The notes under the pieces: generated by a model
What the model saw: only the letters and a program-made list of their open reading frames with translations
Told to the model about the DNA's origin: nothing
Database searches by the model: none
Virus record (IMG/VR): IMGVR_UViG_3300027996_002186
Span: 186,001-250,000 of that record
DNA: 64,000 nucleotides
Strand: one strand, 5' to 3'
In this document: piece by piece, positions 1 through 64,000 of the stretch
Layout of the letters: each line of letters begins with the position of its first letter
Numbering within the stretch: the stretch's first letter is position 1
Made by a program: the position numbers and the translations under genes

Positions 1-245
1 TTGAAAAATCAAAATCAGGAGAATGGAAAGAATATGAATCACCAGAAGCATTTAAAAATGAGACAGGTGCTTCTTTGGACGAAGAATATGTAGGTAGTAA
101 AAGTCAACAATTGTTGAATTTAATAACTGGTGCCGATGGTGAGTATGATGGTATTGATGATTATAGAGTAGGTTATATAGAATCAATTTATTTTGATGAT
201 GAGCCAACTGATATGTTAAAAAAATTATTAAGAAATTATGATTAA
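1..245 (+). CDS. hypothetical protein, 5'-truncated by window edge
   Basis: Open frame 3 from base 3 to TAA 243-245 (EKSKSGEWKEY...LLRNYD*), overlapping the next ATG. Confidence 0.7.
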   Translation, partial: EKSKSGEWKEYESPEAFKNETGASLDEEYVGSKSQQLLNLITGADGEYDGIDDYRVGYIESIYFDDEPTDMLKKLLRNYD

Positions 246-729
246 AAAGTGGAAACAATTCGTTAATGAATCAAATAGTGATTATAGTTTATTGAACTTC
301 TTTCAGGAGATGCAATCATTTCCAGCGGCGGGAGTAGATAAACAAGACATTGAAGAAGCGTCTAAACCTGTGAATAAAATGAAGACAGTTAGTAATGTTC
401 CTGAACTTCAAGGATTGTTAGATGATTGGAGTGGTGGGAAGTATGATGAAGATCCTGGATATTTAGTAAATGAATTAAGAGGTTTACTTGAGAGTAATAA
501 AATTGATGAGAATCTATCAGCAGAATTAGATAAAGAAACAATATTACATATTTTAAATTTGAAAGTTAAAGAAGGTCTAAATAAGAAAGTAAATTATGAA
601 TTATGGGATTTTGATGATGCCTACAAAGGTGTCTCTGATGGTGGTACAGTAAATGCTTATAAATCTGGTAGAAAAAAAGCTTTTAAGGAAGTTTTGGATA
701 TGATAAATGATTTTGATAAAAATAAATAA
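238..729 (+). CDS. hypothetical protein with CTS-like N-terminal leader (putative head-packaged protein)
   Basis: 163 aa ORF starting MIKKWKQFVNES. Confidence 0.75.
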   Translation: MIKKWKQFVNESNSDYSLLNFFQEMQSFPAAGVDKQDIEEASKPVNKMKTVSNVPELQGLLDDWSGGKYDEDPGYLVNELRGLLESNKIDENLSAELDKETILHILNLKVKEGLNKKVNYELWDFDDAYKGVSDGGTVNAYKSGRKKAFKEVLDMINDFDKNK

Positions 730-735
730 AGAAAG

Positions 736-1176
736 ATGATTAAAAAGTGGAGTCAATTTAACGAAAGTAAAGCAGAGAAACCAGGTGAAAATATACCGGG
801 TTCTGTTAAGGTAAATTTAACTGATGAGGATGTTAACGCATTTACAGATAACACATCTTTACAAAAATTAATTTCTGATGATAAAGTTGCATTACTTGAT
901 GGAGAAGCTTGGTATTGGGAAGATGATATGACTACTAAAGGTATTTTAGATCAATATTTAGAAATACCTGGTACTGTTGAAGAAGAACCAACTGGAGATT
1001 TAGTTAGTGAGAATTTTCAATGGTCGGATGATGAAATCAATAAATTAGAAATAGATATTCATGATGAGATTGCTAAAGGTATGACTAAGGAAGAATTTTT
1101 AGAATATTCTTCTAGTTACTCTTTTGGTATGGGTGAGGTTTTTGAAGTATTGAAAAAGTGGGCTTTTAGACCTTAA
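736..1176 (+). CDS. acidic hypothetical protein with CTS-like leader
   Basis: 146 aa ORF starting MIKKWSQFNES. Confidence 0.75.
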   Translation: MIKKWSQFNESKAEKPGENIPGSVKVNLTDEDVNAFTDNTSLQKLISDDKVALLDGEAWYWEDDMTTKGILDQYLEIPGTVEEEPTGDLVSENFQWSDDEINKLEIDIHDEIAKGMTKEEFLEYSSSYSFGMGEVFEVLKKWAFRP

Positions 1177-3060
1177 TTATCTTTTAAGATTTTCCCAAAG
1201 TATTTGATAGATATCATCTATTTTATTATACTTTATTCTAATTAAATTAATATAATTATCTTCACAGTAATTCTTCTTAATTTTATCTATTTCCCTTATC
1301 CTATTTAGTGTTTTTAATCCCCCAAACTCATCTATTGGTTCAAAATGATGTCTACCATCAAATTCTATTATTGTTCTTGTTTTTGGTAGATAATAATTAA
1401 ATATTAAACCATCTATGTTGTGGTTTTTATAATACCTTATGTCATTTTCATCTAAGAAATGTGATATATAATTCATATACTTAAATTCATCACATTTTTT
1501 ACAACCTATTCCGTAATTTAAGTGTGTATATGCCCTTTGTATAAAGGAACCGTGTATAGGACACAAAACTTCTATATGTGAGTTTATATTTTTATATTCA
1601 TTTACATTTATAATGTATTTATATTTAAAATTGTGTGTTATTTGACACTTGGATATTAGTTCATTTATTTTATTTTCTCTTGTTTTCTTATAAACTTTAA
1701 CCTTTGGTTGCTTCGCCTTTTTTGCTTCTGTGAGAGAGTAATATTCTGCTAATATATTTTCTATGTTTTTATAATCGGTGAATTTTATCCTCAATAAATC
1801 TATTTTATTATCGGTACAAAACTTATTTTTAATATTATCTCTTATTTGTGTTTCCTTTAACTTTTTGATACCACCCCATGTTTCTATTATTTCCGAGTGT
1901 TGTGGTCCATCATATTCTATACAAGAATTGAATTTGGGTATATAAAAATCAAATTTTAAGTTTTTTTTATATTCACACCCCTCAAATTCCTTTTGTGATA
2001 TAAAATTCACTTTATATTTATTTAATAATTCCCTTATTTTAATTTCACCTTTACTTTCCTTGCATATAGGACATCCTGAACCATTAATATGTTCAATTGG
2101 TCGTTTTGAGAATTGTCCGTGGAGTGGACATATTATTTCTATTTTTGATTTTTTATTTTTGAAAATTGATTTTGAATAATCATACTTATTATTAAATGTT
2201 TTATTTGATATTTTTATAAATTCATGTATATTCATTGATAATTTTTTTAATCTAGAGCATTCCGGACATCCTTTTTTGTTATGTATGTGATGTGTTGCAT
2301 TTTTTTCGAAAATGCCGTGAGATGGACATATTATTTTAACTTTATCTCTTAGTGTTTTATAGTTTACTAATTCGTAATTGTATTTATAATTATGTATTTT
2401 ATTACAACTTTCTATAAATTCATCCTTTGATATTTTTATTCTTTCTTCTGTGCATAATGTACAACATTGGCCTTTGGTTATGTGTCTTTCTGGATTTAAT
2501 ATGAACTCCCCATGTTTTTTACAGATTGCTTTTATCGGTGATTTATAATCAAATATTCCCGGCTTTGTGTATTGGTAAAGACCATGGTATATATTGTTAG
2601 ATCTTTCTATAAATTCCACAAATGTAATTTTTTGACTTTCAGATTTATTAATTATCGAGCACTTCGGGCATTTACTACCCATCATATGGTTTGATGGTGT
2701 TGGGAAAAATGATCCGTGTTCTTTACAAACAACTTCCACTTTTGTTTTGCTATCGATTAAATTGACTTTTGTGTAATCATATATGTTTCCGTGTTTCCTG
2801 TTACTTCTTTCTATAAATTCACTCTTAGTTATTTTATTCTTTGATGTTATTTTATTTGTGTAGCATTCTTTACACCCAGTTGATCCATTTAGGTGTGTGT
2901 AAACTTTTTGTTTAAATCTATTATCGTGATCCCTGCATTTTATTTCTATATAATCGTGTGATTTAACATCACCATTTATATAATATTTATAATTATAATC
3001 TTTGTGTATATTTTTAACTCTCTCTAAGAATTTTTCTTTTTCCATGTTATTATATATCAT
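1177..3060 (-). CDS. free-standing homing-endonuclease-like protein: six zinc-ribbon (DUF723-like) repeats and two PD-(D/E)XK/Vsr-like nuclease domains
   Basis: Repeats C-x2-HG-x-F...H...G-C-x2-C; nuclease motifs FDFYIP..CIEYDGPQH and FNYYLP..IIEFDGRHH; real start may be ATG 3045 (MEKEK). Confidence 0.8.
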   Translation of the reverse strand: MIYNNMEKEKFLERVKNIHKDYNYKYYINGDVKSHDYIEIKCRDHDNRFKQKVYTHLNGSTGCKECYTNKITSKNKITKSEFIERSNRKHGNIYDYTKVNLIDSKTKVEVVCKEHGSFFPTPSNHMMGSKCPKCSIINKSESQKITFVEFIERSNNIYHGLYQYTKPGIFDYKSPIKAICKKHGEFILNPERHITKGQCCTLCTEERIKISKDEFIESCNKIHNYKYNYELVNYKTLRDKVKIICPSHGIFEKNATHHIHNKKGCPECSRLKKLSMNIHEFIKISNKTFNNKYDYSKSIFKNKKSKIEIICPLHGQFSKRPIEHINGSGCPICKESKGEIKIRELLNKYKVNFISQKEFEGCEYKKNLKFDFYIPKFNSCIEYDGPQHSEIIETWGGIKKLKETQIRDNIKNKFCTDNKIDLLRIKFTDYKNIENILAEYYSLTEAKKAKQPKVKVYKKTRENKINELISKCQITHNFKYKYIINVNEYKNINSHIEVLCPIHGSFIQRAYTHLNYGIGCKKCDEFKYMNYISHFLDENDIRYYKNHNIDGLIFNYYLPKTRTIIEFDGRHHFEPIDEFGGLKTLNRIREIDKIKKNYCEDNYINLIRIKYNKIDDIYQILWENLKR

Positions 3061-3154
3061 ATAATATACTTCCCCTTTATATTTTTTCTTATATATACTT
3101 TTCTTATATAAATAATTTTTTTTTCATAAAATCTATAAATGGGGCGTGAAAATT

Positions 3155-3163
3155 TAATATATA
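3155..3163 (+). promoter_or_regulatory. putative late-promoter box TAATATATA upstream of recA/uvsX
   Basis: The same 9-mer or a close variant precedes >20 genes on both strands. Confidence 0.6.
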
Positions 3164-3194
3164 ACATAAGAAAATTAAAAATTAAAAATTTAAA

Positions 3195-4421
3195 ATGGCA
3201 AAAAAGAAAGAAGTTAAAAAATTTGAATTTAGTAAAGTAGGGGCTATATTAGATAACATCGCTAAAACTGTGCCTATTCAAATAGAAACTGAGGTAAAGG
3301 AAAGGGAGTTTATAACTACTGGTGTTTATGTGTTAGATGCTGCTTTATCTGGGAAATTATTAGAAGGTGGTATTTCTACAAATCGAATTACAGCCTTTGC
3401 TGGTGAGTCAGGGTCAGGAAAATCATTTTTGGCATATTCTGTTTGTAGAAATGCTCAAAAGAAAGGATATTCGGTTATTTATATTGATACAGAACAAGCT
3501 GTTGATTTGGAAGATATGCCTAAGTTTGGTGTTGATAGTTCTCCAGAAAAATTTAGACTTATAAGATCTAATAAAGTTGAGGATGTTAATATTCTCCTTA
3601 CCCAATTAGTTGATGAGTTGAAAGAGCAAAAGATTAATGGGTTTGAAATACCAAAGTTGTTAATAGTTTTGGATTCACTTGGTCAGATGGCATCTAATAA
3701 AGAAAAAGAAGATTTGTTGAAAGGTAATATTAAACAAGATATGACAAAGGCGAAGGCCATGGGTTCTATGTTCCGAAGTATAAACACTGATTTGGGGTAT
3801 TTGAATATTCCATTTTTAGTATGTAACCATACTTACCTAACCATGGATCTTTTTCCACGAGCAGTGCTAAAGGGTGGTAATGGATTATTATATTCTGCTT
3901 CTGTTATTGGATTTATGAGTAAGTCTAAACTAAAAACGGGTGATGAAGATGATATGGATTTAGGATCATCTGGGATTAGTGTATTGTTCAAAACACAAAA
4001 GAATAGATTAGCTAAACCTAAGAAAATCAGATTTGATATCTCATTTGCTAATGGTATGAATCCTTTTACAGGGTTAGATGCTTTTTGTAGACCAGAATAT
4101 TTTGAACAAATAGGTATTGCTAAAGGTAAAATGGAAGTGAATAAAGAAACTGGTGAAATGACATTTAAACCAGGTGGTAATAGATGGTATGTTAACCATT
4201 TGAGTAAATCAGTTAGTAAGAAACAATTATTTAGACCAGATGTATTTACAAAAGAGGTGTTAGAAGCTATGAACCCTATTGTAAATGATTATTTTAGATT
4301 CAAATCAATTGATGAAATAGAAGAAGTTGAAAAACAATTCAATGAAGTTATTGAGGATGACGCGTATGATGATACAAACGGTTTCACAGATGCGTCAGAC
4401 GCAGAAGATATTTTCAAGTAA
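3195..4421 (+). CDS. uvsX: RecA/UvsX-family recombinase
   Basis: Walker A GESGSGKS, YIDTE, Walker B LIVLDSLG, DMTKAK, NHTY, GGNG motifs of T4 UvsX/RecA. Confidence 0.92.
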   Translation: MAKKKEVKKFEFSKVGAILDNIAKTVPIQIETEVKEREFITTGVYVLDAALSGKLLEGGISTNRITAFAGESGSGKSFLAYSVCRNAQKKGYSVIYIDTEQAVDLEDMPKFGVDSSPEKFRLIRSNKVEDVNILLTQLVDELKEQKINGFEIPKLLIVLDSLGQMASNKEKEDLLKGNIKQDMTKAKAMGSMFRSINTDLGYLNIPFLVCNHTYLTMDLFPRAVLKGGNGLLYSASVIGFMSKSKLKTGDEDDMDLGSSGISVLFKTQKNRLAKPKKIRFDISFANGMNPFTGLDAFCRPEYFEQIGIAKGKMEVNKETGEMTFKPGGNRWYVNHLSKSVSKKQLFRPDVFTKEVLEAMNPIVNDYFRFKSIDEIEEVEKQFNEVIEDDAYDDTNGFTDASDAEDIFK

Positions 4422-4434
4422 ATCTTGAAAACCA

Positions 4435-4446
4435 AACCTTCGGGTT
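4435..4446 (+). other. short cUUCGg hairpin between uvsX and the Hc1-like gene
   Basis: AACC-TTCG-GGTT; no U-tract follows, so more likely a stabiliser or processing site than a terminator. Confidence 0.4.
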
Positions 4447-4465
4447 ATAAAACAAATAAATAAAT

Positions 4466-4633
4466 ATGAAGCAAGAAATTTTTGAACAATTAAAGCAATT
4501 GTGGGAAACATTTGAAGAGAGTCACAACAAACCAACTAAGAAGTCTGATGGTGATGCTCGTAAAGCTCTAGGTGAGATTAAGAAGTTAGTTACATCTTAT
4601 AGAGCGGCGTCTGTTGAAGAAGCTAAAAAATAA
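4466..4633 (+). CDS. histone H1-like Hc1-family small protein (not in ORF track)
   Basis: 55 aa MKQEIFEQLKQLWETFEESHNKPTKKSDGDARKALGEIKKLVTSYRAASVEEAKK; ARKAL-x-E-x-K-K...YR-x-x-SV pattern of Bacteroidota/Chlamydia Hc1. Confidence 0.75.
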   Translation: MKQEIFEQLKQLWETFEESHNKPTKKSDGDARKALGEIKKLVTSYRAASVEEAKK

Positions 4634-4650
4634 AAATACTAATCATCACC

Positions 4651-4878
4651 ATGTTACAGAGAAGAATAAAGGAATTGTTAGAGGAAAAAAATGTTGAAAG
4701 TGGAAACTTCCCTATGGAAAAACTATATAAAGCAGGTATGGATAATGTTAGTAATAACATTGAGTACTATTTTGACAAACAATATACTTGTGAATCAGTT
4801 TTACAGGAACTCTTTGTACGTGGTGTGATTAGTTATATTGAAAAAAGAAAAAATAATTTTCCTTATTTAGAAAAATAA
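4651..4878 (+). CDS. hypothetical protein
   Basis: 75 aa ORF. Confidence 0.55.
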   Translation: MLQRRIKELLEEKNVESGNFPMEKLYKAGMDNVSNNIEYYFDKQYTCESVLQELFVRGVISYIEKRKNNFPYLEK

Positions 4879-4911
4879 GGTGGTGGATGTTCGACTTCCA
4901 AAGTCGGTCCC

Positions 4912-4943
4912 AAAAACCCTAATCTTATGATTGGGGTTTTTTT
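4912..4943. terminator. bidirectional intrinsic terminator
   Basis: AAAAACCCTAATC-TTAT-GATTGGGGTTTTTTT between convergent genes. Confidence 0.8.
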
Positions 4944-4962
4944 ATGGATATAATTTTATTTT

Positions 4963-5433
4963 TCAAAAATCACCATAATTTACTTGAAAACATGGAATAT
5001 CGTTTGATCTCCACATTGTTACTACTTGGTCTCTATCATCAAAAACTGAAATAATTCGATTTTTAGAATCATCAGGGAAAATTGTATCTAACCAATGTTT
5101 TTTAAGATCATCATCCTTCATATATGCGAATGTATTTGATGTTGGTCTCATTTTTAGAACATCAAATGGTATGTTGTATTTATTTAACCATTGTGTCGTT
5201 GTGGCTTTTGTTGCTTTGCTTCTTCCTGAGAAGATAACGATCTTGAATCCAGCTTTGTGAAGTGTTTGTAATGTTTGAATTACTGGATCATTTGGTAAGT
5301 CTAAATCGATATTTTTCGGATCAAAGAATTGTTTGAAATCCATTTTACCGTTTGTTTTGGTGGATAGTTTTCTACGTGCATCTATGTTTGCGATAGTACC
5401 ATCGAGATCGAAAATATAAGTATCTTTTGTCAT
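4963..5433 (-). CDS. HAD phosphatase resembling the 3'-phosphatase domain of T4 polynucleotide kinase
   Basis: FDLDGT, SGR, LKMRP, FDDR, CFQV motifs. Confidence 0.85.
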   Translation of the reverse strand: MTKDTYIFDLDGTIANIDARRKLSTKTNGKMDFKQFFDPKNIDLDLPNDPVIQTLQTLHKAGFKIVIFSGRSKATKATTTQWLNKYNIPFDVLKMRPTSNTFAYMKDDDLKKHWLDTIFPDDSKNRIISVFDDRDQVVTMWRSNDIPCFQVNYGDF

Positions 5434-5451
5434 TGGTTTTTATTTAATGTA

Positions 5452-5904
5452 TTAAGCGAGAATCAATTTAAGGAAGTTATCTCTCTTTTCAGACTTTGAT
5501 AGTTTCTTAGCACAAGATGGTCCAATTCCAGTTAAGATACTAGATGGTACTGTTAGTGGTCTATTACATTTACCACATCTTCCTTCATGCCAAACTTCTA
5601 TTTTTTCAGATAGATTCTTTGATTTTAATTTTTTCACAACATATTCGAAAACTTTAACAGATTGTGAATCTTTTGTTATTAAAGATTTCTTACCGTGTCT
5701 GTAATTACCTTCTACTGCCGTTCCGATGTAAGAATAATTATCTGGTCCATTTAGAAGACTTACGAAAAACAGGTTTGAATCTTTAGCTTGTTTCACTTTG
5801 AAAGTGAATCTGTTATTAGTTTCTACATTTAAGAATGTAGTCGTTGATTTACCCGAGAAGATAAATTTAAGAGCGTCTGTGTTATTTAATTTGTGTCCTT
5901 TCAT
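5452..5904 (-). CDS. DUF6011-like zinc-binding protein
   Basis: HEGRCGKCNRPLT..SI..GIGPSCA. Confidence 0.7.
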   Translation of the reverse strand: MKGHKLNNTDALKFIFSGKSTTTFLNVETNNRFTFKVKQAKDSNLFFVSLLNGPDNYSYIGTAVEGNYRHGKKSLITKDSQSVKVFEYVVKKLKSKNLSEKIEVWHEGRCGKCNRPLTVPSSILTGIGPSCAKKLSKSEKRDNFLKLILA

Positions 5905-5929
5905 AGTTTTTATTTTGTAGTGATTAATA

Positions 5930-5940
5930 CAAATATAAGG
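5930..5940 (-). promoter_or_regulatory. host-type (Bacteroidota -7 box) early promoter CCTTATATTTG
   Basis: Exact 11-mer seen five times upstream of genes; contains TAnnTTTG. Confidence 0.75.
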
Positions 5941-5962
5941 AAATATTACTCAATGACCAAAT

Positions 5963-5971
5963 TAATATATA
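5963..5971 (+). promoter_or_regulatory. late-promoter box, 4 nt before ATG
   Basis: TAATATATA-ccgt-ATG. Confidence 0.65.
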
Positions 5972-5975
5972 CCGT

Positions 5976-6392
5976 ATGTTGAAAAAGTATAACGAGTTTC
6001 TAAAAGAAAGTGTTTATGGTGATAAAGGTATGACTTATAATGATATAAGTGATATTATGTTATACATAACTGATGAGTTTCCGGAGTTAGGATTTTCAGT
6101 AGAGAATCCATTACAATCAGGCATCATTAAAAATGATGATAAATCATTTATTATACAACTTTTTGATAAAACCATAGATTTTCCAAATGATATGCCAACA
6201 TTATATCATATAGAGCCAAAGATACACGATTTAATATATGATGTTCATTCACAACTAAGTGGATTCGGGTTAAAGGTATTTTATAGTGATTTTGGATCTA
6301 CTGATGCTTATTATGAGTTGGTTATCACTGAAATTGGTCATAAACCACAGTTTATACCGGAGAGATATGATAATGATGGTAACCCAAACTAA
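5976..6392 (+). CDS. hypothetical protein with CTS-like leader
   Basis: 138 aa starting MLKKYNEFLKES. Confidence 0.75.
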   Translation: MLKKYNEFLKESVYGDKGMTYNDISDIMLYITDEFPELGFSVENPLQSGIIKNDDKSFIIQLFDKTIDFPNDMPTLYHIEPKIHDLIYDVHSQLSGFGLKVFYSDFGSTDAYYELVITEIGHKPQFIPERYDNDGNPN

Positions 6393-6428
6393 CCAAAAGA
6401 GAGGTGGATTCGATAGATATATAATTCT

Positions 6429-7148
6429 ATGAATATAGTAGCAGTTGATCCGAGTTTAATTTCCACAGGGTTAGTGGTTTCTGATGGTGAAACATTTAAA
6501 ATATTTAATTATTGTCGCGAATCATCCGTATCTGGTAAGAAAGGTATGAAGAAGTGGTTTAAGATGGCAGAGCAATTTATAACCTATAAATATATTGAGT
6601 ATAGAGAGTTCGAAGATTACTCAGAAGGTGAGTTAACGAAATTAAAAGATTATGATAGAATTACTGATTATATTATAGATGATATCTTAGATACTATAAA
6701 TCCAGAAGAAGAAACTTTAATAGGAATTGAGGGTTATTCATTCTCAAGTACTGCTGGTGATATAATCGATTTGGTGACGTTTTCAACACTTCTAAGAAAG
6801 AAACTATTTGATAGAGTATCAGACGACATATTTGTACTTTCACCCTCTACATTGAAGTTAGAATCATGTAAATTAACATACAAACCTATTGAGAAAAAGA
6901 TTGGTGGTAAGAATCCAAGAACTGAATATATTTACAAGAATAATTGGGGAATTTCTGGTGGTAATTTTAAGAAACCTGAGATGTTAAGAGCAATTGTTGA
7001 GAATGATAACCTAAATGATTATTGGGCTACACATTGTAAGCAATCTAGTGAAGAATTATTAGCTGTTAAGAATTTACCTAAGCCTTATGAGGATTGTAAT
7101 GATGCGTATTTAATATACAAAGTATTAGAAAATAAAAAAACCACTTAA
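6429..7148 (+). CDS. RuvC-like/RNase H-fold nuclease (putative Holliday junction resolvase)
   Basis: N-terminal VAVDPSLISTG, IGIEGYSF, P-x-TLK and C-terminal D-x-x-DAY acidic motifs. Confidence 0.7.
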   Translation: MNIVAVDPSLISTGLVVSDGETFKIFNYCRESSVSGKKGMKKWFKMAEQFITYKYIEYREFEDYSEGELTKLKDYDRITDYIIDDILDTINPEEETLIGIEGYSFSSTAGDIIDLVTFSTLLRKKLFDRVSDDIFVLSPSTLKLESCKLTYKPIEKKIGGKNPRTEYIYKNNWGISGGNFKKPEMLRAIVENDNLNDYWATHCKQSSEELLAVKNLPKPYEDCNDAYLIYKVLENKKTT

Positions 7149-7162
7149 TTTAAGTGGTTTTT
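7134..7162. terminator. bidirectional intrinsic terminator
   Basis: AAAAAAACCACTTA-ATT-TAAGTGGTTTTT between convergent genes. Confidence 0.8.
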
Positions 7163-7168
7163 GTTTTA

Positions 7169-9097
7169 TTATGATTTTTTACTTATCTCATTATTTAAGT
7201 AATCAAATATTCCAGTTTTTATATCATCATTAGTTTTTCTTGAATGGCTTATCCAAGTTATTGCTTCCTCCCATTCTTTCGCTGTGAACTTCTGTGAAAG
7301 ATTTTCTTCTGATAAGAAATCTAATATATCAAGTCTAGAGTATTCAGATGCCCATTTGATAATCATATTTCTACCTCTATCATCAGATAATTTAGCTCCG
7401 TATTTAAGTAATAACTTAAATGCTCCTAAATAACTTTCTCCGATATCATCTCTTGTTTTCCAACTACCTTTACAAACTCTTCTGAATGGTAAAAAGTTAT
7501 TGAAGTTAGGATCTAATCCAGCTTTTAAACAATATTCTAAAGCATCCATATCGTGTAATATATTATTGAATACATCTCCTGTTATATCAGAGCCATTACT
7601 AACAAGTAGCTTAATCATCTCTAAGTTCTTAGCTTTTGAAATTGGAGCATCAGCTCCTTTCTTTAAGTTAGGAGATGCTCCTAATTGAAGTATAACTTTA
7701 GCCTTTTCGATATCATCTTCTTCAACAGCGTTTGACAAACACACACCATTATTCTTATTAATATTAGCACCATCTTCTTTTACAAATTTAACAATATCTT
7801 CAATTGATAATCCTTTCTCGATAATCCTTCTTTCGGCTACTTTAGCTCTTTCTCTCCTATCAACTTCTTCTTGTGTCATTGGTTTTAATTGATCCCAAAG
7901 ATTATCTTTTATTGCATATTCTTTTTGCCAATTATCCATTGTTCTTTTAAACCCACTTCCAACACTTGAATCATTCTTAGCGTGTGCTGCTCTTACTCTT
8001 TGACCTGGTTCGATTGTTACACCAACTACTGACATATTATCATGTTGTGGTATATTGAAGTTATAAACGTAATATTGTTTGTTATTATGATTTGATACAT
8101 AATTTTCCCATTGACTGTTATAATCTTTAATACAGTGTCTAGTATGTCCATTTAACATTTGATTCGCTGGGAATGATTTAACTTCTATTATAAGAATTCC
8201 ATTCTCATCAAATACTATATCAGCCCCGGCAAATCCAAATTTCTCATTACAATCATTTATTTTATCATAAAAAGCTAATATATCTGAATTTTCTGATGCT
8301 TTTAAGAAGTTTTCTGCCGCTCTGTTAAACTCACCAATGGTTTTGTAACGTTTTAATTGACCAACATATCTTTTAACTCCTTCAATTACTCTTACTTCAC
8401 CAAAGAATGATTTCCATAAACCATCTCTCTTTTCTTCATCTATTGTTCCGTCTTCCTTTTTACCCATCTCGTTAAATGCTGTGGCAATTGATGAGAATTT
8501 TTCTTTTTGTCCTTCGGCCGCTTTTTTATAATCCTTTTTAAGTTCACTAGTCAGTTTATCTACAATCTTCTTAACTTTTCTATAATCTTCTAATTGGTCA
8601 AGACCATCTACTAGAATCTCACTATTATTATCTATTTTAGTGTCTATAAAACCTACATTGAACTTTTTTGGTAATTGGTTTAATAAATTTTTGTATTCTA
8701 ATAATCTATTATACATAGACTTTATTTCTTCTAATGTAACCATTTCTACATAATACATATAAGTGAAGTTATATAAATAACCAATATTATCTTTGAGTTC
8801 TTCTCTTAACTCCAAAAATTCAGGATCTCTTTCAATCTGTTGTATTTCTTCATCCGAGATTTTCATACCTCTCATCATATATCTAAGTTCCTTTGCTTGT
8901 TCATCAGTGAAATCATTTAGTGTTAGTGATTTTTTCTCACCATGTTTCAATTGTTGTTCTAATTCACCTTTGATCAACCCCATTTCTTCAGCCGCTTTTA
9001 TTAAAAGGTGTCTCTCCTTCAAGAATTTCTTAGATTTATTTAGATCTTCGTTTATTGGCTTTTGATCCAAAAACTGATTATATTTATGTAGTTTCAT
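7169..9097 (-). CDS. ankyrin-repeat protein with CTS-like leader
   Basis: C-terminal GANIN, LGASPN, NGSDI, AGLDPN, YGAKL ankyrin-like turns; starts MKLHKYNQFLDQKPINE. Confidence 0.7.
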   Translation of the reverse strand: MKLHKYNQFLDQKPINEDLNKSKKFLKERHLLIKAAEEMGLIKGELEQQLKHGEKKSLTLNDFTDEQAKELRYMMRGMKISDEEIQQIERDPEFLELREELKDNIGYLYNFTYMYYVEMVTLEEIKSMYNRLLEYKNLLNQLPKKFNVGFIDTKIDNNSEILVDGLDQLEDYRKVKKIVDKLTSELKKDYKKAAEGQKEKFSSIATAFNEMGKKEDGTIDEEKRDGLWKSFFGEVRVIEGVKRYVGQLKRYKTIGEFNRAAENFLKASENSDILAFYDKINDCNEKFGFAGADIVFDENGILIIEVKSFPANQMLNGHTRHCIKDYNSQWENYVSNHNNKQYYVYNFNIPQHDNMSVVGVTIEPGQRVRAAHAKNDSSVGSGFKRTMDNWQKEYAIKDNLWDQLKPMTQEEVDRRERAKVAERRIIEKGLSIEDIVKFVKEDGANINKNNGVCLSNAVEEDDIEKAKVILQLGASPNLKKGADAPISKAKNLEMIKLLVSNGSDITGDVFNNILHDMDALEYCLKAGLDPNFNNFLPFRRVCKGSWKTRDDIGESYLGAFKLLLKYGAKLSDDRGRNMIIKWASEYSRLDILDFLSEENLSQKFTAKEWEEAITWISHSRKTNDDIKTGIFDYLNNEISKKS

Positions 9098-9103
9098 ATA
9101 ATT

Positions 9104-10618
9104 TTATTTTTGTTTTCTATCGTGGTGACTATGACCCTCGTTTATTCTTTCTATTTCTCTAAGATAAATTTCCTTTCCTTCTCCTAAGAATTCACTTAGC
9201 TCTTTTACTTTAGAAAAGTCTCCATCACCTTTCTTTATAGCCGCATCAAGAGCATCATCAATTAAATCTTGAATCTCTTTTTTACTTAATTGAGAGTAAT
9301 CTGATTCTCTTTCAATTGTTTTTTGTTTCATCTCATCCTCAAATGAAATATCTTTTTCTTTACTAGGTTCAATTGTATCTCCATCTTCTTCTGGTTCGTT
9401 ATAATCAGAATTAGGTAAAGCTTCGCCTAATTCATACTCATCTATTGATTTGATTATTTCTTCTACCATCTCATCAACCTTTGTTCTAGCTTCTGGGGTA
9501 CTTAAAAGAATTTTCTTAACCAATGGTAAGAACTCATCTACTGGTAAAGCGTGTAACACACCATAGAAGTGTTCTCTTATATTTGGATACTTATCAACAT
9601 CCGGAGCTTCATTAACAAAATCTCTTATATCTGATGCTAATTCTGGTCCATATCTGAACTCTTCTGCTTCATCATCCATTGTAGATGTATTTGACATAAC
9701 TAATCCAGCAGTTCTTTTATCTTCTGGTATACCAGCCGCTGCTATTAATTCATAAATACCTTTAACAGTTTCATGTAATAACATTGGGAAATCTACACCT
9801 CTTGCTTTTATAATTGGGTTACCACTTGATAACAATTCTTGTATATCCTCATCTTCGTTATCTATATCAGCGTCATCTTCTTCAAGATTCTTTAATATTT
9901 TCTTTGATAAATCTTCTTCTTCTTTTGCTTCTGGCCATTTTACTGAACATGCTCCTGCCGCTCCTTCTGGTGCTTGTTCCATCATATCACCTTTAACATC
10001 AACTGGTATTAACCAATCCATTTTATCAGCTAATTCTGTTAATCTCATCCATAGTGTGTGAGCTTCTTCACCTGGTCCTTGACCAAGAATAGCTTGTAAT
10101 TCAGTTTTAACTTCTGGCATTGCTAAAATTCTTTTGGTGTTTTTAGCTTCACCTTGTGTAATATTGTTTATAACCTTTCTTTTATCAACCTCTTTTTTAA
10201 TTTCGGGATCTTCTAATAATTGCATAGATGGTGGTTCACAATCTTCACACTCTTCATCCATAAAAGCCTTAACATCACCTGGCCTAACAATCTTAATATC
10301 TAAATCTACATTATCTAATATAGACGCATATTCTTGCATTATTATTCTTTCTGCTAATTCTTCTAAAGCATCTTCATTACCTCTAACAAACCTCATAGAT
10401 TGTCCCATGACTTCCATCATCTCTCTACCTACTTGCATTGTTTGTCTTGGAGGTCCAAATCTAGGGTTTTCCTCATTGGGTACACCTATTCTTTGACGAG
10501 CTCTACGCTCAACATCACTTAAATATTTCTTTTCATCTTTATCAGCCCCTTCTCCAGGTATACCTGAGTTACCTTTAAGAGAAACTTCTTCATTCATAAA
10601 GTCGTTAAAATTCTTCAT
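9104..10618 (-). CDS. acidic hypothetical protein with CTS-like leader and degenerate zincin-like LLHETVKG motif
   Basis: 504 aa starting MKNFNDFMNEE. Confidence 0.7.
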   Translation of the reverse strand: MKNFNDFMNEEVSLKGNSGIPGEGADKDEKKYLSDVERRARQRIGVPNEENPRFGPPRQTMQVGREMMEVMGQSMRFVRGNEDALEELAERIIMQEYASILDNVDLDIKIVRPGDVKAFMDEECEDCEPPSMQLLEDPEIKKEVDKRKVINNITQGEAKNTKRILAMPEVKTELQAILGQGPGEEAHTLWMRLTELADKMDWLIPVDVKGDMMEQAPEGAAGACSVKWPEAKEEEDLSKKILKNLEEDDADIDNEDEDIQELLSSGNPIIKARGVDFPMLLHETVKGIYELIAAAGIPEDKRTAGLVMSNTSTMDDEAEEFRYGPELASDIRDFVNEAPDVDKYPNIREHFYGVLHALPVDEFLPLVKKILLSTPEARTKVDEMVEEIIKSIDEYELGEALPNSDYNEPEEDGDTIEPSKEKDISFEDEMKQKTIERESDYSQLSKKEIQDLIDDALDAAIKKGDGDFSKVKELSEFLGEGKEIYLREIERINEGHSHHDRKQK

Positions 10619-10887
10619 TATTTATTGACATATTTTTTTATGTCTTCACCCTTATCATTAAGGAGACTCACGAATTTATTAACAACGTCTTCAACACTAG
10701 ATGTTGGAAGTTCCATTTTAGGATTAGGATTAACCGATGGTTTATCTCTCCTTATTGGTGATGGTCTACTAGGTCTTGTTCCTGGTTTAACATCTGGAGT
10801 TGTTGTTGGTGCTGGTTTAGTTTCCACTTCCTGTCCACCCATTACGAACTCTTCATTAAATTTTTCGAATTTTTTTAAAAATCTCAT
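10618..10887 (-). CDS. small Pro/Thr-rich protein with CTS-like leader
   Basis: 89 aa MRFLKKFEKFNEE...PAPTTTPDVKPGTRPSRPSP; late box at 10912-10920 (minus strand). Confidence 0.7.
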   Translation of the reverse strand: MRFLKKFEKFNEEFVMGGQEVETKPAPTTTPDVKPGTRPSRPSPIRRDKPSVNPNPKMELPTSSVEDVVNKFVSLLNDKGEDIKKYVNK

Positions 10888-10999
10888 AAGCTTAGTTATT
10901 TTTGTACATATTATATATTAAAATTATAATTCTATTTTTCGAATTCAATGAAATTTAACTGGGTTATTTAATATATACTTTATAAATTAAAAAATACGC

Positions 11000-11395
11000 A
11001 TGAAAAAATTCACTAAAGTTTTAGAAGATATTGAGAATGGTAGATTCTTCAAAGTAAATGCTGAGATAGAACTTATATTACCTGCTGAAAATGAGGGCGA
11101 GGCAGGGTATCTATCAGATTCTATATTATCATCAATTGAGTATGGTTCAAATTATCAAATAAATAACATTGATTCTACTGAAGAAAGAATTGAAGAAAAT
11201 ATGGAAATATATAAACATAAGCAAGAGATGATGGGAGATGGTAAAACACCAGAAGAAATAATAGAATTAGCTTGGAAAAATGAGTTTGGTGATGCTATAC
11301 CTGATATAGAACAGAGAATGGAATTTTATCATGATATGAGATCAGATGGATATGAGACTGAATTAATATTTAAAGCGTTAAAAGGTAAATTTTAA
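11000..11395 (+). CDS. hypothetical protein with CTS-like leader
   Basis: 131 aa MKKFTKVLED; late box 10969-10977. Confidence 0.7.
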   Translation: MKKFTKVLEDIENGRFFKVNAEIELILPAENEGEAGYLSDSILSSIEYGSNYQINNIDSTEERIEENMEIYKHKQEMMGDGKTPEEIIELAWKNEFGDAIPDIEQRMEFYHDMRSDGYETELIFKALKGKF

Positions 11396-11429
11396 TTTAA
11401 TATATAAACAAGATAAAAAATTATAGAAT

Positions 11430-11984
11430 ATGAGAAAGTTTTCAGATTTTGGTGGTAAAAGGCCAGTTAAAGCAATAAATGAGGTAGAAGAAACGGTAGA
11501 TTTGCAACCAATTAGTGGAGATGGATCTGTTACTGCTAATCTACCTGGTAATGTAATCGTACCACAAGAAAAAAATGATGATGAGATAGTTGGTACAACA
11601 GAATCTAATGATGTTTCTACTTTCTTTTCTAAGTTATTTGAAAGTAGAGAAATGGCACACGTTTATCATTTACAAGTTAGAGGTGATGAAGGTTCTTATG
11701 CTAAACATATGGCACTTGGATCTTATTATGAAGAAGTTCTTGGTATGGTTGATGATGTTATCGAGGTTTATCAAGGTCAGTATGGTATAATAGAAAACTA
11801 TGATGTTATTGACACTAGTGAAACTAAATCAAAGGAACCAGTTGCTTATTTTGAAGAATTGGGTGAATATATAAAACATGCTAAAAAATGTATATCAGAA
11901 GAAGATACTCATTTACATAGTATAATTGATGATATTGTTTGTTTGATATACAAAACACTTTATAAGTTAAAATTTAATAAGTAA
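11430..11984 (+). CDS. ferritin/Dps-like four-helix protein (DUF5856-like) with CTS-like leader
   Basis: AHVYHLQ...SYAKHMALGSYYE...D..IEVYQGQYG...YKL; late box 11398-11406. Confidence 0.7.
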   Translation: MRKFSDFGGKRPVKAINEVEETVDLQPISGDGSVTANLPGNVIVPQEKNDDEIVGTTESNDVSTFFSKLFESREMAHVYHLQVRGDEGSYAKHMALGSYYEEVLGMVDDVIEVYQGQYGIIENYDVIDTSETKSKEPVAYFEELGEYIKHAKKCISEEDTHLHSIIDDIVCLIYKTLYKLKFNK

Positions 11985-11988
11985 TATA

Positions 11989-12498
11989 TAAGAAAGTTTA
12001 ATGAAGTTGTGAACAAGGCACTTATCGTAAAGATAAAAATGGTTTGATTTTACTAAGGATTATAAAAAAAAAAAAGGTTATGGCAATAGAAATACAAGGG
12101 TTTGAAACAAGATTTGGTGATAGTTACGAAAAAGCATATGCTCGTATAGTTTCTTTAAGTATAAATTATACTAGGGAAATTGCAGAGGTTAGTATTGGGA
12201 TTTATAGAAGTGAGCTTGATAGGGAAATAGGAAAAGACCCCGTATCACTAGAAAAAAAATTAATTGAAGGTTCTCATTTTATAGAGTTTTTCAAAGAGCT
12301 TCAAGTAGATAAAATTGATGCCAGTATAAATCCAATAGCAGATATTTATAATGACCTAACTATAAGAGAGGGTAAATATAAAGGTGGAAAGAAGTTATAT
12401 GATGAGATGATAAATGATGAAGGTGAGGTAAAAGAAATTAGCAAAGATGAAAAACTAAAGGAAATAAAATGAACCATTTAAGAAAGTTTAATGAAGTT
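11989..12498 (+). repeat. 20-bp exact direct repeat TAAGAAAGTTTAATGAAGTT at 11989-12008 and 12479-12498
   Basis: Read directly; both copies encode the leader peptide RKFNEV and flank one gene. Confidence 0.85.
12080..12472 (+). CDS. hypothetical protein
   Basis: ORF-track ORF 12044-12472; ATG 12080 after an A-tract is the more plausible start. Confidence 0.7.
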   Translation: MAIEIQGFETRFGDSYEKAYARIVSLSINYTREIAEVSIGIYRSELDREIGKDPVSLEKKLIEGSHFIEFFKELQVDKIDASINPIADIYNDLTIREGKYKGGKKLYDEMINDEGEVKEISKDEKLKEIK

Positions 12499-12739
12499 TG
12501 GGAGCCTACACTTCCAAATAAATATCCAAATTCTAGTGGTGAATTACTTAGAAATGAATTCGGTGAATTCAGTAAATCTAATGAGTGAGGTTAGAGATAT
12601 AATAAATAAAGTTGCTAAATTGGAAAAAACAGAAAGCGTAACAAGATATTTAGATGAATTACATAAATATTATAAAACGTTAGATAATGTTCCAGCAAAC
12701 TTAATGAATGGTAATATTAAATACAACTCAATTGATTAA
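12469..12739 (+). pseudogene. probably frameshifted CTS-leader gene (or two tiny ORFs)
   Basis: ATG 12469 gives MNHLRKFNEVWEP...SKSNE* (stop 12588); a coding-like frame (SEVRDIINKVAK...) continues in +1 to 12739. Confidence 0.5.
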
Positions 12740-12741
12740 AC

Positions 12742-12771
12742 AAAAAACCCAACTTAATCAGTTGGGTTTTT
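12742..12771. terminator. bidirectional intrinsic terminator
   Basis: AAAAAACCCAAC-TTAATCA-GTTGGGTTTTT. Confidence 0.75.
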
Positions 12772-12957
12772 AATTTTAAATATATTTTCTATTTTAGATT
12801 TCCTTATTAAATTTATAGTTCTTATAAAATATCTAGACTTGATAGATAACCTTGGTGTAAAGTTAGAATTAGAAATAGATTGTACTGTTTCTATTGGTAT
12901 ATAAGGCACCCAAACTAAACCTGATTGTAGTGAATTACTTGTTTTCTTACCCGTCAT
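12754..12957 (-). CDS. small protein containing a C-terminal-region fragment of gp23-type major capsid protein
   Basis: GLVWVPYIPIETVQSISNSNFTPRLSIKSRY aligns ungapped with T4 gp23 GIYYAPYVALTPLRGSDPKNFQPVMGFKTRY (recalled sequence). Confidence 0.65.
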   Translation of the reverse strand: MTGKKTSNSLQSGLVWVPYIPIETVQSISNSNFTPRLSIKSRYFIRTINLIRKSKIENIFKIKNPTD

Positions 12958-12978
12958 ATAAATTATATGATGTTTTGA

Positions 12979-13296
12979 TTATTTGTTTTCAGTATATAAA
13001 TACTTCCTTCCTTCATCATTATAATCCATTAGATTATTTATAACTGTATCAACTTTGTCTAAGCTATCATCCAATTCCTTTTTAATTATCTGTAATGCCG
13101 ATATAGAATCATCTATTTGGTCATTTCCTTTCTTTGATTGGTTTTTATAGTTATTTAGTTCGTTTATATAAGATTCGATTTTTTTATTCTTATCTTCTAT
13201 TGTAGAAGTAAATCCTCTCAAATCCTCTATTATCTCACCAACCCTTGCTGTTGATATGTCTATCTCTTCGTTTTCAAAAACTTTCTTAATTTTCAT
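12979..13296 (-). CDS. coiled-coil protein with CTS-like leader
   Basis: 105 aa MKIKKVFENE; heptad pattern. Confidence 0.7.
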   Translation of the reverse strand: MKIKKVFENEEIDISTARVGEIIEDLRGFTSTIEDKNKKIESYINELNNYKNQSKKGNDQIDDSISALQIIKKELDDSLDKVDTVINNLMDYNDEGRKYLYTENK

Positions 13297-13316
13297 ATGA
13301 TTGTATTTTTAATATT

Positions 13317-13330
13317 TAATATATATATTA
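13317..13330. promoter_or_regulatory. palindromic back-to-back late boxes serving divergent genes
   Basis: TAATATATATATTA is a perfect palindrome containing TAATATATA on both strands. Confidence 0.65.
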
Positions 13331-13333
13331 ATT

Positions 13334-14023
13334 ATGAAGAAGAGGAATAAGCTTATTTTAGAGTTTACTGAATTTAATTTGCAAAGATTTGGTGCTGAGT
13401 CTGCTGGTGGTACTGGTGTGCCAATGACTGATAATCCACAATTATCTTTGGATGCTTTTGATAAACACCAAAGTGGTGTTAGACAAGCTATGTCTAGAAT
13501 TGATGATATTCTTCATAACTTAAAAGGAACTAGTGCTTATTCTACATTAAGATCTAAATTAGCTTTAGAAGACCAAGATATAAAAAATATTAAAATACAA
13601 AGAATAATTAAATCTAATTCTGTTCATTATGATGTTTATTTGTCAATAATCATTGATGATATAGAATATTGGGGTACGATTCTTAACATAACTGGATTAG
13701 ATCCTAAATTTGAATCAGAAGTATTCAAAGACTTTGATTTATATCAACCAAAAGAATGGACTATTAAGATAAAAGGTTTAGTTATTAAAACATTAAAAGC
13801 TTGGTTAAAGCCTGATCCAGGTATGTATAAACTTATAAATAATGAAGTTATATGTTATTCAGTTGATACTGGTAAACAATTAAGAATGGAAAAAGGTATT
13901 GAGATTGAATTAGTTAGATCTCATGATGATAAAATCATTGTAAGACATGATAATGAATCTTATAATCTAGTTGGTGATAACTTTATCTACTTTAACTATT
14001 GGTTTGATCCAGTTGAAGATTAA
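13334..14023 (+). CDS. hypothetical protein (CTS-like leader)
   Basis: 229 aa MKKRNKLILEFTEFN. Confidence 0.75.
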   Translation: MKKRNKLILEFTEFNLQRFGAESAGGTGVPMTDNPQLSLDAFDKHQSGVRQAMSRIDDILHNLKGTSAYSTLRSKLALEDQDIKNIKIQRIIKSNSVHYDVYLSIIIDDIEYWGTILNITGLDPKFESEVFKDFDLYQPKEWTIKIKGLVIKTLKAWLKPDPGMYKLINNEVICYSVDTGKQLRMEKGIEIELVRSHDDKIIVRHDNESYNLVGDNFIYFNYWFDPVED

Positions 14024-15589
14024 TCAACTAAGTTTATCCTCTATTGACTTTAATCTAATATCTAACTCTTTTATTGATTCAGAAACTAATGCATACCATT
14101 CAGTTGGAAATTCTAATGATTTAACTTTATCATCATTAACAATTTTTTTAATTTCCGGATCTTGAGACTTTCTTTCCGTCACCCAATTTGGAAAGTGTGT
14201 TTGTACATCATCAGCTAAAAACCCTACGTCCTTTTTACCACTTATTTTCCAATTGAATTCAACAGCTTGTAACTTTTTAAGTTTATCTAGTGAGTTTGAT
14301 ATAGACTTTATATTAGTTTTAAGTCTTTTGTCAGATGTTCCTAACCAACTTCCACCACCACCCCCTTTTGATGCTGACCCATCCTGGTAAAAACTAAAGG
14401 CTCCAGTGTAATTTGCACTTCCATTATTACCATCTACTCTGATAGTGGTAAAATCAGCAGAATGTCTATAAATATAGGTGTGTGCTGGTGCAACCGGTGT
14501 GATAATTAAAGGATCATTTGCCGGTACAGTACTTCGACCAAGAATATCAATACCACCTTGTGAATTAGTGGTGCTACCACCTGTTCCTGTATATAACCAC
14601 CAATCCGCCTTTACTGTTGTTGTGGATCTAATAGCACCACTTGTGAAAAGATTGCCGTAAACATTATATGTTGAAGTACCACCGGCGATGGCGAGATGTC
14701 TCCCTGAGACTGTTGATGGAGAGGTCCCAATTCCTATATTACCAACAAAATATGCGCTTCTATTATTAGAGGCTGCGGTAACAAAGAGAGGCCATGCACT
14801 GAATTCGTCCCCTTTTATATAGAGTCCGTAAGCACCAACAGCAGCACCCCCAAGGGCAAAACCAACACCGACTCCCTTCATAAAGTTTCCCTTACCTTCC
14901 ACTCTGAGATTTTGAGTGTTGGGTGTAAATACTAACCCAGCATTAGTTCTTACATCATCGTAACCATCGCTATCTGAATTTATAAAAAGTATCCGTCTGT
15001 CGGTACTGGTCGTTCCATCATCCGAGTGATATATATTATCCGAATTTATACTATCTCCAACCGATAGTGTGTTTTGATTTACCCAAATCGGATTTGATCC
15101 TCCTGCTTGTAATACCTGTCCCGAAGATCCATTAGGTAAGTAACTTAATGCTAATGTACCAGAAGTTATATTACTAGCATTTAGTTGAGTTATAAAAGTT
15201 CCTTCACCATAAAACCCACCAGATCCATCTGATTGTATATCACCATTAACGTGAAGTGTTTTTATGGGTGATATGCCTATACCAACATTACTACCAACGA
15301 TCTGAATAATACTATCATCTAATACATTACCACCTCCAATGAATTTTGGTATGAATCCTGGAGTACCGCTACCTGCAATACCACTAGATGCTTCAGTTTC
15401 AAATGTTGTTCCATTCCATACATATGGTACTCCACTAACTCCATCGTTTAAATCCCATACACGCATACCTGCGTATTTATAAGGTAAATCATCCTTGTCT
15501 GTATAAAATTGACTAGGCCCAACAACTAATCTGTTATCGATGGCGTCTGCCACATTTACTTGAAAATTATCTATTATTTGTATTGCCAT
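14024..15589 (-). CDS. tail fibre/spike with C-terminal peptidase S74 intramolecular chaperone
   Basis: NVGIG repeats, Gly/Ser/Thr-rich body, SDKRLKTNI...F-x-WK...GFLA, terminal coiled coil. Confidence 0.85.
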   Translation of the reverse strand: MAIQIIDNFQVNVADAIDNRLVVGPSQFYTDKDDLPYKYAGMRVWDLNDGVSGVPYVWNGTTFETEASSGIAGSGTPGFIPKFIGGGNVLDDSIIQIVGSNVGIGISPIKTLHVNGDIQSDGSGGFYGEGTFITQLNASNITSGTLALSYLPNGSSGQVLQAGGSNPIWVNQNTLSVGDSINSDNIYHSDDGTTSTDRRILFINSDSDGYDDVRTNAGLVFTPNTQNLRVEGKGNFMKGVGVGFALGGAAVGAYGLYIKGDEFSAWPLFVTAASNNRSAYFVGNIGIGTSPSTVSGRHLAIAGGTSTYNVYGNLFTSGAIRSTTTVKADWWLYTGTGGSTTNSQGGIDILGRSTVPANDPLIITPVAPAHTYIYRHSADFTTIRVDGNNGSANYTGAFSFYQDGSASKGGGGGSWLGTSDKRLKTNIKSISNSLDKLKKLQAVEFNWKISGKKDVGFLADDVQTHFPNWVTERKSQDPEIKKIVNDDKVKSLEFPTEWYALVSESIKELDIRLKSIEDKLS

Positions 15590-15607
15590 GTTCTATATAT
15601 AAATTTT

Positions 15608-17125
15608 TTAATATTTGAATTGGTAATTTACCGATGGTGGTCCAATTTGTGGAGCCCCATTCCATTGATAAACATAAAATTCTTTTGCTGCCCATAATCC
15701 TGTTGGTGATGATAAAACTATTGGTGTGTATGAGAATGATCCTGATGATGTATTCCCATACTCATCATATATATTTGATAATGTTCCATAATCAGAATCA
15801 TATATAAAATATAAATTACCAATCCCATTAATATCAATTATCTTATCACCCATTGATTCTGTTAATTTTGATAACCCAGCTAATCCAATACTATTCATTG
15901 TTAAATTTGTACTAAATCCATGAAAATATGGATAAATACCTGTAATCTGAGTACTTGCTGATGCTGTGTTTAATCCATCACCGACAGTAATTTTAAATTC
16001 TGTACTCACTGGTAGTATTGGTGATATAACAACACCACTTGAACTACCAGTTATTGTTTCATAAGAATTACTTACGATTGCTGGATAAGCCCCAGGTATC
16101 ATATTACTTAATCCGGTTATTGATGTATTTAATGTTTTCTTATTAATTGTATATTGTATTGAGGGTGATGGATAAGTACCAACTTCAGCATAACCAACTG
16201 AATAAACACCTGTTATTTCTATACTACAAGATGGTGGTAAATAATCATATATTATTCTTCTTAAACCCTCTGATAAAGGCATATTATTAAAAGTATCACC
16301 GTAGTTTATATCTCCTATTTCAACCGGACACATTCTGTCATCAGCAAATTCTAAAGAATAACCATTGAGACCCGCTGAAGTTACGTTTGTTGGTGTTCCA
16401 TAAATATCTAATTGTGATCCAGTATTTCCTATATAGTTTAAATCTGGTAATTTTATAAAATCCCAAATTAATTCACCATCCTCCATAATAAGAATCTTTT
16501 CATTAGAGGCTGATAAACCACTCTCATCGGATGTTGGGAATATTATATTATTTACTATAACACTTCCAGTATATCCACTACCAATCAAACTACCTTGTAT
16601 GTTTACATCACCAAATGATGGATTTATTATGTCTAATGACAGTGATTGTGTAGTTCCTGATACTATTTGACTTTGTATATAAGGAGCTTTTGTGTGTAGT
16701 GATAAATTTGTACCAGCTATTATAGCAACTCTTGTTGATGTTTGACTTTTTGTATCTATTTTTGTATTATAAAGAAATATATCAACATCACTTGTTAATA
16801 AAGTATCATTCATTATATTATCAAATTCATTATATGAATAAGTTCCAGAAAATGCTCTTTTACCTAAATAAATTTTTCTTTTAATATCTCTTTCACTTGG
16901 GTTGATAGCATCTAATCCAACATAAGATACCGTACCACCTGGAACCGTTGTTTGTTTAAATGGTACACTTGACCACAAAGACAAAATAGCATCTCTTATA
17001 TCCAAAGGGTTTACTAATTTATCCTCGTTATCCTCAAGCTTTAATAAGATATCATCCAAGTAATCTTGTACTGGATAACTTATCGCTTCAGTTGGTAAAC
17101 CTGTATTTACACTGAATGTCATCAT
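15608..17125 (-). CDS. putative virion structural protein (paralog of 17128-18762)
   Basis: 505 aa, beta-rich; shared blocks P.D.RDA..W, DIK..I..GKR.F, DIFLYNTK. Confidence 0.7.
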   Translation of the reverse strand: MMTFSVNTGLPTEAISYPVQDYLDDILLKLEDNEDKLVNPLDIRDAILSLWSSVPFKQTTVPGGTVSYVGLDAINPSERDIKRKIYLGKRAFSGTYSYNEFDNIMNDTLLTSDVDIFLYNTKIDTKSQTSTRVAIIAGTNLSLHTKAPYIQSQIVSGTTQSLSLDIINPSFGDVNIQGSLIGSGYTGSVIVNNIIFPTSDESGLSASNEKILIMEDGELIWDFIKLPDLNYIGNTGSQLDIYGTPTNVTSAGLNGYSLEFADDRMCPVEIGDINYGDTFNNMPLSEGLRRIIYDYLPPSCSIEITGVYSVGYAEVGTYPSPSIQYTINKKTLNTSITGLSNMIPGAYPAIVSNSYETITGSSSGVVISPILPVSTEFKITVGDGLNTASASTQITGIYPYFHGFSTNLTMNSIGLAGLSKLTESMGDKIIDINGIGNLYFIYDSDYGTLSNIYDEYGNTSSGSFSYTPIVLSSPTGLWAAKEFYVYQWNGAPQIGPPSVNYQFKY

Positions 17126-17127
17126 AA

Positions 17128-18762
17128 TTAAAATATAAATTCAAATTGTCCAACTCCAACATAACTTGATGTAGCTGTTGTTCTCCACACTTTAAATGGT
17201 CCTGTATAATCAGGATGTGTTATACTAGAACTTGTAAATATGGAATAGGTTGGTGATGTATAATTATATATTTCGAATCCACTTGGATCTTTGATATACT
17301 TTATATCTGTTGGGTATGTTCCTGGGTATATGAAATATACATATCCATTCCCACTATAAGGAACCTTATATGAGTGTGAAACTCCCATGTAAGGTTCTAT
17401 CAATTTTGGTGAACCTGTTGTTACTGTTTTTAATTCAGCTCCGTTTGTTGCTATTGTTGAATCATAATCGTAAAATATTGGATTTATGAAACTTATAGTT
17501 TCTGTTGAACTGAATGAATATCCTCCTGGGAAAGAACCTCTAAGTGTTGGTGGTGTTCCTGATATAGAATTATATGAAATTGATGGTACTTCTGCGTTTG
17601 AAACGTAAAGTGTAAATTCCATATCACCACTCACACTATATGTAGCATGATTAAATGTTGAATATGTTGAACTTCCGGGTATATCACTAAAAGTTGATCC
17701 ATATCCATCTCCGTTGAATGATGTTACTAATGTGTTAGATATATCTTCTCTAAATTGAAAATCCCTAACTAACTCATTATCATCTCTAGCATATGTTGTT
17801 ATTGACCAATCAAATTCTAAAGAAGGTGTTGTTCCAGCTTCAGCATATGTTGTTCCTGTTGTTGGGTTGATAATGCTTAGTTCTAAAACTGGTTCTATAT
17901 AAGGATAAAGTATTTGTCTTATAACTTCACTCATTGGCCAATCTTGACCAGCGAATGATCCAGTCAAAAATGTTGCTCCTTGTGTTATACCACCAATTGT
18001 TACTGGTACTACATTCTCATCAACAAACTCTAAAGAATATCCATTTAAAAGAACAGGACTTCCATAAATATTAGTTGGTAATCCAGGTGTTCCTATATCA
18101 GATATTGTAACAGTCGAATCATCCCATTTCAACGAACCATATGGGTAAGTACCAAAGTATCTTAAAATCTTACCATTTGAAGCATTAGTTGATGTTTCGG
18201 TTGCAGTTGGAAATACAATTCCATTAATTGCTACCCTTCCAACTGTTGAGAAAATATTAATATCACCACCGAATAAAGATGGGTTTGTTATATTTAGATC
18301 AAGTGCATCATCCGTTGGGTTTAATACTGATTCTAAATAAGGTGCGAATGTGTGTAGTGTTGAATTTGTTCCCGCTAATATCGCAACCTTTGTTGAACTT
18401 TGTGTTAGTGAATCTGATTTTGTGTTGTAAAGAAATATATCAGCATCTGAACTATTCATAAGAGAACTATTCATTATGTCTAAATTACCAAAACTTCTTT
18501 TACCTATTAATATTCTTTGTTTTATATCTCTATTTTCTGGATTACCAGAATCAATACCAATATATTCTTCTGTTGAGTAAGTTGCTCCCGTTGTAACTCT
18601 AAAAGATGAATTAGCCCAAGTTGTTAAGAAAGCATCTCTAACATCCCTAGGTGATATTAACTTTTGTGTATTATTAGGTAAATCTCCTAATACGGTAAAA
18701 ATGTCTGTTTTTCTTGTAGATTCAGTTACTTGACCTACGTTTATACTATAAGTAGAAGGCAT
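17128..18762 (-). CDS. putative virion structural protein (paralog of 15608-17125)
   Basis: 544 aa, Ser/Thr/Gly-rich; late box 18783-18791 (minus). Confidence 0.7.
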   Translation of the reverse strand: MPSTYSINVGQVTESTRKTDIFTVLGDLPNNTQKLISPRDVRDAFLTTWANSSFRVTTGATYSTEEYIGIDSGNPENRDIKQRILIGKRSFGNLDIMNSSLMNSSDADIFLYNTKSDSLTQSSTKVAILAGTNSTLHTFAPYLESVLNPTDDALDLNITNPSLFGGDINIFSTVGRVAINGIVFPTATETSTNASNGKILRYFGTYPYGSLKWDDSTVTISDIGTPGLPTNIYGSPVLLNGYSLEFVDENVVPVTIGGITQGATFLTGSFAGQDWPMSEVIRQILYPYIEPVLELSIINPTTGTTYAEAGTTPSLEFDWSITTYARDDNELVRDFQFREDISNTLVTSFNGDGYGSTFSDIPGSSTYSTFNHATYSVSGDMEFTLYVSNAEVPSISYNSISGTPPTLRGSFPGGYSFSSTETISFINPIFYDYDSTIATNGAELKTVTTGSPKLIEPYMGVSHSYKVPYSGNGYVYFIYPGTYPTDIKYIKDPSGFEIYNYTSPTYSIFTSSSITHPDYTGPFKVWRTTATSSYVGVGQFEFIF

Positions 18763-18810
18763 CGATATAATTACTTTTTATGTATATATTAAAAAGTGAT
18801 ACTAGGTAAT

Positions 18811-18839
18811 AAAAAATCCGATAATTACTTATCGGATTT
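18811..18839 (-). terminator. intrinsic terminator
   Basis: AAAAAATCCGATAA-TTAC-TTATCGGATTT; U-tract on minus strand. Confidence 0.7.
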
Positions 18840-18885
18840 AAATATAATTTTGATTCTATGTTTTTGGGTTGGATTTAGTAAAGAA

Positions 18886-19287
18886 TTAATCAAATAAGAA
18901 ATCTAGTTTAATTAAGTCTTTAACCTTAGCCGTTTTCAATTCTAAATCTTCGAATTTGATTTTATCAAAGTTAACTTCGTTTTCAATTGACATTAATTCG
19001 TTCATTTCTTTTGAAAATTTTTCTACATTAGTTATATTAACAGCATCTTCAACAATATTACCTGATTCATCCTTTGGTCTGATAGTATTACCCTCTGAAT
19101 CTTTTTCAACATACTTTTCTAAAATCTTTTTCTCAGTTGTTAATTTATCTTCAACGATAGAAGAAATTTCTTTTATTATTCTTGTTAATCTAAATGCTGC
19201 TGTAGCATTTATATCAAATTCGATTAAGCTGTTTAAAGCTTCGATCGTTTCGTTATTTAATTCTGAGTTTTTTACAATGATTGACAT
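18886..19287 (-). CDS. hypothetical protein
   Basis: 133 aa helical, acidic ORF. Confidence 0.7.
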   Translation of the reverse strand: MSIIVKNSELNNETIEALNSLIEFDINATAAFRLTRIIKEISSIVEDKLTTEKKILEKYVEKDSEGNTIRPKDESGNIVEDAVNITNVEKFSKEMNELMSIENEVNFDKIKFEDLELKTAKVKDLIKLDFLFD

Positions 19288-19314
19288 AATTATTACTTTA
19301 TATTTTGTTTTATA

Positions 19315-20025
19315 TTATTCTACTTTGATATTGTTTAATCTTTCTTCGATTATTTTGAAATATTCTTCATCCTTTTCTATCATAATATACTTTCTATCTG
19401 ATAAGATACATGCGTGAGCTGTGGTTCCAGTTCCAGCAAAAGTATCCAATACCAAGTCTCCAGGGTTTGAATGTTTCTCTATTAAATCTTTTATTAATCT
19501 TAATGGTTTTTGTGTTGGGTGTTTATATCTTTCTTTACCATGACATATTGGATAACTATAAAGACCATTATCATACTTAGAGTTAAATGTTGGTTTACCA
19601 CCTTTCACAAAACTAAAAAAGTATTCATTTGCGTTAGATAAGTAATTTACTTTTGAATTTATCGGCACGGGGTTTGTTTTTGTCCAGCAAGAAACTCTTT
19701 TTTGTTTAAATTTATATTTATCAGCAGATTCTTTTATTTCATTTGCCTTCCAAATATCATAAAATGTTAATAAGGTTCCGCCTTTTCTCAGAATTCTATA
19801 ATACTCTTTTAGTAAAATATCCCAATTTAATTCTTCTTTATCCCAATCCCCAAAGTCAATTGATATATTTCCATATTTAGAAACTAATTCCTTTGATGTA
19901 TTCTCTGAATAATTTTTAAAATTAGAATCTCTTGATATGAGATAAGGTGGATCTATTAGTATTAAATCTACTGAATTACTTTTTATCTTCGAGAGTTCCA
20001 CTATACAATCACCAAAAATCAACAT
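19315..20025 (-). CDS. N6-adenine/N4-cytosine DNA methyltransferase (beta class)
   Basis: DPPY followed by HPTQKP and DTFAGTGTT. Confidence 0.92.
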   Translation of the reverse strand: MLIFGDCIVELSKIKSNSVDLILIDPPYLISRDSNFKNYSENTSKELVSKYGNISIDFGDWDKEELNWDILLKEYYRILRKGGTLLTFYDIWKANEIKESADKYKFKQKRVSCWTKTNPVPINSKVNYLSNANEYFFSFVKGGKPTFNSKYDNGLYSYPICHGKERYKHPTQKPLRLIKDLIEKHSNPGDLVLDTFAGTGTTAHACILSDRKYIMIEKDEEYFKIIEERLNNIKVE

Positions 20026-20088
20026 AAATTATATATTAACCTACATGAACTTCCTAAAATAAATATATAAGAAAAATAACTATTAGAT

Positions 20089-20859
20089 ATGAGTTTAATC
20101 GGACTAGTTAAAAATCTACTTAATTTACAAAAAAAGTTAGATCCTTGTATATTACCTTCACAAGGATTATTTTATAAAAGCGACTTTGAAATTTGGATAA
20201 AAAAAGCTGATGTAGAAGATATTGTAGCGTATGAGTATAACTTCGTTAAAGACGATCTTGGTGTCATTATACACAAAGTTAAGAACTTAGTAGGGAAGAA
20301 TATTATACTTTCTTATGGGTATTCTTTTAATGATATTAAAAGTATTGATATCATATTTCTGTTTCTGGAAATAGTTAAATTCACTAAGGGTGAGTCTATA
20401 AAATTATCTTATGTTGATGAAGAAACTGGACATGATGATGTTATAGAGTTTGGTCATAATAATTTCAATTATTTTAATATTGATAATGATTTAATGAAAT
20501 TTTATGATAAAGTTACACAGGAATTTATTATAAATGGGTATAAGTACTCTTTACCATCGATTGGAGTTGAGAATAGCTTAACTAACTTTTTAATATCTAA
20601 ATCTGATAGTCCTAATGCTGTTGAGTATAATAATTATTTTTATGATTTTACATATTTCTTGGGTGATAAAACACAATTATCATTTGATGAGATAGATAAC
20701 CTCATACAGATATTTAATTATGATATAGAAAAAGTTGAATTAAGTAAAATTAATAAAATAATGAAAACGTTTATGCCTATTCAAAGTTATTCACTTACTA
20801 AGAATGGTAGGGTTATTGAAATTAGTTCTAAGATAGATTTAGAAAAAATTTGGAAATAA
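20089..20859 (+). CDS. possible baseplate hub assembly protein (gp26/gp51-like)
   Basis: LPSQGLFY N-terminal motif typical of T4-like hub proteins; weak. Confidence 0.4.
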   Translation: MSLIGLVKNLLNLQKKLDPCILPSQGLFYKSDFEIWIKKADVEDIVAYEYNFVKDDLGVIIHKVKNLVGKNIILSYGYSFNDIKSIDIIFLFLEIVKFTKGESIKLSYVDEETGHDDVIEFGHNNFNYFNIDNDLMKFYDKVTQEFIINGYKYSLPSIGVENSLTNFLISKSDSPNAVEYNNYFYDFTYFLGDKTQLSFDEIDNLIQIFNYDIEKVELSKINKIMKTFMPIQSYSLTKNGRVIEISSKIDLEKIWK

Positions 20860-20874
20860 TTTAATATATACTTT

Positions 20875-21711
20875 ATGAATATTCTTAATTGGGAACTATT
20901 TTTAGAAGAACTTGTTGGTGAAAAGCCAATATATGATTTACAATCTTATATTGATGGTATGAGTTTATCTATGCAAGATAAGCTTTTCTTTGTTGATAAG
21001 CTTAATTTTGATACTATTGTTGATTTTGGGTGCGGTGATGGTACTTTTTTAGAAAGTATAATGAAATCAAATCCAAATGTTAAAATAATAGGATATGATT
21101 TAGACGAGACAATGTTATCAAAAGCTAGAACTAGATTAGGTAATAGAGCTTTTCTAACAAGTGATTGGGATGAAGCTACTAGTATGATATTACATTCTAA
21201 GAACCCATTATTAAACCTTAGTTCTGTTATACATGAAGTTTATTCATATTCATTAGGTAATGTTATTAAGAAATTTTGGGAAGAACAAGTTTTTGGTGGT
21301 TATTTTAAATGGATAACTATAAGAGATATGATACCATCACTTGAGATTGGTAGAGAAGAAATAAATATGTTCAAAGATGATGTTAAGAAAGTTAGAAATA
21401 AATGTGATAAATTCTATTTAAAATCTTTTGAGGAAAGATGGGGTGATATAAATGATAATTATAAAGTATTTATACATTACTTATTAAAGTATAGATATAC
21501 CGATAATTGGGAGAGAGAGGTAAATGAAGATTACTTACCTGTTTCATTAGAAACTGTTAAGACTAAGATACCAAGTAGTTATAAAATTGTTTATGAGCAA
21601 GATTTTCTTTTAGATTTCTTAAAAAGGCAAGTGAAAAAAGATTTCAATGTTCACTTAACACACTCAACACATACTAAAATGATCATACAAAATAAGAATT
21701 TCAAGAGATGA
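20875..21711 (+). CDS. class I SAM-dependent methyltransferase with CTS-like leader
   Basis: IVDFGCGDG, GYDLDETML, SSVIHE; TAATATATA-cttt-ATG. Confidence 0.8.
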   Translation: MNILNWELFLEELVGEKPIYDLQSYIDGMSLSMQDKLFFVDKLNFDTIVDFGCGDGTFLESIMKSNPNVKIIGYDLDETMLSKARTRLGNRAFLTSDWDEATSMILHSKNPLLNLSSVIHEVYSYSLGNVIKKFWEEQVFGGYFKWITIRDMIPSLEIGREEINMFKDDVKKVRNKCDKFYLKSFEERWGDINDNYKVFIHYLLKYRYTDNWEREVNEDYLPVSLETVKTKIPSSYKIVYEQDFLLDFLKRQVKKDFNVHLTHSTHTKMIIQNKNFKR

Positions 21712-22442
21712 GAATAAAGAAGTGGGATAATTTCCAAATTATAAACGAATCTTTTTCTAGATCTAATGAGTATTCTGATTTTTTATCAGATAACGCATTA
21801 TCTGATGATTTTTTCACTGATAGTCTTAGAGAGGTTATTGATATGAGTAATTGTAGTGTGAGTGTTCATAAAATGATAAGTGATCCAAAGGGGTTATTCG
21901 TAAAAGAATTTACAGATGGTGTAGAGTATAAGATAAAGTATATGATACTTATTGTTTTTAAACAAAAGCCTGATCACACATTCGATGAGTTTTCTGGTAT
22001 TGTTGATGATTTATCCGTAGTTAGAATGTCTATTCAGGAGATGATTGATAGGTCTGGTGAATTAGAATTAAACCATAATAAAGTTCTAGTTGAGCCTATT
22101 TCAAGTAAAAACAGTTCTGGTGATGCTTCTCATACAACATTTTATATACACTTCCTTGGTGAGGATATTAGTGATAAGCTTAAAGATTATTATCAGAGAT
22201 GGGACACATCTATTGGAGATGAATACCGAAAAATGATGAAAAAGTTAAGAGATTTTTATAAAACACATGATATAGATTTTGATGATGTTTATGATACCAT
22301 GGACGATGATGATAACATAAATATTGGTGTTTTCCCACCAAATGAAGAATTACATCACGTAGCTACTTATCATAAGAATACTAATAAGTATAATATTTAT
22401 CACGATGAGTTAAAAGATTCCTTAAAATCATTTGAAGGATGA
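21708..22442 (+). CDS. hypothetical protein with CTS-like leader
   Basis: 244 aa MRIKKWDNFQIINES. Confidence 0.75.
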   Translation: MRIKKWDNFQIINESFSRSNEYSDFLSDNALSDDFFTDSLREVIDMSNCSVSVHKMISDPKGLFVKEFTDGVEYKIKYMILIVFKQKPDHTFDEFSGIVDDLSVVRMSIQEMIDRSGELELNHNKVLVEPISSKNSSGDASHTTFYIHFLGEDISDKLKDYYQRWDTSIGDEYRKMMKKLRDFYKTHDIDFDDVYDTMDDDDNINIGVFPPNEELHHVATYHKNTNKYNIYHDELKDSLKSFEG

Positions 22443-22516
22443 AATATTTAAAGAAATATAACGAATCATTACGTCAACGTTTTTCAAAAACAATACAATT
22501 AATTTTCATTAAATAA
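22439..22516 (+). pseudogene. 25-codon stub: CTS leader with no body
   Basis: MKYLKKYNESLRQRFSKTIQLIFIK*; first 30 nt nearly identical to the start of 47814. Confidence 0.5.
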
Positions 22517-22536
22517 AGTAGTATAGTGTAAATTAT

Positions 22537-22547
22537 CCTTATATTTG
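22537..22547 (+). promoter_or_regulatory. early promoter CCTTATATTTG
   Basis: Exact 11-mer, 5 nt before ATG 22553. Confidence 0.75.
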
Positions 22548-22552
22548 CATTA

Positions 22553-23152
22553 ATGAAATACGAAAAACAAAATATTTACTTTATATCAGATTTCCATGTT
22601 GGTCACAAAAACGTGTTAAAATTTGATGGTCGTCCTTTTCAGGACACAGAGGAAATGCACACTGAGTTAATCAAAAGATGGAATTCAGTAATCGAAGACG
22701 ATGATATTGTTTATTACTTAGGTGATTTAGCATTTTGTCGAGACGAACTAGCTCAATGGTTCATACATTCACTAAAAGGAAAAATACATTTTATAATGGG
22801 TAATCACGACAAACTTAAAAAAATACGTAAGTATGGTCGTTGGGAAGAAATCTATGAATATGGAACAGAAATCTTTATTAAAGATGAAGATTTGAAATCT
22901 ACTCGTGGTATGAACGGATATCAACAAATTATAATGACACATTATCCAATTTTAAGTTGGAACAGAGCACATTATGGTAGTTGGCATTTACACGGTCATT
23001 GTCATGGAAGTTTAATGAAGTCTAACCAAGATTATTACAAAAGAAAGGTAATAGATGTTGGTTGTAACGTAATAGATTATACACCAGCTTCTTATGAAGA
23101 AATAAAAGGTGTAATGCTTAAAAAGGATATTATATCAGTTGATCATCACTAA
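22553..23152 (+). CDS. calcineurin-like metallophosphoesterase
   Basis: SDFHVGH, LGD, GNHD, HYP, LHGHCH, DVG. Confidence 0.9.
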   Translation: MKYEKQNIYFISDFHVGHKNVLKFDGRPFQDTEEMHTELIKRWNSVIEDDDIVYYLGDLAFCRDELAQWFIHSLKGKIHFIMGNHDKLKKIRKYGRWEEIYEYGTEIFIKDEDLKSTRGMNGYQQIIMTHYPILSWNRAHYGSWHLHGHCHGSLMKSNQDYYKRKVIDVGCNVIDYTPASYEEIKGVMLKKDIISVDHH

Positions 23153-23340
23153 TGAGAAGTTTACAAACCGAATTAAAACACTTAAAAATGTTAATAAACT
23201 CAACATATTCAACTGGAACAAGAGATGGATATTTTGATGATGTCTATGATAGAATTAATGATAGAATTAAAGCTGTAAAATACAAAATATACAAAATTCA
23301 AAAACGAAAAAGTAAAATAAATAAATTATATGGAAGATAG
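23152..23340 (+). CDS. small hypothetical protein (RKSKINKL motif)
   Basis: 62 aa, translationally coupled on both sides. Confidence 0.65.
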   Translation: MRSLQTELKHLKMLINSTYSTGTRDGYFDDVYDRINDRIKAVKYKIYKIQKRKSKINKLYGR

Positions 23341-23662
23341 GTGGGATGTACAAAAAGTGTTTTGTATAAAAGCATATAAAACACTTAAACTTACTAGTGG
23401 TTACTCTATAAAAGGTAGAGGTAACTTAACATATAATGCTGACCCAGAAGTTGGTGGTAAAAAGGGCCACGGATATGGTATAGAAGATGATATGTTTGGG
23501 TATGATCCTGATAATGTTAATTGGTGGAAATTACCACATAATAAAAGAGTGAAAATGTACTACTTTACTGAAAGTGAAATGAGTGAATACTTTATCACTG
23601 ATAGTGAAAACTATAAGATATATTTAAGAGATCAAAAAATTAATAGTGTTATAAATGATTGA
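23330..23662 (+). CDS. hypothetical protein (C-terminal RDQKINSVI motif)
   Basis: 110 aa. Confidence 0.7.
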   Translation: MEDRWDVQKVFCIKAYKTLKLTSGYSIKGRGNLTYNADPEVGGKKGHGYGIEDDMFGYDPDNVNWWKLPHNKRVKMYYFTESEMSEYFITDSENYKIYLRDQKINSVIND

Positions 23663-24272
23663 TATTTTTGGAATAAAACCATTAGACTTAAACAACGTTG
23701 TTTGTCACTCAGGAGGTGCTCAAGGTTCTGATACTTATTGGGAAAATATAGGAGAAGAATTTGGTGTTAAAACAAAAGCTTATTCATATAAAACAAAATA
23801 TCACGAATCTAAAAATAAGGTGGAAATATCAGAAGAAGATTATAAAGAAGGTATTATAGAAGTAAAAAAGGCAAATAAGTTTCTTAATAGATATGGTATA
23901 AGTAAGTATATGAATATGCTTGCCCGTAATTGGTCACAGGTAAAATATTCTGATGAAATATTCGCGATTGGTTATATTGTGAAAGTAGGAAAGAAAAATA
24001 TTAAAGGATATTATAATAGAGGTAAATTTGATATGGTTGATGGTGGTACTGGATATGCTGTTCAGATGGCTATAAATAATCAAAAACCGGTTTATGTTTA
24101 TGACCAAAAGGTAGATGAATGGTTTAGGTGGTCTTATTCTTCTTTGAGTTTTATACAGATGAAGGATAGTCCAAAAATAAAATTTCAAAATTTTGCTGGT
24201 ATTGGAACACGACAAATTAGTAAAAATGGTATAGAAGTTATAACAGAAATTTATAATAAAACATTTATATGA
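23655..24272 (+). CDS. SLOG/DprA-like nucleotide-binding protein
   Basis: HSGGAQGSD, ARN, DGGTGYAV, FAGIGTR. Confidence 0.65.
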   Translation: MIDIFGIKPLDLNNVVCHSGGAQGSDTYWENIGEEFGVKTKAYSYKTKYHESKNKVEISEEDYKEGIIEVKKANKFLNRYGISKYMNMLARNWSQVKYSDEIFAIGYIVKVGKKNIKGYYNRGKFDMVDGGTGYAVQMAINNQKPVYVYDQKVDEWFRWSYSSLSFIQMKDSPKIKFQNFAGIGTRQISKNGIEVITEIYNKTFI

Positions 24273-24667
24273 GAATAAGTTTTGATTTTGATGGTACGCT
24301 AGAAGATGAATTCGGTGGAGTACCAGTTAATGAACAAAAGTTGGAGATTCAGTCTCTAGCTAAAAGATATATTAGTGAAGGTCATGATGTAATGATATTA
24401 ACTAAAAGATATGGACCTGAGAATGATTATGATAGATTGAAAAATGAGCATTTAGAAGTTTATAACTTAGCAAAAGAATTGGGTATAGAAAAGGTTTATT
24501 TTACCAATCGGGAAATGAAATTTTCACATATAATTATATTACAGATTGATAGACATTTTGAAAATGATGATTATGAGGTAAATTTAATAAATAAAGTTTG
24601 TGTCGAAAGGGGACATAATTGTTTGGTTGTGCCTGTTGAGGAACAAAATTGGAGAGAATTATTATGA
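24269..24667 (+). CDS. HAD-superfamily hydrolase
   Basis: ISFDFDGTL, ILTKR, HFEND. Confidence 0.7.
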   Translation: MRISFDFDGTLEDEFGGVPVNEQKLEIQSLAKRYISEGHDVMILTKRYGPENDYDRLKNEHLEVYNLAKELGIEKVYFTNREMKFSHIIILQIDRHFENDDYEVNLINKVCVERGHNCLVVPVEEQNWRELL

Positions 24668-25260
24668 AAAGGAGAGAGGATTTAGTCAGATTCATAAGAA
24701 GGTCCCAAACCTTTATATCAATTATGTTATTTTTTGGTGTGTTTTTATTTTGCTGGGATATTACCGGATTTGAATTAACAGAGATACAATTATCTAAATG
24801 GGGAGAAACAGGATCAATTGTTGAGAGAATTTGGAATGGTGTAATTTGTTTACTATCCATTTCTATATTTCTAAATACACATTTCTATATAAAGCATAAT
24901 AAAAGGATTAAGTATAAGAATGTGTCACACATAATGTTTTCATTTGTTTCATTTGTTTTATTTATGGTTGGATTCTTTAATGTTGATTATTATTTTTTAC
25001 ATAATTTTGGAGCTTATCTATACTTCTTTACATTTCCGTTTTTTATATTTTTGTTTGCTCATATACATAGAAAATCATTAAAATACCAAGATTGGATCCA
25101 CCACATGATATTATCTATATGTATGATGGTATTTCCTTTGATATTCTTATCATTTTTCAATGGTATGGCTATTTCGGAGATTGCTCATACAATATTTGTA
25201 GTTTTGTGGAACTTTAAAATAGCTTTTAAGAGAATATTACCTCATAACAGAAGTATTTAA
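24664..25260 (+). CDS. multi-pass membrane protein (DUF998-like)
   Basis: About 6 hydrophobic segments; LSKWG; H-x-x-GA; ATG 24664 overlaps upstream stop. Confidence 0.65.
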   Translation: MKRREDLVRFIRRSQTFISIMLFFGVFLFCWDITGFELTEIQLSKWGETGSIVERIWNGVICLLSISIFLNTHFYIKHNKRIKYKNVSHIMFSFVSFVLFMVGFFNVDYYFLHNFGAYLYFFTFPFFIFLFAHIHRKSLKYQDWIHHMILSICMMVFPLIFLSFFNGMAISEIAHTIFVVLWNFKIAFKRILPHNRSI

Positions 25261-25272
25261 GAGATTCGAAGA

Positions 25273-25299
25273 TAAACATTTTATTGTATTAATATATAA
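25273..25299 (+). promoter_or_regulatory. TAAAC-N17-TATAA promoter overlapping a late box
   Basis: TAAAC 25273-77, TATAA 25295-99; TAATATATA 25290-98 lies 4 nt before ATG. Confidence 0.6.
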
Positions 25300-25302
25300 G
25301 TA

Positions 25303-25782
25303 ATGAATAAATTTAGTGAAATGATAAACGAAAGTAATTCATCCAAAATTAAATTGGGTATCGATGTTCATGGTGTTATAGATGCCATGCCGGAGTTTTT
25401 TGCATTCATGACAGATGCTTTTGTAAAAAATGGAGGTGAAGTGCATATAATTACTGGTGGATCTTGGACTGATGAAATGAAATCAGAAATCGATTCTTAT
25501 GGTATTAAATACACACACGTTTTTTCTGTTTATGATTTTCTTGTTAAAGGTGATTCTTTAGTTACTGGTGAGATTGAATTTCCTGATGGAACTATACAAA
25601 GTAAGTTTCGTAATGAAGATTGGGATGTGGTTAAAGCTAATTATTGTAGAGATAATGGTATAACTTTACACTTGGATGATACTATATCTTATAATGAATT
25701 CTTTACCACACCATTTGCTAGGTTCTGGAGTCATTCTGGTCAAAAGAAGAAGCCACATAAAGATGTTAGACATATGAACTAA
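25303..25782 (+). CDS. HAD-like protein with CTS-like leader
   Basis: MNKFSEMINES; LGIDVHGVID, IITGG, K, HLDD. Confidence 0.7.
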   Translation: MNKFSEMINESNSSKIKLGIDVHGVIDAMPEFFAFMTDAFVKNGGEVHIITGGSWTDEMKSEIDSYGIKYTHVFSVYDFLVKGDSLVTGEIEFPDGTIQSKFRNEDWDVVKANYCRDNGITLHLDDTISYNEFFTTPFARFWSHSGQKKKPHKDVRHMN

Positions 25783-25806
25783 ACATTTAATGTTTAAAGA
25801 GTATAA
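25780..25806 (+). promoter_or_regulatory. TAAAC-N17-TATAA promoter
   Basis: Exact 17-nt spacing shared by six plus-strand sites. Confidence 0.6.
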
Positions 25807-25858
25807 TTATTAAATTATACTTTTTTTATGCACAAAAAACCCGAATTTTCTATAAAAG

Positions 25859-26242
25859 ATGGCGATAACGAAAAACAAAATACAATTAATGGATAATACT
25901 TTATCTCTAGAGTTAGAGTTAGAGTTAGACTATTATTGTTATTATTGGAATTATTACTATGAAGATTATGATTATGATTGGGAAGATGAAAGAGAACCTT
26001 GTTGGCGATATTTAGAAACTCCTAACATTACTTATAATATAATAGAGACTAGAGGAAATGCTAAGTATTTTAGAAGAAATGTTATGGATATTGGTAAGAT
26101 GATAGATATGGATACTATATATACAAAGGAAAAAATGAGAGAAAGAAAGATAGATCAAATACTTGGATTACTTCCAGATTATGTTAATAACCCAACACTT
26201 GGTGATTTTTTCCACAAAAAAGAAATAAATTATGAAGATTGA
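25859..26242 (+). CDS. hypothetical protein, Tyr/Asp-rich tract and RERKIDQIL motif
   Basis: 127 aa; GAGTTA x3 microrepeat encodes LELELEL. Confidence 0.65.
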   Translation: MAITKNKIQLMDNTLSLELELELDYYCYYWNYYYEDYDYDWEDEREPCWRYLETPNITYNIIETRGNAKYFRRNVMDIGKMIDMDTIYTKEKMRERKIDQILGLLPDYVNNPTLGDFFHKKEINYED

Positions 26243-27485
26243 AATATACAATGGTGATTGGAAAGTGGATTATATAAATAATAACCCAAATAAGATATTT
26301 GTTTTTTGTGATAATAATGCTAGAATAGGTAAAGTTGGTCAATCTATTATAAGAGATTTATCTAACAGTATGGGTATAAGAACTAAAAAGGGGCCAAGTA
26401 ATAAAAGTGTATCTTTTTATAAAGACTCTGAGTATGAAAAAAATTGTAAAAATATATTAGAAGATATTCTAGATATAAAGGAAGAATCATTAAAAGGCTC
26501 TACTATTGTTTTTTCTGATGTTGGTTATGGTGGATTATTATCTTCTTTGAATAAAAAAGCACCCAAAACTTTTAAATATCTTTGTCAATCATTGAAAGAC
26601 CATTTTAACTTTGATAATGAGAAGGGTAAAAAATGGAATAAAATACCAGGACATGATGAAATAACAAGAGGTGTTTATGTTTCTTTAGATAATACAAATA
26701 AAGATATTTTACAACCAGTTAATAACAGTTATTTTAAACCAGAGTTTTTGGAAAAGGGATTAAATACGACTTTTGATTTAATTAAAACAGAAAATAAAGT
26801 ATCCTTTACATCCTCTAAAGAATATAAAAATGATGATGTTATCATATTCACATTTAGTGGTAAAGAACATATAGTTTGTAGAGTTATTTGTTCTTATAGT
26901 ATGGAACTTACTCTTAAAGATTATAAATGGTATTCATTTGAAGGATTTGATAATAGTTTTAGTATAGCTGGTCCTGATCCTGTTTTAAACAGTAAACAAG
27001 ATGGTTATAAATACCAAACACACTTTCAATTTATTTGTACATTAAATGATAAGGGTAATATGGTATTTAAGAATGATATTTTTTCTAATGAAATTAAAAG
27101 AGAAATAAAAGATAATAAGGAGTTGAAAAATGAAGAAAATGTAAAAGTAGTTCATATAAAAAAAGAAAATGAGAAAATGAGTGTTAGTAATGAAGAAATA
27201 TTTAAGGTTCTTAAAAGTATTGAATCTAAACTTGAGAAAAGAAAATTTAAGAATATATTCAAGAAAAAAACATTAGATGAGTTAGTTCAAGAACTTGGTG
27301 ATGTTTTGAAAATCGATAAAATCGAAAGTGGACTTTCGAGTAATAAATATCAAATAGAAATAAGGGATATTATCGAACCGATAGTTGATGGTGGTTCTAT
27401 ATTTTATGTGGTTGATTTCAATGAGGGATTTTTCCGAAATAAAATTGATGTTATAATGAAATTGAATACATCAGTTATTAGTTAA
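26232..27485 (+). CDS. hypothetical protein with macro-domain-related N-terminus
   Basis: IFVFCDN..R.G..GQ..IR...N..GI.TK motif; 417 aa. Confidence 0.55.
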   Translation: MKIEIYNGDWKVDYINNNPNKIFVFCDNNARIGKVGQSIIRDLSNSMGIRTKKGPSNKSVSFYKDSEYEKNCKNILEDILDIKEESLKGSTIVFSDVGYGGLLSSLNKKAPKTFKYLCQSLKDHFNFDNEKGKKWNKIPGHDEITRGVYVSLDNTNKDILQPVNNSYFKPEFLEKGLNTTFDLIKTENKVSFTSSKEYKNDDVIIFTFSGKEHIVCRVICSYSMELTLKDYKWYSFEGFDNSFSIAGPDPVLNSKQDGYKYQTHFQFICTLNDKGNMVFKNDIFSNEIKREIKDNKELKNEENVKVVHIKKENEKMSVSNEEIFKVLKSIESKLEKRKFKNIFKKKTLDELVQELGDVLKIDKIESGLSSNKYQIEIRDIIEPIVDGGSIFYVVDFNEGFFRNKIDVIMKLNTSVIS

Positions 27486-27498
27486 TTCGATAATTTTT

Positions 27499-27509
27499 CC
27501 TTATATTTG
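27499..27509 (+). promoter_or_regulatory. early promoter CCTTATATTTG
   Basis: Exact 11-mer upstream of micro-ORF and tRNA. Confidence 0.75.
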
Positions 27510-27533
27510 TTATCTAATTAAAACAATTAAGAT

Positions 27534-27713
27534 ATGTATATAGAATCAATTATAAATGACTACGCTGAAAGAAGTGATGTTGATGCTTCTAGTTTCCAAT
27601 TTCTTATAACAATGTCAGAAGATTATAAGAACCAGATTGAGATGGATACAATCAACAAAGATGGGTTAGTGGATATTAATTCTGATAACGAAGTAAACGA
27701 TTTACCCTTTTAA
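27534..27713 (+). CDS. 59-aa acidic protein ending in SSB-like tail NDLPF (not in ORF track)
   Basis: MYIESIINDYAERSDVDASSFQFLITMSEDYKNQIEMDTINKDGLVDINSDNEVNDLPF*. Confidence 0.7.
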   Translation: MYIESIINDYAERSDVDASSFQFLITMSEDYKNQIEMDTINKDGLVDINSDNEVNDLPF

Positions 27714-27718
27714 TATAA

Positions 27719-27789
27719 GGTCGGGTGGCCGAGTGAATAGGTGGAGACCTGCAAAGTCTTTTACGGTGGTTGAAATCCATCCCCGACCT
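27719..27789 (+). tRNA. tRNA-Cys(GCA)
   Basis: Acceptor GGTCGGG/CCCGACC, anticodon arm GAGAC-CTGCAAA-GTCTT, T arm GGTGG-TTGAAAT-CCATC, discriminator U; CCA not encoded. Confidence 0.9.
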
Positions 27790-27836
27790 CTAATTTTCCT
27801 TTTTAAGTCTATTGAGTTGTTTAATTGATATATTTT

Positions 27837-27847
27837 CCTTATATTTG
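27837..27847 (+). promoter_or_regulatory. early promoter CCTTATATTTG
   Basis: Exact 11-mer, 4 nt before ATG 27852. Confidence 0.75.
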
Positions 27848-27851
27848 TTTT

Positions 27852-28490
27852 ATGGCAAGATACAACACTTATAGATATATTTACCCACCCCGTCCAAAGA
27901 ACGCTATACCAACAACTGACTTGGATTTCTGGGATGGTGGTTCCTTATTAGCTCAACCTAAATTTAATGGTTCAAATTGTGTTATCTTCACCAATGGTGT
28001 TGATAGTATGGTTATGAATAGACATAATCAAAGGTTGACAAACTTTAGATTAACACCAAATGAAATTAAAGATATTTATCGGGGTAATGGTGATTGGATG
28101 GTTATTAACGGAGAGTATATGAATAAGAGTAAGAAAGATGAAACTAAAAAAGTTTTCAATCATAAATTTGTTATATTTGATATTCTTACATTTGGTGGTG
28201 AATATTTAGTTGGTCAAACTTTCTCACAGAGAGTTGAATTACTTGACAATATTTATGGTAAGATTGAGTGTGAAAAAGATTATGTTTATAAAGTAACTGA
28301 TAATGTTTATCGAGTTAAATCATATGATGATGGATTTCTTGATTTATTTAATACATTAACCCCAATCGATATGATAGAAGGTCTTGTTATGAAACGTAAG
28401 AATGCCAAACTTGAAATCGGTGTTAATGAACTTAACAATGTCAAGAGTCAGATTAAATGTCGTAAAGTTACTAAGAATTATAAATTCTAA
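27852..28490 (+). CDS. ATP-dependent ligase adenylation domain (no OB domain)
   Basis: Motif I QPKFNG, III INGEYM, IIIa FDIL, IV EGLVMK, V KCRK. Confidence 0.8.
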   Translation: MARYNTYRYIYPPRPKNAIPTTDLDFWDGGSLLAQPKFNGSNCVIFTNGVDSMVMNRHNQRLTNFRLTPNEIKDIYRGNGDWMVINGEYMNKSKKDETKKVFNHKFVIFDILTFGGEYLVGQTFSQRVELLDNIYGKIECEKDYVYKVTDNVYRVKSYDDGFLDLFNTLTPIDMIEGLVMKRKNAKLEIGVNELNNVKSQIKCRKVTKNYKF

Positions 28491-28530
28491 ATTAGTAACT
28501 TAATATATAATAAAAACTCATAATAAATTA

Positions 28531-29100
28531 ATGGAAAAGTTTTCAAAGTTAAAGTCGAAAGATGAATTCGGGGGTAAAAAGGATAAAATTATCTATAATG
28601 ATGATTACTTCAAAATTATTGAATATGAGGATTGGCATATTATTCAAGAAAGAGATGCTGTTGTTTGTATTCCTTATTTAATTGAAAGTAATCAATTTAT
28701 TATTCGTTATGAATATATACCACCTTTTAAATATGTTGATGGTCAAGAGTATCATATAACTGTTATAAGTGGTGGTATTGAAGACGGTGAGACTACTGAA
28801 AGAGCTTTAGTAAGAGAATTAGAAGAAGAAGCTGGTATTGTTTTAAGAGAAGATTATCAATTAGAAGAAATGAAGCCTTTATTTATTAGTAAAGCACATA
28901 CTAATAAATACAGACCATTTATAATTCCATTAAATGAGGGAGATTATCATGAAGTTATCGCTAAGGGTGATGGTTCGAAAGCTGAGGAACTCAGTAAGTC
29001 TGTTAAAGTTGATGCTAAATATATTGATTCGATGAATACTTCTGATTTAATAACTGATTATATGTTACTTAAATTGAAAGAATATCTTAGTGGTCTTTAA
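28531..29100 (+). CDS. Nudix hydrolase
   Basis: Nudix box GGIEDGETTERALVRELEEEAG; late box 28501-28509. Confidence 0.9.
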   Translation: MEKFSKLKSKDEFGGKKDKIIYNDDYFKIIEYEDWHIIQERDAVVCIPYLIESNQFIIRYEYIPPFKYVDGQEYHITVISGGIEDGETTERALVRELEEEAGIVLREDYQLEEMKPLFISKAHTNKYRPFIIPLNEGDYHEVIAKGDGSKAEELSKSVKVDAKYIDSMNTSDLITDYMLLKLKEYLSGL

Positions 29101-30442
29101 GATAATTATCTAATAGATGTTTTATATCTGAATTTATACCTTTACTATCCGCACTTCCATAATCTGGTATTCTAGGATTTAAAGTTTCATTAAACCATTG
29201 TTGTCCACACCATTCATCCCATAAATTTCTTATTGATGATTCTCTGAATAAATCATCTGAATCAAAGTCATCCATCCATTTAGAATCAAATTCAACTTCA
29301 TAATAAGTTATACTTTGTGTGTAACCTGATGAATTATGTTTTGATTTAACCCAAGTATCTATATCAACTTTTTGATAGTCAAATTCTTCATCAACCTTAT
29401 AATCAAAGGAACTTAATATACTGTTATATGTCTCATCAACGTGTGCTCCCATTTCCCAATCGGCTGCTATCTGTTTAGCTTCTTGTGATATTTCTATATC
29501 CTTTGATAATTCATCTATCGACCTATAAAATCTTTCCTTTAGTAAAAATTCAATAAGCTCATCTTCTGATGATATATTTTCAAATCCATTTGACATATGT
29601 GGCCAATCAAAATTATCTAATACTTCTTGAAATCCACCATATTCTTTAATAATTGACTTAACCATTAAAACTTCATTTTCTTTATCTAATGTATATTGGA
29701 AAAATGATTGTGTGTCTGGTATATAATAATGTGACTCATAATGATCCCACATATTCTCAGTACCACCAACTAGTGTATCTTTATAATCATCATTTCTATT
29801 TAATAGACAATCAGCCATGTCTTCCAAATCAACGTGTATATAAACACCACCTGATTTATCTTCTTTGTCATAAGCAAGTCCATAATAATCAGCAACTTGT
29901 TTCTGTGTTAATTCAACAGTATTTTTTTGTTTAACAAACAAAGCTATGTATTCTTTAGCTTCTAATTGTTCTGAATGTTTAAAAAATATTTCTCCTTTTT
30001 GGTTTCTCGATTCATCCTTTCCTATCCATAAACCACCTTTTAATTGAATGTTGTTTATGTCTAATCGACCATCCTCATCATGTATTGTTATTTCCCCATC
30101 AACCTTCTCCTTAATTATATCATGTGCGAAAATAACAGAATCAGTTACATCAACACTAGAAGTATCTCTACCGGTTTCTATTAATATCCAATAAGCTGGT
30201 CTAATATCATCACCAGGTATTACTTTTTCTGTGAAAACTTGACTAGTGGTTGTTTTGTTAACTTTATAGTTATATGATTCTTCTTCATTAACAAACCCAA
30301 ATGTTACTGTTGTTAAATAATTCTCATCATCTAAATCTATTAGAAATTCTCGTATATCATCTTCGTCTAACTTCCAGAACTTACCATCGTCTATATCTTC
30401 TTTTATAGACTCTCTTATGAACTTCCAATACTTTTTAATCAT
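29087..30442 (-). CDS. acidic hypothetical protein with CTS-like leader
   Basis: 451 aa MIKKYWKFIRES; TTATATATA-cact-ATG. Confidence 0.75.
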   Translation of the reverse strand: MIKKYWKFIRESIKEDIDDGKFWKLDEDDIREFLIDLDDENYLTTVTFGFVNEEESYNYKVNKTTTSQVFTEKVIPGDDIRPAYWILIETGRDTSSVDVTDSVIFAHDIIKEKVDGEITIHDEDGRLDINNIQLKGGLWIGKDESRNQKGEIFFKHSEQLEAKEYIALFVKQKNTVELTQKQVADYYGLAYDKEDKSGGVYIHVDLEDMADCLLNRNDDYKDTLVGGTENMWDHYESHYYIPDTQSFFQYTLDKENEVLMVKSIIKEYGGFQEVLDNFDWPHMSNGFENISSEDELIEFLLKERFYRSIDELSKDIEISQEAKQIAADWEMGAHVDETYNSILSSFDYKVDEEFDYQKVDIDTWVKSKHNSSGYTQSITYYEVEFDSKWMDDFDSDDLFRESSIRNLWDEWCGQQWFNETLNPRIPDYGSADSKGINSDIKHLLDNYLKDH

Positions 30443-30453
30443 AGTGTATATAT

Positions 30454-30482
30454 AAAAAAAAGAGAGTCATTTAGACTCTCTT
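30454..30482 (-). terminator. intrinsic terminator overlapping the next late box
   Basis: AAAAAAAAGAGAGTC-ATTTA-GACTCTCTT. Confidence 0.7.
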
Positions 30483-30507
30483 AATTAACTGTTCGTATTT
30501 TTACTTA

Positions 30508-31476
30508 TTATATTTTAGATAGTAGTTCTAATTTTTTTGACGAGAATTCCTCATCGGTTAATATACCGGCTGTGTGTAATTCAGAAAGCTTTCTGATTAA
30601 GTCAATAACCTCATCAGATTCGCTTGGTTTCGTTTTTTTCTTAACTTTCTTAATATCAAGTGGTTTAACACTTTCTGGTAAAATCTCAATAATTGTTGAT
30701 GAGATATAATTAGTTTCAAAGTCTATATCTACCTCTGTGAATTTTTGAGAAGAGGATGATCCCTTTTCAACTCTACCAGTTTCATGTTTCATGTTGAAAT
30801 TACTGTTTGATGAACAAAGCATAGAGTTGTTATTAAACCCACTATCATAAACAGCATTTAGTGAAGTTAAATCTACACTTCCGGTATTTGTCACAAAAGC
30901 ATTTACAGATCCGTAAGTTGTTGTTGATGTTGAACCTCCATCAAAGTTACCAGTTGTGGTTGTTCCACAAGTTCCTAATGTTGTGGCTCCGCTATTGAAA
31001 TATATTCTATTTGGTTCCCACCAAGGATTATAACCTGGGTAATATGTAGGATACCATCTTTCAACGATAACTTTATCAAATCTACTTCTCCAGTTGTTAA
31101 TAGTAACAACATCTTCTTTATAAAAGAAAACTTCTAATAAACCATTGTTTTTAGTTGATTGTATTGATTGTAGATTAGTTTCAACTTCGTATGTGTTAAA
31201 TATGAATTTCTTTTTATCATCAACAAAACAATCAAGATAAAATCTTTGACCTGGTTTAATTACTAATCCTGTTTTTGAGATTGATTGACCATTTAATTTG
31301 ATGTCAGCTAAGACACATTCCGTAAGTGGATTAAATAGTTCGATTTCGAATTCGTCTCCATCATTTAAGAAGACTTTTCCTTTTTTAATTGATTTTCTAC
31401 CCTTATCTTTGGGTGAAACAATCCATGCGTTTGGTATAACATGGATATCCGTAGTTTTTGCTACCATAGTATTCAT
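30508..31476 (-). CDS. hypothetical protein with C-terminal SHOCT domain
   Basis: LIRKLSELHTAGILTDEEFSSKKLELL. Confidence 0.75.
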   Translation of the reverse strand: MNTMVAKTTDIHVIPNAWIVSPKDKGRKSIKKGKVFLNDGDEFEIELFNPLTECVLADIKLNGQSISKTGLVIKPGQRFYLDCFVDDKKKFIFNTYEVETNLQSIQSTKNNGLLEVFFYKEDVVTINNWRSRFDKVIVERWYPTYYPGYNPWWEPNRIYFNSGATTLGTCGTTTTGNFDGGSTSTTTYGSVNAFVTNTGSVDLTSLNAVYDSGFNNNSMLCSSNSNFNMKHETGRVEKGSSSSQKFTEVDIDFETNYISSTIIEILPESVKPLDIKKVKKKTKPSESDEVIDLIRKLSELHTAGILTDEEFSSKKLELLSKI

Positions 31477-31600
31477 TTTTATTTATATACCTATATCTTT
31501 AATTCTTTTAAAAATCTCGAAGATACCCTAAAGATACCCGACATAAGTTAGCGAACAGCTAAGATTATATAGTAAAAAGTTAGGTTTTCCATTAAAAAAT

Positions 31601-31611
31601 CCTTATATTTG
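31601..31611 (+). promoter_or_regulatory. early promoter CCTTATATTTG
   Basis: Exact 11-mer. Confidence 0.75.
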
Positions 31612-31634
31612 TATATAACTAATAAAATAATAAC

Positions 31635-32768
31635 ATGAACGAAGTAAAAGATTTTGTATTTGAAACATTTTTAAGACTGACATCCAAGACAGTTCCTTAT
31701 GGATTTGAGGATAAGTTTATGGCTGAGGTTAAGAATCTATTCCCTAGTGATATTGAACAAGATGCTCATGGAAACTACTTCTATAAGATAGGTGAATCAA
31801 GAACTATTTTTGCTTCACACTTAGATACGGTTTCAAAAGATTATGTTGCAGTTACTCACGTATTAGATGGTGACTTAATAAGAACAGATGGTAAAACAAC
31901 ACTTGGTGCTGATGATAAAGCTGGTACTACGGTTATGCTTTGGATGATTAAAAATCAAGTTCCAGGACTTTATTACTTTTTCATTGGAGAAGAAGTAGGA
32001 TGTATTGGTTCAGGATTAGCTTCACAGAAAGAAGATTTCAAAGACTATGATAGAATACTTTCATTTGATAGAAGAGGTACAGGATCAATTATAACACACC
32101 AATCTTGTGGTCGTTCTTGTTCAGATTCTTTCGCAGATGCTTTGTGTGGTGAATTTAACTTCTTAGGACTAGATTACTCTAAAGATTCTGGTGGTGTTTA
32201 TACTGATTCTGCTGAATTTGCTGATGATATCCAAGAATGTACAAACGTATCTGTTGGGTATTACAAAGAACACACAACCAATGAGCACCAAGATATCACA
32301 CACTTAACAGCATTAGCTGAAGCTTGTGTTCAAGTTGATTGGGAAGGATTACCAACGAAAAGAAATCCTAATATTTACGAGCCAAAGCCATATAGTGGTT
32401 ATGGTTATGGAACTAGTTCAAGTAAAACTTATAGCACTTATGATGATTGGTATGATGAAGATTATATTGATGGATGGGATTCATTCAAAAGTCAAAATAA
32501 ATCACATAAGTCGAGAAAAAAAGAAACATCAAGAATGTATTATGATGGATCTAATGGGTTAGTTGAAATGACTACTAAAAATGATGAATTTGATGAAGAA
32601 CAATATAACAAACTAACAGGTGGTGATAAATACAGTTGGGTTCTAGATAAATTTTTAGAAAAGGAATTAACAATAGATGGTCTAGAAATTATCGGCGAAC
32701 AGTATTTAGATTTAAATACTCAGTATGATAGATATTTCTATGAATACTTACAAGAACAAGTGGTGTAA
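31635..32768 (+). CDS. M28/M20-family zinc peptidase
   Basis: SHLDTV, LGADDKAG, GEEVGCIGS, FDRRG, YTDS, EHT. Confidence 0.88.
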   Translation: MNEVKDFVFETFLRLTSKTVPYGFEDKFMAEVKNLFPSDIEQDAHGNYFYKIGESRTIFASHLDTVSKDYVAVTHVLDGDLIRTDGKTTLGADDKAGTTVMLWMIKNQVPGLYYFFIGEEVGCIGSGLASQKEDFKDYDRILSFDRRGTGSIITHQSCGRSCSDSFADALCGEFNFLGLDYSKDSGGVYTDSAEFADDIQECTNVSVGYYKEHTTNEHQDITHLTALAEACVQVDWEGLPTKRNPNIYEPKPYSGYGYGTSSSKTYSTYDDWYDEDYIDGWDSFKSQNKSHKSRKKETSRMYYDGSNGLVEMTTKNDEFDEEQYNKLTGGDKYSWVLDKFLEKELTIDGLEIIGEQYLDLNTQYDRYFYEYLQEQVV

Positions 32769-32984
32769 TTAAATTCGAGCGTTATCGATGATATCGCTTG
32801 TCTTTATTGTTTCATCCGGAGCATTAAAAATTTTAGACTGAGATATATTATGTGTTATTTTGAAAGATCTACTTGATACCTTTTCAAGTATTTTTACTGG
32901 TGTAATCATATCATTATACCAATATTCAATTAATACTATATCTCCTTCTTTATAAAACGATTTATATTCATTTAAAAATTTCAT
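32769..32984 (-). CDS. small beta-barrel-like hypothetical protein
   Basis: 71 aa; TAATATATA-gtat-ATG. Confidence 0.7.
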   Translation of the reverse strand: MKFLNEYKSFYKEGDIVLIEYWYNDMITPVKILEKVSSRSFKITHNISQSKIFNAPDETIKTSDIIDNARI

Positions 32985-32996
32985 ATACTATATATT

Positions 32997-33983
32997 ATGT
33001 TTGGTAGACTCTTTTTTGACAACGAAATAACTAACTTCTTACAAGTTAGTTCAAATAACAAAATTTCAATGATAATGCTTAATGGTAGTCAGGGGGCTAT
33101 TATAGAAGTTGGTAATTTTATTCGTAGGGATAGAAGTAAAATTGATGTTGTATCATTTATTCCAATTAAAAAGATTGATTTTGATGCTGATAAGCTCGGT
33201 TGGGATGATGTTGATAATCTTATGATACAATCTACAAATAGAATAAATGTTAAAATTGGTAGATTTCTGAGAAAATTTTTATCAAGCCAATCAATTGTTG
33301 ATTTTGGTATATCTGATAAAGATATTGAAGATTTTGTTAACCTTTTCAAATCATATTTCACTCCTGATAAAAATAAGTTACAAATAACTGATGGTGTCGA
33401 TATATTAAAATGGTATTTAGAAGATAATTATGCAACTACTTGTGGTAATCGAAGTGGTAGTCTTTGGAAGTCTTGTATGAGACAAAGCGAAAGAAATAAG
33501 TATATGGTTCTTTATACAAAAAATATTTCATTGGTGAAGATGTTAATATTCTTAACAGACGATGGTAAATTAAGAGCCAGAGCACTTTTGTGGGAAAATG
33601 TTGTTGATAAATATGGTAATTCTTATAAAGTGATGGATAGAATTTATTCTATTTATGACCACGATATGTTCTTATTTAAGGGTTGGGCCAAAGAAAATGG
33701 TTATATAACTAAATTAGAACAAAGTGCTAAATCAGAAGTATTGTTTGATGTGAATGGACAACCTACTACTTTAGAATTAAGAATTAAATTAAATAATTGG
33801 GAAATGAACGATTATCCTTATTTAGATACATTTAAGTATTTTGATTTATATGGTGGTTGGTTATCAAATACTGTGAATTTCAGATATCAGTATAAACTAG
33901 TACAGTGTGATGGTTGTGTTGAGAGACAAAGTGAAGAAGAAGAGTATAATGAAGAAGAATATGACGAAGGAGAGGATTGGTAA
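32997..33983 (+). CDS. hypothetical phage protein (SCM...RALLW...MDRIY type)
   Basis: 328 aa with acidic tail. Confidence 0.7.
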   Translation: MFGRLFFDNEITNFLQVSSNNKISMIMLNGSQGAIIEVGNFIRRDRSKIDVVSFIPIKKIDFDADKLGWDDVDNLMIQSTNRINVKIGRFLRKFLSSQSIVDFGISDKDIEDFVNLFKSYFTPDKNKLQITDGVDILKWYLEDNYATTCGNRSGSLWKSCMRQSERNKYMVLYTKNISLVKMLIFLTDDGKLRARALLWENVVDKYGNSYKVMDRIYSIYDHDMFLFKGWAKENGYITKLEQSAKSEVLFDVNGQPTTLELRIKLNNWEMNDYPYLDTFKYFDLYGGWLSNTVNFRYQYKLVQCDGCVERQSEEEEYNEEEYDEGEDW

Positions 33984-33988
33984 TCAAG

Positions 33989-35830
33989 TTAGATATTTGG
34001 ATTATCCGCTCGATATTTATCATATCTGTTAGCAATTTCAATTAAGAACTTATTTCTAACAATATCATTATTATTAAACTCGAATAAATTCAATTTATCC
34101 ATACCCGTTACCATTCCGATAAAATCTAGATATCCAGAATCTTTCTTCCTAACATCATATTGTGATGTATCTCCCATCATAACAGCTTTTGACTCTCTGC
34201 CTAATCGAGTTACCCACAACATTAATTTTTTAACAGATGCGTTTTGACACTCATCTAATAACATTACACAGTTATCATACGTTGATCCTCTCATGTAAGC
34301 TAGTGGCTCAAATATAATTTCTTCTGATGCGAATAAAAAATCTGTTTGTTGTCTTCCTATTATCTTTACGAATGTGTTGTAGTATGATCTTTTATATGGG
34401 TCTAACTTTTCCTGCATATCACCTGGTAAGAATCCTAAATTTTCACCACTTTCTTGTACCGGTTTTGTTATTATTATTCTTTCTACTTTCTTATCTGCTA
34501 GTAAGGCTAATGCCGTATAACACGTTGTGAATGTGTTGTGTGTAACAATATAATTATTGGTTAAATATAAGTGTGTAGGATGATCTACTTTTATACATTG
34601 AGCTTCTTTAACACCAATAAGACTCGCTGATACTATATACCTACATGGTTTGTATTTAGTCTTAGGTATAACTCGGTCAAATTTTCTCCTTAATGAAAAA
34701 GGATTTATATCTGGATTCATTTTAATTGTTAAATTATATGATGTTCTTCCTTGTTTCACCACACCTTTGTGTGTGTAATTTTCATTTCTTGGTGTTTGAT
34801 CTGTGGATATACCACCCAATGATTGTACCAATTCCTTTACATCTTCTATTAATTCCTTTGAGGTTGAGCAAAAGCTAACGTATGTACCATCTTTTGATAC
34901 CGTACCATCTGTATCCATTAACCCTCTTAACATAGATATTCTATTATCAACACTGTTATACTTATAACAATCTGGTATAAATTTTTCATATGATAATTTA
35001 CCCCATATTCCAATTTTTTTAAGATATTGTTTTAATTTATTCTCCCTTGTTGTTTTTTCCTTAACTAAGGCAAAGTCATAACCTCCTCTATCAGATACAC
35101 TTATATCATCATCTAATAAGTTTGTTATTTTTTCGATAATTTCAGAATCCGCTGTGCTAAATCCAACATGGTGTCTCAAACAACCATCACCTATTAAACA
35201 ACCCAATATATATGGATCAATTTCCAATTCTCTTTCAGTAAAATTTACAGGTGATGTAATTGGTATTGTGTGGTTTATTCTACCACGATTTGTATAAAGA
35301 GTGTCTATTATTTCACTGGTTGTTTTTGTGGATCCACTTTTTGGTGATTTATACCTATTCCTAACACCATTTACTGTTTTTGTCCATTCCCTATTATTTC
35401 TATCAGATTCAGTTTGTGTATTCCATAAATGATCGGAACAGCATTCCACTTTTGATCCATCAGAAAATGTTAATTCCCATATTTCCTTTTCACCTTGTGG
35501 GAAAACACCGGTCACTATCGTTGAGTTGCCATCCACAGACATGACCCTATCACCAATTTCCAAATCACCCATTTTTACCCATCCATCGGGTGTTAGTATT
35601 GGTGAATCTAGTGGCTGTGCCTTTGATGTACCAGCTGGGCCGTGAACGGCTGTTAATATACTGTTTCTTATTCCTTTATATAATAAGTGTTGTTTTGGTG
35701 TTAATTCTACTCTAGACTTATTAAATTCAGCTTTTGTTAATGAATTCTTCTTTCTTGATATTTTCTGAAATTCATAATCTTTTATTCCGGTTTTTACTTC
35801 TTCATTTTGATCTTGTTTTCTTCTACTCAT
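33989..35830 (-). CDS. phoH: PhoH-family ATPase containing an intein
   Basis: GPAGTSK|T P-loop, LGFLPGD, LAYMRG, LDECQN, GDTSQ, DIVRN. Confidence 0.9.
   Translation of the reverse strand: MSRRKQDQNEEVKTGIKDYEFQKISRKKNSLTKAEFNKSRVELTPKQHLLYKGIRNSILTAVHGPAGTSKAQPLDSPILTPDGWVKMGDLEIGDRVMSVDGNSTIVTGVFPQGEKEIWELTFSDGSKVECCSDHLWNTQTESDRNNREWTKTVNGVRNRYKSPKSGSTKTTSEIIDTLYTNRGRINHTIPITSPVNFTERELEIDPYILGCLIGDGCLRHHVGFSTADSEIIEKITNLLDDDISVSDRGGYDFALVKEKTTRENKLKQYLKKIGIWGKLSYEKFIPDCYKYNSVDNRISMLRGLMDTDGTVSKDGTYVSFCSTSKELIEDVKELVQSLGGISTDQTPRNENYTHKGVVKQGRTSYNLTIKMNPDINPFSLRRKFDRVIPKTKYKPCRYIVSASLIGVKEAQCIKVDHPTHLYLTNNYIVTHNTFTTCYTALALLADKKVERIIITKPVQESGENLGFLPGDMQEKLDPYKRSYYNTFVKIIGRQQTDFLFASEEIIFEPLAYMRGSTYDNCVMLLDECQNASVKKLMLWVTRLGRESKAVMMGDTSQYDVRKKDSGYLDFIGMVTGMDKLNLFEFNNNDIVRNKFLIEIANRYDKYRADNPNI
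34535..35620 (-). mobile_element. class 3 intein (362 aa) with LAGLIDADG homing endonuclease, in the PhoH P-loop
   Basis: Starts AQPLD, block B DHLW, block F AQCIKV, ends VTHN/T; LGCLIGDG and LRGLMDTDG motifs. Confidence 0.88.
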
Positions 35831-35936
35831 TCAGTAAATTAATTTTTTGGTATATACTAATATATATCTTATTCTATTATATCTCTTTAAGAACTCAAAA
35901 TTTTTAATATATATACCGAAAAAATATATTTTTGTA

Positions 35937-36152
35937 GTGAAGAGTAAAGACGATTTAATATATGAATTGATTTTCAGTGAAGAAATTAATTATAAGGTTG
36001 ATATATCTGAGTATATACTTGATATTTATCAATATGAAGAATTTGTTTCTGATATGAAATCAGTTTTAAAAAAATCGAAAGTAAAAATAGTTGATAGTCA
36101 AGTTAAACTTGATAGTAAGACAGCTATTTGGGAATTAAAAGTAAAAAAGTAA
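35937..36152 (+). CDS. small hypothetical protein
   Basis: GTG start downstream of late box 35905-35913; the ORF-track upstream extension is probably non-coding. Confidence 0.55.
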   Translation: MKSKDDLIYELIFSEEINYKVDISEYILDIYQYEEFVSDMKSVLKKSKVKIVDSQVKLDSKTAIWELKVKK

Positions 36153-36153
36153 T

Positions 36154-39100
36154 ATGTGGATATTCGATAATGATTATAATAAATGGTCTTCTAGTGGTGA
36201 TAATTTAGTTAAGAGTGAGTTTGATTACTTAAAACAAGAGTTATCATCTGTTAGATTCTATTCTAAGTGTTTGAGTGGTGCTGCATACTTACCTATGAAT
36301 AATATAAACAATATATATGATATATTAGGTGAATATAAGCCTAGAAACTGGTATATTGGTTTGGGTGGATCACCTTATAGTAATTCACTTATACCACCAC
36401 AAAATGCTGTTGAAATAACTAATGATTCATCATATGATTATTATACTAAATATTTATCTGAATATGGATTAACATTAAAAAACCTATTCACACCAAATAG
36501 ATTAATAAGTGATTCTATTAATAACTACATATATGTTGATGTTACCACAACAACTCAAATATTTGATTTATATGATCCTGTTATTAATAGGGTTATTGAT
36601 GGTACTAGACTTTTAGATGGTCATAGAATTTTAATAAAAGATCAAAAAACAACAGAAGTTTTACCAAATACGACTAACCCAGATGATTATTTCAGTGGTA
36701 ATTATACAGAAATTCAAAATTTCGGTACAACAATACAATATGAATATTATAGTAATGAAAATGGTATTTATAAATATGAAAATTTTTTATTATCAAAAGA
36801 ATCTGATTTAGATGATTATGAAGATTGTGTTAGGTTTAGTATTATTGCTAAGTTAGGTGCTAATAACAGAGAAAAGCAATTTCATTTATCTAGATTATTA
36901 AATGGATATTATCCAACATCCTCATTGGATCAACCAATGGAATTCATCGAAAAACATAATTGGTTACTAAGAAACAGAGTTGATTATAATAATTTATTTG
37001 AGATAAACTATTATGACGTTATAAAACATGGCGAACAATCTTATGAGATTGGTGGTATTACTTATAGTATACCAGAAAGAACTATATCTGTTGGTGAGTT
37101 TGGTGTTATACTAAATAACCAAGAGAATGTCTCTAATATTATTAGTAATAAGTATAAAGTTAATTTAAGAAGTATTTCACAAACATCTAAATATTATTGG
37201 ATTTGTGGTGATGGTGGTGTTTTATTGAAAGTTAGGAAACATGATTTTAATGTTGAGAGAATTGAAGTTGAAAACTTAACAACATCCAATTTAAAATCTG
37301 TTTCATTTTTTGATAATTTGAGAGGTGCTGTTGTCGGTGATTTAAATACTATTTTAGTTACAAATGATTCTGGATTTCATTGGGAAGTTATTAAAATACC
37401 AGACTTCGATACTTATTATTATAATAAGGTTATTTTTTATGACCCTAATAAGTTTTTCATAGGTGGTAATGTTGGTGTGTTTATTGAGTTTATAAAAGAT
37501 TTATCTGGATGGACAGCTTATAGAAGAAGAATATCTAGATTCATAGATGGATCAACACCACAAAACACAAGTGGTGAGGATGAGTATTTACTAGTTGATA
37601 ATATTAATGATATGTTATATACAAACATAGATACCTGGGGATTAACACATTCTCATAATTACGGTAGTCAATCGATTTCTGTTGATAAAGAATTGTTATT
37701 TATAGTTACTGATGATAGTAAATTTATAGTACACGATATTAATAATTCAATTCCCGACTATGATTTTCTTTATTTAGATTTTAGATCAAATGATATTGAA
37801 TTACATGAATATGGTGATATTAGAAATATATCTCGGAGAGAAGGAACTAATGATTTTTATTTTACTGGTATAAATGATATTAATATCGAAAGTGGTTTAT
37901 TTTCCTTCAATATTAATCTTTTTAGTGAAATTGGTGTTGAACATAATAACGATATTGAATACTCAAATACAATAACAACAACCGCTTCAGCTACATTTGA
38001 ATCAAATTTATATTCGAATAATACTTTCGATTATTTAGGTGATGAAATGATTTTATGTGGAAATGAATCTTTATTGAGAAGTTCAACTTATAGTACTACA
38101 TTTAATTTTGAAATTCTTGATGAGAATTTTGAGTCGAGGCTAAAGTCTAAGATGTTATTTTTGGATTATGATATGGGTTCTAAGCTAAATTTCTTCACAG
38201 ATGATGGTCAATATAGATTACCGAATTCCTTATCATTCCCGGCTGATTTATTTTCATCAACTTCTTCTATATCGCTTAGTTCGTTAGTTTATGGTGCTAC
38301 ATCACCTAGCTTTATGACACAATCAGAAGTTAGTTGGTTTGATTATTGGTCAGATAGGTATAAAACATTTGAATTTTATTCTACTGGGTTACCATTGGAT
38401 GAATCAACAAAAGTTTTATTATCCTCAGATTTTTCATATTCACCAACTCAATCAGAATTAATCATATCCTCAATAACAGATACTTTTTCTGATATAGAAA
38501 ATTTAGCTCCTAATATTTATAATAGAAGTCTTGGTAGATTTAATGGTGCTGGTATGACTGCTATATCAGCCCCATCATCATCATATGATTTATATTTATA
38601 TGATTATTTAATGGTTGCTAAAGTAGCAGATGATTATGAGGTTGTGGTTGGTGATGCTTTTGGATTAGAAAGTAATGTTGTTAATTCTGAATTTGTTGTT
38701 AATAAGATTGCTGAATTTGGTGGTGATAAATATTTATATATGTTTAGTGAGTTTAATCAAAACATTATAACCGAATTATCAACTACTACATATTCCGTGA
38801 CTCTGACAAATCTGAATAAATATTCTGATGTTGATGAGTTACAGGAAAGATTTAACACACATCCTATATCAAATGGTTATGAGTTAATACGTGGTTCATC
38901 AGTTAATAATGGGGTTTTGATGGACTTTGAGTTTGGAACAACAGCATCTTATATAAATTGGGTTGTTGATAACAACTTGGAATTCGACCCGATTTTCGGG
39001 GGTCGACCTGATGTGGCTAAAACATTAAACCAAAATACAACATATATAATAGAATCACCTGAGGTTGAGGGTGTTGATCTCGTATCCTTTTTATATAATT

Positions 39101-41871
39101 ACAGTAATGGAACTTTTGGTAGTTATGTATCTGGTACATATTCTAGTATAACGGTACAAGGTTTATCTGGTGTGACTTGGGTGGATATCGCCCTATTAAA
39201 TATACCTCTTATTAACTTAGTAGGGTGGGTTTCTTATAATATACCAGTAACATTTGGTTATAAAAAATTTAGATTTGTTTTACATCAGGGTTTTGTTCAG
39301 ACGACCATTCCTATCGGAAATCCTTCACAAAAGATTTATATAGATGATATTAAATTATCATCATCTACCAATTTAATTATAGATGGCAATAGTTATGGTA
39401 TAATAACCGATGATTCCGTCCCTAGTAATTTAACAATTAATCCTAAATTTAATAATTTAACATCGTATTATAATTTAGCTACAAACGTTATTACTAGTTC
39501 TGCTAGTTCTTACCTTTCTGGGGATTATCACACAATGTCATATACTGATGGATTCTTGAAATTCGGATATACACCTACTTACAATTTACTTGATTATTTA
39601 GAATCAATGAATGATATTGGTGATCCAAGTCCAGCATTCTATGGTGATAAAGAATATTATGCAATGCCTGATTATAGAGGAATTCCTTTACCTGGTATAA
39701 CTACGATAACTGATAGTGATGCTTATGTTGATTATAATGGTATAACATATTCAAATACTGCTGGTAATAAAATTTCATTTGGTGTAGATCTAAAACTAGA
39801 ATGGGAAAGTGTATTTATTAATACATTTGTTGATGTTAATCTATATGATTCAGCTACTTATTCCACTCCTTCATCAACAACAGAAAGATTGTTGGTTATG
39901 AAAAAATACTTTAATGAAGCGGATAATGTTTATGTTATTGAGTTTCATAAAAAACTAAATCTTGATTTAGGAACACCTCTTTATTTTGTTGATATAATAT
40001 CAAGAAGAAAACTCCACCAAATAAGTAGTGATCTACAAGAACTTAATAATATACAGAGGGGTAGATTGGAAACATCTGATGGTATATTCATAGGATCTTC
40101 TTTTGATAATTATGAAAGAGAATTAAACTTTAAGATACCGACAGATTCTTATGCTAAAGTAATGTTATCTGATGCTGAAACTATACAAGAGTTGAGTGCT
40201 ATATTTTATATTGATTATAAGAATGAGTTATCTATGAATATGACAAGATTAGAAAGAGAGTATAATATACCTATCCTAACGACCTCAAATTTTGGTGGGA
40301 ATTTATTTATTTCTTGTACAGAAAAGCACGATCTTAAAACAGGTGAGGGTATTGTTTTAGACTTTAATGGTGGTACTGGTTCTTCACAAGAATTAAATCA
40401 ACAATATTATGGATTCCACCCGGTTATTGTTGTAAATCAATACAACTTTTATCTAGATATTCCTTATGGTACAACTCCTTTAGTTGGTAATGACACTGGA
40501 TTTGTTAAATACACTAAAAAGGATCCTTTCTTGAATTATCAACCAGTTGATATAATAGATGTGGGTGTTGATAAAAAAGGTAAAAGGTCAATTGAATTAT
40601 CTATTGATAACGTAAAATTGACTAATGATGTTTATAGATTATCTGGTGTTGATTTTAGTAAATATAGATTTAGATTGGTTGATGGGTTAAATGTTGAACA
40701 ACTTGCAATTCAATTTCCTTGGATACTTGAAGCTGAGATATCAGAAGCTGTTTTGGGATTAGGAGGTGAAGGTGAGTTAGTTTGGTACTCAGGAACTTGG
40801 GAATGTGGTAGATGGTTTGGTGGTACTTGGTACTCAGGAACTTGGTTATCAGGAGATTGGTATGATGGTACTTGGTATTCTAAGAATATCAAAGATAATT
40901 ATATTTCTGTTGAAGTTGATGAAAAATCATCTGATATATCACAATCAACTTGGTTTGGTGGTAGGTGGTATGATGGTACTTGGGATAATGGTTTATGGGT
41001 AAATGGTAGATGGTATGATGGTACTTGGAACGGTGGGAATTGGTTTAAGGGTATTTGGAACGATGGTACTTGGAACGATGGAGTTTTTGGTGGAGGTGTT
41101 TGGATCCTTGGAATATGGAATAATGGTATATTTAACACTGATAACGAACCGGCTTACTGGTTAGATGGTGAATGGTTTGGTGGTGATTTTGAGAATGGTA
41201 TGTGGTATAATGGACTATTCGAAGCTAAAAATGATGAATCTAGGTTTGGTGTTAATGCTTATAATAGTAGAACAGCTACTTGGCATGCTGGTAATTGGGT
41301 TAGTGGTAGTTTCCATTCTAAATTAAATTTAAATGATGATGGTGAGTATGATGTATCCGATTCACATAATCTGAGTATTTGGAAAACAGGATCTTGGTTT
41401 AGTGGTGATTTCTATGGTGGTATAGCTTATAACATGGATTTTAAATCCGGAATTTGGCATGGTGGTATATTAGAAGATATTCAAGTTATTGGGTTTGGTT
41501 TTGATGCTGTTGGTGAAAATTATTTTACACTGAATGGTATTTTCAAATTTAATATAGGTGATGAGTTTAATATTATTGATAATCAAATAGGGAATTCTTA
41601 TTCTGTTGATTTTGGAAGTAATTCTGATCCTGGTAAGTATACCGTATTATATACAAATGAAGATAATGATAATAAATGGACAAAAGTTTATGTTGATAGA
41701 ACTATGACTTATAATCTTAATGCTCCTGTTGACTTAGGGTTAAGATTGGTTAGTAGGTTTAGATTCGTTAATTGGAAATCAGGTATATGGACAAATGGTA
41801 TATTAGATAGTGGATTATGGGAAGGTGGACTTTGGTATAATGGTGTTTTTGGTGATGCTACTTGGATGTAA
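36154..41871 (+). CDS. giant putative virion protein with YCF48/BNR-like propeller repeats and C-terminal W-x-x-G-x repeats
   Basis: 1905 aa; VGEFGVIL, CGDGGVLL, VGDLNTILVTNDSGFHW; GTWYSGTWLSGDWYDGTW tracts. Confidence 0.75.
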   Translation: MWIFDNDYNKWSSSGDNLVKSEFDYLKQELSSVRFYSKCLSGAAYLPMNNINNIYDILGEYKPRNWYIGLGGSPYSNSLIPPQNAVEITNDSSYDYYTKYLSEYGLTLKNLFTPNRLISDSINNYIYVDVTTTTQIFDLYDPVINRVIDGTRLLDGHRILIKDQKTTEVLPNTTNPDDYFSGNYTEIQNFGTTIQYEYYSNENGIYKYENFLLSKESDLDDYEDCVRFSIIAKLGANNREKQFHLSRLLNGYYPTSSLDQPMEFIEKHNWLLRNRVDYNNLFEINYYDVIKHGEQSYEIGGITYSIPERTISVGEFGVILNNQENVSNIISNKYKVNLRSISQTSKYYWICGDGGVLLKVRKHDFNVERIEVENLTTSNLKSVSFFDNLRGAVVGDLNTILVTNDSGFHWEVIKIPDFDTYYYNKVIFYDPNKFFIGGNVGVFIEFIKDLSGWTAYRRRISRFIDGSTPQNTSGEDEYLLVDNINDMLYTNIDTWGLTHSHNYGSQSISVDKELLFIVTDDSKFIVHDINNSIPDYDFLYLDFRSNDIELHEYGDIRNISRREGTNDFYFTGINDINIESGLFSFNINLFSEIGVEHNNDIEYSNTITTTASATFESNLYSNNTFDYLGDEMILCGNESLLRSSTYSTTFNFEILDENFESRLKSKMLFLDYDMGSKLNFFTDDGQYRLPNSLSFPADLFSSTSSISLSSLVYGATSPSFMTQSEVSWFDYWSDRYKTFEFYSTGLPLDESTKVLLSSDFSYSPTQSELIISSITDTFSDIENLAPNIYNRSLGRFNGAGMTAISAPSSSYDLYLYDYLMVAKVADDYEVVVGDAFGLESNVVNSEFVVNKIAEFGGDKYLYMFSEFNQNIITELSTTTYSVTLTNLNKYSDVDELQERFNTHPISNGYELIRGSSVNNGVLMDFEFGTTASYINWVVDNNLEFDPIFGGRPDVAKTLNQNTTYIIESPEVEGVDLVSFLYNYSNGTFGSYVSGTYSSITVQGLSGVTWVDIALLNIPLINLVGWVSYNIPVTFGYKKFRFVLHQGFVQTTIPIGNPSQKIYIDDIKLSSSTNLIIDGNSYGIITDDSVPSNLTINPKFNNLTSYYNLATNVITSSASSYLSGDYHTMSYTDGFLKFGYTPTYNLLDYLESMNDIGDPSPAFYGDKEYYAMPDYRGIPLPGITTITDSDAYVDYNGITYSNTAGNKISFGVDLKLEWESVFINTFVDVNLYDSATYSTPSSTTERLLVMKKYFNEADNVYVIEFHKKLNLDLGTPLYFVDIISRRKLHQISSDLQELNNIQRGRLETSDGIFIGSSFDNYERELNFKIPTDSYAKVMLSDAETIQELSAIFYIDYKNELSMNMTRLEREYNIPILTTSNFGGNLFISCTEKHDLKTGEGIVLDFNGGTGSSQELNQQYYGFHPVIVVNQYNFYLDIPYGTTPLVGNDTGFVKYTKKDPFLNYQPVDIIDVGVDKKGKRSIELSIDNVKLTNDVYRLSGVDFSKYRFRLVDGLNVEQLAIQFPWILEAEISEAVLGLGGEGELVWYSGTWECGRWFGGTWYSGTWLSGDWYDGTWYSKNIKDNYISVEVDEKSSDISQSTWFGGRWYDGTWDNGLWVNGRWYDGTWNGGNWFKGIWNDGTWNDGVFGGGVWILGIWNNGIFNTDNEPAYWLDGEWFGGDFENGMWYNGLFEAKNDESRFGVNAYNSRTATWHAGNWVSGSFHSKLNLNDDGEYDVSDSHNLSIWKTGSWFSGDFYGGIAYNMDFKSGIWHGGILEDIQVIGFGFDAVGENYFTLNGIFKFNIGDEFNIIDNQIGNSYSVDFGSNSDPGKYTVLYTNEDNDNKWTKVYVDRTMTYNLNAPVDLGLRLVSRFRFVNWKSGIWTNGILDSGLWEGGLWYNGVFGDATWM

Positions 41872-41899
41872 TTTGATTTGATAAATTAATATATAGATT

Positions 41900-42274
41900 A
41901 TGATTAAAAAATATTTACAGTATATAAAAGAAGCTGATGAAATTCAATCAGAACCAGATTCATCTAAATTTGAAGATGTTAAAGATGAGGTTAAATCAAT
42001 GATTGAGAAAACTATCGAACAAAGTGGAGGTGAATTTTCTTCTTTTGTTGATTCCTTTATCAAAAATCCAGAAGATGTTAAAATAGAAGGATTTATAAAT
42101 GATTCTGATGTTTATGAATTTTATTTGAAATGGAGAAATGATATTGATGAAATCTTAAATGATATTAAATTCTTTGGAGAAACTCCTACTGAAATAAATG
42201 CATTTGGGTTATATGAATATGTTATTAAGGGAACCGAGAATTCTATGAATGAAATTGTGAAAATGTTATCATAA
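41900..42274 (+). CDS. hypothetical protein with CTS-like leader
   Basis: MIKKYLQYIKEA; TAATATATA-gatt-ATG. Confidence 0.75.
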   Translation: MIKKYLQYIKEADEIQSEPDSSKFEDVKDEVKSMIEKTIEQSGGEFSSFVDSFIKNPEDVKIEGFINDSDVYEFYLKWRNDIDEILNDIKFFGETPTEINAFGLYEYVIKGTENSMNEIVKMLS

Positions 42275-42277
42275 AAC

Positions 42278-42406
42278 ATGAATGAACAAGAATGTACTTG
42301 TGATTGTGAAGAATGTGTAAAGAATAATTGCGAAGATTGTGATTGTCCTGGTTGTGATTGTCCTGGTTGTGATTGTTCTATGAAATTTGAATTAGGTTAT
42401 GATTAA
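42278..42406 (+). CDS. metallothionein-like Cys-rich peptide (not in ORF track)
   Basis: 42 aa MNEQECTCDCEECVKNNCEDCDCPGCDCPGCDCSMKFELGYD, 11 Cys. Confidence 0.6.
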   Translation: MNEQECTCDCEECVKNNCEDCDCPGCDCPGCDCSMKFELGYD

Positions 42407-42823
42407 ATAACTAACCAAATCCATATGTAAATGATAGTGGTTTATTATTAATAATAAATAAATCACTATTCTAAATATTAAAAATATCATTGATATTATC
42501 TTACCAATTATCGTGTATTGAATTTTACCGAAAATAACTTTAAGCATTATAGATGTTATTAACAGGAATAGGAATATAATCCAATTGTTTGTTAACAAAC
42601 CAAATAATACCCATAAAAGTTCGATACCAGATAATAAATTTCGATTTGTGTGTAGGTTTAAGTCTTTTTTACTTCTAAAATCATTTGATTTAGGAGATTC
42701 TCCTGACAATTCTTTGAATTTAATAAACCATTCTTTAACAAAAGAAATTTTCTTAAACTGTATAAGAGCCACCACACAAGATAATAAAATCAATATACCG
42801 AAACCATAAAAAATATAACCCAT
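42392..42823 (-). CDS. membrane protein
   Basis: 143 aa with 3-4 hydrophobic segments; late box 42844-42852 (minus). Confidence 0.7.
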   Translation of the reverse strand: MGYIFYGFGILILLSCVVALIQFKKISFVKEWFIKFKELSGESPKSNDFRSKKDLNLHTNRNLLSGIELLWVLFGLLTNNWIIFLFLLITSIMLKVIFGKIQYTIIGKIISMIFLIFRIVIYLLLIINHYHLHMDLVSYLIIT

Positions 42824-42922
42824 TGTCTAATTATTTTAATTTATATATATTATTACCCTTTTTGTTTTTATAGAAGCCGAGAATAAATATATATAGTATA
42901 ACTTAAAAAAAAATTAAAGTAA

Positions 42923-45619
42923 ATGGCATCTACTCCACTTTATAAGTCTCTTAAACCGAACGGAACATCATTTTATGCTTTTCCGGGAGCGGCCGAGGAC
43001 ATATCAGCAGCATATCAAAATACAAATTATAAAATGTATTTCAGTAAATATACTTTGGTAAATTTACCAAAGCAGAATGTTAATGCTGGTACACAATCAA
43101 AACCAATCTATTTTGACTTTGAGAATTCTTTTGAGGGTTCTGTAAACGCAACACCACCATCTAATTATTCTGATGCTATGATTGAATCTTTGAGAAACTA
43201 TGTTGCCAACCAAGAAGTTGTTATTAGAGAGAGTAGATTAAATAACACTAAATATTATTATGATACAAATGCCTTAGAAACAACTTCTGAGAAGTTATTC
43301 TTTAAGTGGGCAAAGAAATTAAATATTATTGACTTTGAACCTGCTATACCAGAGGATGAGTATTTTAGTAATTTACAAGAATTTCAATCGAGAAATATTA
43401 ACTTAGATGATTATTTTCCTGAATTTTTATGGAAAGAAAGAGAAGTAACTAATTGGAATACGAGAATTTTTGAACAAACTGGATCAACTGATCCATCTTT
43501 TTATGGTAAATTAGAAATTGAGTTTGGTGGGACTACTAATTTCAGAGTTGGTGATATTACTAATATATCTAATGTTAGTAATAATACGATATATAATGTC
43601 CCAGGACTTGTTGGTTCGAATTCAGTAGATGGTATAAATACGACAGTGCTTTCTATTGTTCCATCAAGTGCTACACAAGGTCAGCGAATTATATTCGATA
43701 TCGACACAGTTCTTGGTGCTACTCCTGAGTCATCGGGTAAAGCGAAATTAGTTTATAGTAGATTGGTTCAATATATTGGTGAGGTTAATGGTATTAGTAA
43801 TGTTCAAGAAGCCAATAGAAGTTATACAGAAGTTTATGCTAATATTCCTGATCATACGGGACAAACACCTGATGTTCTTTTTAGAACTCTGACTGATGTT
43901 AATTATAAACCAAATTTAACATTTCCGATTTTACCAAGTCAATATCAACCAGAAATACAAGGAGGTGAGATATTTAACTCTCCTATTGTTAGTACACCTC
44001 AAAATTATCCAGGTTCTTACTTTGGTCAGTTTGATACTTTAGATTTTACATATGAAACTGCTCCCGGTGATAGTATTAGAAGAAGCGGTAATTATTATGG
44101 TGTTAAAGGTGATGTAAATAATCCTGTTGTTAATGGTTCTACAATTGATGGTGTCACATTGGACTTTAATACAAGTCACTATGTTAAGATGAATATACCA
44201 AATAGAGTTGTTACAAACTTTGATCAGTTTAATGCCCTTGAGGTAAATAATAATCCACCTAAGAGTTTTGAGTATAATGCTATATTATGGTATTATACTG
44301 TTGAGGATTCTGATGGTAACTCTAAAAGTAATTTATATGGTATTTCATTTTTAGACCACCCAAATAATAATCTAAAAACAGAAGAAATAAGTTTAAGATT
44401 TCCAACTATTAAAAAGTTGGTTTCTGATGGTGAGCAAGATGGTACATCTTATTCTTATAACCTTAACCTTAACTTTAATATAATTAATGAAAATACGATT
44501 GATGCTTATAACCCAGAAGCTATAAATTCTTTATTTAGTATGAATTTATTTAATGATGCTATGAAAAGGTTAGCATCTACTAATGATAGTTTCATTAATA
44601 TTATAGCAGAACACTCTGTGATATCAGAAGAATTGAGAAATATAAAAGGTTTAGTATATACACAGACTGATTTAACTGTATTAAATACTAGAATGAATAA
44701 TCTTGAGAATTTAATAAGACTTTATTCAGCAAACCAAATGAGTACTAGTGAAAGTATTGAGGTTAATATATTACCTGGATCACCGCCACAGATTTTTTTG
44801 GATAGCATTGATCCATTATATAGTAGGGTTGATAATTACAAAGCGACTGACTTATATAATGCTCAAGGTATTATACCTATAAATATTTCTGTACCAAAGA
44901 ATAAAAGTTTTTTAATTAATTTCATTAATAATGATGAAGTAGAACTTGAATTAGATAATAATGACAAATTAACTTTTATTTTAGATAAAGATCTATATAT
45001 TAATCAATCGGTTGATATTTTAATTACACCGAGTGAATTTTCTTCTCAGAATAAGAAGATTGATATTTTTATGGAAAGTGATATAGGATCAAATGATGGT
45101 ACAACAACAGAGATTTTATTAATTGGTGATATTGATTTACCAGTTTTTTATAATACATCAACACAATTACCTAATTCGGCTTCTCTATGGAAAGATTTTA
45201 GATTTGATATTGATTTTGAACAACCTATTAATCTAATAACGGGTGCTAGACTTGAAGTTCCGTTTTCTGGTAATACTACAATAATTGAAAACTCTTTAAA
45301 AGTTGGTAGTACATTACAAATGAATAACTTCTATGTTGGTACATCTTCTATTTTTGATTTTTCAGGTCAGTATAAAATTGATTCTGTTGGTGGTGGTACT
45401 AGTTCTTATATAATCTTTGATATTAGTGATAATGATGATTTAGTTTCTTATGGATTATCATCATCATTGCCATTAGAGATACACGGAACATCATCAACAT
45501 CCTTATCAAACATACCTTATTTTTCTTTGAATAAAGGTGTTAAAATAAATGTTACCAGAGTTAGTAACTCAGCTATATTAAACGAAAGGTATATTTTACA
45601 ACTCGATGACATTATATAA
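42923..45619 (+). CDS. large putative virion structural protein
   Basis: 898 aa, beta-rich with central coiled coil; late-type box upstream. Confidence 0.7.
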   Translation: MASTPLYKSLKPNGTSFYAFPGAAEDISAAYQNTNYKMYFSKYTLVNLPKQNVNAGTQSKPIYFDFENSFEGSVNATPPSNYSDAMIESLRNYVANQEVVIRESRLNNTKYYYDTNALETTSEKLFFKWAKKLNIIDFEPAIPEDEYFSNLQEFQSRNINLDDYFPEFLWKEREVTNWNTRIFEQTGSTDPSFYGKLEIEFGGTTNFRVGDITNISNVSNNTIYNVPGLVGSNSVDGINTTVLSIVPSSATQGQRIIFDIDTVLGATPESSGKAKLVYSRLVQYIGEVNGISNVQEANRSYTEVYANIPDHTGQTPDVLFRTLTDVNYKPNLTFPILPSQYQPEIQGGEIFNSPIVSTPQNYPGSYFGQFDTLDFTYETAPGDSIRRSGNYYGVKGDVNNPVVNGSTIDGVTLDFNTSHYVKMNIPNRVVTNFDQFNALEVNNNPPKSFEYNAILWYYTVEDSDGNSKSNLYGISFLDHPNNNLKTEEISLRFPTIKKLVSDGEQDGTSYSYNLNLNFNIINENTIDAYNPEAINSLFSMNLFNDAMKRLASTNDSFINIIAEHSVISEELRNIKGLVYTQTDLTVLNTRMNNLENLIRLYSANQMSTSESIEVNILPGSPPQIFLDSIDPLYSRVDNYKATDLYNAQGIIPINISVPKNKSFLINFINNDEVELELDNNDKLTFILDKDLYINQSVDILITPSEFSSQNKKIDIFMESDIGSNDGTTTEILLIGDIDLPVFYNTSTQLPNSASLWKDFRFDIDFEQPINLITGARLEVPFSGNTTIIENSLKVGSTLQMNNFYVGTSSIFDFSGQYKIDSVGGGTSSYIIFDISDNDDLVSYGLSSSLPLEIHGTSSTSLSNIPYFSLNKGVKINVTRVSNSAILNERYILQLDDII

Positions 45620-45660
45620 CTTTCAAATTTTAATATATAATTAAAATAAAAAATTGTTAT

Positions 45661-46821
45661 ATGGGTGTTTGTGGACAATCATTATTTGGTAGTGGTAGTA
45701 ACTATATAAAAGTATCAAATGGATCATTCGTTGCTATTGAGGGATCAAATACAGCCGAGAATTTAATTCTATCTAATTTGAGAATGCCTTATAAGCAATT
45801 ATTAAAAGGTAGAGTTTTATTAAAAATTGGTCAAAAAGATTACTTATTAAACCATTTAGGTTTAGGAGATAACGCAACATTTTTAGCTATTAAAGTAACC
45901 TATGATCCTAAATCTGTAATTGAAGAAGATAATTATGTTGAGTGGTCTTTTTATGATGATGTTTCTAGAGTTAATTCAATGGCTCAGTTATTAGTATTAA
46001 CTGGTAATTCAAGTAATAGGATACCACAATTATTCTTAACAAATCCAAATAGTAAATACCCAGTAACACTTGATGTTATGGTTGCTGTTATTGATGATAA
46101 TTCATTCTTTGATTATAGCCCTGTTGTTTATTTTACACCATTAGTAACATTAGAAAATGCTGTTTATTTAGGACCTTATAATACATCACTTGGTACCAAC
46201 TTTGGTGCAACTATATCAAGTATTAATGATTTTATTGGATATGATATTGATAGTTTAAGAACTGAAATTGTAGACCATGTTGTTGAGTCAAATGGTTTGA
46301 TATTGAGTACCACTAGTAGTAATTATTTGTTGTATGATTATGATACTAATCCAATTAGTTCATTTACATTATCTGGTACATATTCTATGAAATTTGATAT
46401 AACAGATTCTTTAAATAACTCAATTAATGTTGCTGATAATGTTGTTATAGAATACAACACAATATACACACCTGTTGTTTATTTCACACCCGATGTTTAC
46501 TTACCTGGATCAACAGCTTCACCATTTAATACTTTACAAGGTGCTACATTTGGGGCTACAGTTTCATTAACTATGTCTAGTTATGGTGGTACGGTTAGTT
46601 CATTGGATATGGCTGGTGTTTTAGTTGACCATGTTGAAGAAGCTAATGGTGTTACTTTCTCAGCTACGGGTAGTAACTACATATTATATGATTATTCAAG
46701 TTTGGTTATAAGTGGTATAACATCATCAGGAACATATTCATTAGGATTTAATATAACAGATTCTTTTGGAACACTTGATCCAAATAACATCGTAAATATA
46801 TCATTCACAGGATTATTATGA
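45661..46821 (+). CDS. putative structural protein with two tandem ~120-aa Ig-like repeats
   Basis: PVVYFTP...FGAT...VDHV.E.NG...NY.LYDY...SGTYS..F.ITDS occurs twice; late box 45631-45639. Confidence 0.7.
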   Translation: MGVCGQSLFGSGSNYIKVSNGSFVAIEGSNTAENLILSNLRMPYKQLLKGRVLLKIGQKDYLLNHLGLGDNATFLAIKVTYDPKSVIEEDNYVEWSFYDDVSRVNSMAQLLVLTGNSSNRIPQLFLTNPNSKYPVTLDVMVAVIDDNSFFDYSPVVYFTPLVTLENAVYLGPYNTSLGTNFGATISSINDFIGYDIDSLRTEIVDHVVESNGLILSTTSSNYLLYDYDTNPISSFTLSGTYSMKFDITDSLNNSINVADNVVIEYNTIYTPVVYFTPDVYLPGSTASPFNTLQGATFGATVSLTMSSYGGTVSSLDMAGVLVDHVEEANGVTFSATGSNYILYDYSSLVISGITSSGTYSLGFNITDSFGTLDPNNIVNISFTGLL

Positions 46822-47810
46822 TAATTAAAAAGTACATACAATTTATAAAAGAAAGCTCAGAGGATTTTAAATCACTAGGTGAGTGGATTGAATCTATATC
46901 TGATGATGAGTATGTTATGAACATCGTAAATAGATATTTAGGTGATATTGGTTCAGATATAGAATTATCAAATGCTATTAATTTATTAGATGAGGTAGAA
47001 CAATCTGATATAAAATCACAAGTACAAGATTATTTACAAAATGGTCTTGTTGAGATAGAACCACAAGTTTTAACATCTACTGATATTGAAGATTTGAGTG
47101 AGAGTTTGGAATTAATGCCTGCTCCGGTTATACAACAAGAAATAAGTGTTGCTGGTAAAGGTGTATTTTCATCTTTCCTTAAATCATTAACTGCTCTCGG
47201 TAGAAAAGAATCTAGTCCTGATTATGAGAATTGTCCAAAAGATTTCTTGATTTATTACAATTATGAAAATTTAAATACTAATGATGTTAAAATAATATTT
47301 AGTCGATTCAAATCACTTTTAAGGTATTCTGATAAGATTGATTATAGTAAGAATGAAATAAATCTTTACTTCGGTATCAAATGTGATGGTCAATTTGAAT
47401 ATGGTATATCTTATGATAATTTACTTCCAATTGGTCAATTTAAGTTATCAATCTCAAGTATTAAGTGGTTAGTTCAACAACAATCAAAATCAGCACAATC
47501 CATTAAAAAGGAATTAGTTAATCTAACATACAATGATATATTATTACTTGGTAAGATTAAAATGGATATGGTAGATTTTAACCCTGGTTATCATGAAAAG
47601 AGATCTTATCCTACTATAAATGATAGAGTTATATCTTTTGGGTATTATGGTGTCGGTAAATGGGATAATGGTAAATTAGATGAAGGTGAGTATATGAATA
47701 TTAAAAATAATTTTACTACTTGGGTAATTTCTAAGAAATGGGGTGGTAAAGTGTTGGTGAGTGTTAAACCACAATCATTTTGGTTATACATACATATAAA
47801 ATTGAAATAA
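46818..47810 (+). CDS. hypothetical protein with CTS-like leader
   Basis: 330 aa MIIKKYIQFIKES. Confidence 0.75.
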   Translation: MIIKKYIQFIKESSEDFKSLGEWIESISDDEYVMNIVNRYLGDIGSDIELSNAINLLDEVEQSDIKSQVQDYLQNGLVEIEPQVLTSTDIEDLSESLELMPAPVIQQEISVAGKGVFSSFLKSLTALGRKESSPDYENCPKDFLIYYNYENLNTNDVKIIFSRFKSLLRYSDKIDYSKNEINLYFGIKCDGQFEYGISYDNLLPIGQFKLSISSIKWLVQQQSKSAQSIKKELVNLTYNDILLLGKIKMDMVDFNPGYHEKRSYPTINDRVISFGYYGVGKWDNGKLDEGEYMNIKNNFTTWVISKKWGGKVLVSVKPQSFWLYIHIKLK

Positions 47811-47813
47811 GAT

Positions 47814-48107
47814 ATGAAATATTTAAGAAAATATAACGAGTCAAACGAACAAGAGCAAGATTTAGATTTTGTTTTAGCTAAGATAAAAGAAGAGTTTACT
47901 ATTGATAAGGTTAAAGAATCTTATGAAAAAGAAATGCTTGAATGGGCAGATGATTACACTACAAGTGGTAATGGTGAGGCACAAGACATTATATTAGAAC
48001 AGATGATTGGGTGGTTCGAATCAAACCATTCTGAGCTTACAGATGAAGTATCTAAAGAAGTTTATAATAAATTACAAGAAGAATACGAATTCCTAAACAT
48101 TGGTTAA
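47814..48107 (+). CDS. acidic hypothetical protein with CTS-like leader
   Basis: 97 aa MKYLRKYNES. Confidence 0.75.
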   Translation: MKYLRKYNESNEQEQDLDFVLAKIKEEFTIDKVKESYEKEMLEWADDYTTSGNGEAQDIILEQMIGWFESNHSELTDEVSKEVYNKLQEEYEFLNIG

Positions 48108-48120
48108 TAATTTTCTATAA
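48094..48120 (+). promoter_or_regulatory. TAAAC-N17-TATAA promoter
   Basis: TAAAC 48094-98, TATAA 48116-20. Confidence 0.6.
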
Positions 48121-48139
48121 TAAGAAAATATTAATTTAA

Positions 48140-48631
48140 ATGACTCAAAGCTCTAAAGAAGAATTACTTCAAAAATGGGCACCTATTATCGATTCAATGG
48201 GTGTTACTGGTTCAAAAGCAGATTGGATGTCACAATATGTTGAAATGCACTCTATTAATGAGAATCAAATATCATCAACTCAATCCAATTTTAATTTAAC
48301 ACTATTACCTATAGCTAAAAGAGTTTTTGCTAAAACGGTTAGTTTAGATTTGGTAGATGTTAATCCTATTGGTGGTGGAAACTCATCTAATGAGATGAAA
48401 GAAATAAGATCTGATATTAAAATTGAAAATCGTGATAGAAAAATAGATTCTATTACAGAAGATAAATGTTTTGATGAAATGAAAGTCGAAGACCACCCTA
48501 AATATAAAGAACAACAAATGCCTAAGAGTAATTTATTTTATTTGGATTATCAATATGGTGGTGGTACATCTAGTAACACACATAAAAAGACTAGAAGAAG
48601 TAAAAAGAAAAAGAAAAATGAAAAAGTTTAA
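48140..48631 (+). CDS. truncated N-terminal paralog of gp23-type major capsid protein with an insertion
   Basis: MTQSSKEELLQKWAPIID resembles T4 gp23 MTIKTKAELLNKWKPLLE; LLPIAKRVFAKTVSLDLVDVNPI...LFYLDYQYG resembles the gp23 VRR...DICGVQPM...VFALRAVYG region. Confidence 0.7.
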   Translation: MTQSSKEELLQKWAPIIDSMGVTGSKADWMSQYVEMHSINENQISSTQSNFNLTLLPIAKRVFAKTVSLDLVDVNPIGGGNSSNEMKEIRSDIKIENRDRKIDSITEDKCFDEMKVEDHPKYKEQQMPKSNLFYLDYQYGGGTSSNTHKKTRRSKKKKKNEKV

Positions 48632-48839
48632 TAAACTTAAAATAGAAAGGGATTATTGGTTTCCTAACCGAGTTAATACATATTCTAGAAAAAGGAGTAT
48701 TGCTAAAATATTTGATTTTGAATATGAGGACCTTTTATTATCCAATCCACAAGTCCTTTGGGGTAGTAATACTGCTCAACCCAGAAGAACATTTACAATA
48801 CCAGTTGGTGAAAAGAGCAAAAAAAACTATGTTGGGTAG
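48618..48839 (+). CDS. small hypothetical protein (RKRSIAKIF motif)
   Basis: ATG 48618 in frame with ORF-track ORF 48555-48839. Confidence 0.55.
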   Translation: MKKFNKLKIERDYWFPNRVNTYSRKRSIAKIFDFEYEDLLLSNPQVLWGSNTAQPRRTFTIPVGEKSKKNYVG

Positions 48840-48901
48840 TATAAAATCCTTATTGAGAAAATATAAATAAAAGGTAATCATGTGAGTATAATATATACTC
48901 T

Positions 48902-49231
48902 ATGATTAAAATTTACTTGATATGTGCTGAAATTGGTGGTGAAAAACTTCACAAGATAGGATACACAAAACGTACTATTGAGCAAAGAATAAAGGAATTT
49001 AAGACAGGTAACGCTTCTGAATTTTATATTGTTGATTCATTTGAATCAAAGTGGGGTACGATGGTTGAAGCTCAGTTACACAAAATTTTTAGAGATAAAA
49101 AGGTTAATGGTGAGTGGTTTGATTTAGATGAAGATGATATACTAAAGTTTAGAGAAATGTGTAAACAAATAGATAATAATCTAGAAGTTGTTTCACAGGG
49201 CAACTACTATTTAGAAAAAGGTAAGTTTTAA
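48902..49231 (+). CDS. GIY-YIG/T5orf172 (Mug113-like) domain protein
   Basis: IYLI...HKIGYT...RIKE...E..LH..F...NGEWF. Confidence 0.85.
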   Translation: MIKIYLICAEIGGEKLHKIGYTKRTIEQRIKEFKTGNASEFYIVDSFESKWGTMVEAQLHKIFRDKKVNGEWFDLDEDDILKFREMCKQIDNNLEVVSQGNYYLEKGKF

Positions 49232-49255
49232 ACTTTTTAGAATTAAAAAATATAA
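49229..49255 (+). promoter_or_regulatory. TAAAC-N17-TATAA promoter
   Basis: TAAAC 49229-33, TATAA 49251-55. Confidence 0.6.
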
Positions 49256-49270
49256 AAATAAAATATTGTT

Positions 49271-49543
49271 ATGGTATCAGTAAAAGAAAATAGTATTAGA
49301 GAGTACATATCTAATATAGACTTCAAAAGAGATGATTGGGGACTTGCTCAAATAAAAGAAGATATGAGAAAATTCTTAGGAGAAGAACCTGGTATTGATG
49401 TTGTTTATAAAAAAGATGTTATGATTAATGAAGTTACTGGTGATGCACATGAATTCAAAGGTATTAAGAGTGTATCAGTAATATTTTTTGATACTGATGA
49501 TAAGTTTAAGAAACTAGAATTTCTAATAGATGATAAAATATGA
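49271..49543 (+). CDS. hypothetical protein
   Basis: 90 aa. Confidence 0.7.
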   Translation: MVSVKENSIREYISNIDFKRDDWGLAQIKEDMRKFLGEEPGIDVVYKKDVMINEVTGDAHEFKGIKSVSVIFFDTDDKFKKLEFLIDDKI

Positions 49544-49752
49544 ATTATTCAAACTATTATTTAGATTTAGAAAAGGTTGGTGAATTAAAAACACAAAGTG
49601 ATAAAGATAAAATACACAGTTATTATACTGATATGTTACATTCTGCTCATGATAAAAGAGAAGAAGTGGCTAAATCTATTTTTAATACATTATTTAATAA
49701 TAAGTATTTGAAAGAAGTTCGCGATGAGAAAATTGAACAAATATTATCTTGA
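49540..49752 (+). CDS. small hypothetical protein (C-terminal RDEKIEQIL motif)
   Basis: 70 aa, ATGA overlap. Confidence 0.7.
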   Translation: MNYSNYYLDLEKVGELKTQSDKDKIHSYYTDMLHSAHDKREEVAKSIFNTLFNNKYLKEVRDEKIEQILS

Positions 49753-50060
49753 TGGAAATAAAAGCTGATATATTAGAATACTTAGGTAAGTTTGATGAGG
49801 GTATCATTGTACTACTTACATTATCATATGATGATGAATACTATGAATGTACTTTATACTATAAAGATAAATTAGTAGCTTTAACACCCGAAGAAAGATT
49901 AGAAGAAAAACTTGGATCAGTTATAGAAGACTGGGAAGGTTATAATGATTTAATGATGGATATACTTAAAAGAGTAGTTCCTTATGATGAAATGATTGGT
50001 AGGTGTGATGAGATTGATATGTCTCAATATGGAATCGTATTAGATAATAAATCAGAATAA
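49749..50060 (+). CDS. hypothetical protein
   Basis: 103 aa acidic. Confidence 0.7.
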   Translation: MMEIKADILEYLGKFDEGIIVLLTLSYDDEYYECTLYYKDKLVALTPEERLEEKLGSVIEDWEGYNDLMMDILKRVVPYDEMIGRCDEIDMSQYGIVLDNKSE

Positions 50061-50063
50061 CAA

Positions 50064-50090
50064 TAAACTTACATTACAAAAATGATATAA
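50064..50090 (+). promoter_or_regulatory. TAAAC-N17-TATAA promoter
   Basis: TAAAC 50064-68, TATAA 50086-90. Confidence 0.6.
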
Positions 50091-50111
50091 ATAAAAAATA
50101 ATCATATTTGA

Positions 50112-51815
50112 ATGCTTATAAGTGAAATAGGAATTAGGGGTTATAAATCATTTGGAAACAATGAACAAGTCTTAAAATTAAATACGGAAAGAGGTGAATT
50201 ACTACTTCTTGTCGGTAACAACGGTAATGGTAAATCTTCATTACTAGAATCTTTTGAATACGTACTTTATGGTAAAGTAAAGTCAGGTAAAACAAAGAAA
50301 TGGCACAAGTTGTCAACACTACCAAATAGAATAAACGGAGAACTTCTTAATAGAATAAAATTTGTTGCTAATGGAACAGAGGTTGAAGTTAAACGTGGTA
50401 TATCACCAGGTATCTTAGAATTAACCGAAAATGGTGTTGTTAATGAAAGAGCTGGTAAATCAAACATAGACGATCATATAGAAAAGTATATTGGGTTAGA
50501 TATTGAGACATTTAAGTCCTTTATATCAATGTCTATTAATGATTTCAAAAACTTTATATCATTAACTAATGAAGAAAAGAAATTATTACTTGATAAATTA
50601 TTTAATCTTGAAGTTATTAATGTACTCAATGGTATATTAAAGGATATCAATAAAAATAATAAAGTTAGATTAGCTTCTTTGGATTCTGAGATAAGAACAT
50701 TAGAAGAATCGATTGATTCTATTAAGAGGTCAGTTGCTAAGGCTATTGAAAGAGAGAAAGAAGATCTTCAACAAGAGATAGATGTTTTAATTAAAGAAAT
50801 GAACTCTAAGAAAGGAGATTACAAGTTATTAAAAGAAAAAGTTGAGAAGATAAAGGGTAAAGAGAAAATTTTAACCAAAGAAATGGATACTGAGAAAAGT
50901 CAGTATAGTAATACAAAGAATGATATTAAGAATGTTCAGAGGGAAATAGACCTTTATGATTCTGGTAAATGTCCTACTTGTTCAACTGATTTCAAATCAA
51001 CACATTTTGCTGATTTGAGAACTTCTTTATTGGAGAAGAAACAAGGATTTGATGATATTAAACTTGAAATCGAAGAAAATATTAAAAGTGTTAAGGCTAA
51101 ACAAGTTAAATTGAAAGAAATAGCTGATGGTACAACAACATCATTTAACGATTTATCTTACTTACTACGTAATTATAAAACTAAGATTGATGAATTATCA
51201 AGAAAGCAGGGTAGGGAGATTGGTAAAGAATCTATTAATGTACAAGAGTTTCAAAAAACAATTGAAGAGTTAGAAGAAAAGAAAGGTTTTAGCCACGATA
51301 ATATCTCTATTAGTAAAGAAAAGGAACTTTATTATAAAGAGTTGAATCGCATATTTGGTGAGGATGGTGTTAAGAAAGCAATTATCGCTGGTATTATTAA
51401 ACCAATAAACCATTTCATAAAAGAGAATGTTAAAACAATGGGGTTACCATTTGATGTTCAGTTAGACGAAACGTTTACTGCTGAGATTAAAATGTTAGGT
51501 GTTCCCATTGAACATGATTCATTATCAACTGGTGAAACTAAAAAGATAAATATTGCTATTTTGATAGCTTATTTGAAATTGATACGAACTAAGAAACATA
51601 TCAATATACTCTTCTTAGATGAAGTATTTGCCTCTATTGATATAGAGGGAATAGATTCTATATTGGGTCTCTTAAAATCATTCGCAAACGACTATAATAT
51701 CAATATATTTGTTGTTCATCACGCAATTTTAAGTCAGGAGATGTTTGATAGAATTATTAAAATAAATAAAGATATTTTTTCATCTGTTGAAGAGGTGGTT
51801 TATGAGTATGTCTAA
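50112..51815 (+). CDS. SbcC/Rad50-like recombination endonuclease subunit (T4 gp46)
   Basis: GNNGNGKSS Walker A, coiled coil, CPTC zinc hook, LSTGE signature, LFLDE Walker B. Confidence 0.92.
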   Translation: MLISEIGIRGYKSFGNNEQVLKLNTERGELLLLVGNNGNGKSSLLESFEYVLYGKVKSGKTKKWHKLSTLPNRINGELLNRIKFVANGTEVEVKRGISPGILELTENGVVNERAGKSNIDDHIEKYIGLDIETFKSFISMSINDFKNFISLTNEEKKLLLDKLFNLEVINVLNGILKDINKNNKVRLASLDSEIRTLEESIDSIKRSVAKAIEREKEDLQQEIDVLIKEMNSKKGDYKLLKEKVEKIKGKEKILTKEMDTEKSQYSNTKNDIKNVQREIDLYDSGKCPTCSTDFKSTHFADLRTSLLEKKQGFDDIKLEIEENIKSVKAKQVKLKEIADGTTTSFNDLSYLLRNYKTKIDELSRKQGREIGKESINVQEFQKTIEELEEKKGFSHDNISISKEKELYYKELNRIFGEDGVKKAIIAGIIKPINHFIKENVKTMGLPFDVQLDETFTAEIKMLGVPIEHDSLSTGETKKINIAILIAYLKLIRTKKHINILFLDEVFASIDIEGIDSILGLLKSFANDYNINIFVVHHAILSQEMFDRIIKINKDIFSSVEEVVYEYV

Positions 51816-51868
51816 TGAAAAAGCTACAAATTCATGAAATAAAACTAAAACAATTAGGTATAAATTAA
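51815..51868 (+). CDS. possible 17-aa micro-ORF MKKLQIHEIKLKQLGIN
   Basis: TAATG overlap with gp46 stop; consists almost entirely of the recurrent motif. Confidence 0.3.
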   Translation: MKKLQIHEIKLKQLGIN

Positions 51869-51926
51869 TACATATAAGTATGATGAACGAAAATCAATTC
51901 TTAGGGATATAAAATAAAAATGTATT

Positions 51927-52121
51927 ATGTTAATAATAAAGGTTAAAGAGGGTGAGAAGATTGAAAGAGCTCTGAAAAGGTATAAAAATAAACACCGAAA
52001 AACGAAAGTTATGAATGAAGTTAGAGATAGAAAAAACTTCAAGAAAAAAAGTGTTAAGCGTAGAGAAGAAAAGAATAAAGCTATTTATATACAAAAGATT
52101 AAAGATAACGAAAAGGATTAA
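51927..52121 (+). CDS. rpsU: ribosomal protein bS21
   Basis: MLIIKVKEGEKIERALKRYK.K......EVRDRKNFKKKSVKRRE, Bacteroidota-type. Confidence 0.9.
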   Translation: MLIIKVKEGEKIERALKRYKNKHRKTKVMNEVRDRKNFKKKSVKRREEKNKAIYIQKIKDNEKD

Positions 52122-52555
52122 TGGGTTTTAATAAAAGATATATTAGAAAGGAAATGATACTTGAGAATGTTAGTAACATTAATTTTATATGTAAGTTGGT
52201 TAATGCTGATGCTTTAATAATTGATACTTGGTCAAGTAATTTTTATGATAATTTTAATTTCAAGTGCGTAAAATATAATAAAATACGAGAAGTTATTAAA
52301 AAGGATATAATATTTAATTCACATCATAATAATGTTTTAAATCATGAAAATTACAAAGAACTATTTAATTTATCAAATGTTCTTTTAAATCTTAAAACAG
52401 ATCCATCCTGGGTTGATGTTTTATTAACTGGTGATATTTTAAATGAAATTGATACTGATTTTATGAAGAAAAAGGATACACCAAAAGAAATAACTGGTAG
52501 ATTCGATGAGTTGGTAAAATATCACATCAAACTAATAGAGGAATATTATGGATAA
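52121..52555 (+). CDS. hypothetical protein
   Basis: 144 aa MGFNKRYI, coupled to rpsU. Confidence 0.7.
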   Translation: MGFNKRYIRKEMILENVSNINFICKLVNADALIIDTWSSNFYDNFNFKCVKYNKIREVIKKDIIFNSHHNNVLNHENYKELFNLSNVLLNLKTDPSWVDVLLTGDILNEIDTDFMKKKDTPKEITGRFDELVKYHIKLIEEYYG

Positions 52556-54323
52556 GAATAAAAACTACTATGATATACTTGGTGTTACTCATGATTCTGA
52601 TAACAATCAAATAAAAAAAGCTTATTATAAATTATCATTTACACACCATCCTGATAAAGGTGGTGATGCTATTATATTTGGTGAAATGACAGAAGCTTAT
52701 GATGTTCTTTGTGATGATGAAAAAATACGAGAAGAATATGATTGTAAAAGTAGATATGGTAAATGTTATGATGAATATTATGAATTATTTGATATCAATG
52801 TAGATTTTTCATATGATGATGGTAAAGAACAATTAGAGAAATTCAAAAGAAATGAAATAAATAACATTCAAATTGAAGTTGATGAAACATTTGATGGTAA
52901 AATTGAATATGTTAGATGGGTTAAGTGTAAACCTTGTGATGGTAGTGGAAAAGATATGTCGGGGAAAATACTTATTCGTGACTTAGAAGGTAATATTGTG
53001 AAAACATTTGATGCTGAGGATGGTTGTGATTTCTGTTTTGATGGGTATAATAATGTAATAACTGAAAATGGTCCAAAATTTATAAAAGATGTTAAATTGG
53101 GTGATTTCGTTCTATCCAGTAATAATAATTACTACGAAGTTGTAAACTTAATGAATAGGGATTATAGTGGTAACTTATATGATATTAATGTTTGTGGTAT
53201 TAATGTTGTTGGTGTTACTCCTAATCATAAATTTAATATTGTTAGATTTAAAAGAAATAAACAGGGTAGGGTTAATATAAATAATTATGATATATTGGAA
53301 TCATCAGTTGATGAAGTAACAACTGATGATTTTGTTTTATACCAAACACGTAAATATAAACCAAAATCAAAAATAATTCTAGAAAAAACAATAAATAGAG
53401 ATTTATCTGAAATACTAATAGATGATAACTTTGTTAAATTTATAGCTTGTTATATTACCGAGGGTAATACAAGAGATGATAGAGTTGTTGTTATAACAAT
53501 GCACATAGAAAAGGATAAACATTTGGTTGATTTTATAAAGCATTATATGGAGTCTATTGGTAATACCATTAAATGTTTTCAAAATGATTCCTGGGGTGAT
53601 AAGGTTATAAAAATTGAAATTTTTAATTCGCAATTATCAAAATTTTTAAAGAAATTTTGTGGCCATAGAGCTGAAAATAAATTTATAAATAATGATATAC
53701 TAGGTGCATCAGATCAGTCATTGCTAGAAACTCTATTATTGTGTGATGGATATCATAAGAAAAATTTAAGAACATATACAACTGTTTCTGAAAAATTAGG
53801 TAACCAAGTATTACACTTAGCTCTTGGATTAGGCCATAATGCTTCGATATCAAGGTATAAATCATATGTTGATAAACATGATGTTAATCACCAAGCTTGT
53901 TATAGAGTTTATATAACTTTTGTTGGAGATTTGACAAAAGTGGGTATTTATAATAAAAAAATAAAGGAAGGTACTTGTCTAAAAGTTAAGAGTATTAATA
54001 AGAGAGAAGTTTTAAATAATAAAGTATATAATATAACAGTTGATAAAACACATAAATATACTATTGATGGATTACTTGTTAATAACTGTGAGGGTACTGG
54101 TAAAAGCTATGATGGTTCAGATTGTTCATTTTGTGTTGGTCAAGGAAAAGTTGGATTAAAACCTTGTGATAAATGTGAAGGTAATGGTAGAACAATGGGT
54201 AATCAAAAATTGTCAGGTATTAAACTTACTGATGATGAAACTAAATTAGATACTATGGGTCATTTTTCTAAGAATGGTGTAGGATACTTACTTTTAGTGA
54301 AAAAAATCAAAAATAATTCATAA
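52548..54323 (+). CDS. dnaJ: DnaJ-like co-chaperone (J domain plus four CxxCxGxG motifs) containing an intein
   Basis: YYDILGV...IKKAY...HPDK; CKPCDGSG, CDF|CEGTG, CSFCVGQG, CDKCEGNG. Confidence 0.85.
   Translation: MDKNKNYYDILGVTHDSDNNQIKKAYYKLSFTHHPDKGGDAIIFGEMTEAYDVLCDDEKIREEYDCKSRYGKCYDEYYELFDINVDFSYDDGKEQLEKFKRNEINNIQIEVDETFDGKIEYVRWVKCKPCDGSGKDMSGKILIRDLEGNIVKTFDAEDGCDFCFDGYNNVITENGPKFIKDVKLGDFVLSSNNNYYEVVNLMNRDYSGNLYDINVCGINVVGVTPNHKFNIVRFKRNKQGRVNINNYDILESSVDEVTTDDFVLYQTRKYKPKSKIILEKTINRDLSEILIDDNFVKFIACYITEGNTRDDRVVVITMHIEKDKHLVDFIKHYMESIGNTIKCFQNDSWGDKVIKIEIFNSQLSKFLKKFCGHRAENKFINNDILGASDQSLLETLLLCDGYHKKNLRTYTTVSEKLGNQVLHLALGLGHNASISRYKSYVDKHDVNHQACYRVYITFVGDLTKVGIYNKKIKEGTCLKVKSINKREVLNNKVYNITVDKTHKYTIDGLLVNNCEGTGKSYDGSDCSFCVGQGKVGLKPCDKCEGNGRTMGNQKLSGIKLTDDETKLDTMGHFSKNGVGYLLLVKKIKNNS
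53034..54086 (+). mobile_element. intein (351 aa) with LAGLIDADG endonuclease, inserted in the DnaJ zinc finger
   Basis: Starts CFDG..V.TENG...IKDVKLGD.V, block B VTPNHKF, ends VYNITV...Y...GLLVNN/C; IACYITEG and LLLCDG motifs. Confidence 0.88.
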
Positions 54324-54405
54324 GTCTATATTCGTCTGTGTCTCAGATTCACCAGAGTAAAGAGTTATCAATATCCGGAATTTAGTTAAATTATTTAAAG
54401 TTCAC

Positions 54406-55068
54406 TTATCCTATAATCTTGTCTCTGTTTGAACACCACCAATCAATATCCGTATCTATGAATATATTTGCATTGATAGGAGCTCCTTGAAATAGCTTAT
54501 GATTCTGATTTGACTGTCTCATTTTAGGGTGAAATTCTCTCCCTGCATGGAAACATATCTTTACCAAGTTAGTACCAACCGCTTCAACTTCATTTCGTTT
54601 CCAAAAATCTGAATCCAGTTCTGTGTATTTGAATGAAAAACTCGGCTGGCGAATGGAATCGGGTGTTCTGGTATCATTCTTCTTTTTTGAATTAAACCTG
54701 ATCATATCAGTTTTTTCGCGTTCAATACCTCCTTGTACCGAATACATTTCATGTGTTATTACCTCAATGTGTTTAGGTTTCCATGAAATATCTACAAGAA
54801 GTTTATGCTGATTCAGTGCCTTCTCGTATAAAACATTCATCGTACTTTCCAACTCTTCTATATTTTCATAATGTCCATAAAGATACAAATCTACATCCCA
54901 CGTATGCCAATCAAATAAACATTTACCATATATGTAAAGGTCGAATTTATCCAGGATATCAGTATTTTCACGGATATCGATCAAGTAATTTTTTAACCTA
55001 TCATAGGTAGGTCTTAACCATGGTGTGGTAGTTTCTACTGACCCTATCTTATAATGAAATTTCCCCAT
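54406..55068 (-). CDS. possible Pol-beta-superfamily nucleotidyltransferase
   Basis: LYIYGKC...TWDVDL...LLVDI pattern (hG.../DxD/D). Confidence 0.5.
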   Translation of the reverse strand: MGKFHYKIGSVETTTPWLRPTYDRLKNYLIDIRENTDILDKFDLYIYGKCLFDWHTWDVDLYLYGHYENIEELESTMNVLYEKALNQHKLLVDISWKPKHIEVITHEMYSVQGGIEREKTDMIRFNSKKKNDTRTPDSIRQPSFSFKYTELDSDFWKRNEVEAVGTNLVKICFHAGREFHPKMRQSNQNHKLFQGAPINANIFIDTDIDWWCSNRDKIIG

Positions 55069-55092
55069 ATTTATGTTTTTAATCTATTTTTA

Positions 55093-58000
55093 TCAAGAAC
55101 CTCCGCCACCACCACCTGATGATTCTCCATCATTATTATCACTTGGATCATTGTATGATGATTCTGTTGATAAACTATCCAAACCAATAACGATATTATC
55201 GATAAAGCTGAATTGATTATCTTCATAATCTATAAATGGTGCTACTCCTTGAAAGGGAATTTGTACAGCTTTGTTTATATAATCATCAGTTATGTATTTG
55301 AAAAAAGGAGCTTTATCTATCTCATAGAATTTGATATTATCCATAGATGTTGTTAAATCACCATTAGCTAGTAATAAAATATTTAAATCTCTTCTATTGA
55401 AGAAATATTCATACTTTCTTGTTTTATTTGTTTGTATGTGATTTACAAATTCTTGATCTGGGAAAGCTTTATATGGTACTACAGCAGCAACATCTAAAGT
55501 ATTTAATAAATAAATACTTGGTTTTTCTCCATCATAAACATTAAGAGGATTTTGTGGATTACCACCTCCGGTTAACCCCTCAAAGGATAATAAATCAAAT
55601 TCAACCATTGAATATCTTTTCTTTTCAATAGTAACATTTGTATTATTTAGTTTGAAACTACCAGAAGCTGAACCAGAACCAGTTTCTTTTATAATATCTA
55701 TTTGGAATGATTCAGTTGAATCATTCCTTTCTAACATAAGTTCATTTTCCGATAATCCGGATGATAAACTATATGTCCATCCATCATTTATAAAGGTACC
55801 TAATCCACCATTAAAGTTCCTGGTTTGATAACCAAAAGGAAAAGATGGTCCTGTAGCAGAGCTAAATGGATCATTAAATTCTGAGAAGTCACCCAAGAAA
55901 TCTTCATAAATTTCATATTTAGTACCTAGTGAATAAATAGTATTTCTTAAATTATAACTATTTCTAAAAGATGATTTACTATCAAGAACATCTTCTGTTA
56001 TGTGTCCGTATAAATTATTCTGTGAGTATTTCCCAAACCCAAACTCATATATAGTTTGACTTCTTCCTAGGTTGGTAGCTGATTCATCCAACCACTTAAC
56101 ATCAATCCACGAATTATAGCTATAAACGGATTCTAAATTAGATGTTTCTAGAACAGTACTCGGAGCAACATTATTATCAATAAAATCAAAGTTTTGTATA
56201 ACTGCAGTTCCGGTTCTACTACTAACTAGACCACCTTCTGATGTAGAAGAGGCTCCAAATTGTTTATCAATCACAATCATATAATCATCAACAACAGCAA
56301 TAACATTTGATTCTCCATTGTAGTGTATATTAAAATTTTGGTCATCCATATTAATATTAACTTTATCACCAACCACAAATCCATGTGCTGTTGCTCCAAA
56401 TGTTAACCCTAGTGTGTTTGGTGAGGTTTCTTGCCACCAATAAGTATCAACAAAACTAGATTCATGGTAGTTCCCGTAGAAGTGACCACCATCATACCTA
56501 CCGTCTATCCAGTGTGTGTTATACATTTCTGTTATATATGGAAATCCTTTAAATAGTCCGTTATTCCAAATACCTTCAAAATACCCATTTAAGAAACCAC
56601 CATTCAACCAAACATTTTTTGTTATTTTTATCTTATGGTTATCAGAATCTTTTTCAATTCTTCTAAGCGGAAATGTATTATTAAAATCAACAACAATACT
56701 ATTATCAAATCCTCCTTCACCAACTATGTTAACAAATAATACAGTGAAGTAATTTGTCATTAACTTTCTATTTTCATTAATATCTATACCAACTATATTT
56801 CCTATTGACACTTTATCACCAACTTTAAAGTATGATACTACCTCTTTTCTTCCGGATATTTTTATCCTCCATCTTATATTTGTTGTATTCATCATCTTTG
56901 ATATTTCTACATCATCGAATTCTTGAACATCACCATCAACTCGCCAACCACTATTCCAAACACCATTTTCCCAAATACCTTGTTTGAATATCCCATTTCC
57001 TACTTTAGCTTTTAATGAATTAAGATTTATAATATTACCATATAAATTTGAAAAATATCCAGGGAATCCAGTTGCTCCAAATAACTCAGATAATGTTACA
57101 CCAGTTCCCGGAGGAACCGATGCTGAAAAGGTCAATACTTCATGTAATGTATTTTCATTAACAACATTAACGCTATAAGTCGCATCATATGAACCACCAA
57201 TAACACAAAGTTCTGTTGGTTCTTCATATAAATCTGTTTCTGTGAATAAAAATTGTTCATTGTTATCATTTTCTTGGTATGCGCCATCTATTGAAAAATT
57301 ACTCAATAGTATCGATGTCGAATAGGCCCAATCACCACTTTGAGTAAACCCATCATTATTACCCCTAAATAGGAGATATTGATTTCCTTTTAAACCAAAA
57401 TATTTATAATTACCATCAGCGTCTATTTTACCCAAAAATTGACCACCACTCAATATATTCTCAAAATCTGTGATGTTATTAGTTTTTAAATTATCTCCCA
57501 AACTATCAATTAAATACATATCAACATATGAATCATCACTAAATCCAGCATCAGCATCAAATGATATATTAAATGATGCGTATGGTATAAACCTTGATAT
57601 ATAGTTACTTGATGTGAATCCAGTTAAGCATGGTTGATAGGGTAAAGGAATCTGTTCATCTATTCCGAGGTAAGTAAAAATGAAATAACCCGGGTAGTAT
57701 CCGTAAGGTAATCTATCTGAGTAAGCATCCTGTCCGTCAAAGTCTACCGGAATACCATCTGGTGGTGCAGATATGAATTCAATTGGTCTTTGTGGTTGAA
57801 ATCTAAAACTATCATTAGTAAAATCATATTTCCACCCAGCTGAATATATTTCATCAGCCTCACCAACATCACCTTGGTTGGAACTCAAAGCCCACCCTTG
57901 TACAAACCAGTCCATTTCTACCACTTTGAATTCTTTAATGGTTGCTGTTCCATAATAATTGGGAAATGCTGCAGATCCAAATTCATCAAAACTAGATTCG

Positions 58001-58578
58001 TAGGTTACAAGATCGGGTCTTCCGAGAGGCGATCGATAAGCATTTGTTGTTGTATTACCAGGACTGTTAGAATTGACATCTACAATATTTTGGGGGTTTA
58101 TAATGTTACTTGGACTAGAGAAATATTGTAACGTAACGTCACCCTCACTCAATGGTCTGCTATCCTTTCTCCAATCTTCTGGAAAATTAAATGGTGGAAA
58201 GAATGGTAACTCCGCAAGTGTGTGTGTTTTATATTCAAAATATCCAGTGTTCGGTTGAAGTATTGATAAATTTCCTGTGGTGTCGAAAGCCCAAGGTGTC
58301 AGTATTTTTAGATATCTATTGCTAGATAAATTATCTATTCCAGAAGGAACTCCCCCGCCACCTCTGGATGTGAAAGCATTAACCTTTGTTAAAAATAAGT
58401 AATTTTTATTAGAATTATACGTTGTAGCGCCATTAGTTTCGGGCCAAAAAAGCATTTTCCGTACAGGTAGATTAGTTGCTCCATTATTTAGTGTGGTCAT
58501 ACCCGTGCCGTTATCATCCCAAAATCGACCTGTAAATGGAGGAATGTTATTGTTAAGAAATTCTGTTTGCCATGCCAT
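55093..58578 (-). CDS. large putative virion protein with W-x-x-G-x repeats
   Basis: 1161 aa; GIWENGVWNSGW, WLNGGFLNGYFEGIWNNG; TAATATATA-gttt-ATG. Confidence 0.7.
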   Translation of the reverse strand: MAWQTEFLNNNIPPFTGRFWDDNGTGMTTLNNGATNLPVRKMLFWPETNGATTYNSNKNYLFLTKVNAFTSRGGGGVPSGIDNLSSNRYLKILTPWAFDTTGNLSILQPNTGYFEYKTHTLAELPFFPPFNFPEDWRKDSRPLSEGDVTLQYFSSPSNIINPQNIVDVNSNSPGNTTTNAYRSPLGRPDLVTYESSFDEFGSAAFPNYYGTATIKEFKVVEMDWFVQGWALSSNQGDVGEADEIYSAGWKYDFTNDSFRFQPQRPIEFISAPPDGIPVDFDGQDAYSDRLPYGYYPGYFIFTYLGIDEQIPLPYQPCLTGFTSSNYISRFIPYASFNISFDADAGFSDDSYVDMYLIDSLGDNLKTNNITDFENILSGGQFLGKIDADGNYKYFGLKGNQYLLFRGNNDGFTQSGDWAYSTSILLSNFSIDGAYQENDNNEQFLFTETDLYEEPTELCVIGGSYDATYSVNVVNENTLHEVLTFSASVPPGTGVTLSELFGATGFPGYFSNLYGNIINLNSLKAKVGNGIFKQGIWENGVWNSGWRVDGDVQEFDDVEISKMMNTTNIRWRIKISGRKEVVSYFKVGDKVSIGNIVGIDINENRKLMTNYFTVLFVNIVGEGGFDNSIVVDFNNTFPLRRIEKDSDNHKIKITKNVWLNGGFLNGYFEGIWNNGLFKGFPYITEMYNTHWIDGRYDGGHFYGNYHESSFVDTYWWQETSPNTLGLTFGATAHGFVVGDKVNINMDDQNFNIHYNGESNVIAVVDDYMIVIDKQFGASSTSEGGLVSSRTGTAVIQNFDFIDNNVAPSTVLETSNLESVYSYNSWIDVKWLDESATNLGRSQTIYEFGFGKYSQNNLYGHITEDVLDSKSSFRNSYNLRNTIYSLGTKYEIYEDFLGDFSEFNDPFSSATGPSFPFGYQTRNFNGGLGTFINDGWTYSLSSGLSENELMLERNDSTESFQIDIIKETGSGSASGSFKLNNTNVTIEKKRYSMVEFDLLSFEGLTGGGNPQNPLNVYDGEKPSIYLLNTLDVAAVVPYKAFPDQEFVNHIQTNKTRKYEYFFNRRDLNILLLANGDLTTSMDNIKFYEIDKAPFFKYITDDYINKAVQIPFQGVAPFIDYEDNQFSFIDNIVIGLDSLSTESSYNDPSDNNDGESSGGGGGGS

Positions 58579-58697
58579 AAACTATATATTAATTATATAC
58601 TTCCTTTTGTGTAAAAATACTTACGAATATTCACCGCTATATTCCGTGATGTTACTTTATCGATTCAGTCAAAAACTTGAAGCTTACTTCATGTTCA

Positions 58698-61600
58698 TCA
58701 CTTGTTCAGCTCATTAATATCCACACATCCTCTACAAGATGGGTTTGATGCAACACCTTCCTCATAACAAATAACCCCGAGATCTAGTGATCTAAATATA
58801 TTCCAAGTGTGCATAGATGATGTACCAGTACAATTCATAACTCTATATAATATTTGCTTATTGAATGGATCAGTAACACACCCATCAAATTTGAAATAAG
58901 AACCTTGCCAGTTACCATTTCTCCAAGTACCATCTTCCCAACAGATATTATAAGCATTCATATAGTTAGAAATACCATCTCTCCAAACCATACCAAATCC
59001 AGTACCAGATAACCATCTACCTTGATTCCACTGTGATATATAAAAGTCACTATCATCAAATTTACCATTATACCAAACACAAGAACCACTTCCAGTTGTT
59101 AAATCATCATTTAAGTTAAATGATTTACCATCTTCTCCATAAAAAGGGGCATAAAAGTCCTCGGATCCTATTTGATCTATTAAATCATCTCCACTTGGAC
59201 CATAAATCATTTGTCCTTGAAGTGCTATAAAAGTCATAGAATTAGAAGAAGTGGCAGTTGAAATTACTTCTCCTAAAAATGAAGGGTTGTTATTTTGACT
59301 AAATGTTCCTCCAGCTATCCAATTATCAGTTAGATAAGATCCTACCACAGTAATGGGTACTGATGGATAACCATTAGGTACTTTATTATATCTAATTACC
59401 CATGGATTGAAAGAACTTGATTTAAATGTTCCTGCATCGAATCCACCATCTAACCAAACACTTTCTTTAAATTCTCCTGATGGGTGACTAAATGTTCCAC
59501 TAATCCAAAGTGCATTTTCAAATGTTGCTCTTTTTAGGCTTATTCTTTTGATAGCTCTTTCTTTAACAGAGTATATCTTTTTATCCTTTATAAACTTATC
59601 TTTAATATTTGTGAAATATCCAGTATTCCATTTACCATAATATGATTGTGTATAAGACTCTACGAAGTTATACGCATTTGATACTGTCATACCATCAACT
59701 TTATACCCACCAACAGCAGGATATGTAGATGATCCTTTGAATTTACCAGCTGTTAATATTCCATCATTCCAATATCTACCAACAAATTCACCACCATTAA
59801 ACTCTCCTGAGTACCAAATTGAATTTGTTGCTAAATTCGCATTTCCAAATTCACCACCGTTAAATACACCATCTTCCCAACCATAATCTGTTTGTGTTGT
59901 TGATCCTGCTAATGTCCATCCATATCCTGATATAAATTGTCCACCATTAAATATTCCGTTTTCCCACTTCCCATTTGTTACAAATTGTCCATCATTAAAT
60001 GTTCCATCTTTCCAGGTAGCCGTGTGTGAAGGGGTAGTTTGTAAAATATCACATCCAAACACACCACCGTTAAATACACCATCTTCCCAAACGATATTCT
60101 TATCATCTGTCATTGTCAAACTTGTGTCTATTGCGTATAGTGTTGCGTTTTCAACTGTTGTGTAACTAACTGTTCCGTTATAAACTAATGTGTCTGTTGT
60201 TGATGTAGTTAAATCACCAATAAAACCACCATTTATAACACCATCATAGAATTTAGAGTAATAAAATAGACCACCATTAAACTTACCCATTTCCCAATCA
60301 CTCTTATGAAATTCACCCTTTTCAAATGTTCCATTTTGCCAAGAATTTCTATTATTGAATATAAATTCATCTGTTATTCCATCCTTATAATACGATTTTA
60401 TATTTTCATTATAATGAAATTCATTATATATTGTTGGGTTAGCATCAAACGTTCTGGATTCATAAAATGTTCCATTTTTTAAAGTTCCATCAATCCATCT
60501 ACTTCTTTTTATAACACCATTTTTCAGTGTAGATCCATTCCATATCAATGAATCTCCCAACACATTTACCCAATCATCTGTTCCGTCAACTACATGAGAA
60601 TTCATGTAAAGACCCTTCGATAGAATATTAGAGTTATCCCTAAATAGTGAATCGGATATAACTAAGCTTCTTATTTTCTCTAAATCCGTGAAATCTTTAT
60701 CTTCTACATCAAAAGAATCATTTTCTATAAATGATCCTTTTATATAAGTTCTTCTGAATAAACCAGATTTTATCTTAGATTTGTCAAATCTAGATTTGTG
60801 TATATATCCATATCTATTATATGCTCTACCAGTATTAAATAACCCACCATCTAATAATGTAGATAATACACTATATGTTCCAGTAATTACTTCTTCCAAT
60901 TCTAATGTACTAAAAGTGGAACCTGGTGAATTAGATAATATTTTATATGTATCTGGTAATGTGGTAACAGAACCGGTTGTTGATAAAACAGTAACTTCTG
61001 AGTTAACACCACCATCGTTAATTGTGATTAAATCACCAATCTGATATCCTATACCTGATGTACTTACAGTCGCACTTAAAACTTCACCATTTGTTATAGT
61101 TGCTACAATTACGGATGCGGTTGGTGTAGCACCTGGTATTTCAAGAATATCACCAATTTGATATCCTATCCCACCATTAGATATTGTTGCTGATATAACT
61201 ACATTACTGAGCACTGTGTAATCCAACGTAGCTCCTGATCCAAGTCCACCAGTAATAGGGATATTAGAATAAGGACCATCACCATAATTACCACCAGGAG
61301 TTAGGTTATTTATAGATAAAATAGTACCAATTGTATCTGGTGTATAATCAACTGTTAAATTCACACCCGACCCACCTATTGTTGATACATTAGTATTGGA
61401 TTGTGTATAACCAGAACCAGAAGCACTTATCATAAATGATGTTACTTTACCTGTTGTGTCATAATCTACATTATTTAAGAACACGATATCTCCTACACCC
61501 ATACATCCCTCTAATGCCTCCGGATATTGAGAATTATAAGTAGTTGTTGCTGTTAATATAGAACTAAATGTTGATATACTTAAATTATAATAACCACCTT

Positions 61601-63776
61601 CTGTTGTGGGTGTCGTAATATTAATATCATTATTGTAATCAATATGTCTACCACTATTCCAATTTGATGTTTCAAATAAACCACTTTCAAATTCAGAATC
61701 TACAATATAAGCTTTTGAGAAATCTATATTATTTCCTAATAATGGTGGTATGTTAATAAAACCTCCATTATATTGTGGTACAGTAGGTATATCTGATAAC
61801 GTGATATCAGAACTTCTGTTAAAATCTTTAGCAACATCAGTAGGACCTGATGGGCTATGTATATCATAAATTGAAACAACAACATCAATTGAATATCCCT
61901 TTTTAGAATTTTCATCCACTACATCAGTGTAACTTCCTGGAGTGCCGTTAACAGATGTATATCTCCATTCATTATCTCCCGGAGTTGATAAAAACACTGA
62001 ATATTCTATGCCTCTTTTATAAAAAGAATGTGCTGCTACTGCAATAGGTTGTGTAATAGCCGTGGTTGTATAACCATCAATATACCTTGTCCATGATCCA
62101 ACTCTGAATTTATCATCAAAGAATTTAATAACATCTTTTGAATTATCATTTATTTTAATTCCTTTGATATAAAATGAATCTTTTAATTTTAACCTTTCAA
62201 AATCACTTCTACTAAGATAAAATTTATAAACTTTGTGTGATATTTCTCTTGAACTAAATGTACCACCAGATTTATATTCGGAAATGTTAAACTCATCATA
62301 ATCCAATATTTTAATTATTTCATCACTAAGATAATTTGAATTCTTTATAACTGATTTACCATAATTGGAGTTAACTGACTTTATGTTATTAAACATTGTA
62401 TTTGTTGATCTAGATGTTTTAACTTCTGAATTATTAACAAAGGCATCTTCGAACCGACAATTCTCAAAGAATGCTTTATTTACTGTATTATTATACTTTT
62501 GTGTTATTCCTAGTTGTTTGTTGATATATCGTAAAATATGACTTTCGACAATTGAATATGTTAATGATATATCACCACCAATATTTGTATTTATGAAATT
62601 TCCGTTATTAACAACAGATTTTTTGATTTCAGAATCAATTATATAATTAAACCCTTTGTTATTATTATCTGGTTTGTTTACCTTTTGGTAAGGTATTCCA
62701 TATTCATCAAGCTCAGATAAATAACTTTCTGGTAATGTATATTTAGAATCAAATGTACCATCTTCCCATTCAGTATTTAATAATGTTCCATTGTACCAAG
62801 AACCTTTTCCTTCCCATTTTATTTTCTCATCTTGTCTACCATAAACTCCTGTGTTCCAATCTCCTTTAAAATTACCATTCCTAAAATTACCCTTAGTTAA
62901 CAAAGATTGATTATATAAAATATTAATTATCCATTCTGATTGTGTACCTGGTACAGCATCGTGCTCTGGTGCCGTTCCCCACTCATAAGTAAATCCTTCT
63001 TTGAATTCAAATGATTTACCCCCAAAACTATGACTAAATGTATCATTTAATATTCTAACCTTGTTATTATTTGTGTATGTTGGTGAAAGTGCATAAGAAA
63101 ATGAACCAGACATAAACTCAGTTGTTATATTAGTCCATCCATCTATGTCATCTCTAACAAAAAATCCTGGACTACCAACTAAACCATCATTCTGACCCCA
63201 AGAAGTTAGTGGATCCCAATTTTGTTCTGTATAAATTATACTATTTTGATAGTAATTATATTTGTAATCAAAACTACCTTCTCTAGTTGTTATCTCTCTA
63301 TTAACATTTAAGAAATCTTCTTTTGTTTTAACGTTACGAACTTTTATAAATTGGTCTAAATCATCATCTTGCCAAACCGGAACACCTATATAATCAATAT
63401 CTAAAACAACTTGGCAATTATCAATGAATATAACTTTATAACCATCCCTACCTTTCTTATATTTATCTAATTTTATTAATAAATCATTGTCATAATTACC
63501 GTTAAGTATAAATACTCTATCACCAACTTTTAATCCAGAATTTACCTCAGTATAAAACAAGGTTTTTCTTATACCACCTATTATATAAGGCTCTACCCAA
63601 TTTAATAATCTTGGTGAAAAGGGTTTATCTGATTGATAATCTAAGCTTTTGAGAGGATCAACACCAACCAATTTTATATTATCACCAGCAGATTTTAAAT
63701 CCTCTGATGATATTAATCTAGGTTTGGTGGAAATTAATTTCCCAATATTTTTAGATAAAGATGAAAATGATGCCAT
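58698..63776 (-). CDS. giant putative baseplate/tail protein with W/F-x-x-G-x repeats and GxGY..GD repeats
   Basis: 1692 aa; WEDGVFNGG repeats; GIGYQIGD twice. Confidence 0.7.
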   Translation of the reverse strand: MASFSSLSKNIGKLISTKPRLISSEDLKSAGDNIKLVGVDPLKSLDYQSDKPFSPRLLNWVEPYIIGGIRKTLFYTEVNSGLKVGDRVFILNGNYDNDLLIKLDKYKKGRDGYKVIFIDNCQVVLDIDYIGVPVWQDDDLDQFIKVRNVKTKEDFLNVNREITTREGSFDYKYNYYQNSIIYTEQNWDPLTSWGQNDGLVGSPGFFVRDDIDGWTNITTEFMSGSFSYALSPTYTNNNKVRILNDTFSHSFGGKSFEFKEGFTYEWGTAPEHDAVPGTQSEWIINILYNQSLLTKGNFRNGNFKGDWNTGVYGRQDEKIKWEGKGSWYNGTLLNTEWEDGTFDSKYTLPESYLSELDEYGIPYQKVNKPDNNNKGFNYIIDSEIKKSVVNNGNFINTNIGGDISLTYSIVESHILRYINKQLGITQKYNNTVNKAFFENCRFEDAFVNNSEVKTSRSTNTMFNNIKSVNSNYGKSVIKNSNYLSDEIIKILDYDEFNISEYKSGGTFSSREISHKVYKFYLSRSDFERLKLKDSFYIKGIKINDNSKDVIKFFDDKFRVGSWTRYIDGYTTTAITQPIAVAAHSFYKRGIEYSVFLSTPGDNEWRYTSVNGTPGSYTDVVDENSKKGYSIDVVVSIYDIHSPSGPTDVAKDFNRSSDITLSDIPTVPQYNGGFINIPPLLGNNIDFSKAYIVDSEFESGLFETSNWNSGRHIDYNNDINITTPTTEGGYYNLSISTFSSILTATTTYNSQYPEALEGCMGVGDIVFLNNVDYDTTGKVTSFMISASGSGYTQSNTNVSTIGGSGVNLTVDYTPDTIGTILSINNLTPGGNYGDGPYSNIPITGGLGSGATLDYTVLSNVVISATISNGGIGYQIGDILEIPGATPTASVIVATITNGEVLSATVSTSGIGYQIGDLITINDGGVNSEVTVLSTTGSVTTLPDTYKILSNSPGSTFSTLELEEVITGTYSVLSTLLDGGLFNTGRAYNRYGYIHKSRFDKSKIKSGLFRRTYIKGSFIENDSFDVEDKDFTDLEKIRSLVISDSLFRDNSNILSKGLYMNSHVVDGTDDWVNVLGDSLIWNGSTLKNGVIKRSRWIDGTLKNGTFYESRTFDANPTIYNEFHYNENIKSYYKDGITDEFIFNNRNSWQNGTFEKGEFHKSDWEMGKFNGGLFYYSKFYDGVINGGFIGDLTTSTTDTLVYNGTVSYTTVENATLYAIDTSLTMTDDKNIVWEDGVFNGGVFGCDILQTTPSHTATWKDGTFNDGQFVTNGKWENGIFNGGQFISGYGWTLAGSTTQTDYGWEDGVFNGGEFGNANLATNSIWYSGEFNGGEFVGRYWNDGILTAGKFKGSSTYPAVGGYKVDGMTVSNAYNFVESYTQSYYGKWNTGYFTNIKDKFIKDKKIYSVKERAIKRISLKRATFENALWISGTFSHPSGEFKESVWLDGGFDAGTFKSSSFNPWVIRYNKVPNGYPSVPITVVGSYLTDNWIAGGTFSQNNNPSFLGEVISTATSSNSMTFIALQGQMIYGPSGDDLIDQIGSEDFYAPFYGEDGKSFNLNDDLTTGSGSCVWYNGKFDDSDFYISQWNQGRWLSGTGFGMVWRDGISNYMNAYNICWEDGTWRNGNWQGSYFKFDGCVTDPFNKQILYRVMNCTGTSSMHTWNIFRSLDLGVICYEEGVASNPSCRGCVDINELNK

Positions 63777-63833
63777 TAATAGTTTGCAAACTTTTTAGTA
63801 TATATAAATTTGTTAATAGTTTCTATAAGGTAT

Positions 63834-63860
63834 TAAACATTTTTACCTATATTTGTATAA
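63834..63860 (+). promoter_or_regulatory. composite promoter: TAAAC-N17-TATAA enclosing TATATTTG
   Basis: TAAAC 63834-38, CCTATATTTG 63846-55, TATAA 63856-60. Confidence 0.6.
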
Positions 63861-63865
63861 ATAAT

Positions 63866-64000
63866 ATGAAAAAGAAAATTTTAGTATTTACAGGAGCCGG
63901 AGTTTCGGCGGAGAGTGGGGTGGAAACATTTCGTGATACCAATGGATTATGGTGTAATCATAAGATAGAAGATGTGGCTACTCCTGATGGTTGGAAAAAA
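63866..64000 (+). CDS. cobB: Sir2/CobB NAD-dependent deacylase, 3'-truncated by window edge
   Basis: MKKKILVFTGAGVSAESGVETFRDTNGLW...EDVATP. Confidence 0.9.
   Translation, partial: MKKKILVFTGAGVSAESGVETFRDTNGLWCNHKIEDVATPDGWKK

What the first reader, a model, noticed from the sequence alone, without database searches (positions are those of the whole stretch)
12754..48631. Two dispersed fragments of the major capsid protein, each tagged with the same short motif and driven by the same promoter class
Seen: 48140-48631 matches the gp23 N-terminus (KEELLQKWAPII; LLPIAKRV..T...DLV.V.P...LFYLDYQYG), then ends at 163 aa in a basic tail. A ~45-aa insert carrying RDRKIDSI interrupts the gp23-like part. 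12754-12957 matches a 31-aa C-terminal gp23 block (G...PY...NF.P....K.RY) followed by RKSKIENIF. Both sit behind (T/A)AAAC-N17-TATAA promoters rather than the late box. Established: the retained N-terminal region corresponds to the T4 Gol peptide that triggers Lit, and capsid proteins trigger several anti-phage sensors. Inference: these are maintained capsid-epitope mini-proteins, such as decoys for capsid-sensing defences, assembly regulators, or inhibitors of co-infecting relatives, rather than decay products.
Basis: partly seen in the sequence, partly recalled or inferred. Interest (0 to 1): 0.78.

Follow-up and report, generated by a model that had tools for sequence, protein, structure and literature searches.

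The report
Conserved mini-genes made from capsid-protein ends
A giant marine phage carries, besides its normal capsid gene, two small conserved genes built from the front and the back end of that capsid protein, each joined to a short helix; they are real, selected genes of unknown function, not debris.

Summary
Both ORFs exist as described. ORF 48140-48631 (+, 163 aa) matches residues 8-112 of this genome's own 576-aa major capsid protein (MCP), E=5e-16. ORF 12754-12957 (minus strand, 67 aa) matches MCP residues 512-555, E=2e-9, and passes Pfam's Gp23 cut-off. The full MCP lies about 94 kb upstream on the same contig, so the fragments are extra copies, not a split gene.

Neither is decay. Both stay intact and syntenic in two complete relatives. 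dN/dS is 0.26 and 0.38 (bootstrap upper bounds 0.44 and 0.70). Each founds a family of short proteins: 454 clusters (at 50% identity) for the N piece, at least 46 (at 90%) for the C piece.

The N piece's "insert" is its most conserved part. AlphaFold is confident only about one amphipathic helix in each protein, and that helix carries the motif.

The "same tag" claim holds only loosely. The C-type tag is a real movable module that recurs in neighbouring mini-ORFs. It is not statistically the same as the N piece's motif.

The TAAACA-N17-TATAAT element is enriched, intergenic and conserved. It differs from the motif upstream of the MCP and scaffold genes.

Function is inferred only: MCP mimics, acting either as antagonists of capsid sensing or as head-assembly accessories. 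I found no published description.

The parts
48094..48121 (+). Promoter-like element TAAACA-N16-TATAAT, ending 19 nt upstream of the N-piece start codon
   Evidence: Best sigma-70-like match in the region, 10 of 12. The pattern is enriched in the window. AAACA and TTTCTATAAT are invariant in the window, LR745206 and LR756502.
48140..48631 (+). N piece: 163-aa ORF derived from the MCP N-terminus
   Evidence: Family of 282 clusters at 90% identity and 454 representatives at 50%. dN/dS 0.26, CI 0.15-0.44.
48140..48274 (+). aa 1-45: MCP propeptide-like segment (KEELLQKWAPII..ADWMSQYVEMHSINEN)
   Evidence: Aligned to MCP residues 8-45 and to T4 gp23 residues 1-45. Absent from many family members, which match only profile positions ~49-145.
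48302..48367 (+). aa 55-76, LLPIAKRVFAKTVSLDLVDVNP: equivalent of the most conserved N-terminal MCP segment
   Evidence: Aligned to own-clade MCP residues 88-109 and to T4 gp23 residues 95-116 in A7. That this interval is the T4 Gol region rests on my recollection of its numbering.
48386..48460 (+). aa 83-107: the only confidently predicted element, an amphipathic helix; it contains RDRKIDSI (48431-48454)
   Evidence: AlphaFold2 pLDDT 80-88 here against 62.5 overall. E96, N97, R98, D99, R100 and I102 are invariant in 41 family members.
48533..48559 (+). aa 132-140, LFYLDYQYG: MCP-like strand after the insert
   Evidence: Aligns with LLYIDFRYD of the clade MCPs and QVFALRAVYG of T4 gp23. F133, Y134, D136 and Y139 are invariant.
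48581..48628 (+). aa 148-163: basic tail (HKKTRRSKKKKKNEKV)
   Evidence: Present in one sub-family only; the 148-aa sub-family ends ..GGTESNTIL.
48618..48839 (+). 73-aa ORF overlapping the N piece's end, with RKRSIAKIF
   Evidence: Orthologues follow the N piece in L001 and L010. The L010 orthologue (SRRMKISKIFKDE) is hit by the C-type tag HMM at 10.9 bits against a shuffle maximum of 9.3. The window copy itself did not score.
48902..49231 (+). T5orf172/MUG113 (GIY-YIG-like) gene, conserved neighbour
   Evidence: Pfam E=1.6e-17. Same position in L001, L002 and L010.
12962..12989 (-). Promoter-like element AAAACA-N16-TATAAT, ending 5 nt upstream of the C-piece start codon
   Evidence: In LR745206 the same element precedes an extra 50-aa mini-ORF that lies before the C piece.
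12754..12957 (-). C piece: 67-aa ORF derived from the MCP C-terminus
   Evidence: Pfam Gp23 E=3.5e-8. Own MCP 512-555, E=2e-9. Family of at least 46 clusters of 49-96 aa. dN/dS 0.38, CI 0.19-0.70.
12829..12921 (-). aa 13-43: MCP-like block GLVWVPYI...LSIKSRY
   Evidence: Corresponds to T4 gp23 ~446-478 through the clade MCP.
12778..12825 (-). aa 45-60: predicted helix carrying the tag; RKSKIENIF = 12778-12804
   Evidence: AlphaFold2 helix 45-60, pLDDT about 83. R52, K55, I56 and I59 are nearly invariant in 28 members. dN/dS of the tail is 0.20.
12743..12771 (.). Bidirectional intrinsic-terminator hairpin overlapping the C piece's last codons and stop codon
   Evidence: Stem of 12 pairs followed by a T run on both strands.

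Best explanation
Both ORFs are functional accessory genes that arose by partial duplication of the phage's own T4-type MCP gene. They have been kept as 'capsid-mimic' mini-proteins.

Each consists of MCP-derived segments that are not confidently structured when modelled alone:
- N piece: the propeptide-like start, the most conserved N-terminal MCP segment, and the next strand.
- C piece: the last two or three strands.
Each is joined to one amphipathic, partly basic helix.

Proposed mechanism (inferred): the MCP-derived peptide binds, by mimicry or strand addition, a partner that normally recognises unassembled MCP. The helix gives a second contact or lets the mini-proteins associate. The genes carry a sigma-70-like promoter unlike that of the MCP and scaffold genes, and they lie outside the head module. 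I therefore favour, narrowly, a role away from the capsid: a competitive antagonist (trigger mimic) of a host factor or sensor that recognises the conserved MCP epitope, for example EF-Tu-linked capsid sensing.

Shown: homology, conservation, selection, architecture, a separate full MCP.
Inferred: expression timing, binding by mimicry, the partner.
For: Homology to the own MCP.

Full MCP on the same contig. L018 is 100% identical to window 46140-50628 and lies on IMGVR_UViG_3300027996_002186. The MCP is at 137,993-139,720 of that contig.

Genes, not debris. ORFs are intact and syntenic in LR745206, LR756502 and metagenome contigs. dN/dS is 0.26 and 0.38, like neighbouring genes, and 0-0.2% of bootstraps reach 1. 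The families number 454 and 46 clusters, and the top 150 hits of the N profile are all 56-366 aa.

The retained N segment aligns with T4 gp23 95-116. [quoted passage not shown] Avs7 senses MCP together with EF-Tu (PMC13581612).

Only the helices are confidently folded, as expected for peptide-like ligands.

Promoter class. TAAACA-N17-TATAAT is enriched and intergenic, and is shared with an SbcC-like gene at 50112. It is conserved in three genomes. The MCP and scaffold genes instead carry TCCACCTT-N22/23-GGGT..ATATATA, which is absent from the window.

Neighbourhoods are non-structural.

The family is absent from related megaphages that have the same MCP type: LR756500, LR756501, LR756503 and LR756504. 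So it is not a universal head gene.
Against: - No expression or binding data exist. Metatranscriptome contigs cover only scraps of the locus, and DNA carry-over cannot be excluded.
- In T4 the Gol peptide alone activates Lit, so an unmodified mimic would trigger rather than block such a sensor.
- The C piece's region is not a known sensor epitope.
- The host and its defences are unknown.
- Stable synteny over deep divergence resembles a lineage core gene more than a typical patchy anti-defence gene.
- In contig L008 a scaffold-repeat fragment carries a similar motif. That points at head assembly as the common theme.
- Promoter function and timing rest on pattern matches only.
Confidence: 0.33

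Rival explanations
1. Head-assembly accessory proteins of a giant capsid. The MCP-like strands insert into the MCP lattice or bind the scaffold or prohead core, for example at lattice discontinuities or during nucleation. The helices let the N piece, the C piece and other tagged mini-proteins co-assemble.
For: - Every identified source of the fragments is a head-morphogenesis protein: MCP N-terminus, MCP C-terminus and, in contig L008, scaffold repeats (E=6e-17) ending in IENREKIIDELL.
- The N and C families co-occur about 35-38 kb apart in all three complete genomes that have either one.
- The N piece keeps the propeptide-like start. In T4 that part faces the core (my recollection).
- Synteny is stable, and the invariant residues suggest a conserved phage-encoded partner.
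- The C-type tag recurs in adjacent mini-ORFs.
Against: - The genes lie 94 kb and about 130 kb from the MCP gene. They carry a different promoter-like element.
- The family is absent from related megaphages with the same MCP and scaffold type.
- Many family members lack the propeptide part.
- No similarity to T4 gp67, gp68 or gp22, or to the clade scaffold.
Confidence: 0.3
2. Weapons against co-infecting relatives: dominant-negative capsid fragments, made early, that poison the assembly of a competitor's similar MCP.
For: The promoter class is early- or middle-like. The mimicry is of the most conserved MCP segment. From my own knowledge, Gag-derived restriction factors of mammals are an analogue.
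Against: The fragments are only about 32% identical to the own MCP, while MCPs across the clade share 50-80%. They are therefore poor mimics of any close relative. Self-poisoning would also have to be avoided. No evidence bears on this directly.
Confidence: 0.1
3. Passenger debris of a mobile element: MCP gene pieces carried along with the neighbouring T5orf172/GIY-YIG-like gene or left by recombination, without a function of their own.
For: A T5orf172 gene lies 270 nt downstream of the N piece. The C-piece family shows indels in its MCP-like part among close relatives.
Against: dN/dS is well below 1 with bootstrap support. The reading frames stay intact over saturated synonymous divergence. 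There are hundreds of diverged family members with invariant residues. The C piece has no endonuclease neighbour. The gene order is fixed in relatives.
Confidence: 0.03
4. Pieces of a split capsid gene that are joined by splicing, trans-splicing or recoding to give the real MCP.
For: Inteins are present in this window in PhoH-like and DnaJ-like genes.
Against: An uninterrupted 576-aa MCP exists in the same genome. The two pieces cover only MCP ~8-125 and ~512-555, lie on opposite strands 35 kb apart, and no middle part is in the window. The pieces are only 32% identical to the MCP.
Confidence: 0.01

Closest known systems
T4-type major capsid protein (Gp23 family, PF07068; HK97 fold)
   Same: Clear sequence homology of both pieces to the termini of this clade's MCP and, for the C piece, to the Pfam Gp23 model.
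   Different: Only about 105 and 45 residues of a 576-aa protein are retained. There is no spine helix and no A domain, and no confident fold is predicted. Each piece has an added helix that the MCP lacks. The genes are separate and sit behind a different promoter-like element.
T4 Gol peptide (the gp23 segment that binds EF-Tu and activates the Lit protease)
   Same: The N piece's conserved core aligns with T4 gp23 95-116. The Gol region is a 29-residue stretch in the first quarter of gp23 and its most conserved part (PMC3014915).
   Different: Gol is an experimentally defined part of the full MCP, not a separate gene. Here a stand-alone gene carries the equivalent segment followed by a conserved 48-aa insert. 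Binding to EF-Tu is untested. Placing Gol at gp23 93-122 rests on my recollection.
Small prohead core proteins of T4 (gp67, gp68, internal proteins)
   Same: Small, partly helical, charged proteins that could enter a prohead. gp68 also has a basic C-terminal tail.
   Different: No detectable similarity. Not encoded in the head gene cluster. The T4 proteins are not derived from the MCP.
Trigger or substrate mimics used by phages against defence (e.g. the DNA mimic Ocr; from my own knowledge)
   Same: The concept: a phage product imitating the molecule that a host system recognises, and binding it without consequence.
   Different: Known mimics imitate DNA or soak up signalling molecules. I found no described mimic of a capsid protein. 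No functional data exist here.
Capsid-derived dominant-negative restriction factors of animals (Fv1, enJS56A1; from my own knowledge)
   Same: Truncated or diverged capsid genes kept under selection, acting through capsid-capsid contacts.
   Different: Those are host genes of retroviral origin acting against incoming viruses. These are genes of the virus itself.

Membership tests
Gp23 / T4-type MCP (PF07068) | Significant sequence match to the family | tested here: met
   C piece: 33.7 bits against a cut-off of 24.4. N piece: no Pfam hit, but hhalign probability 99.5% to the clade MCP and PHROG 138 at E=0.0017.
Gp23 / T4-type MCP (PF07068) | Complete HK97-type fold able to form capsomers (N-arm, E-loop, P domain with spine helix, A domain) | tested here: not met
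   The pieces cover MCP 8-~125 and 512-555 only. AlphaFold2 gives one helix and otherwise low confidence. They are derivatives of the family, not capsid proteins.
Pseudogene / decay fragment | Relaxed selection (dN/dS near 1), broken frames, patchy retention | tested here: not met
   dN/dS 0.26 (CI 0.15-0.44) and 0.38 (CI 0.19-0.70). Intact and syntenic orthologues. Large families.
T4 Gol-like Lit/EF-Tu activating peptide | Homology to the Gol segment of gp23 | tested here: inconclusive
   A7 aligns N-piece aa 55-76 with T4 gp23 95-116 through the clade MCPs. A direct profile search against T4 gp23 is not significant (E=1.6). The Gol residue numbers are from memory.
T4 Gol-like Lit/EF-Tu activating peptide | Binds EF-Tu domains II/III and activates a Lit-type protease | not testable with these tools
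   Needs biochemistry or multimer modelling.
Split gene joined by intein, trans-splicing or recoding | The pieces together cover the whole protein, and no intact copy exists | tested here: not met
   Intact 576-aa MCP on the same contig. The middle ~385 residues have no counterpart in the window.
Homing-endonuclease passenger fragment | Adjacent endonuclease gene plus recent, DNA-level copy of its target gene | tested here: not met
   A T5orf172 gene is adjacent to the N piece only. The fragments are about 32% identical in protein to the MCP, and the gene order is fixed across diverged relatives.
Scaffold / prohead core proteins | Similarity to scaffold or core proteins, and location in the head module | tested here: not met
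   hhalign against the clade scaffold gives probability 0.1%. T4 gp67, gp68 and gp22 score within shuffles. The loci are 94 kb or more from the MCP gene.
Common 'tag' shared by both pieces | The two motifs are statistically the same module | tested here: inconclusive
   The best profile-profile alignment lies on the motifs but gives E=0.033, probability 1.5%. Cross-HMM scores of 1-3 bits fall within shuffles. A post-hoc pattern R..KI[DE].I[LFI] occurs 3 times against 0.02 expected in window proteins. The C-type tag on its own is a real module: it is internal in P0313 and P0314 and recurs in the L003 50-aa ORF at 19.9 bits.

The most novel reading that the evidence does not exclude
Megaphages of this clade keep a toolkit of mini-proteins cut from their own head proteins (MCP N-terminus, MCP C-terminus and, in some relatives, scaffold repeats). 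Each is fitted with a short amphipathic helix and transcribed apart from the head genes. Under this reading they work as molecular mimics of unassembled head proteins. They would blunt host sensors that recognise the conserved capsid epitope (with EF-Tu), or control nucleation of a very large capsid. Either would be a class of phage protein not described so far.
Probability: 0.3. Interest if true: 0.85.

Novelty: new variant of a known kind. Interest (0 to 1): 0.62.

Why it matters
Capsid proteins are now known to be major triggers of bacterial immunity (Lit/Gol, CapRel, Avs7). No phage countermeasure that imitates the capsid protein has been described.

Very large capsids also need accessory proteins whose origin is mostly unknown.

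Two abundant, conserved families of capsid-derived mini-proteins in uncultured megaphages bear on both questions. They are small enough to express and test directly.

Annotation pipelines should also take note. Short ORFs with Gp23 hits in these genomes are genes of their own, not broken capsid genes.

Tried and rejected
1. Tail-sheath origin of the 65-aa ORF after the N piece in LR756502 (L002:4495-4692). This was a resemblance from memory. Pfam, PHROG and tblastn gave nothing.
2. Tag derived from scaffold repeats or from T4 gp67. hhalign gave probability 0.1%. The HMM score for gp67 was -2.6, within shuffles. Only a BLAST alignment in L008 runs from the scaffold repeats into the motif.
3. 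A Rosetta-stone link between the 73-aa downstream ORF and the N piece through the fused ORF in L008. The match is only 12 aa, E=0.05.
4. Fold search on the models was not run, because pLDDT of 62-66 would give meaningless matches.
5. ESM Atlas feature search: no hit above 0.69, no lead.
6. NCBIfam: nothing for either piece.
7. Head-type promoter motif in the window: absent.
8. Finding the own MCP with the LR745206 MCP or an MCP alignment as query failed, because only the best 80 loci are kept. A closer marine MCP as query found it.
9. Expression from public metatranscriptomes. Only short, low-depth contigs at 90-99% identity were found, one of which starts upstream of the putative promoter. 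The result is inconclusive.
10. Literature: four searches found no description of capsid-derived mini-genes in phages.


Full report
WHAT THE WINDOW IS

The window is an AT-rich stretch of an uncultured marine megaphage. Its closest deposited relatives are LR745206 (634,780 bp, about 80% nucleotide identity over the N-piece region) and LR756502 (642,428 bp). LR756501/LR756503 (735 kb), LR756504 and LR756500 are more distant. I recall these records as the 'huge phages' of Al-Shayeb et al. 2020 (PMC7162821). I did not check the accessions in that paper.

A 4,489-bp stretch of window 46140-50628 is 100% identical to parts of two IMG/VR contigs. One is IMGVR_UViG_3300027996_002186, 483,262 bp.

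THE OBSERVATION

N piece. ORF 48140-48631 (+) encodes 163 aa.
- Against the MCP on the same IMG/VR contig (L155:1001-2728, 576 aa), BLASTP gives E=5e-16 and 32% identity over MCP 8-112.
- A profile of 41 family members matches the LR745206 MCP with hhalign probability 99.5%, E=5e-23.
- A multiple alignment with T4 gp23 and three clade MCPs (A7) places N-piece aa 55-76 (LLPIAKRV..DLVDVNP) on T4 gp23 95-116.
- In the same alignment a 48-aa insert falls between T4 ~119 and 120. LFYLDYQYG then aligns with the next MCP strand.

C piece. ORF 12754-12957 lies on the minus strand and encodes 67 aa.
- It passes Pfam's Gp23 threshold: 33.7 bits against 24.4, E=3.5e-8.
- It matches the own MCP 512-555 at E=2e-9.
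- Longer orthologues continue the MCP homology to the MCP's last strand. The tag begins roughly where the MCP ends.

Local tblastn of the MCP and scaffold against the window finds these two places and nothing else of note.

THEY ARE EXTRA COPIES, NOT A SPLIT GENE

The contig that is identical to the window carries an uninterrupted MCP at 137,993-139,720. That is about 94 kb upstream of the N piece at 234,140. LR745206 and LR756502 likewise have a full MCP (200,686-202,428 and 227,395-229,161) in addition to both pieces. In LR745206 the MCP gene follows a large protease-scaffold gene, as it does in LR756501 and LR756504.

THEY ARE GENES, NOT DEBRIS

Both ORFs are intact in LR745206 (157 and 75 aa) and LR756502 (165 and 61 aa), with conserved neighbours.

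The N-piece block is repeated in a contig whose N piece is only 63% identical. Its order is: 320-330 aa gene, 97 aa gene, N piece, 73-76 aa gene, T5orf172, three small genes, SbcC-like gene, S21, DnaJ.

The C piece keeps its position across several diverged contigs, although other genes have been inserted upstream (GH16; PrkA plus DUF444). It sits at the end of a small operon that starts with a 105-aa gene. That operon lies beside three large tail-fibre-like genes and converges on a DUF5856 gene.

Nei-Gojobori dN/dS values:

| Region | dN/dS | Bootstrap 95% CI |
|---|---|---|
| N piece | 0.26 | 0.15-0.44 |
| C piece, whole | 0.38 | 0.19-0.70 |
| C piece, tag only | 0.20 | not computed |
| Neighbouring genes | 0.09-0.44 | not computed |

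Family sizes:
- A word-indexed search finds 282 clusters (at 90% identity) of N-piece relatives, mostly 148 aa.
- An exhaustive profile search finds 454 representatives at 50% identity with E<=1e-3, of which 216 reach 1e-10. The top 150 are all 56-366 aa. The few of 236-326 aa that I read are true MCPs, apparently cut short.
- A profile of C pieces finds at least 46 clusters of 49-96 aa.

WHAT THE FAMILIES LOOK LIKE

The N family's best-conserved part is not the gp23-like start. It is the 'insert' plus the following strand..ENRDRKI(D/E)SI..KEF.EMKVEDHPDY..P.G.LFYLDF.YG.

Many members consist only of profile positions ~49-145. That is the conserved MCP segment, the helix and the strand. A few carry only the last module on an unrelated N-terminus (P0274, P0265).

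AlphaFold2 with the family alignment gives:
- N piece: mean pLDDT 62.5, with one confident element, a helix at aa 83-107 that contains RDRKIDSI.
- C piece: mean pLDDT 66, with one confident helix at aa 45-60, which is the tag.

So both proteins are MCP-derived segments without a confidently predicted structure in a monomer model, plus one amphipathic helix.

THE 'SAME TAG' CLAIM

The C-type tag, N.IRK.KIE(N/K)IF.., is the most conserved part of its family. In two members (P0313, P0314) it sits internally, between the two MCP-like strands, instead of at the C-terminus. It therefore behaves as a movable module.

An HMM of this tag finds two further targets. The maximum over 30 shuffles was 9.3 bits.
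- The 50-aa mini-ORF just upstream of the C piece in LR745206, at 19.9 bits.
- The 76-aa gene just downstream of the N piece in L010/L011, at 10.9 bits.

A similar ending occurs in the 51-aa mini-ORF before the C piece in L015.

The same HMM gives the N piece's motif only 1.6 bits, and the reverse search also fails. hhalign's best local alignment of the two families lies exactly on RDRKIDSITEDK/RKSKIENIFKIK, but at E=0.033 and probability 1.5%.

A pattern written after the fact, R..KI[DE].I[LFI], occurs 3 times in window proteins against 0.02 expected. The other two sites are in small genes at 25859-26242 and 49540-49752.

I conclude that a tag module is real for the C piece and its neighbours. 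The N piece has a conserved helix of similar character. Their identity as one motif is suggestive only.

A 1.1-kb metagenome contig (L008) adds a hint. It has three tandem mini-ORFs:
- a 45-aa ORF ending ..NDREKIIDELL..;
- a 79-aa fragment of the scaffold repeats (E=6e-17) ending IENREKIIDELLDE;
- a 243-aa ORF that starts with an MCP-C-like VYIDPYL, then NRDRIIEDIL, then a clear N-family core (hhalign 98.4%).

PROMOTERS AND TERMINATOR

WAAAC-N17-TATAA occurs 8 times against 2.5 expected. By my mapping onto the ORF list, six sites end 3-52 nt upstream of the start codons at 12957, 25303, 25859, 48140, 49271 and 50112. The last of these is the SbcC-like gene. A seventh site lies in the window's last intergenic stretch.

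Upstream of the N piece, AAACA and TTTCTATAAT are invariant in three genomes although the flanks have diverged.

The MCP gene of this genome, and the MCP and scaffold genes of LR745206, carry a different shared element: TCCACCTT-N22/23-GGGT..ATATATA. It does not occur in the window.

Early or middle timing is an inference.

The C piece ends in a 12-bp-stem bidirectional terminator.

EXPRESSION

Marine metatranscriptome assemblies hold short contigs at 90-99% identity over parts of 47.0-50.0 kb. These include 47850-48192, 48066-48275 and 48376-48459. Depth is low and DNA carry-over is not excluded. One contig starts upstream of the putative promoter. The result is inconclusive.

DISTRIBUTION

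Among 50,697 deposited phage records, only LR745206 and LR756502 hold N-family genes, even with a distant core-only member as query. The related megaphages LR756500, LR756501, LR756503 and LR756504 have the same MCP type and, where I looked (LR756501, LR756504), the same protease-scaffold. They show only their MCP. The families are therefore lineage-specific, not universal head genes.

HOW IT MOST LIKELY WORKS

Shown: two selected, separately encoded derivatives of the MCP termini. Each is a segment without a confidently predicted fold plus a helix.

Inferred: they act by mimicry of unassembled MCP. Two readings are nearly equally likely.

(a) Antagonist of a host factor or sensor that recognises the conserved MCP epitope.
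- For: the promoter class, the non-structural neighbourhoods, the peptide-like models, and the retained conserved segment. In T4 that segment binds EF-Tu and is what Lit reads (PMC3014915). Avs7 also senses MCP together with EF-Tu (PMC13581612).
- Against: Gol alone activates Lit; the C piece's region is not a known sensor epitope; and the host is unknown.

(b) Accessory of head assembly.
- For: all source proteins are head proteins. The two families co-occur. Synteny is stable. The residues are invariant, as if facing a conserved phage partner. The tag is shared among adjacent mini-ORFs.
- Against: the location, the promoter class, and the absence from related megaphages.

I rate (a) 0.33 and (b) 0.30. 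Interference with co-infecting relatives gets 0.10, passenger debris 0.03 and a split gene 0.01. The rest is unassigned.

COMPARISON WITH WHAT IS KNOWN

The pieces are derivatives of the Gp23 family but fail its defining feature, a complete HK97 fold. They resemble the T4 Gol peptide in which segment is kept, but they are stand-alone genes with an added conserved insert. They show no similarity to T4 gp67, gp68 or gp22. Four literature searches found no description of capsid-derived mini-genes in phages.

VERDICT

The function is open. I rate it a new variant of a known kind: paralogous derivatives of a structural protein. It is of moderate to high interest because the families are large, conserved and directly testable.

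Noticed in passing
window 52548-54323 (+): DnaJ-domain protein of 591 aa that contains an intein with a LAGLIDADG homing endonuclease (Pfam DnaJ, Intein_splicing, Hom_end). The orthologue in relative L010 is 236 aa without the intein.
   Followed up: partly
window 33989-35830 (-): PhoH-like ATPase (E=2e-47) with a LAGLIDADG/Hom_end insertion, so probably a second intein-bearing gene.
   Followed up: no
window 51927-52118 (+): Phage-encoded ribosomal protein S21 (Pfam E=2.9e-12). Also present in relative L010.
   Followed up: partly
window 1177-3060 (-): 627-aa protein with several nuclease/zinc-finger-type domains of unknown function (DUF723, DUF4379, DUF2726, DUF559). It may be a composite homing-endonuclease-like gene next to the RecA-like gene at 3195-4421.
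   Followed up: no
window 14024-18762 (-): Three large genes just upstream of the C-piece operon. One has an endosialidase-chaperone (Peptidase_S74) domain and one has Ig-like hits, so this looks like a tail-fibre module. The arrangement is conserved in L015 and L016.
   Followed up: partly
L155:930-975; L007:1790-1830 and 3995-4045: Shared element TCCACCTT-N22/23-GGGT..ATATATA upstream of the MCP and protease-scaffold genes. It is a candidate head-gene (late) promoter of this clade and is absent from the window.
   Followed up: partly
L003:3871-4023 with 4001-4228; L015:9868-10023 with 10001-10216: A 50-51-aa tag-bearing mini-ORF overlaps the start of the C piece by exactly 23 nt in two diverged genomes. 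The window lacks this mini-ORF but keeps its promoter-like element. Whether the overlap means coupling or recoding is open.
   Followed up: no
L008 (1,117-bp metagenome contig): Three tandem mini-ORFs, each with an NR(D/E)..I(D/E)..L motif. One of them is a fragment of the scaffold repeats.
   Followed up: partly
window 25859-26242 (+) and 49540-49752 (+): Two further small genes with R(E/D).KI(D/E)QIL near the C-terminus. The first sits behind the same promoter-like element.
   Followed up: no
LR756501.1 (735 kb): tblastn with its own MCP reports 5 places in the record, so there may be further MCP paralogues or fragments of another kind. I could not locate them with the calls available.
   Followed up: no

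What the first reader, a model, noticed from the sequence alone, without database searches (positions are those of the whole stretch)
52548..54323. Intein inserted into the zinc finger of a DnaJ co-chaperone
Seen: a 351-aa intein (C1...NN, penultimate Asn rather than His) splits CDF|CEGTG, so the +1 nucleophile is a zinc-ligand Cys and the second CxxCxGxG motif exists only after splicing. The spliced product is 240 aa. Established: inteins cluster in replication, recombination and nucleotide enzymes, so a chaperone host is atypical. Inference: splicing could be zinc- or redox-conditional.
Basis: partly seen in the sequence, partly recalled or inferred. Interest (0 to 1): 0.65.

Follow-up and report, generated by a model that had tools for sequence, protein, structure and literature searches.

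The report
Mobile intein splitting a phage DnaJ zinc finger
A self-splicing, mobile protein insert (an intein carrying a homing endonuclease) sits exactly inside a zinc-binding motif of a small DnaJ-like co-chaperone of a huge marine phage; about 5% of related phage genes carry the same insert, it seems undescribed in the literature, and it is a good natural candidate for testing zinc- or redox-controlled protein splicing.

Summary
ORF 52548-54323 (+) encodes 591 aa: a J domain with an HPD motif, then a DnaJ-type zinc finger whose second CxxCxGxG motif is split (CDF|CEGTG) by a 351-aa intein (nt 53034-54086). The intein has Cys1, block B TPNH, two LAGLIDADG motifs, and ends Asn-Asn before a +1 Cys.

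- **Boundaries:** Intein-less alleles in related huge phages read CDFCEGSGK without interruption.
- **Fold:** The predicted fold matches endonuclease-bearing VMA-type inteins (TliVMA, PI-SceI).
- **Not a one-off:** 28 metagenomic clusters carry the same intein at the same site (52-83% identity). All splicing residues, including the Asn-Asn end, are invariant. At least 500 clusters lack it.
- **Mobility:**
  - Intein presence needs 8-14 gains or losses on the extein tree.
  - Intein and extein trees conflict.
  - Two contigs about 99.8% identical around the gene differ only by the exact intein.
  - An intein-less relative co-occurs with the intein allele in one sample.
- **Selection:** dN/dS is 0.1-0.2 in the exteins, the intein and the endonuclease.

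Best reading: an active class 1 homing intein in a new host protein, placed there because the target DNA is highly conserved. The precursor keeps a Cys(-3)-x-x-Cys1 junction like the known MoaA redox trap. Zinc- or redox-gated splicing is therefore plausible but untested. It is a new member of a known kind, of moderate interest.

The parts
52548..54323 (+). Precursor ORF, 591 aa (J-protein with intein), including the stop codon
52548..53033 (+). N-extein, 162 aa. Ends ...DGCDF.
   Evidence: It aligns to DnaJ_bact profile positions 1-157.
52563..52742 (+). J domain (aa 6-65) with HPD at 52647-52655
   Evidence: Pfam DnaJ E 9e-17. HPD is invariant in 27 homologues.
52926..52949 (+). Zinc-finger motif 1, CKPCDGSG
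53025..53033 (+). N-terminal half of zinc-finger motif 2 (C160-D-F). C160 lies at -3 from the intein.
   Evidence: C160 is invariant.
53034..54086 (+). Intein, 351 aa: HINT splicing domain with an inserted LAGLIDADG homing endonuclease
   Evidence: - Family scans.
- AF2 pLDDT about 85-95 over the intein.
- Foldseek: 7qsu at E 8e-20, plus PI-SceI and PI-PfuI.
- Exactly absent from intein-less alleles.
53034..53063 (+). Block A, CFDGYNNVIT (Cys1 nucleophile)
   Evidence: Cys1 is invariant, 27/27.
53208..53237 (+). Block B, VGVTPNHKFN (TxxH)
   Evidence: T224 and H227 are invariant.
53433..53471 (+). LAGLIDADG motif 1, VKFIACYITEGNT (acidic Glu305)
   Evidence: Glu in 24/26 homologues, Lys in two.
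53721..53756 (+). LAGLIDADG motif 2, LLETLLLCDGYH (acidic Asp400)
   Evidence: Asp in 26/26 homologues. Hom_end aa 397-469 and LAGLIDADG_3.
54021..54086 (+). Blocks F and G, KVYNITVDKTHKYTIDGLLVNN: terminal Asn513, penultimate Asn512
   Evidence: TIGR01443 aa 492-514, above its cut-off. N512 and N513 are invariant.
54087..54320 (+). C-extein, 78 aa.
- +1 Cys514 and CEGTG (54087-54101) form the C-terminal half of motif 2.
- Motif 3, CSFCVGQG, is at 54123-54146.
- Motif 4, CDKCEGNG, is at 54165-54188.
   Evidence: It aligns to DnaJ profile positions about 182-219.
52121..52555 (+). Upstream 144-aa gene of unknown function. Its end overlaps the J-protein start by 8 nt, and it is syntenic in relatives.
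   Evidence: No Pfam hit.

Best explanation
This is a genuine, splicing-competent class 1 intein. It has a Cys1 nucleophile, block B Thr/His, a C-terminal Asn and a +1 Cys. It carries an intact LAGLIDADG homing endonuclease.

It is inserted in frame between Phe162 and the second Cys of the second CxxCxGxG motif of a short (240 aa) J-domain/zinc-finger co-chaperone. That protein is encoded by a 483-kb marine huge phage.

Proposed mechanism, each step inferred by analogy with characterised class 1 inteins:
1. The gene is transcribed and translated as one 591-aa precursor.
2. Cys163 makes the N-S acyl shift at Phe162.
3. Cys514 (+1) takes over the N-extein by transesterification.
4. Asn513 cyclises and releases the intein.
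5. An S-N shift restores CDFCEGTGK, so the zinc finger can form only after splicing.

The freed intein is a homing endonuclease. During co-infection it presumably cuts the very conserved DNA encoding ...DGCDF|CEGxGK in intein-less alleles and copies itself in.

Its position in the zinc finger is best explained by target-site conservation and by the availability of a Cys as +1 nucleophile, not by a need of the host. The element persists in this phage gene family through a continuing cycle of homing and loss.

Shown here: anatomy, fold, exact boundaries, conservation, purifying selection, and patchy, incongruent presence/absence. Inferred: actual splicing, endonuclease cleavage, and the absence of an adaptive role.
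For: - Anatomy and HMM hits.
- Fold: AF2 pLDDT is 85-95 over the intein. Best PDB matches are HEN-bearing inteins: TliVMA 7qsu (E 8e-20, TM 0.72 by target), then PI-SceI, PhoVMA and PI-PfuI.
- Exact boundaries come from natural intein-less alleles.
- 28 clusters carry the intein at the same site. Cys1, T/H of block B, Asn-Asn, +1 Cys and Cys(-3) are invariant. The LAGLIDADG acids are kept in 24/26 and 26/26.
- dN/dS for the window against P0002 is 0.10 for exteins, 0.18 for the intein and 0.16 for the endonuclease. Against P0003 the values are 0.20, 0.19 and 0.17. Host protein and intein are therefore both under purifying selection, which implies that the insert is removed.
- Mobility:
  - At least 505 intein-less clusters against 28 with the intein.
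  - 14 changes of state on the extein tree, at least 8 forced by well-supported branches.
  - Intein and extein trees conflict, with AU p 0.0009 and 0.014.
  - L012 and L013 differ by 5 mismatches in 2,145 nt upstream and 6 in 222 nt downstream, yet by the exact 1056-nt intein.
  - A contig skipping exactly 1053 nt co-occurs with the intein allele in one brine metagenome.
- The homing site is nearly invariant at the DNA level in 7 alleles.
- The intein allele is held by 19 runs from about 15 marine studies.
- A 218-nt contig in an RNA library crosses the extein/intein junction.
Against: - No biochemical evidence of splicing or cleavage exists.
- Two assisting positions are unusual: the penultimate residue is Asn where His is usual, and block F reads VYNITV with Asn where Asp is usual. 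Both are invariant in the family. Splicing without the penultimate His is documented (Chen, Benner and Perler 2000, cited in PMC4031507).
- Pfam Intein_splicing scores 33.9 bits, just under its 35.8 cut-off, in the protein scan.
- Intein and extein pairwise identities are correlated (r 0.76), and the intein lineage is as diverged as its host. Much of the history is therefore vertical, and loss may be as frequent as gain.
- The AU test groups were chosen after the trees had been seen.
- The RNA-library contig could be contaminating DNA.
- A purely selfish role cannot be told from a regulatory one by sequence.
Confidence: 0.8

Rival explanations
1. The intein is a conditional switch, adaptive or at least physiologically relevant.

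In the precursor the intein's Cys1 occupies the place of the zinc-ligand Cys, giving C160-D-F-C163. It could be held in two ways:
- in a Cys(-3)-Cys1 disulfide, a redox trap;
- in a zinc site together with C514, C526 and C529.

Either would mean the co-chaperone matures only at a given thiol redox or zinc state during infection. This is compatible with the main explanation for anatomy and mobility. It differs only on whether splicing is gated.
For: - The native CxxC across the N-terminal junction is invariant.
- The same arrangement blocks step 1 in the engineered Ssp DnaE CPGC junction and in the native Pyrococcus abyssi MoaA intein (PMC10663303; PMC11766414).
- Zinc inhibits several inteins by binding active-site residues, including DnaB in vivo (PMC10663303).
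- Five cysteines (C160, C163, C514, C526, C529) lie next to the two splice junctions in sequence.
- The intein has been kept for a long time: pairwise identity falls to 47% with splicing residues intact.
- The phage has a separate complete DnaK/DnaJ/GrpE set, so a delay in this paralogue would be tolerable.
Against: - No experiment has been done.
- The CxxC is an automatic consequence of a Cys1 intein entering before the second Cys of a CxxC, so it needs no selection.
- About 95% of alleles do without the intein. Near-identical phages differ only by it, as expected of a dispensable parasite.
- The endonuclease is maintained, which points to mobility as the force that keeps the element.
- The bacterial cytoplasm is reducing.
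- The AF2 models of the zinc-finger parts are too poor to judge geometry.
Confidence: 0.2
2. The insert is a decayed, non-splicing HINT remnant. The interrupted gene is then a pseudogene or makes only a J-domain fusion with no working zinc finger.
For: The penultimate His and the usual block F Asp are absent. The intein HMM scores are marginal.
Against: - All essential residues are invariant in 26 homologues that have diverged to about 50% identity.
- dN/dS is 0.10-0.20 in the exteins of intein-bearing alleles and 0.18-0.21 in the intein.
- No frameshifts or stops occur in any full-length member.
- The fold is confidently intein-like.
- The Asn-Asn end is itself invariant, which is not what decay looks like.
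Confidence: 0.04
3. Assembly artefact: a chimeric contig joining a J-protein gene with an unrelated intein-bearing gene.
For: None beyond the metagenomic origin of the record.
Against: - The same stretch is held at 71-100% of sampled words by 19 runs from about 15 studies.
- Independent contigs from other samples carry the same architecture in frame.
- Contigs bridge both junctions.
Confidence: 0.01

Closest known systems
Homing-endonuclease-bearing class 1 inteins of the VMA type (PI-SceI; TliVMA and PhoVMA inteins, PDB 7qsu, 7qss, 7qst, 1vde, 1ef0)
   Same: - HINT splicing domain with a LAGLIDADG endonuclease inserted.
- Cys1, block B TxxH, C-terminal Asn and +1 Cys.
- They are the best structural matches.
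- In-frame insertion at a conserved host motif.
   Different: - Only 11-19% sequence identity, and no sequence-level PDB hit.
- The host is a phage J-protein, not an ATPase.
- The penultimate residue is Asn, not His, and block F has Asn where Asp is usual.
- Activity is not tested.
Pyrococcus abyssi MoaA intein and the engineered Ssp DnaE CPGC 'redox trap' (Callahan et al. 2011, as described in PMC10663303 and PMC11766414)
   Same: - An N-extein Cys at -3 and the intein's catalytic Cys1 form a CxxC across the N-terminal splice junction.
- The host is a Cys-rich metal-binding protein whose function needs the reduced, metal-loaded state.
   Different: - Here the CxxC is half of a structural zinc site of a co-chaperone, and the +1 nucleophile is itself the displaced ligand.
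- No disulfide or redox dependence has been shown.
- This intein carries an endonuclease and is demonstrably polymorphic in populations.
- I could not read the primary paper.
Zinc-responsive inteins (Ssp DnaE, Mtu RecA, Msm DnaB, Cne Prp8; PMC10663303, PMC7360933)
   Same: Catalytic Cys residues that zinc can bind. This offers a possible reversible block of splicing.
   Different: In those cases zinc binds intein active-site residues by chance of chemistry. Here the exteins themselves form a dedicated zinc-binding domain around the junction. The zinc effect is untested.
Type I (class A) DnaJ/Hsp40, e.g. E. coli DnaJ and the phage's own 363-aa DnaJ (G000 C1, about 352.9-354.0 kb)
   Same: - J domain with HPD.
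- Four CxxCxGxG motifs.
- Flanking beta strands that align to the DnaJ_bact profile.
- From my memory of the DnaJ cysteine-rich domain structure, motifs 2 and 3 form zinc centre II. This was not tested here.
   Different: - 240 aa only.
- No G/F region and no DnaJ_C (CTD II or dimerisation) match.
- The PF00684 score is below the gathering cut-off.
- There is a long spacer of about 25 residues between motifs 1 and 2.
Chlamydomonas eugametos ClpP intein (Wang and Liu 1997, cited in PMC4031507)
   Same: An intein in a protein-quality-control host rather than a replication protein. From my memory of that work, not checked here, it also lacks the penultimate His.
   Different: - A chloroplast gene and a different host fold.
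- Only the title of that paper was seen.
- No relation in sequence was tested.

Membership tests
Class 1 intein (HINT splicing domain) | Nucleophile (Cys/Ser) at intein position 1 | tested here: met
   Cys163, invariant in 27/27 homologues
Class 1 intein (HINT splicing domain) | Block B TxxH | tested here: met
   TPNH at aa 224-227, with T and H invariant
Class 1 intein (HINT splicing domain) | C-terminal Asn followed by a +1 Cys/Ser/Thr | tested here: met
   Asn513 | Cys514, invariant in 26/26. TIGR01443 is above its cut-off.
Class 1 intein (HINT splicing domain) | Penultimate His (common assisting residue, not obligatory) | tested here: not met
   Asn512 in all 26 members. Splicing without it is documented in the literature (PMC4031507).
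Class 1 intein (HINT splicing domain) | HINT fold | tested here: met
   The AF2 model is confident over aa 163-513. Foldseek top hits are inteins at E 1e-14 to 8e-20. Pfam Intein_splicing scores 33.9 bits against a cut-off of 35.8.
Class 1 intein (HINT splicing domain) | In-frame insertion absent from orthologues, with exact boundaries restoring the host motif | tested here: met
   Intein-less alleles read CDFCEG. There is an exact 1056-nt difference between near-identical contigs and a 1053-nt skip joint.
Class 1 intein (HINT splicing domain) | Autocatalytic protein splicing | not testable with these tools
   Inferred only, from purifying selection on exteins and intein
LAGLIDADG homing endonuclease | Two LAGLIDADG motifs, each ending in an acidic residue followed by Gly | tested here: met
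   ...YITEG and ...LLCDG. Glu in 24/26 and Asp in 26/26. Hom_end is above its cut-off and LAGLIDADG_3 is matched.
LAGLIDADG homing endonuclease | Site-specific cleavage of the empty allele, and homing | tested here: inconclusive
   Cleavage is not testable. Population evidence fits mobility: patchy distribution, tree conflict and near-identical intein+/intein- pairs.
Type I (class A) DnaJ/Hsp40 | J domain with HPD | tested here: met
   Pfam DnaJ 9e-17. HPD is invariant.
Type I (class A) DnaJ/Hsp40 | Gly/Phe-rich region after the J domain | tested here: not met
   Residues 66-126 are not G/F-rich. The phage's other DnaJ does have one.
Type I (class A) DnaJ/Hsp40 | Four CxxCxGxG repeats (zinc-finger-like region) | tested here: met
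   - Three motifs are intact and one is split in the precursor.
- 115 of 121 intein-less alleles have four.
- All 75 scanned members match PF00684, though below its gathering score.
- Zinc binding itself was not tested.
Type I (class A) DnaJ/Hsp40 | C-terminal substrate-binding domains I and II with a dimerisation motif (DnaJ_C) | tested here: not met
   There is no PF01556 hit in the window protein or in 75 intein-less relatives. The protein ends about 44 aa after motif 4. Fold hits to full DnaJs have low TM, about 0.2.

The most novel reading that the evidence does not exclude
The intein is a natural zinc/redox gate on a viral co-chaperone. In the precursor the intein's Cys1 stands in for the zinc-ligand Cys. 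It forms either a Cys(-3)-Cys1 disulfide or a decoy zinc site with motif 3 and the +1 Cys. The J-protein would then mature only when the infected cell's thiol or zinc state permits. That would be a post-translational timer or stress sensor in a phage-encoded Hsp70 system.
Probability: 0.15. Interest if true: 0.75.

Novelty: new member of a known kind. Interest (0 to 1): 0.45.

Why it matters
- **A new host and site:** It adds a protein-folding co-chaperone, and a structural zinc site, to the list of intein hosts. That list is dominated by replication, recombination and nucleotide enzymes.
- **A homing cycle caught in the wild:** The data show a homing cycle in action in uncultured huge marine phages. 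They include empty alleles, full alleles, alleles with a mutated or deleted endonuclease, and near-identical genomes that differ only by the intein.
- **A test case for conditional splicing:** The junction chemistry (native Cys(-3)xxCys1, a zinc-ligand +1 Cys, an invariant Asn-Asn end) makes this a ready natural case for redox- or metal-conditional protein splicing. It could also be a source of a new orthogonal intein for protein engineering.
- **A practical warning for annotation:** These 590-aa proteins are filed as 'hypothetical', and family scans nearly miss the intein.

Tried and rejected
- **PDB sequence search with the intein** found nothing. Only the fold search identified relatives.
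- **PDB profile search with 75 intein-less alleles** matched J domains only. It could not be used to align the zinc motifs to a solved DnaJ.
- **AF2 models** of the precursor and of the intein-less allele P0055 are poor (pLDDT below 60) over the zinc finger. Foldseek hits to full-length DnaJs have TM about 0.2. The pairing of motifs 2 and 3 in one zinc centre therefore rests on textbook DnaJ knowledge, not on a test here.
- **Model coordinates are not exposed**, so Cys-Cys distances at the junction could not be measured.
- **A genome search with PF14890** found only this intein and missed the PhoH intein, which LAGLIDADG_3 picked up. 'Only one intein in the genome' was rejected.
- **Papers not available:** Callahan et al. 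2011 is not held. The supplements of Novikova et al. are not held.
- **Considered and rejected:** assembly chimera, a decayed pseudo-intein, and an intron rather than an intein. The frame is continuous and an RNA-library contig crosses the junction.
- **Not used:** the big representative search, because the word searches already resolved the family and its nearest outsiders; and complex prediction, because no binding claim is made.
- **No spliced model:** The exteins were searched separately by reference. Natural intein-less homologues stood in for the spliced product. For trees and dN/dS the intein columns were only dropped from alignments of natural sequences.
Full report
**1. The observation**

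The window is AT-rich (26-36% G+C). It is part of a 483,262-bp virus record judged 98% complete, at positions 186001-250000.

ORF 52548..54323 (+) encodes 591 aa. Its layout is as follows:
- N-extein: aa 1-162, nt 52548-53033, ending ...DGCDF.
- Intein: 351 aa, aa 163-513, nt 53034-54086, beginning CFDGYNNV and ending LLVNN.
- C-extein: 78 aa, nt 54087-54320, beginning CEGTGK.

Family scans give these results:

| Model | Region (aa) | Result |
|---|---|---|
| DnaJ (J domain) | 6-65 | E 9e-17 |
| Intein_splicing | 193-513 | 3e-8; 33.9 bits, just under the 35.8 cut-off |
| Hom_end | 397-469 | above cut-off |
| LAGLIDADG_3 | 392-447 | matched, 21.1 bits, just under the 22.5 cut-off |
| TIGR01443 intein_Cterm | 492-514 | above cut-off |

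The N-extein aligns to DnaJ_bact profile positions 1-157. The C-extein aligns to positions about 182-219. The two exteins are therefore the two halves of a DnaJ-type zinc-finger region.

**2. Proof of the boundaries**

A translated search of phage genomes found the same gene in two huge uncultured phages: LR745206.1 (634,780 bp, 83% identity) and LR756502.1 (642,428 bp, 65%). The match covered only the exteins, in a span of about 710 nt.

The ORFs there are 239 and 236 aa and read ...DGCDFCEGSGK... without interruption. The same 144-aa gene lies upstream. At the DNA level the site ...GATGGTTGTGATTTC|TGTGARGG... is almost invariant in four intein-less and three intein-bearing alleles.

The junction is formally ambiguous by one Cys codon. 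Only the reading C1...N|C fits intein chemistry.

**3. Fold**

An AF2 model of the precursor, built on an alignment of 28 homologues, has mean pLDDT 80 and 85-95 over the intein. Its best PDB matches are endonuclease-bearing inteins:
- TliVMA, 7qsu: E 8e-20, TM 0.72 by target.
- PI-SceI, PhoVMA and PI-PfuI.
- Then free LAGLIDADG enzymes such as I-DmoI.

Sequence alone finds no solved relative.

**4. It is a family, not a singleton**

A word search with the whole precursor found 25 further clusters of 585-598 aa, 50-83% identical over 99% of the length. All have DnaJ plus intein domains, and all are unnamed or 'hypothetical'. A search with words drawn from the intein alone brought the total to 28 clusters.

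The gap to other inteins is deep. The nearest are 27% identical and sit in a GHMP kinase and a prohead protease.

In the alignment every member has the insert at the same place. Residue conservation is as follows:
- Invariant: Cys(-3), Cys1, block B Thr and His, the block F Asn in VYNITV, the penultimate Asn, the terminal Asn and the +1 Cys.
- LAGLIDADG acids: Glu in 24/26 (Lys in P0004 and P0013) and Asp in 26/26.
- One member (P0023) has lost most of the endonuclease.

The Asn-Asn end is thus a stable trait of the lineage, not decay. Splicing without a penultimate His is documented (Chen, Benner and Perler 2000, cited in PMC4031507).

**5. Selection**

Mean pairwise identity among 24 full-length members:

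| Region | Mean pairwise identity |
|---|---|
| N-extein | 0.55 |
| C-extein | 0.60 |
| Intein (whole) | 0.61 |
| Endonuclease part | 0.60 |

dN/dS values:

| Comparison | Exteins | Intein | Endonuclease |
|---|---|---|---|
| Window vs P0002 | 0.10 | 0.18 | 0.16 |
| Window vs P0003 | 0.20 | 0.19 | 0.17 |

The host protein is under purifying selection in alleles that carry a 351-aa insert in a zinc-binding loop. That is hard to explain unless the insert is removed. The maintained endonuclease points to continuing mobility.

**6. Mobility**

- **Counts.** A search with the N-extein found at least 505 clusters. The best 120 are intein-less proteins of 223-249 aa (one 153-aa fragment). They lie on contigs up to 642 kb, and 115 of 121 have four CxxCxGxx motifs, with motif 2 mostly CDFCE. 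The intein therefore occupies about 5% of known alleles.
- **Patchiness.** On an extein tree of 146 rows, with gap-rich intein columns dropped by trimming, intein presence needs 14 changes. At least 8 are forced by well-supported branches. The shuffled mean is 24.3, and 0 of 500 shuffles are as low.
- **Tree conflict.** The intein tree groups the window's intein with P0002, P0004 and P0005 (support 100/99). The extein tree groups the window with P0002, P0003 and P0013 (97/94). Each data set rejects the other's grouping, with AU p 0.0009 and 0.014. The groups were named after the trees had been seen.
- **Near-identical pair.** Contigs L012 (intein-bearing, 61.5 kb) and L013 (intein-less, 16 kb) come from different samples. 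They differ at 5 of 2,145 nt upstream of the site and 6 of 222 nt downstream, yet by the exact 1056-nt intein. Two of the differences are synonymous changes in the -1 and -8 codons.
- **Co-occurrence.** In one brine metagenome a short contig joins 53032 to 54086, skipping exactly 1053 nt. It carries 7 differences in 94 nt, so it is a related intein-less allele present in the same sample as the intein allele. The short side of the joint is only 26 nt, so this is supporting evidence, not decisive.

Extein and intein distances are nonetheless correlated (r 0.76). The picture is a long-resident intein lineage that mostly travels with its host gene, with repeated loss and local homing.

**7. Ecology and expression**

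The stretch 52000-54800 is held at 71-100% of sampled words by 19 DNA runs of marine, seawater and brine metagenomes. These come from about 15 studies between 2012 and 2021.

A metatranscriptome library holds a 218-nt contig, 100% identical, that crosses the N-extein/intein junction. This fits an insert present in the mRNA. DNA carry-over cannot be excluded.

**8. The host protein**

After splicing the protein would have these parts:
- a J domain with HPD;
- a 60-aa linker that is not G/F-rich;
- four CxxCxGxG motifs: CKPCDGSG, CDF|CEGTG, CSFCVGQG and CDKCEGNG;
- about 44 further residues.

All 75 intein-less relatives scanned match PF00684, but below its gathering score, and none matches DnaJ_C. 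It is therefore a short J-protein with a DnaJ-type zinc finger, not an orthodox type I DnaJ.

The phage also encodes a full Hsp70, a canonical intein-free 363-aa DnaJ (DnaJ, CXXCXGXG and DnaJ_C all above cut-off) and GrpE. These lie 115-120 kb downstream of the window gene. The likely partner of the short J-protein is the phage or host Hsp70. This is inference, and no complex was predicted.

From textbook knowledge of the DnaJ cysteine-rich domain, motifs 2 and 3 make zinc centre II. The models here were too poor over this region to check that.

**9. How it most likely works**

Shown: anatomy, fold, boundaries, conservation, selection and patchy distribution.

Inferred: a standard class 1 splicing pathway (Cys163, Cys514, Asn513) that restores CDFCEGTGK. 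The freed intein would then act as a LAGLIDADG endonuclease on the empty site during co-infection.

The location is explained by the extreme conservation of the DNA that encodes the motif and by the availability of a Cys as +1 nucleophile.

**10.

Because the intein begins with Cys, the precursor keeps a CxxC (C160-D-F-C163) across the N-terminal junction. This is the geometry of the engineered Ssp DnaE CPGC redox trap and of the native P. abyssi MoaA intein, where a Cys(-3)-Cys1 disulfide blocks step 1 until it is reduced (PMC10663303; PMC11766414). Zinc inhibition of inteins through active-site residues is also established (PMC10663303).

Against an adaptive role:
- the CxxC is an automatic by-product of the insertion site;
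- about 95% of alleles lack the intein;
- near-identical phages differ only by it.

I put about 0.2 on physiologically relevant gating.

**11. Novelty**

Novikova et al. 2016 report that 61.5% of bacterial and 66.9% of archaeal intein hosts are in COG category L. Their lists of top hosts contain no DnaJ (PMC4760082).

Full-text searches for intein with DnaJ, with Hsp40, with J-domain/zinc finger and with huge phages found no description of a natural DnaJ intein. Work on jumbo gut phages reports inteins in nrdD and polymerase genes, not in chaperones (PMC12880540).

The element is a canonical kind of thing (a HEN-bearing class 1 intein) in a new host and site. It is a new member of a known kind, of moderate interest.

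- The exteins were searched separately by reference, and natural intein-less proteins stood in for the product.
- Intein columns were only dropped from alignments of natural sequences for trees and dN/dS.

Noticed in passing
window 33989-35830 (-), insert about 34535-35620: A second intein lies in the same window: a 613-aa PhoH-like ATPase (Pfam PhoH 2e-47 over aa 432-603) whose Walker A is split, GPAGTSK|...|T, by a 362-aa insert with LAGLIDADG_3 and Hom_end hits. By eye the insert starts with Ala and shows ...HLW (block B), QCIKV (block F Cys) and VTHN|T. That is a class 3-like WCT signature. PhoH is a known intein host (PMC4760082). The PF14890 genome search missed it.
   Followed up: partly
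window 51927-52121 (+): A phage-encoded ribosomal protein bS21 homologue (64 aa, Pfam Ribosomal_S21 2.9e-12). It lies two genes upstream of the J-protein. The order bS21 - 144-aa ORF - J-protein is kept in relatives (L015, L016).
   Followed up: partly
window 52121-52555 (+): A conserved 144-aa gene with no Pfam hit. Its end overlaps the J-protein start by 8 nt and it is always found next to it (window, L001, L002, L015, L016). It could be a functional partner of the J-protein.
   Followed up: no
G000 C1:352.9-362.3 kb (outside the window; loci L005, L006, L009): The phage carries its own complete Hsp70 system: DnaK (629-aa frame, PF00012 2e-246), a canonical 363-aa type I DnaJ with a G/F region and DnaJ_C, and GrpE. 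None is interrupted by an intein.
   Followed up: partly
P0023, P0004, P0013 (alignment A1): Stages of endonuclease decay appear within the family. P0023 (477 aa) has lost most of the endonuclease domain. P0004 and P0013 have Lys in place of the catalytic Glu of LAGLIDADG motif 1, while all splicing residues are kept.
   Followed up: partly
P0025 (alignment A1, columns about 269-341): One intein-bearing homologue has an extra insertion of about 73 aa in the N-extein, between zinc motifs 1 and 2. Its nature is unknown.
   Followed up: no
P0028 (356 aa, alignment A1): An intein-less allele is called with an N-terminal extension of about 115 aa. By eye the extension contains an ...IAIECQGEQH... 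motif reminiscent of PD-(D/E)XK/Vsr-like endonucleases. It may be a free-standing endonuclease gene fused by gene calling.
   Followed up: no
L001 4787-5386, L002 5035-5595, L012 5241-5801, L015 2697-2924: In relatives the gene downstream of the J-protein carries a type IX secretion C-terminal sorting tail (Por_Secre_tail). This suggests Bacteroidota hosts for this phage group. In the window that place is taken by a 220-aa minus-strand ORF (54406-55068) with no Pfam hit.
   Followed up: no
L012 942-1280 (-) versus L013 1105-1344 (+): The near-identical pair of contigs with and without the intein also differs about 2.1 kb upstream. The intein-bearing contig has a DUF723 gene where the other has an unrelated 79-aa gene. 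This is a second small replacement between otherwise 99.8% identical stretches.
   Followed up: no
window 36154-41871 (+) and 55093-58578 (-): Very large ORFs of 1905 aa and 1161 aa. The first has a C-terminal region full of short Gly/Trp-rich repeats (GxWxxGxW...). They are presumably structural or fibre proteins.
   Followed up: no
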